A DNA stretch of 32,000 nt from Candidatus Saccharimonadota bacterium (lineage in GTDB: Bacteria; Bacteroidota; Bacteroidia; Cytophagales; Amoebophilaceae): assembly GCF_936981045.1 (NCBI RefSeq), contig NZ_OW441264.1:360001-392000 (forward strand), in the 5' to 3' direction. A program made the translations under genes and the position numbers. The notes beneath the pieces are model-generated. The model had not been told where the DNA came from. It did no database searches and saw nothing but the letters and a program-made list of their open reading frames with translations. Below are positions 1 through 32,000 of this stretch, in pieces. How positions within the stretch are numbered: the first letter of the stretch is position 1; every line of letters starts with the position of its first letter.

Positions 1-2514
1 ACTATTGAAAATGGTCACTTACTGAAGGCCATTTTAAGCAGCAACGAAGCACACGTTACCTTCCTTACCAGGCAACTTCAGGTTGCCTTAATGCCTTTAG
101 AGCAAGCATTGGATACACTTATCCAAACCTATCCAAAAGCCTCTGGGCAGCAGCCTTATTTATCACCAAATATGGATGTTACCTTTCGTGTCGCAGAAAG
201 TTACAAAAACAAATTAGGTGATGATTTTATCGCGGTAGATCATTTACTTTTAAGCCTCTGCGCAGGTAAAGATAAGACAGCAGCGTTAATGAAAACGCAT
301 GGCATAACAGAACAACCGTTGCTACAAGCCATTCAAGCCTTACGGGGTACTCACAAAGTTTCTGATCCTAGTGCAGAGTCTAAATATAGGTCGCTGGAGC
401 GTTACGCAAAAAACTTAAATCAATTGGTTAAAGCAGGCAAAATAGATCCAGTCATTGGGCGTGATGAAGAATCTAGAAGAATGGTACAAATTATTTCACG
501 TAGAACAAAAAGCAACCCCCTATTAATTGGAGAACCTGGTGTAGGTAAAACAGCTATTGTAGAGGGGTTAGCGCAAAGAATTGTAGCTGGTGATGTCCCT
601 GAAAACATCAAATCTAAGTTAATTTTTGCATTAGACTTAGGCCTTTTGATTGCTGGTGCCAAATACAAAGGTGAGTTTGAGGAGCGACTTAAAGCCGTCA
701 TTAAGGAGGTAATTGATTCTAATGGGGAGTTTATGCTTTTCATTGATGAAATCCACATGCTTATTGGGGCAGGTGCCTCTGGAGAAGGTGCCATGGATGC
801 TGCAAATCTACTTAAACCAGCACTTGCGCGTGGAGCACTACATGCGATTGGTGCTACTACGCTAAAGGAATACCAAAAGTATATAGAGAAGGATAAAGCC
901 CTAGAAAGAAGGTTTCAAGTTATAATGGTAGATGAACCAAGTCAGGAGCATGCTATTTCTATTATACGAGGCATAAAGCCAAAGTACGAGCTACATCATG
1001 GTATACGCATTAAAGATAATGCGGTTACAGCAACTGTACGGCTCTCTGATCGCTATTTACCGGGCTTTCTCCCTGATAAAGCCATAGATGTAATGGATGA
1101 AGCTGCTGCCAAAAAACGGATTGATTTAGATGCTATTCCTGTGGATTTAGACCAAATCCAACGAAAAATTACCGAATTAGAAATTGAAAGAGAAGCGATT
1201 CGAAAAGAAAGAAATATAGTTAAGTTAGAAGAATTGTCTAAAACCATTACAGCACTAAATGAAAAGAAGAATACTCTGAAAGCAAAATGGGAACATGACA
1301 AGTCAATTATTCAGGATATTAGTACACAGAAGAAACAAATTGAACAATTGCGTTTAGATTCCGAACAAGCTGAGCGAAGTTTTGACTATGGTAAGGTAGC
1401 GGAAATTCGATATGGAAAGCTTATAGAAGCAGAAAAAAAACTCAAAGCATTACAAGAAAAAGTAGAAGCACTTCGTGACACGAGTCCACTTTTTAAAGAA
1501 GAAGTGACACAGGAGGATATTGCTGAAGTTATAGCGCAGAGAACGGGTATTCCTATTGCTAAAATGCTACAAGATGAACGAGAAAAACTACTCCACTTAG
1601 AGGCTGTACTGGCCGAGCGTGTTGCAGGTCAAGCAGAAGCCATTCAGGCTATTGCTGACGCAGTGCGTAGAAGCCGCGCTGAATTACAAGACCCCCGTAA
1701 GCCTATTGGTTCTTTTATCTTTTTAGGTACTACTGGAGTAGGTAAAACCGAACTAGCCAAAGCACTGGCACAATTCTTATTCAAAGATGAACAGGCCATG
1801 ATTCGCATAGATATATCAGAATACCAAGAAAAACATGCGGTTAGTCGGTTGATTGGTGCACCACCTGGCTATATGGGATATGATGAAGGTGGCCAGCTGA
1901 CAGAAGCGGTACGGAACAAACCCTATTCAGTAATTTTATTAGATGAAATAGAAAAAGCACATCCAGATGTTTTTAATATTTTGTTGCAAGTATTGGATGA
2001 CGGTAGGCTAACAGATAATAAAGGCAGAACAGCAAATTTTAAAAATACCATTATTATTATGACCAGTAATATGGGTGCCCATCTTATTCAAAGTAGATTC
2101 GCTGGTATTGAAGACTTACCTGCTAAAGAAGTATGGGCAGAAACGAAAGAAGCGGTTATACAATTGCTGCAAAATCAGATGCGTCCAGAGTTTTTAAATC
2201 GAGTAGATGCAATCATTATGTTTAATCCACTCTCGAAAGGGGTGATTAAAGATATTGTACATATTCAGGTAGAAAAACTCAAAGCAGATTTACGAAAGAA
2301 TGGTATAGTGATCCAGATGGATGAGGTTCTGATAGATTACCTATCACAAGAAGGGTATAGCGTGCAGTTTGGTGCAAGGCCGCTCAAACGTTTAATGCAA
2401 CGCACCATACTCAATGTATTGTCTAAGGAATTGCTATCTGGACGCGTTACGAAAGATCAGCCTATCCTTATCGGTTATGACCAAGGAGAAGTGGTGTTTG
2501 TAAATGGAAAATAA
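1..2514 (+). CDS. clpB: ATP-dependent chaperone/disaggregase ClpB (5' end lies upstream of the window)
   Basis: The frame is open from nt 1 ([14 protein letters not shown]...) into listed ORF 91..2514. Two AAA+ modules carry Walker A motifs GEPGVGKT and GTTGVGKT. A long coiled-coil middle region ([15 protein letters not shown]...) and a C-terminal GARPLKR motif are present. Stop TAA at 2512..2514. Confidence 0.95.
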
Positions 2515-2516
2515 AA

Positions 2517-2756
2517 ACCTGAGTTCGGGATTAGATTATTTTTTCATTTGATAATCAATATCAATGAAAATTTATAAAATTTATTTTATAGACAGTTAAA
2601 TAGGTAGTTGAATAACAAATAATTCTGGTAATCAGTTTATTATATATATTATATTTATAAAATTAGATATAAAAACTTGTTAAATAGGTGCAAATATTAA
2701 CTAAATAATTGATATTAAATTGTTGTAAATCAGTCAAATAAATCCCGAACTCACGT
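2517..2756 (+). mobile_element. MITE-like non-coding element, copy 1 (orientation A; strand label is arbitrary)
   Basis: Starts ACCTGAGTTCGGGATTAGATT, one change from the family terminus ACGTGAGTTCGGGATT. Ends AATCCCGAACTCACGT at 2756. Length 240 nt, no ORF. Flanks are TAAAA / AAAAA (4 of 5), and the left flank includes the clpB stop codon. Confidence 0.85.
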
Positions 2757-2820
2757 AAAAAGAAAAAGGAAGGTATATATTACTTCTTTCGCTTGATAAA
2801 AATTGAACGAAAAATCAAGC

Positions 2821-2854
2821 CCTGTGTAAAAAGTTGAGAAACTTTTTACACAGG
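2821..2854. terminator. Perfect 15-bp stem / 4-nt loop hairpin, probable bidirectional terminator between clpB and the convergent hydrolase gene
   Basis: CCTGTGTAAAAAGTT (2821-2835), loop GAGA, AACTTTTTACACAGG (2840-2854). T-rich sequence follows on both strands. A second weaker hairpin GCTTGAT..ATCAAGC lies at 2791-2820. Confidence 0.6.
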
Positions 2855-2942
2855 AGCGGGTTTTCTGTTTTTTCATAATATTCCGACAAGGCTGAACGGG
2901 TCCCAGATATTTTCTACTTTTTTACAAGTAGGTCTGTGGTTA

Positions 2943-4112
2943 CTACCTTTCTATACTCAGATTATTGTGTTGACCTATAAAGTCTATAATAGCTGCTATA
3001 GTTTTCTCAGATTCAAATAATGTTTTGCCATGGTTCACTTGGAAATCAGAAAGGATCGGCGTTAAATTGTAACAATGGATTGTTTCTTTAGCAATATATC
3101 TTCTTACATTGTAAGGATAAACAGGGTCATCTTTGGAAGTAGCAAGATTTTCAAAGCTATCTATCCTACATAGTTGACGTTTTACAGGAATCAGAATGTC
3201 ATGTGCTCCATCCTCTTGTCCAGTAGTAAGTTTTGCATAGGCTTTAGCAAATGTATTAACTTGTTCGTTGTCCTCTTCTTCAAAATCAAAGCATTCAGAG
3301 AAGTTATCTATATAACCAGCTATAAGTAATATAGGGATCTTGTGCTTGCCTTCACGTATGAATGCTTTTATATCTGCAGTGCACGTAGCATGTATACGCA
3401 TGTCGCTTACGCTTTGAAAGAATACATGGGCAACTTTCTGAACAACAGGAGTGTTTAGTATCATTCCTAGGGCTTTTGCTTCAGCTAATGAAGTCTTAGG
3501 ATGACCTATAGCTCCTAATCCTGGCTTTGCCTTTTCGTTAAACGCATTTACATCAGATCGACTATTCTCAAATACATCTGTGCCGGATACAGGTGCAAAA
3601 GCGGATATTACAGCTTTAATCTTGAGTTCATGTCCATAGTTGTCTGCTAAAATACAAGCTACTAACTCACCTTGGCTATAGCCAAATATATTGATTGGTA
3701 ACGCTTTACGTTCTTCCTCAGAATATTTCGAATAGCTAGTACGTAATATCTCTTTTACCTCTGAAACAACTTTTCTTGCTTGCTCATCTATTGATAGGCG
3801 TGCTGATGCCCATTCCTCTCTGCATTTTGGCTGAATGATCTCAACAACTTTTTCGAATTGATCCTCCACTGTTTTCTTGATTGCATTACACTCAGACGCA
3901 TCCATAGTAAGGCCATGCAACAATACCAGAACACATTTGAGCAAAGAAGGTCTTGTTTCTTTACTACTAAGTTCAGTTGTTGAGAAACTTATATTTTCCT
4001 TTATTTGTTTGGTTAAACCAGCACCCATTTCGATATGATGATAGGGCCAACAACCATAGAACAGGTAAGCTGCAATTAAAAAAAAGTATTTCTTAAGGTT
4101 AAATGTTAACAC
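2943..4112 (-). CDS. Alpha/beta-hydrolase fold serine esterase/lipase-like protein, possibly a lipoprotein
   Basis: LLHGL oxyanion-type motif followed by nucleophile elbow GYSQG. Candidate Asp (HDILIPV) and His (IHCYNL) are conserved with the neighbouring paralog. If the GTG at 4112 is the start, the N-terminus KKYFFLIAAYLFYGC looks like a signal/lipobox. An alternative ATG start at 4028 would remove it. Confidence 0.7.
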   Translation of the reverse strand: MLTFNLKKYFFLIAAYLFYGCWPYHHIEMGAGLTKQIKENISFSTTELSSKETRPSLLKCVLVLLHGLTMDASECNAIKKTVEDQFEKVVEIIQPKCREEWASARLSIDEQARKVVSEVKEILRTSYSKYSEEERKALPINIFGYSQGELVACILADNYGHELKIKAVISAFAPVSGTDVFENSRSDVNAFNEKAKPGLGAIGHPKTSLAEAKALGMILNTPVVQKVAHVFFQSVSDMRIHATCTADIKAFIREGKHKIPILLIAGYIDNFSECFDFEEEDNEQVNTFAKAYAKLTTGQEDGAHDILIPVKRQLCRIDSFENLATSKDDPVYPYNVRRYIAKETIHCYNLTPILSDFQVNHGKTLFESEKTIAAIIDFIGQHNNLSIER

Positions 4113-4190
4113 AGGTGCATTAGAAAGATTTAAGATACCGACCTCGATTAGGTTAGATTTGCACCTACTTGATAGTAATACATTTATATA

Positions 4191-4430
4191 ACGTGAGTTC
4201 GGGATTTATTTGACTGATTTACAACAATTTAATATCAATTATTTAGTTAATATTTACACCTATTTAACAAGTTTTTATATCTAATTTTATAAATATAATA
4301 TATATAATAAACTGATTACCAGAATTATTTGTTATTTAACTACCTATTTAACTGTCTATAAAACAAATTTTATAAATTTTCATTGATATTGATTATCAAA
4401 TGAAAAAATAATCTAATCCCGAACTCACGT
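4191..4430 (-). mobile_element. MITE-like non-coding element, copy 2 (orientation B)
   Basis: ACGTGAGTTCGGGATTTATTTGACTG ... AATCTAATCCCGAACTCACGT, 240 nt. Flanked by an exact 5-nt direct repeat ATATA / ATATA. Confidence 0.9.
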
Positions 4431-4551
4431 ATATAGATTTTCCAAATTTTTACTATGGATCCTCTTGTAGCTTGTATCTCTTTTACCCTATAATAAGGGG
4501 TATATAGGGGGCTTTAGTATGACCATCTTTATTAGGACTGTGTCCATATCT

Positions 4552-5586
4552 TTATACCAACTGCTGAATAAATTGGATTACATCGGTTAAAATTAAGTCA
4601 GCATAAAGTACCGTTTCACGCTGGTCTACAAATAAATTAGGATCTATAGCTACTAAGTTGCTCTCATGGAGTATCCCCTTATACATACGGCCTTTTATTT
4701 GGGAGCGGCTGGGCCAAATCACAGCCACATGCCTATAGTTTAGGTTGTTCGTATCTATGGGCATCAGGTTATTAAGATCATCTTTCCTTCCTAACTGACT
4801 GGCTAACGGAATTAGGGTATCGTGTCTTCCGCCCTTTTCGCCAGTAATCCATAGCGCATAGGCATCATTTAATGCCTCTATGGCCTTATGCTGGTCAACT
4901 GTTTTCATATTGAATAATCCTGAAAAATCATTCTGATGGGTAGCAATCAACAAACAAGGTAACTCCCTATTATCTTGTAGGAAGCTACATATACCTTGTA
5001 TACATGCACTATTGGGCAGTATATCTTTTAAACCATTTATAGGCACCCAGCGTGGACGTGTAAATAGTAGCATCCATGTCTGTAGGGTCATACTCCATTT
5101 GATTCTAGATAGGGGATAATCTATAAGCTGCAATCCCTTTTCTGCGCTGGCTATAAATTCCTGCACATCCCTTCAGCTGCGCTCAAGGAGTGGTGTGCCC
5201 ATTAGGGGCGCATTAAGGGTAATAATGCCAACTATATTGAGCTGGCTTTTATAGGCTTTTCCTAAAATACAGGCCAATACCCCACCTTGACTATAGCCGA
5301 TGATAATGAGTGGAAAAGGTTGTATTTCTTTTTGATAGCGCATGAGCGCAAGTTGTACCTGTCTAAGCAGGTCTTCTGCTTGTTGATCTATAGATCGTAT
5401 GACAGACTTTAGTCCAACCCTACATGTTGGCTGAATAAGTAGAACCGCGTTTCCAAATTGCTTATTCAACTTGGCTGCAATGGGTTTCAACTCATCTGCC
5501 TTGGCGTATAAACCATGTAAAAGTAAAACCGCAAAAGTAGGTGCTTGGTCTAAAGTGGGTGTACCCATTCTGTTTTTTATACTCAT
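4552..5586 (-). pseudogene. Alpha/beta-hydrolase paralog of 2943..4112, interrupted by one in-frame TGA
   Basis: ORFs 5173..5586 (LLLHGL, GYSQGG) and 4552..5166 (HDTLIPL, LHESNL) are in the same frame. They are separated only by TGA at 5173-5175 plus two codons. They align along their length with the N- and C-terminal halves of the 389-aa neighbour. The aligned codon in the neighbour is CGA (Arg). Confidence 0.8.
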
Positions 5587-5658
5587 CTAGTCTACTTAGT
5601 TCAGATGTAGCCGTTGCGCCAACTTCTTCAGATTAGTGCGCATTACTTTACATACATA

Positions 5659-7518
<1,860 letters not shown>

Positions 7519-7519
7519 A

Positions 7520-8865
7520 GGAAGTGTTCTATAAACTGTGTCAAGGCGATAAAAAGTTATAAATTAATTAAATAAACATTAAAGGTTTTAGACATGGAAG
7601 AAAATAAGAACAATTCCTATGTTGGTTTAGTAGATTACAAATTTCTGGAGGAAAATATTTTGTGCTCTATCCGTTTAGGTAAGCCTTTAATAGGAAAAGG
7701 TGGTGCTTTAACGCCTCTGATAAAAAAGCTTCTAGAGGCAAGTCTAGAAGGTGAAATAGCACACCATTTATCTAGTGATTCAACAGAAAATAATAGAAGA
7801 AATGGAAAAAGCTCTAAAACTTTACGCACAAGTTCTGGTTCCTTTGATCTGCTAACTCCTAGGGATAGGACAGGTAGTTTCGATCCACAAATAGTTAAAA
7901 AGCGTCAAACAAGCCTACATCCTGAGCTGGAAAGCAAGATCTTAAGCATGTTTTCTAGTGGTATGAGCCATAAATCTATAGCCGTTCATGTTGAAGAGAT
8001 CTATGATCATAAAGTATCAGCTGCTGAAATATCATCTATTACAGATAGCTTGTTACCGATAATAAATGAATGGCGTAACCGCCCTCTTCAATCAGTTTAT
8101 CCGATAGTTTTCATGGATGGGATATTTTTTAAGGTAAAAGAAGATGGCAGATGTGTAAGCAAATGCATGTATACCTTATTAGGCATAGATCAAGAGGGTA
8201 AAAAAGAAGTATTGGGATTTATTTGTCTGAAAGTGAGGGGGCTAACTTCTGGTTGGGTGTACTTAACGAGCTTAAGGAAAGAGGTGTAGAAGATATCCTT
8301 ATTGCCTGTGTTGATGGCCTAAAAAGCTTTCCTTCAGCCATAAATAGCGTTTTCCCTAATGCACAAGTGCAGGTCTGTGTAGTACATCAGATACGAAACT
8401 CACTCAAGTATGTAGCTAGCAAAGACGTAAAACGTTTTTTAACTGATTTAAAGCAAATATATCAAGCTTCAAGTAAGGAAGTTGCTGAGCATTATCTATT
8501 GGAATTAGAAGAAAAATGGGGGGGGAAATATCCAATGGTTACCAAATCTTGGCAAAATAATTGGGAACATTTGTCTGGTTATTTTAAGTATTCAGATCCT
8601 GTCAGAAGGCTAATTTATACCACCAATCCTATAGAAAGCTTGCATAGGCAGATTAGGAAGTTTACCAAGACAAAAGGAGCGTTTACCAGTATAAATGCTT
8701 TGTATAAATTAGTATATTGTGCCATAAAGAAGATCGAGGATAAATGGACTATGCCGCTGCGAAACTGGGCGTTGACCATATCTCAGATAGACATCTTTTT
8801 TTCCGGTAGATTAAAAGAGACGTTGAGATGAACAGGAGATGTGACACAGTTTATAGAACACTTCC
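7520..8865 (+). mobile_element. IS256-family insertion sequence (about 1.35 kb)
   Basis: Perfect 24-nt inverted termini GGAAGTGTTCTATAAACTGTGTCA (7520-7543) and TGACACAGTTTATAGAACACTTCC (8842-8865). Flanked by an 8-nt direct repeat GCTATTGA (7512-7519) / GCCATTGA (8866-8873), 7 of 8. Confidence 0.88.
7594..8831 (+). pseudogene. IS256-family (Mutator-type) transposase, split by a frameshift near 8221-8224
   Basis: ORF 7594..8289 ends ..KKEVLGFICLKVRGL.. out of frame. ORF 8223..8831, in the -1 frame, continues with the family-typical LSESEGANFWLGVLNELKERGVEDILIACVDGLKSFPSAI. There is no canonical slippery heptamer at the junction (GGATTTATTTGTCTG). Confidence 0.8.
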
Positions 8866-8874
8866 GCCATTGAG

Positions 8875-9296
8875 CGATCTTCTACGGTCATTACCTCTAG
8901 TGGCCTTGTTCCACCTTTAGCTTTGGGTATTTCTATCAACCTGCTTGAGGTAAATTTGTATAGCTTTGCGCGTAGTTGCTGCTGCAATTTATTGATAATC
9001 TTTGCCTCACCTTGATCTATTATATCACTTATGCTTTTACCATCAATCCCTGCTGAACCTTGATTTGCTTTGACTTGACGCCAAGCTTCCCAAAGTACAT
9101 CTTTTAGATAAATTTTATCATATATACTATAAAATCTGACTTTCTTACATTGCTTGGATTTAAGATATAGAGTTCTTTGGAGTTGCCGAACTTTTAATGT
9201 TCCGTTCATAGCTTTAGGGCAATCAGACATTCTCAACTCTTTTAAACTCGTTAATTGAAGTAGGGTCCCTTTCCTCTTGAGTGGTTTCCTAATCAA
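8875..9296 (-). pseudogene. Group II intron reverse transcriptase/maturase, N-terminal fragment
   Basis: This is part of listed ORF 8811..9296. The last 21 codons of that ORF (..SMAEVFYKLCHISCSSQRLF) are read from the IS4-tip duplicate and the IS256 terminus, so they are not RT sequence. The probable real start is ATG at 9230 (MSDCPKAMNG..). Confidence 0.7.
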
Positions 9297-9704
9297 TACG
9301 AACGGTATTATAGACCCCGCGGACTTCTGATATGACCCTTATTGATTTCGCTTTACTTATACAATAAAGTTTCCAGTGACCTACTGGATTCATATCAGAT
9401 CTCCCGGACTATGATGTGAAACATTCATAGCGTGCAACCCCTAACACCCCGGCACTTGTATGATGGTCATGGTCTATTTTTTCCATCCTACTATCAGCCT
9501 TCCTGTAGCCACTAGACAGTCGGCAAATGCGCTTAAACGGCTTAAAGAGGCTAATTTGGGTTCACTTTTGTTGTAGCCCGCTATTTTGCAGATGCATTTA
9601 AAGGTAATTTAAACCTGTGAATCACCTCACAAATCCAACCTCCTGCTAGACTCCCGAAATAGACAAATTAGAGTCAGGGGACTTACACCCCATTTGTTGC
9701 ACAC
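8875..9704 (-). mobile_element. Group II intron, 5' portion only (RNA domains I-IV region plus truncated reverse-transcriptase ORF)
   Basis: From about 9704 the minus strand reads GTGTGCAACAAATGGGGTGTAAGTCCCC, a GUGYG-type 5' end with a typical early domain I hairpin. Structured non-coding sequence follows, about 400 nt long. The ORF then reads ..YLKDVLWEAWRQVKANQGSAGIDGKSI...RLIEIPKAKGGTRPLEVMTVEDR, typical of intron-encoded RT/maturases. It is cut at 8875 by the duplicated IS4 tip. Domains V/VI are absent. Confidence 0.7.
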
Positions 9705-9714
9705 CTGTGCCGGC

Positions 9715-10382
9715 GTGCAATGGCCGCAGACTTAAAACACTTAAAACTAAGCATAGGTTTTAGCCGTTTTTTGATAAACCTATGATCTTGTTCAACTCTA
9801 TTATTCAAGTATTTGTTTTGAAATATTTGAATAGTATGATCTTGATCAAGTTCTGTATTGATCGTATCAAGGGCAGCTTTATTACTACCGCTTTTGTCAA
9901 TTACTACTTTCTTAAGAATATTATTTTCTGTGATCGCCTTACGAAAAAAAGAAAAAGCTGCAGACTTGTCTCTATGCTCAGATAGAAAAAAGTTAACTGT
10001 ATCACCATAACGATCTACTGCTCTATATAAATAGATCCACTTCCCGTTTAGTTTAACATAGGTTTCATCCATTCTCCAACTACGACCAACTGGTCATTTT
10101 CTTTTTCTTACTGCTTCATCTATAAGAGGAACAAACTTAATAACCCATCTCTGTAAAGTAGAGTGATCGACTTTGGCGCCTCTTATACGCATCATTTCTT
10201 CTAAATCCCGATAGCTCAAAGAAAATCGACATTTCATATATACAAATAACAGGATCACCTCTGCTGAAGAACAATAGCCTTTAAAATAAGGTAATAATTT
10301 GGGCGAAATATTAAACATAGTAACTACTTTTTTAACTACAGATACTAAAATAATGATTTTTTAGAATAAACGCGACAGAACC
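9715..10382 (-). mobile_element. IS6-family element, decayed copy C (3'-truncated transposase gene with in-frame stop)
   Basis: Right terminus ..TTAGAATAAACGCGACAGAACC ends at 10382, as in the intact copies. ORFs 10094..10318 and 9683..10072 are in the same frame, separated by TGA 10094-10096 where the intact copies have CGA. Similarity to the intact copies stops near 9716, so roughly the last 35 codons and the left terminus are missing. Confidence 0.85.
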
Positions 10383-10469
10383 GGCATCTATTCAGGGCGA
10401 TTTACTGATCTGACTCCCGCACGAAAAAAGAAAACACACACTTTATAAAACCTAATAAACCATCCTTTT

Positions 10470-11693
10470 TTATCGGATTTTTAAAGTGACCAGGGTAGCA
10501 ATGGCTAGTAAAATGCTAAGGATTAAAAACCGTGTTACAATCTTTGATTCATGCCATCCTAATTTCTGATAGTGGTGATGCAGAGGTGCCATTTTAAAAA
10601 TTCTTCTGCCTGTTCCATAATGTTTTTTGGTGAACTTAAAATAACTGGTTTGTAATATCACCGATAGATTTTCCATGAGAAATATACCACATAGCATGGG
10701 AATCAGCAGTTCCTTTCGAATACAAATGGCTACTACGGCAATAATGGCGCCAATGGTTAAGCTGCCCGTGTCGCCCATAAAGATTTGTGCAGGATAAGCA
10801 TTATACCAAAGAAAACCCATACATGACCCCACAAATGCACAACAAAATATAGTAAGCTCTCCCAAATTTGGGATATACATAATATTTAAATATTGGGCAA
10901 ATATTATGTGGCCAGATAAGTAAGCAAGGACGGCCAACGTAGTACCAACAATTACAGAAGTACTAGCCGTTAATCCATCAAGCCCATCTGTTAAATTAGA
11001 GGCATTTGAAACAGCCGCAATAATAAAAGCTACCATAGCCATGTAAACGATCCATGTATAGTTTGCATTGCCTAGCAAGAGGGCACTTATTTGTGCATAA
11101 TCGAGTTCATTTTCTTTGAAAAAAGGGATAGTTGTTTTAGTGGATTTAATATCGTTGTATCCAGAGGATACTTGGTCCACTAGTCCAGTGGGTGTTTCCT
11201 GAGCAATGGATACCTCACGTATGACTACGGCCTTATGTAGATAAAGGGTCATACTTACAATACAACCTAAAGCAATTTGGCCTAATAGTTTGATCCATCC
11301 ATTCAATCCATTTTTTTGTTTTTTAAATACCTTGATGTGGTCGTCCAAAAAGCCAACTAACCCCATCCAAATAGTAGTGGTTAACAATAGGATGATGTAT
11401 ATGTTATGCAATTTTGAAAAGAGTAACGTGGGTACCACGGTTGCCAGTATAATAAGCATACCCCCCATGGTAGGGGTATGGGCGTTCTTTTTGGCTTCAT
11501 TAAATCCTAAGGGTCGATTGGGTTCAGTGATTTGTCTTTTGTTTAAATAGTCTATAAAACGTTGCCCTAGTAGAAAGGTAATGGTAAAAGAGCTAAGTGT
11601 GGCCATAGCTGCTCGAAAAGAAATATACTTAAATAAGCCTGTCCCAGGCCAGTGAAAAGTAGCCTGTAGATATTTGAATAAATAGTACAACAT
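10470..11693 (-). CDS. mraY: Phospho-N-acetylmuramoyl-pentapeptide transferase
   Basis: 407-aa polytopic membrane protein with the characteristic MLYYLFKYL N-terminus and the motifs FLDDHIKV, NASNLTDGLDGL, MGDTGSL and APLHHHY. Confidence 0.93.
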   Translation of the reverse strand: MLYYLFKYLQATFHWPGTGLFKYISFRAAMATLSSFTITFLLGQRFIDYLNKRQITEPNRPLGFNEAKKNAHTPTMGGMLIILATVVPTLLFSKLHNIYIILLLTTTIWMGLVGFLDDHIKVFKKQKNGLNGWIKLLGQIALGCIVSMTLYLHKAVVIREVSIAQETPTGLVDQVSSGYNDIKSTKTTIPFFKENELDYAQISALLLGNANYTWIVYMAMVAFIIAAVSNASNLTDGLDGLTASTSVIVGTTLAVLAYLSGHIIFAQYLNIMYIPNLGELTIFCCAFVGSCMGFLWYNAYPAQIFMGDTGSLTIGAIIAVVAICIRKELLIPMLCGIFLMENLSVILQTSYFKFTKKHYGTGRRIFKMAPLHHHYQKLGWHESKIVTRFLILSILLAIATLVTLKIR

Positions 11694-11721
11694 ATTTTAG
11701 TAAAAAGGAATATGTGCGCAG

Positions 11722-11759
11722 CTTTTTGCTTGATAAAAAGGCTTTTATCAAGCAAAAAG
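11722..11759. terminator. Near-perfect palindromic hairpin between the acyl-CoA ligase gene and mraY
   Basis: CTTTTTGCTTGATAAAA(AGG)CTTTTATCAAGCAAAAAG. The A/T runs inside the stem make it symmetric on both strands. It lies 21 nt after the ligase stop and 29 nt before the mraY start. Confidence 0.55.
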
Positions 11760-11779
11760 TAATATAAAAACTCCTTTAT

Positions 11780-13420
11780 CTATTCCTTTAATAATCTCCT
11801 GAGTACTTTACCTATAGGTGATTTAGGTAAGCTATTACAAAATTCCACATATTTAGGTACTTTATAGCGGGCCATTTTTGCTTTACAATAGGCTATAATT
11901 TCCTCAGCAGTAAGCGTTGCATCCTTTTTTACAATACACACCTTAATCGCTTCCTTGAGTGTGACATCGGTTATCCCAATAGCGCCTACTTCTAATACTT
12001 TTGGGTGACCTATCAAGGTTTCCTCTATTTCATTCGGGTATACGTTAAAGCCAGAAATATTGATCATATCTTTTTTGCGGTCCACAATAGATACAAATCC
12101 ATTTTCATCCATTGTGGCTATATCGCCTGTTTTAAACCATCCATTCACAAAAGCGCCTGCTGTTTCTGTGGGTTTCTGCCAATAGGCTTGGGTCAGTTGA
12201 GGTCCTTTAATCAGTAGCTCGCCAGCTGTTCCATAGGGCACTTCTTTACCCGTTTCATCTGCTATGATTACAAATGTGCCAGGGAGTGGCATATGGCGCA
12301 TGCCATTAATCATATCGGTGGAGATAACAGGCGAACACTCTGTTAGACCATACCCTTCCATAAGTTTGCTACCGGTTAGGTGCTCCCACTGATTTTTAAC
12401 CTGTTCTTCCGTTTTCATGCCACCTGCTATGGTAAGCTTTAAAGCAGTAAGCTTTAGTTTTTTGAATTTTTTATGTGCCAATAACTTTTCAAATAATGTA
12501 TTAATGCCTATTAAACAAGTAGGTTTACTTTTCTGCAATTCTTTTATAAATCTGGGAATGTTTCTAGGATTCGTAATCAGTGAACATTTTACCCCCAGTT
12601 TGGCCATCATAAATAGGCTACCTAATCCGAAAATATGATAAAGTGGCAACGGAATGACGGCCCGTTCTTCTTTTTCCTTTAAGAAAAGACGCAGCACAGG
12701 TTCTGATTGTTGGAAATTAGCAGTAAGGTTCCCATGGGATAGAATAGCCCCTTTGCATACACCTGTCGTCCCGCCCGTATATTGTAAAAAAGCAGTATCA
12801 GAAGATTTTAAAGCAACAGGATGAAAAATAGCCTCTTTCCCGTTTGCTAAAACCTCCTTAAAAGAGATGGCGTGTAGTAGGCTGTAAGTAGGCACCAGTT
12901 TTTTAATATGCTTAATGGCAAAATTAAGCAACTTGCCTTTTATGGAACCAAGCATGTCACCTACCTTGGTAACAATAATGGTTTGAATAGATGTATCTGG
13001 TAAAATTTCAACCAGTTTGTGCGCAAAGTTTTCTAATATAACGATCGCACGCACACTTGCATCTTTAAGCTGGTAGGCCATTTCAGAAGGAGTGTACTGT
13101 GGATTGATGTGGACCACTACTAATCCAGCACGTAGCATACCCAACATGGCAATCGGATATTGTAATAGATTCGGTAGTTGGATGGCTACATGTGATCCTA
13201 CTGGTAAATTGGTATATTGCTGAATATAAGCTGCAAAAGATTTAGATAACTTATCTACTGCACTGAAAGTCAGTACTTTGCCCATGTTTTCACACATCGG
13301 CAAATCTTGATACTGCTCAAAAATTTCTTCCATGAAATGGACCAATGAGCTATATCTAGAAGTATCAACGGTGTGCGGGATGGACGCAGGATAATGCTGA
13401 ATCCAAGGTCTTCCTGTCAT
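11780..13420 (-). CDS. fadD: Long-chain fatty acid-CoA ligase (AMP-forming acyl-CoA synthetase family)
   Basis: 546 aa with AMP-binding signature LQYTGGTTGVCKGAILSHGNL, plus EGYGLTE, TGDIA and a C-terminal ..PKSPIGKVLRR motif. Confidence 0.88.
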   Translation of the reverse strand: MTGRPWIQHYPASIPHTVDTSRYSSLVHFMEEIFEQYQDLPMCENMGKVLTFSAVDKLSKSFAAYIQQYTNLPVGSHVAIQLPNLLQYPIAMLGMLRAGLVVVHINPQYTPSEMAYQLKDASVRAIVILENFAHKLVEILPDTSIQTIIVTKVGDMLGSIKGKLLNFAIKHIKKLVPTYSLLHAISFKEVLANGKEAIFHPVALKSSDTAFLQYTGGTTGVCKGAILSHGNLTANFQQSEPVLRLFLKEKEERAVIPLPLYHIFGLGSLFMMAKLGVKCSLITNPRNIPRFIKELQKSKPTCLIGINTLFEKLLAHKKFKKLKLTALKLTIAGGMKTEEQVKNQWEHLTGSKLMEGYGLTECSPVISTDMINGMRHMPLPGTFVIIADETGKEVPYGTAGELLIKGPQLTQAYWQKPTETAGAFVNGWFKTGDIATMDENGFVSIVDRKKDMINISGFNVYPNEIEETLIGHPKVLEVGAIGITDVTLKEAIKVCIVKKDATLTAEEIIAYCKAKMARYKVPKYVEFCNSLPKSPIGKVLRRLLKE

Positions 13421-13533
13421 AGTATGTAAAACAATTTTAGTGTTTTCTCAAACCCTCTTGCAATATAGTATAATTTTATAGAATGCGATGCGGATCATTT
13501 AAAATTTACCTATCTATCCAGATGATGCTATAA

Positions 13534-13774
13534 ACGTGAGTTCGGGATTAGATTATTTTTTCATTTGATAATCAATATTAATAAAAATTTATAAAATTTG
13601 TTTTATAGACAGTTAAATAGGTAGTTGAATAACAAATAATTCCGATAATCGGTTTATTATATATATTATATTTATAACAATTAAATATAAAAACTTGTTA
13701 AATAGGTGCAAATATTAACTAAATAATTGATATTAAATTGTTGTAAATCAGTCAAATAAATACCGAACTCACGT
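13534..13774 (+). mobile_element. MITE-like non-coding element, copy 4 (orientation A)
   Basis: ACGTGAGTTCGGGATTAGATT ... AAATACCGAACTCACGT, 241 nt. Exact 5-nt direct repeat TATAA / TATAA in the flanks. It lies 124 nt upstream of smpB. Confidence 0.9.
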
Positions 13775-13897
13775 TATAAGGCTTATTTTTTATTTGTATA
13801 GACCTGTTGGTCAGTGGTAGCTGTGAATGTGCGCCTTCTTTTACAATTTTATTTTTTAGATTTGGAAAATCTATAGAGATCATCTTTTTTTAAGCCT

Positions 13898-14347
13898 ATG
13901 TCAGGTAAGAAAACCCCATTTCAGGTTTGTATTAAGAATAGACAAGCCCATTTTTCCTATACTTTTTTAGATAGGTATACAGCTGGCCTTATTTTGAAAG
14001 GAACAGAAATAAAGTCCATTCGAATGGGTAAAGGGTCGCTTCAGGAGGCTTATTGTTATTTTGATCGCGGATCACTTTGGATAAAGGGGATGCATATTGC
14101 TGCCTATAGCCATGGTAACATCTATAATCATGAAGAGAAACGTGACCGTCAGTTGTTGTTGCAGAAAAAAGAATTTCAGAAATTACTTAAAAACCAAGCA
14201 AAAGGTTTGACTATTATTCCTATAGAATTGTTTATTAACCAACGTGGGTTTGCTAAGCTGGCCATTGTCTTGGCACGTGGTAAAAAACTATACGATAAAC
14301 GTCAGGCCATTAAAGAAAGGGACTTGGAACGATCTGGGCAGATGTGA
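13898..14347 (+). CDS. smpB: SsrA-binding protein (trans-translation)
   Basis: 149 aa. N(R)QAHFSYTFLDRYTAGLILKGTEIKSIR and the C-terminal basic tail KKLYDKRQAIKERD are typical of SmpB. Confidence 0.92.
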   Translation: MSGKKTPFQVCIKNRQAHFSYTFLDRYTAGLILKGTEIKSIRMGKGSLQEAYCYFDRGSLWIKGMHIAAYSHGNIYNHEEKRDRQLLLQKKEFQKLLKNQAKGLTIIPIELFINQRGFAKLAIVLARGKKLYDKRQAIKERDLERSGQM

Positions 14348-14542
14348 TCTATAATACGGGGGCGTCTGGGAGGGAATTTTGATTTGCTTTTTGCTGGATC
14401 AAAAAGTATGGATTACACCTTTCTTCTATGCATTTTGTTATAATTAGGAAAGCAGTGGGGGTTGGGGGTATTTAGTTTTGAGCTATTTATGTTGGATTTA
14501 AAATAGGCTTAGTGCGCTATCATATGAATCTTCAATTTTTGA

Positions 14543-15142
14543 ATGATGCATCACCATGCAAGTAAAATGACAATAGGGCAACTAGTATGGTCCTTTTTGC
14601 TCAGCCTCATGGTATGGGTCGAGTCAAATGCTGCATCTCCATCTAGCTTGCAAAGATTGAAAAAGGGGACCTATGATGAAAACCTTGCTGCATATAGGGT
14701 TGAATGTTGCAAACAGCCTAAAGCGGTAAAAAAAGTCCCCCTTGTGCCGTTAGTCTGCCCATTGGACCAAACCAACCATTTGGCACAACGTTTGGCGCAA
14801 CGAAAGGTAGCTTATGCGCATATGGGTTGCTTAAAGGGTTACACCATACAACTCTACATGGGTAGTAGTAGGACCGCAGCATTAAAGGTACAAGACTTCG
14901 TGAGCACCTTTATTTATCCTTCTGAACTCCGCTATAGGCAACCGCATTATATTGTGAAGCTTGGTTTTTTTTCGGATAGGCTAGAGGCCTATTTTGTCTA
15001 TCTGACTTTATTAAAAAAAATACCGGGTGCGGTGATTTGTCCTTGCATGTACACTAGGCAAGCCTATTTAGCCGCTATGCTGTACCCTCATGAGGCTGTA
15101 GCGTCCAATGATATAACTGACGATTCCCTGCCCTTAGGGTAA
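14543..15142 (+). CDS. Secreted SPOR-domain (peptidoglycan-binding) protein
   Basis: Signal-like segment MTIGQLVWSFLLSLMVWVESNA. The C-terminal block GYTIQLYMGSSRTAALKVQDFV..YIVKLGFFSDRLEAYFVYLTLLKKIPGAVI fits the SPOR repeat pattern. The start could be 14543 or the ATG at 14567. Confidence 0.55.
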   Translation: MMHHHASKMTIGQLVWSFLLSLMVWVESNAASPSSLQRLKKGTYDENLAAYRVECCKQPKAVKKVPLVPLVCPLDQTNHLAQRLAQRKVAYAHMGCLKGYTIQLYMGSSRTAALKVQDFVSTFIYPSELRYRQPHYIVKLGFFSDRLEAYFVYLTLLKKIPGAVICPCMYTRQAYLAAMLYPHEAVASNDITDDSLPLG

Positions 15143-15269
15143 TTATATAAAAGGTATGATGGGTGTAATCGTGCGCGCTATTCAATATTTTTGTTTATTT
15201 TTAAATAAACTATGCGCCCGCTATCTTTTATGGAAATACATGCCTTAAAGAGAAAATTTTGCACATGAT

Positions 15270-16439
15270 GTGCGCAAGACAATGAATATGACTATGATGC
15301 TTGGTATCTCCTGGTTAAGATATTTTTTTACCTTGTTCCCTTTGGTTTGGGTTACAGCTTGCGGAACAGGCCACCCTGATAGCGCCGATCCAGGTAAGGT
15401 AAGTTTGACAACAGGGCGTCCCTTTAATCAACCAGGTACGCTCTCTGTAGCCCCTTGTAAGCAAGCACCACCTATTCCAGGCATGGTCTATGTAGAAGGA
15501 GGGTATATGATCATGGGTAATTTAGGCGAAGATAGGCTTGGTACAGGAGGCTGTTGTGCCAAGCCTGTCACCGTGAATGCTTTTTGGATAGATCAAACAC
15601 CTATTACCAATTTGGCCTATAGAGAATACCTATATGATTTGCAACAGAGTGGTTTGATGGAACAATATAAAGTTGCTATGCCCAATCAGCAGGTTTTTGT
15701 AGAGGGATCTAGTTTTAATGACCCATTATTAGAAAATTATTTATATGCCCCTGGCTTTATATATTACCCCATTGTCGGTGTCAGTTGGGAACAAGCTACA
15801 GAATATTGTAAGTGGCGCACCAAAAAGCTTCAGGAGGCGGAAATGAAGAAACTTGAAGCAAAGCTAGCTGCTGAACCTCGTAGTGATACGGCTGCATCAG
15901 ATCTTGTGAATAAGCAGATGAGTGAAGCAGTAGCGCGACTTAAAGTTCGCCTGCCTACCGAAGCAGAATGGGAATATGCTGCGCGCGGTATAGTTGGTGT
16001 AGCTGGTATAGACTATTTGCAGCGCCATCAACGCATTTATCCTTGGGATGGTCCCTCTCCAAGAGGAAAAAATGGTCAGTTTTTAGCTAATTTTAAGCGC
16101 GGAAAGGGCAATTACAAGGGAATGGCTGGTGCATCTGACCATGCGGCATCTACTTCTTATGTCTATGCCTACCCTCCAAATGATCTCGATCTGTATGATA
16201 TGGTGGGTAATGTTTGTTGTTGGGTAAGTGATACTTACAGTCCGCTTTCCTTGCAAGAGACCAGTGATTTAAACCCTATTAGACGTGATGGCCAGGATGA
16301 TGCTAAAAAAGTGTATAAAGGCTGTTCTTGGGCGGATTGTCCCTATTTTTTACAAATAGGGACTCGGCGTTATTTGAATAAAGATGATACTACGGCTACA
16401 ATTGGATTCCGATGTGTGGTCTCTAGCTCAGGCCGATAA
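15270..16439 (+). CDS. SUMF1/FGE-sulfatase-domain lipoprotein, GldJ/GldK(PorK)-like
   Basis: Lipoprotein signal ..FPLVWVTACG. FGE-type motifs are GMVYVEGGYMIMG, FWIDQTPITNLAYREY, PIVGVSWEQATEYCKWR, RLPTEAEWEYAARG and GNVCCWVSD. The start is ambiguous (GTG 15270 or ATG 15282). Confidence 0.7.
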   Translation: MRKTMNMTMMLGISWLRYFFTLFPLVWVTACGTGHPDSADPGKVSLTTGRPFNQPGTLSVAPCKQAPPIPGMVYVEGGYMIMGNLGEDRLGTGGCCAKPVTVNAFWIDQTPITNLAYREYLYDLQQSGLMEQYKVAMPNQQVFVEGSSFNDPLLENYLYAPGFIYYPIVGVSWEQATEYCKWRTKKLQEAEMKKLEAKLAAEPRSDTAASDLVNKQMSEAVARLKVRLPTEAEWEYAARGIVGVAGIDYLQRHQRIYPWDGPSPRGKNGQFLANFKRGKGNYKGMAGASDHAASTSYVYAYPPNDLDLYDMVGNVCCWVSDTYSPLSLQETSDLNPIRRDGQDDAKKVYKGCSWADCPYFLQIGTRRYLNKDDTTATIGFRCVVSSSGR

Positions 16440-16447
16440 TGCTTTTT

Positions 16448-17140
16448 TTATGCTTCTACTACAGCTATTGTGGCAATACTCACTTCCGATGCACCTGATG
16501 CTAAAAGCGCATGGGTGCAAGAGGCTAATGTAGCCCCTGTAGTGAGAATATCATCTACCAGAAAAAGATGTTTGCCTGTTAGTAAACCTGGTTCTATGAC
16601 TTTAAAGGCGCCTTCAAGATTGGTTATACATTCTGTTTTGTTTTTCTTGGTTTGGGAGGGCGTATCGCCGATGCGTGCTATACATTTTGGGTAGAAGGGG
16701 ATGTGTAATGCAGCAGAAAGTCCTTTTGCAAAAAAGTCACTTTGGTTGTATCCCCGTTCTTTGAATCTTTTGGGGTGTAAAGGAATCGCTACGATCGCAT
16801 CGATGGTTTGCATAATCGACAGCTGATTCAAGATATTTCCATAGTGCCATCCTAGTATCTCTCCAATTTTGGGTTGGTTGTTATACTTCATTGCAAAGAG
16901 CACTTGCTCAAAATGACTCTTCTTTCTTAACTTGTAAAGCGCAAATCCATAGGTTATAGTTGCTTTATCTATAAAATGGTTGGTGATAGCGCTATCTACT
17001 AAGGTATGGGAATCTGTTTCTGGAAATGAACTGAAACAAATGGTACAAATCAATGTTTCTCCATGCACAAGTGTATGGTTGAACCTTGCGCATAGGGGTG
17101 GGAACAACACATCTAATAGCCCGGCTATAAATCGTTTCAT
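16448..17140 (-). CDS. comF: ComF-family phosphoribosyltransferase-domain protein
   Basis: N-terminal Cys-rich segment (LCARF..LICTIC) and C-terminal PRPP-binding motif LFLVDDILTTGATL. Confidence 0.8.
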   Translation of the reverse strand: MKRFIAGLLDVLFPPLCARFNHTLVHGETLICTICFSSFPETDSHTLVDSAITNHFIDKATITYGFALYKLRKKSHFEQVLFAMKYNNQPKIGEILGWHYGNILNQLSIMQTIDAIVAIPLHPKRFKERGYNQSDFFAKGLSAALHIPFYPKCIARIGDTPSQTKKNKTECITNLEGAFKVIEPGLLTGKHLFLVDDILTTGATLASCTHALLASGASEVSIATIAVVEA

Positions 17141-17212
17141 GGTGTATTTTATATGCTCTTTATTTCTTGATAAAAAAGTAAGATAAAAATTCCTTTTAAA
17201 AGTCTATTTTTT

Positions 17213-18475
17213 ATGCCCGATAGAACCATTCCACCAAAATTTAAAGCAATTGAAACTATTGACTTTCCATCGCCGGAAAGGCATATACTTTCGAATGGGA
17301 TGCCGCTTTATCTCCTAAATATGGGCAGTCAACCCATTATAGAATTAGAGTTGATTTTTAAATCGGGTAGTTGCTATGAGCGGCATCCAGGTGCAGCCTA
17401 TTTTACTGCTGCTATGTTACTAGAGGGTACTGTAACCAAAAGTACTCAAGATATTGCCCACATCATCGATTATTATGGTGCAACTATTGGCACGCGAGTA
17501 CAGAAGGACTTTTGCACCATTTCTCTTTCCACGCTTGCTAAGCATCTTAGTCCCGTGTTAGACTTATTAGTAGAGATACTATTGACCGCTAGTTTTCCTG
17601 AAAAATCACTCCGATTGCTGAAAAATGTAAAAGCGCAAGCCATTCAAATGGCCGATAAGAAGAATAATCAGGTAGCCTATAAGCGATTTTGTACAGCGCT
17701 CTTTACAGCAGCACATCCTTATGGAAGGCATCTAACCGTGCAAGATGTTGCTGGCATTCAACGAGCCGATTTACACCACCATTATGAGCAAGTACTCTTT
17801 GCGCATGGTTCTGCTTTTGTGAGTGGATGGGTTACTCCAGCCGCCTTACAACGCATCAAACAATCCCTAGAACAGCTAACCCCAACAAAAGATTTGCAAG
17901 TAGGTCTAATGCCATGTAGCAATCCTACTGAAAAAGTAGACTTAGTGGATGGGCAACATTTGCAGTCTGCCATTGTAATCGGTAAAAAATTATTGGTCAA
18001 AAAGGAACCAGATTTTTTACCCATGGTTGTGGTCAATACCCTTTTAGGTGGTTATTTTGGTTCTCGGTTGATGCGGAACATTCGAGAAGACAAAGGCTAT
18101 ACTTATGGGATTCATTCCAGTATGGTAGCTTTGCTACAAGCTGGTTACCTAGCCATCACTACAGAAGTAGCGCAAGAAGTGACTCAGGCAACCATCCAAG
18201 AAATTTATAAAGAAATAGAAATATTACAGCATGAACAGATTCCAGAGGAAGCCTTACAAAATGTTAAAAATTACTTACTGGGTCACTTTTTAACAACCAT
18301 TAACGATCCCTTTGCTATCATGCAAAAGTTTCAAGCAGCCTACCTGCATGGCTTAGACCAAAGTTATTATGCTACATTTTTCCATCAGGTGCGTCACATA
18401 ACCCCTCTAGAAATTAGAAACTTAGCACAAAAATACTTATCTTTAGATACCTTTACAGAGGTGGTTGTGCGCTGA
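17213..18475 (+). CDS. M16 (pitrilysin/insulinase) family peptidase homolog lacking the HxxEH zinc motif
   Basis: 420 aa with the M16 two-domain layout (..GSRLMRNIREDKGYTYGI..). The position of the zinc motif reads GAAYFTAAMLLEG rather than G.AHxxEH, so this is probably a non-catalytic subunit type. Confidence 0.75.
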   Translation: MPDRTIPPKFKAIETIDFPSPERHILSNGMPLYLLNMGSQPIIELELIFKSGSCYERHPGAAYFTAAMLLEGTVTKSTQDIAHIIDYYGATIGTRVQKDFCTISLSTLAKHLSPVLDLLVEILLTASFPEKSLRLLKNVKAQAIQMADKKNNQVAYKRFCTALFTAAHPYGRHLTVQDVAGIQRADLHHHYEQVLFAHGSAFVSGWVTPAALQRIKQSLEQLTPTKDLQVGLMPCSNPTEKVDLVDGQHLQSAIVIGKKLLVKKEPDFLPMVVVNTLLGGYFGSRLMRNIREDKGYTYGIHSSMVALLQAGYLAITTEVAQEVTQATIQEIYKEIEILQHEQIPEEALQNVKNYLLGHFLTTINDPFAIMQKFQAAYLHGLDQSYYATFFHQVRHITPLEIRNLAQKYLSLDTFTEVVVR

Positions 18476-18623
18476 TGCACCTAACTTTGTAGTAGGAGGA
18501 GCGACTATATAGCGCTTTCATTGCCTTTAATTTGCATTTTATCCAATAAGGGGGTATATTTGGGGCCTTTAGTTTTTTAGGGCCTCAAGTTTTTTTGTTG
18601 GTTCAACTTTTTCTTTAAAAAGC

Positions 18624-19073
18624 GTGGATTATATCAGTTATAAGACAAAATATGCTAACAAGCAAAGTGTTAACAAACAATGGATTGTTGTTGATGCTTC
18701 ATTTCAGCCGTTGGGTAGATTCGCTAGCCGGCTTGCGTACATCATTCGTGGAAAGCATAAGCCCAATTTTACGCCTCATGTAGATGGAGGGGATCATGTT
18801 ATCGTTTTGAATGCTGATAAAATAGTTTTATCGGGTAGTAAATCGGTAAAAAAAACCTATACCACTTATTCGGGTTACCCTGGTGGGTTAAAGCGTGCTA
18901 CACTTCAAGAAGTTCAAGCGGTCAACCCCAAACGTGTGATAGAGCATGCTGTAAAAGGTATGTTGCCTAAAAATAGGTTGGGCAGAAGGTTGTTGCACAA
19001 CTTACATGTTTGTGAAGGATCTGTTCATCCATATGCAGCTCAAAAACCAACCCCAGTAACCCTAAAGTACTAA
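18624..19073 (+). CDS. rplM: 50S ribosomal protein L13
   Basis: KQWIVVDASFQPLGRFASRLAYIIRGKHKPNFTPHVDGGDHVIVLNADKI. GTG start at 18624. Confidence 0.93.
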   Translation: MDYISYKTKYANKQSVNKQWIVVDASFQPLGRFASRLAYIIRGKHKPNFTPHVDGGDHVIVLNADKIVLSGSKSVKKTYTTYSGYPGGLKRATLQEVQAVNPKRVIEHAVKGMLPKNRLGRRLLHNLHVCEGSVHPYAAQKPTPVTLKY

Positions 19074-19083
19074 TTATTAACGG

Positions 19084-19473
19084 ATGGAGACAGTCAATGC
19101 AGTAGGTCGAAGAAAGACCGCCGTAGCTAGGGTTTATCTTATGAAAGGGACAGGAGATATTGTCATTAATCATAAGCCACTTTTAGATTATTTCCTAGTA
19201 GAAGAAATTAGTCTAATCGTTAAGCAACCTTTGGAAAAATTAGATAAGGCAGGCCAGTATAACCTGAAAGTTAACGTTGTAGGTGGGGGATTGCGTGGGC
19301 AGGCTGAAGCCATTCGCTTGGGTATTGCTAGGGCGCTTTGTAAATTGGACTTAGAAAACAATAGGCCTATCTTGAAGAAAGAAGGCTTCTTAACCAGGGA
19401 TGCTAGAGTCGTGGAGCGTAAAAAATATGGTCGTAAAAAGTCGAGAAAGAAATTCCAGTTTACAAAACGTTAG
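19084..19473 (+). CDS. rpsI: 30S ribosomal protein S9
   Basis: GRRKTAVARVYL near the N-terminus and the C-terminal KKYGRKKSRKKFQFTKR. Confidence 0.95.
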   Translation: METVNAVGRRKTAVARVYLMKGTGDIVINHKPLLDYFLVEEISLIVKQPLEKLDKAGQYNLKVNVVGGGLRGQAEAIRLGIARALCKLDLENNRPILKKEGFLTRDARVVERKKYGRKKSRKKFQFTKR

Positions 19474-19510
19474 ACCTATTCTCATATGTTATTATTTGTT
19501 ATTACCCATA

Positions 19511-20410
19511 ATGATAAAATTAGAATTCAAAGCACTACTTGATGCGGGCGTCCATTTTGGTCATCTGACTAGGAAATGGCATCCTAAGATGGCTCCCTTT
19601 ATTTTTATGAAGCAGAATGGTATACATATCATTGATCTGAACCAAACGATTACCTGTATGCAAGAGGCTGCTTTGCAACTCAATGCAATGGCACAAGCTG
19701 GGAAAAAGATTTTGTTTGTGGCTACTAAAAAACAAATTAAAGCCTCTGCAGAGCAGGCAGCACAAGACTTAGGTATGCCTTATGTTACAGAACGATGGCT
19801 TGGTGGTACACTTACTAATTTTGTAAATACGCGCAAGCTATTAAAGCGCATGCTTTCCATAGAAAAAAACATGCATATGGCTGCTTATAAAAACTTAGCC
19901 AAAAAAGAAAGGTTGGTTATTGCGCGAGAGCAAGAGAAGCTCAATAGAATATTGAAGGGATTAGCCAATGTTACAAGGTTGCCATCTGCACTATTTGTAA
20001 TTGATATTAAGGAGGAGCATATTGCTGTTGAGGAAGCTCGAAAATTGGGTATTCCGGTTTTTGCCCTTGTAGATACCAATACAAATCCAGATATCGTTGA
20101 TTTTCCTATTCCTGGTAATGATGATGCATTCCGTTCTGTTGATATTGTAGTGCGTTATCTCGCTGAGGCAATTAAAGAAGGTATAGCATCCTATAGAAAA
20201 GAGAAAGCAGAAACAGCTCCTAAAAGGGAGGAAGAATCCCTCAGTAACGCAGGAAACAAGGTGCTTCCTAAAAGGGGTATAAGAGTGGTGCAGGGCGTGG
20301 TAATCAAGAGAACCGTTCCTTCTAAAGCTAAAGTTTCTAGACCTGAAGCTAAGGAAAAAGTGACCGCAGCTCCTGCGTCACCTAAGGGCCAACCAGAAAA
20401 AGAAAAATAA
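19511..20410 (+). CDS. rpsB: 30S ribosomal protein S2 (with a Lys/Glu/Pro-rich C-terminal extension)
   Basis: MIKLEFKALLDAGVHFGHLTRKWHPKMAPFIF is the normal S2 N-terminus. The listed ORF start at 19400 overlaps rpsI and is not credible, so the ATG at 19511 in the same frame is used. Confidence 0.92.
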   Translation: MIKLEFKALLDAGVHFGHLTRKWHPKMAPFIFMKQNGIHIIDLNQTITCMQEAALQLNAMAQAGKKILFVATKKQIKASAEQAAQDLGMPYVTERWLGGTLTNFVNTRKLLKRMLSIEKNMHMAAYKNLAKKERLVIAREQEKLNRILKGLANVTRLPSALFVIDIKEEHIAVEEARKLGIPVFALVDTNTNPDIVDFPIPGNDDAFRSVDIVVRYLAEAIKEGIASYRKEKAETAPKREEESLSNAGNKVLPKRGIRVVQGVVIKRTVPSKAKVSRPEAKEKVTAAPASPKGQPEKEK

Positions 20411-20442
20411 TCATTAAGTCATTGCGATATTCTAAATAATAT

Positions 20443-21276
20443 ATGGTTGTTAGAGCAGAAGAAGTAGCTGCACTGAGAAAAAGAACAGGTGCAGGAATGA
20501 TGGATTGTAAAAAAGCATTGATTGAGGCAGGTGGTGATGTTGAGCAAGCCATTGATTTGCTTAGAAAGAAAGGGCAAAAAATACTTGCAAATCGCGTAAC
20601 ACATCATGCAAGTGAAGGCGCTGTTTTTGCTTGTGCAAGTTTAGACAATAGGGAGTCTTTCTTATTGGCGCTTAACTGTGAGACCGACTTTGTAGCTAAA
20701 AACGAGCTGTTTTTGCAATTGGGCCAATCAATTTTGGAGGTTGCAGTAGTGCATAAACCTATTTCCATAGCCGCACTAGAAGCCTTGCCATTGGGCAATG
20801 GAACCGTTCAGGAGGCCATTCTGGCATCTACTGGTACCACTGGTGAAAAAATTACAATTTCTACTTATGAAACCTTAGCCGCTGAGGTAACGGTTTCCTA
20901 TATCCATACGGGTAATCGTTTAGCTGTTTTGGTAGCCTTACAAGGCGCTCAAGGTGAACAAGTGATCGCTGCAGGTAGAGATGTTGCCATGCAAGTAGCT
21001 GCTATGAATCCAGTAGCGGTTGATAAAGATCAAGTTGACCCAGCTGTCATAGAAAGGGAATCAGCCGTTATCCAAGCACAAATTATGGATGCAGGGTATG
21101 ATGGCGCTAAGGCCGACAAAATAACACAAGCTAGATTACATAAGTTTTTTCAGGAAAATACCCTATTGCAGCAACCATTTGTGAAGCATGGTAAGTTGAC
21201 TGTAGCCCAATACCTTAAGACCGTTGCGCCATCTTTAACGGTTACTGCATTCAAACGCATTGATGTGGGTGCATAA
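20443..21276 (+). CDS. tsf: Translation elongation factor Ts
   Basis: N-terminal VAALRKRTGAGMMDCKKALIEAGGDVEQAIDLLRKKG and the conserved rpsB-tsf gene order. Confidence 0.93.
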   Translation: MVVRAEEVAALRKRTGAGMMDCKKALIEAGGDVEQAIDLLRKKGQKILANRVTHHASEGAVFACASLDNRESFLLALNCETDFVAKNELFLQLGQSILEVAVVHKPISIAALEALPLGNGTVQEAILASTGTTGEKITISTYETLAAEVTVSYIHTGNRLAVLVALQGAQGEQVIAAGRDVAMQVAAMNPVAVDKDQVDPAVIERESAVIQAQIMDAGYDGAKADKITQARLHKFFQENTLLQQPFVKHGKLTVAQYLKTVAPSLTVTAFKRIDVGA

Positions 21277-21376
21277 TTTCTCCTTTTATGCTAAAAAAGC
21301 CACTTTTTGTTTCCTTTCCCTGCACTAGGGTATATGCACCCTGATAGCAATTTAATAACCCCTAAGAGGCACCTAA

Positions 21377-22483
21377 ATGAGTAAAAAGGCACGTGTATTG
21401 GTAGCCATGAGTGGTGGCATAGACAGTTCTGTATCCGCTGTGATGTTGCATGAGCAGGGCTACGAAGTAGTAGGTATTACTATGAAAACATGGAGTTATG
21501 CGGGTAGTGGTGGAAAGAAAAAAGAGACGGGATGTTGTAGTTTAGATGCCATCAATGATGCAAGGCATGTGGCGGTTGAATTGGGTGTTCCCCATATTGT
21601 TGTGGATATAAGAGAAGCATTTGGGGAGCATGTAATTGACCATTTTAAATCTGAATATCTAGCTGGTAGAACCCCAAATCCATGCGTATTGTGCAATACT
21701 CATATTAAATGGGATGCACTTTTGCAACGTGCTAATCAGTTAGGTTGTGATTATCTAGCAACCGGTCATTATGCAAAGGTACGAGAAGAGCGGGGGCGTT
21801 ATATGATATCTAAGGGATTAGATCCTAAAAAAGACCAATCCTATGCCCTGTGGGGGATCTCTCAAGAGAGTCTTAGTAGGACCTTACTCCCGTTAGGTGG
21901 GTTTACCAAATCTTTTATTCGTGCATTTGCTGCTGAACGTGGATTCACAGATTTGGTGAATAAGTCTGAATCATATGAAATATGCTTTATTCCTGATAAT
22001 GATTACCGTGGATTTTTAAAGCGACAAGTTCCTGGATTGGAAGAAACGGTTAAAGGGGGGGAGTTTATATTAGAAGATGGTAGGGTAGTGGGCCATCATG
22101 AAGGATATCCCTTTTATACCATTGGTCAGCGAAAAGGGTTAAATATTACTTTGGGTTATGCAGTATATGTAATAGCTATACAGAAGGAGACCAATCGAGT
22201 AGTATTGGGTACTTTTGATCAATTGCGTCGAGATGGTATGTATGTACACCAACTCAATTTATCCAAATATCCAGATCTAAAGGGCAGAAAATTAGATACC
22301 CTTACTAAGGTGAGATATAATGACCAAGGTATGCCTGCTGTGATTGAGCAAGTAGGTGATCAAATGCATGTATTTTTTGGTGCTGGTGTTCATGCCATTA
22401 CACCTGGCCAAGCGGCTGTTTTTTATGAGGCAGAAGATGTAATAGGAGGAGGATGGATTGTCTCGGCTTTTCAAAAAAGGTAA
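21377..22483 (+). CDS. mnmA: tRNA-specific 2-thiouridylase
   Basis: PP-loop VLVAMSGGIDSSV, plus NPCVLCN, ATGHYA and DQSYAL motifs. Confidence 0.93.
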   Translation: MSKKARVLVAMSGGIDSSVSAVMLHEQGYEVVGITMKTWSYAGSGGKKKETGCCSLDAINDARHVAVELGVPHIVVDIREAFGEHVIDHFKSEYLAGRTPNPCVLCNTHIKWDALLQRANQLGCDYLATGHYAKVREERGRYMISKGLDPKKDQSYALWGISQESLSRTLLPLGGFTKSFIRAFAAERGFTDLVNKSESYEICFIPDNDYRGFLKRQVPGLEETVKGGEFILEDGRVVGHHEGYPFYTIGQRKGLNITLGYAVYVIAIQKETNRVVLGTFDQLRRDGMYVHQLNLSKYPDLKGRKLDTLTKVRYNDQGMPAVIEQVGDQMHVFFGAGVHAITPGQAAVFYEAEDVIGGGWIVSAFQKR

Positions 22484-22537
22484 GGGTGTCTGTTGACGTC
22501 ATGCTGTCAACTTAAGAGTGACACCTTCAGCAAATCT

Positions 22538-23370
22538 GGTTCTGTCGCGTCTATAGTTTTCTTAGTATAGGTTTTTCGTTTAAGTCAAATTTTGGATATT
22601 ATGCGGCCATTAAGATAGCAAAGTTCTCAAAAGTAGAAAGATGATTTTTAGCTCCTCTTACTTGTCCTTTTTGAATCATACGAATGTTTTCTATCCCTGA
22701 AATAGTAATGGAAGCAGAATAAAAATTCTTAAAACCCAGCATAGGTTTTATCCGTTTTTTGATAAACCTATGATCTTGTTCAACTCTATTATTCAAATAT
22801 TTGTTTTGCAATATTTGAATGGTATGATCTTGATCAAGATCTGTATTGATCGCGTCAAGGGCAGCTTTATTACTACCGCTTTTGTCAATTACTACTTTCT
22901 TAGGAATATTATTTTCTGTGATCGCCTTTCGAAAAAAAGAAAGCGTTGAAGACTTGTCTCTATGCTCAGATAGAAAAAAGTCAACTGTATCACCATAACG
23001 ATCTACTGCTCTATATAAATAGATCCACTTCCCGTTTAGTTTAACATAGGTTTCATCCATTCTCCAACTACTACCAATTGGTCGTTTTCTTTTTCTTACT
23101 GCTTTATCTATCAGAGGAACAAACTTAATAACCCATCTCTGTAGCGTAGAATGATCAACTCTTGCGCCTCTCATACGCATCATCTCTTCCAAATCTCTAT
23201 AGCTCAAGGAAAAACGACACTTCATGTATACAAATAACAGGATGACTTCTGATGAAGAACAATAACCTTTAAAATATGGTAATAACTCGGGAGAAATATT
23301 AAACATAATAACTACTTTTGTAAATACCGATACTAAAATAATCATTTTTTAGAATAAACGCGACAGAACC
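22538..23370 (-). mobile_element. IS6-family insertion sequence, copy A (833 nt)
   Basis: Termini GGTTCTGTCGCGTCTAT (22538-) and ..ATAAACGCGACAGAACC (-23370) are inverted repeats. No 8-nt direct repeat in the flanks (GCAAATCT / AAAATTTG). Confidence 0.9.
22599..23306 (-). CDS. IS6-family (IS26-like) DDE transposase
   Basis: WRMDETYVKLNGKWIYLYRAVDRYGDTVDFFLSEHRD and NNRVEQDHRFIKKR match the IS6-family catalytic core. The listed ORF extends to 23345, but the ATG at 23306 (MFNISPELL) gives the family-typical ~235-aa length. Confidence 0.9.
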   Translation of the reverse strand: MFNISPELLPYFKGYCSSSEVILLFVYMKCRFSLSYRDLEEMMRMRGARVDHSTLQRWVIKFVPLIDKAVRKRKRPIGSSWRMDETYVKLNGKWIYLYRAVDRYGDTVDFFLSEHRDKSSTLSFFRKAITENNIPKKVVIDKSGSNKAALDAINTDLDQDHTIQILQNKYLNNRVEQDHRFIKKRIKPMLGFKNFYSASITISGIENIRMIQKGQVRGAKNHLSTFENFAILMAA

Positions 23371-23465
23371 AAAATTTGTCCGGATAAATCAGTCCACTAT
23401 AGCTCAATCATTTGCATATTAAGATAACAGCTTTTTGCTTAATAAGAAAGTAACATATAAAATGC

Positions 23466-24341
23466 TTATGGCTTTCTAGCATCCAATCCCCAGTAAAACT
23501 TTTCACGTAACACATCAAAAATAGTTGTATGGCCAAGCTGCACCAACTTTAATGAAAAAGGAGCCTTTTTAACTACAAATGGTTGGTGAACAGCCATGGG
23601 CATCATTCTTCCATCTACGGCAACCAGGATCTCTTTATTGCAGCTTTTAACTACAAAACTTAATAAAGCAGTGTCGGGAACAACCAATGGACGTAAGGCC
23701 AAATTATGAGGGCTTATAGGGGTAATAACTAAGCTATTGGAGCGGGTCAACACGATAGGACCTGAACAACTCAGTGAATAAGCAGTAGAACCTGTAGGTG
23801 TAGCAATAATCAGCCCATCTACTCGATAGGTAGTAATGAATTGTTCATCTATATAGGCATCAACGGTTAGTAAATTAACCTTATCTTGCTTAAGCAGCGC
23901 TACTTCGTTAAGCGCACAAGCAATAGGAAGATCTGAACCATATACAGCCAAAAGTATCCGCTCTTCTAGGGTATAATTGCCTTCAAAAAAATCTACCAAT
24001 CCAGCAATAACTTCCGTATGGGTTACCCTAGTTAAAAATCCCAAATTACCTGTATGCATGCCTAGTACAGGAATCGCATGATCTTTAAGATAATGGATGG
24101 TTTCTAACAAGGTTCCATCCCCACCTAAACTGATGATCAACTCTAAATCTAGTTGTAGATCTAACTGCTCTAGATCGAAAACGGGTAGTTGGCTCAGCAA
24201 AGCAGTAGATCCATTCAGTAATGCAGCTAAAATATTAGAAACCATTACGCGCTTTTGGTAAGCTTCTACTAAAGAGCAGACCTGCTCTAAAAATGCTAGA
24301 CTAACTGGACACACTTTTCTGCTATGTATGGCAATCGACAT
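23466..24341 (-). CDS. nadK: NAD kinase
   Basis: 291 aa with the GGDGTLL motif (SLGGDGTLLETI), NLGFLT, and ATPTGSTAYSLS. Confidence 0.9.
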   Translation of the reverse strand: MSIAIHSRKVCPVSLAFLEQVCSLVEAYQKRVMVSNILAALLNGSTALLSQLPVFDLEQLDLQLDLELIISLGGDGTLLETIHYLKDHAIPVLGMHTGNLGFLTRVTHTEVIAGLVDFFEGNYTLEERILLAVYGSDLPIACALNEVALLKQDKVNLLTVDAYIDEQFITTYRVDGLIIATPTGSTAYSLSCSGPIVLTRSNSLVITPISPHNLALRPLVVPDTALLSFVVKSCNKEILVAVDGRMMPMAVHQPFVVKKAPFSLKLVQLGHTTIFDVLREKFYWGLDARKP

Positions 24342-24558
24342 ATAGCTGTTATTAAAGATCTTAATACCACATCACAAACAGCTAAAAAATCTAACGTTGA
24401 TGTAGGTAGTGAAACGTTTTTAAAAAGTTGCGCTTTAAATAAGTTCCAAACTTACCGTAATAATTTGAATACAACTAATTTTTACTTAAAAGATGAACCC
24501 TACACATGAACCCTACACCGTTTAATTGATGCTTAAAAGTATAAAAGTAAGCCTATTA

Positions 24559-24799
24559 ACGTGAGTTCAGGATTTATATGACTGATTTACAACAATTTAA
24601 TATCAATTATTTAGTTAATATTTGCACCTATTTAACAAGTTTTTATATCTAATTTTATAAATATAATATATATAATAAACTGATTACCAGAATTATTTGT
24701 TATTCAACTACCTATTTAACTGTCTAATAAAACAAATTTTATAAATTTTCATTGATATTGATTATCAAATGAAAAAATAATCTAATCCTGAACTCACGT
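24559..24799 (-). mobile_element. MITE-like non-coding element, copy 5 (orientation B)
   Basis: ACGTGAGTTCAGGATTTATATGACTG ... AATCTAATCCTGAACTCACGT, 241 nt. Both termini carry the compensating G-to-A / C-to-T change. No flanking duplication (TATTA / ATACA). Confidence 0.88.
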
Positions 24800-24974
24800 A
24801 TACATATGGAAGACATAGATAGCACAACCATACTACATAATGCTTTCTATCGGCCCAAAGATGATAGATAAAAGGCATTTATGCCTTTTACTTATTAAAG
24901 TAATTATTTTATATTGCTTATCCTTTTGTTTATTGTCTATCGGGTTAATTTTTACCGATCAGCTGTATGGGTAT

Positions 24975-24999
24975 CTTAAGCCCCCACCATTGGCTGAAC
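24975..24999 (+). repeat. 25-nt exact direct repeat, copy 1 (IS4-terminus-like architecture)
   Basis: CTTAAGCCCCCACCATTGGCTGAAC, identical to 25858-25882. Confidence 0.8.
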
Positions 25000-25033
25000 A
25001 TATACAATAATTTTTTAACGTTTTTGGCTTAGT

Positions 25034-25336
25034 ATGAACTATAAAAATAAAATGCAACCTATTAAAAAAGTATTGTTAGACCCCTATTTTATTTTAACCA
25101 TCTTGTTTGCTGTATGGATGCTCTTTTTGGATTATCAAAATGTATTTGTACAGTATAGATTATACAAATGTTGGCAAAAGTTGCAAGCAGAGGCTATCGA
25201 TTATAAATTTCAGATTCAGCAGATTAAGAAAGAAAAAAAAGAGCTTATTGATAATATGGATTTCTTAGAGAAGGTTGCGCGTGAAAAATATTATATGAAG
25301 CGAGCGAAAGAAGATTTGTATATTATACGGGAATAG
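25034..25336 (+). CDS. ftsB: Septum formation initiator family protein (FtsB/DivIC-like)
   Basis: 100 aa with a single N-terminal TM segment (YFILTILFAVWMLFL), a coiled-coil, and the conserved C-terminal EKVAREKYYMKRAKEDLYII. Confidence 0.75.
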   Translation: MNYKNKMQPIKKVLLDPYFILTILFAVWMLFLDYQNVFVQYRLYKCWQKLQAEAIDYKFQIQQIKKEKKELIDNMDFLEKVAREKYYMKRAKEDLYIIRE

Positions 25337-25354
25337 CATTGTACTAAGGTATTA

Positions 25355-25594
25355 ACGTGAGTTCGGGATTAGATTATTTTTTCATTTTATAATCAATATT
25401 AATAAAAATTTATAAAATTTGTTTTATAGACAGTTAAATAGGTAGTTGAATAACAAATAATTCTGATAATCAGTTTATTATATATATTATATTTATAAAA
25501 TTAGATATAAAAACTTGTTAAATAGGTGCAAATATTAACTAAATAATTGATATTAAATTGTTGTAAATCAGTCACATAAATACCGAACTCACGT
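25355..25594 (+). mobile_element. MITE-like non-coding element, copy 6 (orientation A)
   Basis: ACGTGAGTTCGGGATTAGATT ... AAATACCGAACTCACGT, 240 nt. Exact 5-nt direct repeat TATTA / TATTA. It starts 18 nt after the ftsB-like stop. Confidence 0.9.
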
Positions 25595-25607
25595 TATTAG
25601 GGATATT

Positions 25608-25792
25608 ATGGCCGCCGATAAAGGAATTTGGCGTTTTAGTAAAACATTAGTCTTTAAACAATCTGGTTTTCAGCGGATCAGAAAATCATCTGTTTGAAGC
25701 CCGAGTATTGGGCTGAGTTTATGATTTTCCCTCTCGAAATCAGATTGTTTCATTAATTTTACTGTGTGCCAAATTCCTTTATCGGCAGCCAT
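25608..25792. repeat. ~185-nt imperfect palindrome (inverted duplication)
   Basis: Outer arms ATGGCCGCCGATAAAGGAATTTGGC (25608-25632) and GCCAAATTCCTTTATCGGCAGCCAT (25768-25792) are complementary at 24 of 25 positions. Inner matching blocks are AGTAAAA/TTTTACT, AAACAATCTG/CAGATTGTTT and GAAAATCAT/ATGATTTTC. The central hairpin is GCCC-GAGTATT-GGGC. Confidence 0.8.
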
Positions 25793-25857
25793 AAGCAGGG
25801 GGCATACTAACCATCCACAAACCGCTTTTTGCACGTCTGCGCTAAAATACATTCGCC

Positions 25858-25882
25858 CTTAAGCCCCCACCATTGGCTGAAC
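25858..25882 (+). repeat. 25-nt exact direct repeat, copy 2
   Basis: CTTAAGCCCCCACCATTGGCTGAAC, identical to 24975-24999. Confidence 0.8.
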
Positions 25883-26000
25883 GATGGATACGATTTTGTT
25901 ATATAGTAAGAAACAGACAGCTAAATGGATACAAAAGTTAAGCAACTTCTTACAGGAAATCCACTAATCACGCAATCGAGCTATTGCTTCCTGGTCCATT

Positions 26001-27296
26001 TTAGCTAAAATACAGCGTGTAGTATGGAGTTTTTTCACTACAATGCTTTACTACCTCAGGATTATATTTATCTTCCTCTTCTTGACCACCACCGTCATCA
26101 TCATCTTTTTCTAGTTTATCACTATCCCATTCTACATCTTCTGAAATATTACTATTATTGTCTTCACATCCATCAAAATCCCAGCCAATACCCGAGCTAC
26201 CATACAAGCTACTATCAACAAATTTACTATTTTCATGGTCACTATGATAATCTTCTCCTGGCATATCTTCTGTTTGGACCTGAATATCACGAGTTTGTTT
26301 AGGCTTTTTCAAACCATCAGCAACTACTCCTTCTTGAGACATCTGCTTTAGGCTTGAGGCATCTACTTGCTCGATTACACGCTTATATATAGCCTTACCC
26401 TCTTTAACAGAGGATGCGCTATTATTTAATGATATCAGACGATAACGATTACCATGTTTAATATAAAGATAAGCAGCATCGTCTGATGGGCTTGCAGCAG
26501 GTTGCAATCTATTGCCACAAACCGAAGCAGAACAGATTTCGTTTGTAGAATGAACCGTATTTGTGGAAAGATATCTTACCAGCTGAACGAGTTCACTAGT
26601 AGATGCAGGCGTACGTTTTGTAACCATAAAACCTGCATGATTAACATCTTCAAATCTTGTCTTATCTTGCCTACTCTCAAGCAGCACTATGCTACTCATA
26701 CCATTAAACGCTTTTATGCCATAATCTAAAACACTGAAAATAGTAAAATCATTGGTACAGGTTGCTTCTAGCTTACTACAGGCATCTTTATGAAACAATG
26801 ATTCCACTTCCTTTTCCTTAGATAACCCATCTATCCATTCGTTTGGAACCTCTATAAGTATACTAAGTACTTCACTACTACCATCAAGGTAAGATAAAGT
26901 AACCTCTTGATTGGAAAGATGCATATTTGCACAATGCTTTAAACTCTTAGGAGCATAAAAAAGCAACCCCATTTTTTGCGATTCAGTTTTACCGGATTGG
27001 TTTGCTGGATCAATCTGTATAAGACCAAGGTTATGATCCATCTTGAAGTAACTTACCACTCCTAGAAAATGGCTGGAGTTACTTTTTGAAGAGATAACAT
27101 TATTAGATACTGTTTGGTGTTTGGGTGATTTGAATGCAATAGATGACGAGTCTTTACTTTCTTTTGAAAAAAGGTTATAAACACCTTTATCGCACCCTTG
27201 AAAACCAAGTAGAAGCGTACTCATGTTTGCTAAAATCACCTTTGGTCCAATGTATCCTTTGCATATTGACTGGGTTTTACGTATATTGTCACACAT
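26001..27296 (-). CDS. Hypothetical protein, putative lipoprotein with an acidic, low-complexity C-terminal tail
   Basis: This is a long ORF (431 aa) in an AT-rich genome. The N-terminus ..KVILANMSTLLLGFQGC is lipobox-like. The C-terminal ~90 residues are rich in D/E/S/G (DDDDGGGQEEEDK). I recognise no conserved domain. Confidence 0.6.
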   Translation of the reverse strand: MCDNIRKTQSICKGYIGPKVILANMSTLLLGFQGCDKGVYNLFSKESKDSSSIAFKSPKHQTVSNNVISSKSNSSHFLGVVSYFKMDHNLGLIQIDPANQSGKTESQKMGLLFYAPKSLKHCANMHLSNQEVTLSYLDGSSEVLSILIEVPNEWIDGLSKEKEVESLFHKDACSKLEATCTNDFTIFSVLDYGIKAFNGMSSIVLLESRQDKTRFEDVNHAGFMVTKRTPASTSELVQLVRYLSTNTVHSTNEICSASVCGNRLQPAASPSDDAAYLYIKHGNRYRLISLNNSASSVKEGKAIYKRVIEQVDASSLKQMSQEGVVADGLKKPKQTRDIQVQTEDMPGEDYHSDHENSKFVDSSLYGSSGIGWDFDGCEDNNSNISEDVEWDSDKLEKDDDDGGGQEEEDKYNPEVVKHCSEKTPYYTLYFS

Positions 27297-27917
27297 GTTT
27301 GTTTTTTTACTAGTATAAGGCTTTACATATCAGCCCCACAGGATGAATTTCCCTAACAGCCATTGTGCCAGCCACATCATGCGATTAGGCCAATAACGCC
27401 TCCATACCTATAAAGCTATAGTATGTAATTTGAATAAAATAAACTCATCAGAAATGCATAATAGCGTAGCATAAATTTGTAAATGGTTAAAACTATCCCT
27501 TGCATAAAACCAAATCTTAAAAGAGCTGATAAAACGGGTACTATGCGCTCCCCCAAATAACTCTGAAAAGACAAAACTATGAAGATTATGATTCATTTTC
27601 ATAGAAAAAATTCCTATTCCCTTGCTAGAGGCTGTTTACATATGGTACCAAAAAAAATTAGAATCTGCAAATTTATGTAACCACTTATTGCATAAAACAG
27701 TTAACGGGCTTTTCACAAACTTGTTTTATGACAAGCAAAAACTTTTAGAACGCTTTATGTTACCTACAGGCCACTATATCTGTAAAGCAACATTTTTAAT
27801 TTTTAGGGAATGATAGGCCGATACAATTGAATAAAACGATTGAAAGGTCAAAGACATGGCTACATAAAGTTTTCTTAAATGTTCCAAATTCCCTAATCAT
27901 CACATAGCACAAATGTA

Positions 27918-29714
27918 ATGAATACAATTCGCCTTCTCTCTGATTTACTGATTAATCAAATAGCAGCTGGCGAAGTAGTACAACGTCCTGCTTCTGTAGT
28001 CAAAGAACTACTCGATAACGCGATAGATGCAGGCAGCAAGAATATAAAAATTGTTATAAAAGATGCTGGAAAGCAATTTATTCAAGTGATTGATGATGGT
28101 ATAGGCATGAGTGAAGTAGATGCTCGAATGTGTTTTGAAAAACATACCACTTCTAAGATTGCCAACACGGATGATTTATCTAAAATCCAAACCATGGGTT
28201 TTAGAGGAGAGGCAATGGCCTCTATCGCAGCAGTAGCACAGGTAGAAATGGAAACCCGTCTACATCAAGCGTCTATCGGCGTCTTGATTGCTATAGAGGG
28301 ATCTAAGATCAAAAAACAGGAAGCGGTCGCTACATCACCAGGCACTAAGGTTAGTGTTAAAAATCTATTTTATAATGTTCCAGCACGAAGAAACTTCTTG
28401 AAATCTAACCCTGTAGAATTCAAGCATATCCTAGAAGAAGTCCAACATGCAGCACTTGCTAGAACAGAGATTGGATGGAAACTTTACCACAATGATACGG
28501 AAATATATAATCTGTCACCAGAAAAATTAAGCCATAGAATTGTCCATCTATTTGGAGAAAGTTATAAAAAACAACTGATCCCCTGTAAAGAAACTACCGA
28601 TATAGTGACTATAGAAGGTTACATAGGCAAACCAGAACAAGCAAAAAAAACAAGAGGGGAACAATTTTTATTTGTAAACCAGCGTTTTATAAGGAGCCCA
28701 TTTTTAAACCATGCGATTAAAAACACGTACGATAGACTCTTACCAGTAGATAACTTCCCCTTTTATACCATCTATTTAACCATTGACCCTAAATGGGTTG
28801 ACATAAACGTACACCCTACTAAAACAGAGATTAAATTTCAAGACGAAAGAGCGCTTTATGCGATTTTGCAAGCGGCCATTAAAAAAAGTTTGGCGACCCA
28901 TCATGTAGTCGATTCTTTAGATTTTGACCAGGATACCAATTTTTCTCTGTTACGCTTTACAAATCCTGTCCAAATAAACAACCATCCTACGCACTCAGAA
29001 AAAGAACGCACCTATACACAATTTAAAGTAGACCATTCTACGCTATCTTCTACGCCTTCTAAAAACTGGCAAAATTTATTTACGGATCACAAAGATAACA
29101 GCACAACGCGCACATTAGACCAAACCGTTGGTACATTGCAACATCAGCATGGAGTAGGAACAGCTGTACAATTGTATACCAACTATATTATCGTGCAAGT
29201 ACAGTCTGGTGCACTTTTAATTGATCAGCAAGCAGCACATGAACGGGTACTGTATGACAAGTTTTTGGCCCACTTTCAAAATAAAAGTGGTGCATCACAA
29301 CAGTTGCTTATGCCAGAACACCTAGTAGTAAACCCTATAGATTATATGGTTTTACTAGAAAATGAAGCTATTTTGCGTTCATTAGGCTTTGTTATTGACC
29401 CATTTGGGGAATCTACTATTATTATCCATGGCTGCCCAGCTGAACTGAGCCACCACTCACCAAAGCAATTATTGGAAGGGCTAATAGAACAACTCAAATG
29501 GAACAACAGTAAGCATAAACTGGAAACTTCAGAATGTTGCATCAGGACATTGGCTAAAAAAGCGAGCCTACCACATGGCACAAAACTAAATGGAATCGAA
29601 ATAGATGCGTTATTGGCACAATTATTTTCATCTAGCAATACCATGTATGCGCCAGATGGAAAAAAAATATGTGTAATGTTATCAAAAGATAGTTTGGCAA
29701 ATTTGTTGAAATAA
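27918..29714 (+). CDS. mutL: DNA mismatch repair protein MutL
   Basis: N-terminal GHKL ATPase motifs IRLLSDLLINQIAAGEVVQRPASVVKELLDNAIDAG, DDGIGM and GFRGEA. The C-terminal dimerisation region contains QQAAHERVLYD. Confidence 0.93.
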   Translation: MNTIRLLSDLLINQIAAGEVVQRPASVVKELLDNAIDAGSKNIKIVIKDAGKQFIQVIDDGIGMSEVDARMCFEKHTTSKIANTDDLSKIQTMGFRGEAMASIAAVAQVEMETRLHQASIGVLIAIEGSKIKKQEAVATSPGTKVSVKNLFYNVPARRNFLKSNPVEFKHILEEVQHAALARTEIGWKLYHNDTEIYNLSPEKLSHRIVHLFGESYKKQLIPCKETTDIVTIEGYIGKPEQAKKTRGEQFLFVNQRFIRSPFLNHAIKNTYDRLLPVDNFPFYTIYLTIDPKWVDINVHPTKTEIKFQDERALYAILQAAIKKSLATHHVVDSLDFDQDTNFSLLRFTNPVQINNHPTHSEKERTYTQFKVDHSTLSSTPSKNWQNLFTDHKDNSTTRTLDQTVGTLQHQHGVGTAVQLYTNYIIVQVQSGALLIDQQAAHERVLYDKFLAHFQNKSGASQQLLMPEHLVVNPIDYMVLLENEAILRSLGFVIDPFGESTIIIHGCPAELSHHSPKQLLEGLIEQLKWNNSKHKLETSECCIRTLAKKASLPHGTKLNGIEIDALLAQLFSSSNTMYAPDGKKICVMLSKDSLANLLK

Positions 29715-29767
29715 GGAAAATGTCAATCACTACTGCAGCGTTAATATGTGGGAAAACCTGAATATAG

Positions 29768-30283
29768 TGGACTGAAAAAATCGGACAAAAATATTTTAAT
29801 TTATTTTCCGTATCGTTTAGTTTTAGAGTCATACAATAAATTAATCAGATGGGTAAAAATAAGATTAGGGATTTTAGTTCGGAAGAAAAAACTAAGATAG
29901 TATTCGCTTTACTAAAAGAAGATTTAACGCTAGTTGAGCTATCGTCCAAATATGGCGTCACTAGTAAAATCCTTCAAAATTGGAAGCGTCAGTGTTTAGA
30001 AAATGCTTCAGTAGCCTTTGATCCATCAAAAATTGTTAGCGTTTATAAAGATGCAATACAGACTCTTAAGCATCAAAATGATGAACTGGCTAAAGCTTCA
30101 GGGAAGGCTACCGTTGAGCGAGATTGGGCAGTGAGAAAGCTAAAGAGCTTGGATGTATTAAATAAGAAAAGTCTTGTTAGATCCAAGCTTCCCAACCGGG
30201 TCTTTTGTTTTAAGTGTGTAAATATTTTTTAGGATTTATCTTTACCTAAATCATAACACTTAAAACAATGAAAGGAAAAGAGA
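29768..30283 (+). mobile_element. IS3-family element remnant (left end plus orfA only), truncated by IS6 copy B
   Basis: TGGACTGAAAAAATCGGACAAAA at 29768 resembles IS3/IS150-type left termini (TG..ACTG....GGAC). orfA follows, orfB is absent, and the IS6 terminus begins at 30284. The left boundary is tentative. Confidence 0.55.
29849..30232 (+). CDS. IS3-family transposase OrfA (HTH domain protein), probable remnant
   Basis: FSSEEKTKIVFALLKEDLTLVELSSKYGVTSKILQNWKRQCLENASVAF followed by a leucine-zipper-like GKATVERDWAVRKLKSL, as in IS3/IS150-group OrfA proteins. Confidence 0.7.
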   Translation: MGKNKIRDFSSEEKTKIVFALLKEDLTLVELSSKYGVTSKILQNWKRQCLENASVAFDPSKIVSVYKDAIQTLKHQNDELAKASGKATVERDWAVRKLKSLDVLNKKSLVRSKLPNRVFCFKCVNIF

Positions 30284-31116
30284 GGTTCTGTCGCGTCTAT
30301 AGTTTTTTTAGTATAGGTTTTTCGTTTAAGTCAAATTTTGGATATTATGCGGCCATTAAGATAGCAAAGTTTTCAAAAGTAGAAAGATGATTTTTAGCTC
30401 CTCTTACTTGTCCTTTTTGAATCATACGAATGTTTTCTATCCCTGAAATAGTAATGGAAGCAGAATAAAAATTCTTAAAACCCAGCATAGGTTTTATCCG
30501 TTTTTTGATAAACCTATGATCTTGTTCAACTCTATTATTCAAATATTTGTTTTGCAATATTTGAATGGTATGATCTTGATCAAGATCTGTATTGATCGCA
30601 TCAAGGGCAGCTTTATTACTACCGCTTTTGTCAATTACTACTTTCTTAGGAATATTATTTTCTGTGATCGCCTTTCGAAAAAAAGAAAGCGTTGAAGACT
30701 TGTCTCTATGCTCAGATAGAAAAAAGTCAACTGTATCACCATAACGATCTACTGCTCTATATAAATAGATCCACTTCCCGTTTAGTTTAACATAGGTTTC
30801 ATCCATTCTCCAACTACTACCAACTGGTCGTTTTCTTTTTCTTACTGCTTTATCTATCAGAGGAACAAACTTAATAACCCATCTCTGTAGCGTAGAATGA
30901 TCAACTCTTGCGCCTCTCATACGCATCATCTCTTCCAAATCTCTATAGCTCAAGGAAAAACGACACTTCATGTATACAAATAACAGGATGACTTCTGATG
31001 AAGAACAATAACCTTTAAAATATGGTAATAACTCGGGAGAAATATTAAACATAATAACTACTTTTTTAAATACCGATACTAAAATAATCATTTTTTAGAA
31101 TAAACGCGACAGAACC
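30284..31116 (-). mobile_element. IS6-family insertion sequence, copy B (833 nt)
   Basis: Same termini as copy A and the same orientation. The flanks AAAAGAGA / CAAAATTA are not duplicated. The right end lies 5 nt from the murI stop codon. Confidence 0.9.
30345..31052 (-). CDS. IS6-family (IS26-like) DDE transposase
   Basis: The listed 248-aa ORF differs from that of copy A at two residues (T/K, I/V). The family-typical start is the ATG at 31052; the listed ORF extends to 31091. Confidence 0.9.
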   Translation of the reverse strand: MFNISPELLPYFKGYCSSSEVILLFVYMKCRFSLSYRDLEEMMRMRGARVDHSTLQRWVIKFVPLIDKAVRKRKRPVGSSWRMDETYVKLNGKWIYLYRAVDRYGDTVDFFLSEHRDKSSTLSFFRKAITENNIPKKVVIDKSGSNKAALDAINTDLDQDHTIQILQNKYLNNRVEQDHRFIKKRIKPMLGFKNFYSASITISGIENIRMIQKGQVRGAKNHLSTFENFAILMAA

Positions 31117-31121
31117 CAAAA

Positions 31122-31997
31122 TTATACTATCGACCTATCACAACAGACTCGGTCTATTGATTGCGTATCGTTCACTAGGTTAATTTCTATAGGGGTTTGC
31201 CCAAATAGTTTCTTGCTGGCATTTTTAAAAGATGGGGTTAGTGCAGTTGCCATAAAACGATCAAGTGGTGTTCTTTCTGTGGTGTTTAAGAGATTATGTG
31301 CAGTTAAAAATTTTTTGACTGCTAATGCGGTAAGTTTTGCTACATCTATTATTTCAATTTCTTTTGGATAATGCGCCCTGACAAAACTTTTTAATGCTTT
31401 TTCTAAAAATATATAATGTGTACAAGCTGGGATCAGTGCATCTAAATGCGGGGGAGCGATTTGATTTAAATAATGATCTAATAAAAGGTGATCTATCTTG
31501 CTCCCATTGAAACAAGCTTCTACCATAGGCACCAGTAGGGGAGTGGCTAGAGCAGTAAGTCTAATGCCAGTGGTGCGCAATCGTTCTGCATAGATGCCAT
31601 TTGATACGGTATAGTGGGTACCTATAAGACCGACCTGGTTATAACGGTTGGTTGCATTAATATAGGTTATTACTGGGTCAATGACATTGATGATATCAAT
31701 TTCTGCTCCTATGGCTTTAAGATAAGATGGCAAAAACCGATCTGCAGCAGCAGTGGCAGTGTTACAAGCCATCACCAGCAGCTTATAGTCTTTACTTAAG
31801 CAAAAATTTATTACTTGTGCGATATAGCCACGTAGCGCCATCGATCTCTTTTCACCATAAGGCAAGTTTTTAGTATCTCCGATATAATGAATTGTTTCTT
31901 GTGGTAAAAGTGCTTTGATGACGCTAGCAATGGCCAAACCCCCTATGCCGCTGTCGTAAATGGCAATAGGGGCATGCTTATAGGTATCGGAACACAC
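31122..31997 (-). CDS. murI: Glutamate racemase
   Basis: IAIYDSGIGGL, MACNTATAAA and PACTHYIFL motifs. GTG start at 31997; the frame is still open at the window edge, so the true start could lie outside the window. Confidence 0.88.
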   Translation of the reverse strand: MCSDTYKHAPIAIYDSGIGGLAIASVIKALLPQETIHYIGDTKNLPYGEKRSMALRGYIAQVINFCLSKDYKLLVMACNTATAAADRFLPSYLKAIGAEIDIINVIDPVITYINATNRYNQVGLIGTHYTVSNGIYAERLRTTGIRLTALATPLLVPMVEACFNGSKIDHLLLDHYLNQIAPPHLDALIPACTHYIFLEKALKSFVRAHYPKEIEIIDVAKLTALAVKKFLTAHNLLNTTERTPLDRFMATALTPSFKNASKKLFGQTPIEINLVNDTQSIDRVCCDRSIV

Positions 31998-32000
31998 AAT

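Follow-up and report, generated by a model that had tools for sequence, protein, structure and literature searches.

The Correia elements of Neisseria and the RUP elements of S. pneumoniae are IS-derived MITEs of the same general design as the repeat analyzed here. Bacterial MITEs of this design are shorter than 300 bp, have terminal inverted repeats (TIRs) derived from a resident IS, duplicate their target, and are present in many, mostly intergenic copies (PMC6382973, PMC5896051). The closest described element is MITECca01, reported by Halter, Hendrickx, Horn and Manzano-Marin (2022, Microbiol Spectr, PMC9769881) in Cardinium cOegibbosus-W744x776 (cOegib, genome OW441264), a spider symbiont. 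MITECca01 is about 240 bp long, is present in 169 copies genome-wide, and has inverted repeats like those of ISCca4, from which it is derived; ISCca4 itself is present in cOegib in 68 copies, 7 of them intact (PMC9769881). Fig. S1 of the same study gives the IRL of MITECca01 as ACGTGAATTCGGGATT and that of cOegib ISCca4 as ACCTAAGTTCGGGATTAGC, and blastn found MITECca01 in no other Cardinium strain (PMC9769881). Set against MITECca01 by description, MITEAba12 of Acinetobacter (PMC6382973) and the Coxiella MITEs (PMC5896051) are alike in general design, but have other parent IS families and duplications, and unrelated sequences.

The window, the whole 32,000-nt stretch of DNA analyzed here (positions 360,001 to 392,000 of contig NZ_OW441264.1), contains six copies of a 240-241 nt repeat, at exactly the coordinates of the original prediction, which had been made by a model from the sequence alone (Table 1). 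The proteins encoded in the window match those of cOegib exactly, and the 3' 122 nt of the repeat show 7-12 differences in 126 columns from MITECca01 in Fig. S1, where the reference is machine-read figure text. The window repeat and MITECca01 thus agree in genome, length (240 bp), TIRs, 3' sequence and inferred parent (ISCca4), with no essential difference, and the repeat is the same element, already known since its description in 2022. We put the probability at roughly 93% that all six repeats, lying on the Cardinium cOegib chromosome, belong to MITECca01, which is non-autonomous, 240 bp long and derived from the IS982-family element ISCca4.

Table 1. Positions of the MITECca01 copies and of the gene remnants that adjoin them in the window
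Feature	Coordinates	Strand	Details
MITECca01 copy 1	2517..2756	+	Orientation A; left terminus is the variant ACCTGAGTTCGGGATT; inserted 2 nt past the clpB stop codon; flanks TAAAA at 2512-2516 (holds the clpB stop codon) and AAAAA at 2757-2761
MITECca01 copy 2	4191..4430	-	Orientation B; between two esterase/lipase paralogues; perfect 5-nt duplication, ATATA (+ strand), at 4186-4190 and 4431-4435
MITECca01 copy 3	5659..5898	-	Orientation B; no duplication; left end (common orientation) joined to the enolase fragment; terminus ACGTGAATTCGGGATT identical to the published MITECca01 IRL
Enolase pseudogene fragment	5899..6051	-	Enolase_C profile positions 162-211; truncated by copy 3 (at ...NQI) and, at its other side, by an IS4 terminus at 6052
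MITECca01 copy 4	13534..13774	+	Orientation A; divergent intergenic region between an AMP-dependent ligase gene and smpB; perfect duplication, TATAA, at 13529-13533 and 13775-13779
gldB 5' remnant	24529..24558	+	First 10 codons (MLKSIKVSLL); abuts copy 5
MITECca01 copy 5	24559..24799	-	Orientation B; no duplication; inside the gldB remains
gldB 3' remnant	24806..24871	+	Last 21 codons and stop codon; starts 6 nt from copy 5
MITECca01 copy 6	25355..25594	+	Orientation A; 18 nt past the ftsB stop codon; perfect duplication, TATTA, at 25350-25354 and 25595-25599

The near-identity of the copies, their 16-nt inverted termini and their lack of an ORF were all found as predicted. All 12 termini lie at the predicted positions with at most one mismatch each (0.08 expected by chance), and the 16-nt TIRs ACGTGAGTTCGGGATT are present in all six copies, with 94-100% complementarity. 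The copies have a G+C content of 18-20%, differ in only 20 columns of the 240-241 nt alignment, and are 95.0-98.3% identical in pairs; for copies 2 and 3, the predicted absence of indels was correct, and the predicted count of about nine substitutions was slightly too high, the two differing at 8 positions. The longest ORF inside the repeat is 24 aa. Because of its TIRs, the absence of an ORF and the multiple near-identical copies, the repeat is assigned as a non-autonomous MITE, and its length of 240-241 nt, with no transposase ORF, lies within the limit of about 300-500 bp for such elements. The A+T-rich interior consists of two diverged ~84-nt repeats, and three shared diagnostic sites divide the six copies into two subfamilies, irrespective of where and in which orientation they lie. 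From one copy to another, the flanks are unrelated; copies 4 and 5 have the sequence AGGCTTA downstream in common, which was considered as part of a larger repeat and rejected, as there is no extended similarity.

True transposition, and 5-nt direct repeats around four copies, had also been predicted. In the common orientation, the flanking 5-mers form perfect duplications in three of the six copies (TATAT/TATAT for copy 2, TATAA/TATAA for copy 4 and TATTA/TATTA for copy 6) and a 4-of-5 match in one, copy 1 (TAAAA/AAAAA), next to the gene for a ClpB-type AAA+ chaperone (Pfam); the flanks of copies 3 and 5 show no duplication, as had been claimed. Three perfect duplications among six copies have a window-wide P of ~1e-6, and of ~5e-4 even under the condition that both flanks consist of A and T alone. 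In a related Cardinium strain (L014), the site of copy 4 is precisely empty and has TATAA once only; this strain reads GCTATAA-AGTTTAC where the window has GCTATAA, the MITE and TATAAGGCTTAT. Such a comparative empty site is known for this one copy of the six: a related contig (L016) enters another repeat just before the copy 6 site, and the proteins encoded beside copies 2, 3 and 6 have no cluster relatives at ≥90% identity and yielded no further empty sites. Taken together, the duplications, the precise copy 4 empty site and the IS982-type termini support transposition of the repeat.

Elements of the IS982 family have inverted repeats starting with AC and a short 3-9-bp duplication (ISfinder). 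The ISCca4 copy on the Cardinium plasmid pcBtQ1 is bounded by ACGTCAGTTTTGGATTAGA and (reverse complement) ACGTGAGTTTCGGATTAGA and flanked by TATTA/TATTA, and its end matches the first 24 nt at the left of the MITE at 88% in an alignment of 25 columns. The transposase of this ISCca4 copy is clearly an IS982-family protein, with a score of 270 bits against NF033520 (IS982; cut-off 130), and cOegib encodes full-length 293-aa IS982 transposases (81-82% identical to it) that carry DDE_Tnp_1_3. Termini of the same type as the MITE terminus ACGTGAGTTCGGG occur in IS982 elements from Cardinium, from Leptospira (ACGTGAGTTCGACG...) and from Prevotella (ACCTGAACTCGGGATAAG). The original prediction had placed the mobilising transposase outside the window, in agreement with the match of the termini to ISCca4 and the IS982 transposases encoded elsewhere in the same genome; the IS4, IS256 and IS6 termini that it quoted are present where it placed them. 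A tblastn search of the window with the ISCca4 transposase gave no match at E≤1, and no remnant of an ISCca4/IS982 transposase. The prediction's own caveat as to novelty also proved apt, since the repeat ends in the conserved terminus of a known IS and has already been described, as MITECca01.

The likeness of the MITE to ISCca4, the autonomous IS of the same genome whose TIRs it resembles, does not reach beyond the terminal ~25 nt. Both have termini of the form AC(G/C)T(G/A/C)AGTT..GGATTAG and a 5-bp TA-rich duplication, and occur in the same genus, whereas ISCca4 is about 1 kb long and encodes a 291-293-aa DDE transposase, and the MITE encodes nothing. With ends of the family type, a 5-bp duplication and no coding capacity for an IS982-type DDE transposase (NF033520 / PF13612), the repeat is, judged by its sequence, a derivative of the IS982 family and not an autonomous member. 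MITECca02 and the 'ISCca4 MITE-like' remnant (PMC9769881, Fig. S1) have the same 16-nt termini as the window MITE, and the MITECca02 variant ACCTGAGTTCGGGATT also occurs on copy 1, but they keep ~90-105 nt of the ISCca4 left end, which none of the six window copies does.

The published IRL of cOegib ISCca4 and the MITE consensus agree at all but 2 of 16 positions (ACCTAAG vs ACGTGAG), and recognition of the MITE ends by the cOegib ISCca4 transposase is plausible. The consensus ACGTGAGTTCGGG is nearer to the right end of pcBtQ1 ISCca4 (ACGTGAGTTTCGG) than to the cOegib ISCca4 IRL of the paper (ACCTAAGTTCGGG), which, along with the 2-5% divergence of the copies and a decayed relative on the plasmid of another strain, is consistent with mobilization by another ISCca4/ISCca1-like variant, now lost or unsampled, whose termini were exactly ACGTGAG; the copies seen today would then be immobile fossils. 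This is unlikely, however, given that copy 1 has an ACCTGAG variant, indicating that the termini tolerate such variation, that ISCca4 has 7 intact copies in cOegib, where the termini of MITECca02 are also of the ACCTGAG form (PMC9769881), and that MITECca01, at 169 copies, is the most abundant element of the genome.

We infer instead that the ISCca4 transposase mobilises MITECca01. Of ISCca4, the MITE retains only the 16-nt TIRs and a few subterminal bases, its interior being unrelated; the DDE transposase from intact ISCca4 copies elsewhere in the genome would bind both MITE termini and insert the element at A+T-rich targets of 5 bp, similar to TAWWA or TANTA, where repair of the staggered cut would leave the 5-bp duplication. 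Given the 2-5% divergence, the burst was not very recent, and current activity of the MITE is only presumed. Once numerous, the copies could act as portable homology and deletion sites, which would account for the duplication-less copies in broken genes (gldB and eno).

Both duplication-less copies mark damaged genes, eno at copy 3 and gldB at copy 5. The predicted later rearrangement at these copies is borne out by copy 5, which replaces 927 bp of gldB. Clean recombination between two MITEs does not account for copy 5, as an extra 6 nt, ATACAT (24800-24805), lie between it and the gldB 3' homology. The claim that all copies are intergenic fails for these two, as the enolase fragment is truncated by copy 3 and copy 5 lies within the gldB remains. 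Copies 3 and 5, whose flanks share the 7-nt TATGTAT, were considered as halves of one insertion, which was ruled out: at copy 3 this flank shows no gldB homology, and both disrupted genes abut the same (left) MITE end. The sequence to the right of copy 5 was likewise considered as an enolase C-terminus upstream of ftsB, and is instead the last 21 gldB codons. MITECca01 is directly tied to gene loss in cOegib, as in the 927-bp gldB deletion.

Decayed relatives of MITECca01 are present on plasmids of other Cardinium strains, namely p_B of strain DF (72% over 230 nt, E = 3e-24) and pcBtQ1 of cBtQ1 (73% over 104 nt), and strain cBcalN2 has a solo terminus that exactly matches the first 28 nt. The chances are about even that MITECca01 did not arise in cOegib alone and that these plasmid sequences are decayed full-length relics of an older MITECca01-like Cardinium family, with plasmids perhaps having spread the element between strains before the cOegib burst. 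The diverged plasmid relatives have Rpn/PDDEXK_2 genes at a distance of 0.4-2.3 kb, and the cBcalN2 solo terminus has one at about 0.5 kb, raising the idea that such Rpn/PD-(D/E)XK 'putative transposases' mobilised the MITE. This is hardly credible: the window is devoid of Rpn genes, the Rpn gene in another locus (L003) comes with long inverted repeats of its own that differ, and the MITE termini match IS982 elements across phyla. Rpn genes also recur in the few Cardinium loci examined (two on pcBtQ1 alone), and their proximity may well be due to chance; no Rpn-encoding unit with ACGTGAGTTCGGG termini and 5-bp duplications was seen among these loci. Beyond Cardinium, MITEs with the same IS982-type terminus and unrelated interiors are present in other Bacteroidota MAGs (L004 and L018), a search of metagenomes with the 22-nt terminus gave one match, to a different 297-bp MITE, and a degenerate 22-mer terminus matched 8 genome loci, mostly solo ends by ordinary host genes. 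A degenerate interior 32-mer had no match in metagenome contigs. A phage origin was rejected, the 18-mer terminus having no match in viral contigs.

A reader with access to the sequence only had recognized a mobile element already in the literature, and had placed its boundaries, termini and duplications correctly. The finding is an ordinary one, the element having been described in 2022, and it changes no open question. The main text of PMC9769881 does not contain the 5-bp duplications, the empty site, the two subfamilies, the ~84-nt internal duplication or the gldB deletion, and the small additions made here concern endosymbiont genome erosion by MITEs and their parent IS: a 5-bp TA-rich target, a sister-strain empty site, the gldB deletion and eno truncation at MITE copies, and relatives that suggest an origin before the cOegib lineage.

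The original prediction also allowed that the copies supply promoters or terminators, a claim that found no support. On either strand, the RNA of the MITE has a better fold than its shuffles (z = -3.8), the copies lie near gene ends, and the left end has an outward sigma-70-like site, as might be expected if a structural or regulatory repeat (a REP-like sequence, a gene for a small RNA, or a promoter/terminator module) had been dispersed by recombination or duplication. Such a repeat is nonetheless very improbable, as the fold amounts in essence to the two termini pairing over 12 bp, the Bacteroidota -7 box TAnnTTTG is absent from both strands, promoter-like (sigma-70-like) sites are fewer than in shuffles (5 vs 16.3), an Rfam search gave no match even at E≤1, a tRNA search found none, and the flanks differ from copy to copy; the precise empty site, duplication and IS982-type termini favour transposition. 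On the same Rfam and tRNA searches, the terminus was rejected as part of a tRNA or known RNA family. The outward-facing sigma-70-like sequence at the left end of the MITE reads TTGATA-N18-AATAAT.

When one mismatch is allowed, the window contains 12 matches to the 16-nt terminus ACGTGAGTTCGGGATT (chance expectation 0.08), and these sites form six inverted pairs at exactly the positions first proposed for the repeat, both orientation classes being recovered by repeat finding in the window. An alignment of all six copies, brought into one orientation, shows lengths of 240-241 nt, only 20 variable columns, pairwise identities of 95.0-98.3% and a sharp loss of similarity at ACGT on either side. 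Copies 2 and 3, thought to differ by about nine substitutions, differ by eight, and the absence of indels between them was borne out. The G+C content of the copies is 18-20%, compared with 31-43% per kb for the window, and the interior lacks coding capacity as described, the longest ORF within the element being 24 aa.

Features of the window and of comparison loci (flanks in common orientation)
Feature	Coordinates	Orientation	Flanks	Remarks
Copy 1	2517-2756	A	TAAAA/AAAAA	
Copy 2	4191-4430	B	TATAT/TATAT	between esterase/lipase paralogues
Copy 3	5659-5898	B		
Copy 4	13534-13774	A	TATAA/TATAA	
Copy 5	24559-24799	B		
Copy 6	25355-25594	A	TATTA/TATTA	
gldB, first 10 codons	24529-24558			one side of copy 5
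gldB, last 21 codons	24806-24871			other side of copy 5, beyond 6 unexplained nt
Hairpin	2820-2855			16 bp, strong; TCCTGTGTAAAAAGTT...AACTTTTTACACAGGG, then T run; between esterase gene and copy 1
Esterase/lipase paralogue 1	2943-4112			Palm_thioest / alpha-beta hydrolase matches
Esterase/lipase paralogue 2	4552-5586			same matches; split into 204-aa and 137-aa ORFs
IS256-type transposase	7520-8865			overlapping ORFs 7594-8289 and 8223-8831
Short IS6 copy	9683-10072			129-aa transposase ORF only
Palindromic element	25606-25794			189 nt, single copy in window; 27-nt inverted termini TTATGGCCGCCGATAAAGGAATTTGGC / GCCAAATTCCTTTATCGGCAGCCATAA; inner inverted repeat 25656-25676 / 25730-25750
Direct repeat CTTAAGCCCCCACCATTGGCTGAAC	24975-24999, 25858-25882			exact, 25 nt; ftsB and copy 6 in between
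L003 (Cardinium cBcalN2) unit	1830-3429			Rpn/PD-(D/E)XK 'putative transposase' gene 2147-3022
L018 (Bacteroidota MAG contig) MITE	10200-10496		TAAAATA/TAAAATA	297 bp; terminus ACGTGAGTTCGGG
L004 (another Bacteroidota MAG) pair	3325-3883			182-bp in 377-bp element; terminus ACGTGAGTTCGGG

The 5-nt flanking duplications reported in the original prediction are perfect at copies 2, 4 and 6 and imperfect at copy 1, and comparison of the flanking 5-mers found none at copies 3 and 5, again as reported. Because perfect 5-mer matches at this spacing occur at 0.17% of window positions, or at 3% of those flanked by A/T alone on both sides, perfect duplications in three of six copies have a probability of about 1e-6 to 5e-4. 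The clpB stop codon sits within the copy 1 duplication and was kept intact by the insertion. Insertion at copy 4 was examined in a 10-kb Logan contig from a related Cardinium (SRR29821040) and in the Nabis limbatus Cardinium genome (OZ239769), both of which keep the gene order glycosyltransferase, AMP-dependent ligase, smpB and both of which lack the element at this site. The Logan contig reads ...AATGCTATAAAGTTTAC... where the window reads ...GATGCTATAA (241-nt element) TATAAGGCTTAT..., and is thus the precise empty site of copy 4, with the duplicated pentamer single.

The window derives from strain cOegib (phylum Bacteroidota, family Amoebophilaceae), whose genome was annotated by hand by Halter et al. 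2022 (PMC9769881). That study described MITECca01, an element of about 240 bp without transposase, whose inverted repeats closely resemble those of ISCca4 (IS982 family) and which is present in 169 copies (3.5% of the chromosome) mainly in intergenic regions or other mobile elements; ISCca4 itself has 68 copies, 7 of them intact (PMC9769881). The published left inverted repeats are ACGTGAATTCGGGATT for MITECca01 and ACCTAAGTTCGGGATTAGC for ISCca4, and the 3' part of MITECca01 ends ...GTAAATCAGTCAAAATAAATCCCGAACTCACGT, at a total length of 240 (PMC9769881, Fig. S1). The former repeat is identical to the terminus of copy 3, and the window copies show 7-12 differences per 126 columns from the 3' text, a machine-read reference. 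Since published repeat, 3' sequence and length agree, we identify the six-copy repeat by sequence as the already known MITECca01, an ISCca4/IS982 derivative. The original observation is thereby confirmed and its interpretation supported, and its proviso that the element might already carry another name proved apt.

A 1,000-bp copy annotated as ISCca4 on pcBtQ1, a plasmid of Cardinium cBtQ1, starts with ACGTCAGTTTTGGATTAGA, ends with TCTAATCCGAAACTCACGT and is flanked by TATTA on either side; ISCca4 therefore makes the same 5-bp TA-rich duplication as the MITE. The right end of this copy aligns with the initial 24 nt of the MITE (88% over a 25-column alignment), with no further significant alignment outside that stretch. 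On the NCBIfam IS982 model NF033520 the transposase of this copy reaches 270 bits (cut-off 130), and a database search found 293-aa IS982 transposases named as from cOegib (clusters of 9 and 2 members; DDE_Tnp_1_3 present) with 81-82% identity to it. Because such enzymes are on record and no IS982 remnant was found in the window, the mobilising transposase was rightly placed elsewhere. In the best-supported mechanism, the ISCca4 DDE transposase would mobilise MITECca01 in trans into TA-rich 5-bp targets, with recombination and deletion among the copies afterwards; we infer both the transposase-MITE interaction and any current activity of the element.

Later rearrangement had been suggested at the copies lacking duplications, and both loci support it. 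In another related Cardinium, the third compared (SRR30809926; DNA 93% identical to that of the window), the NAD kinase gene precedes an intact gldB (349 aa, GldB_lipo domain); against this gene, 927 bp between the two remnants at copy 5 are missing, a MITE-associated deletion. Recombination between two MITE insertions is the simplest reading of the gldB loss, though not a clean event, because 6 extra nt remain. Copy 3 runs directly into an enolase fragment of 50 residues, which ends ...NQI at the element and is cut on its other side by an IS4 terminus. The description of all copies as intergenic thus fails at copy 5, within the gldB remains, and at copy 3, joined to the enolase fragment.

Two direct repeats of about 84-90 nt, diverged from one another (64/94 columns identical; alignment score 27.5, compared with 9.4 +/- 3.7 for shuffles), make up the interior of the element, and both contain GTTAAATAGGT. 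Diagnostic substitutions at element positions 46, 50 and 113 separate copies 1, 2 and 5 from copies 3, 4 and 6, independently of orientation and location, a pattern expected if different source copies transposed in succession. RNA folding, proposed as a check, favoured the element over its shuffles (z = -3.8 for each strand), with stability concentrated in a 12-bp pairing of the termini. The element yielded no Rfam match, tRNA, Bacteroidota -7 box on either strand or enrichment of sigma-70-like sites; one TTGATA-N18-AATAAT lies at its left end, facing outward.

The window also contains housekeeping genes (ClpB-type chaperone, smpB, rplM-rpsI-rpsB-tsf, mnmA, NAD kinase, mutL) and mobile elements (one IS4, one frameshifted IS256, three IS6 copies). 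The overlapping IS256-type ORFs reflect a frameshift or programmed slippage, and the other two IS6 copies encode 248 aa. The second esterase/lipase paralogue is probably a pseudogene, and the hairpin 3' of the esterase gene is probably its terminator. The palindromic element, 12 nt from copy 6, may be another MITE type. The direct repeat CTTAAGCCCCCACCATTGGCTGAAC is found in a related Cardinium strain too (L016, around position 390); 815 bp of that locus (407-1221, two small ORFs), absent from the window, lie directly beside its first copy.

MITECca01 was reported in no other Cardinium strain by blastn (PMC9769881). In disagreement with that statement, sensitive blastn found two relatives: one on plasmid p_B of the Dermatophagoides farinae Cardinium, decayed, nearly full-length and with degenerate termini (E = 3e-24, 72% over 230 nt), and a partial one on pcBtQ1 (73% over 104 nt). 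In Cardinium cBcalN2, a solo terminus matches the opening 28 nt of MITECca01 exactly. A 22-nt degenerate terminus occurs at 8 loci in species-representative genomes, compared with an estimated 1-2 by chance, one in cBcalN2 and the others in unrelated MAGs, mostly as solo ends beside ordinary host genes; this is explained by the occurrence of MITECca01-type termini in IS982-family members from Leptospira interrogans (ACGTGAGTTCGACGTAAGGA) and Prevotella nigrescens (ACCTGAACTCGGGATAAG). The MITE of L018 and the nested MITE-like pair of L004 end in the IS982-type terminus of MITECca01 and have unrelated interiors. Given these relatives, the termini form a family older and wider than cOegib, as the MITE lineage probably is too; the burst of 95-98% identical copies is specific to that strain.

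At six loci (L005, L006, L007, L008, L009, L010) the solo 22-nt terminus, usually with TA in front, stands beside ordinary host genes and is probably a relic of IS982-type elements; at L010 it occupies all 13 nt separating the stop codons of a convergent gene pair and overlaps both of these codons. The Rpn/PD-(D/E)XK unit of cBcalN2, about 100 nt from the solo terminus, lies between long inverted repeats of imperfect match (77% complementary over 114 nt, with further arms adjoining). A hairpin motif, CTTTTGCTTGAT.AAAAAGTAG, is seen again where L016 ends and, as a variant, within the L018 MITE.
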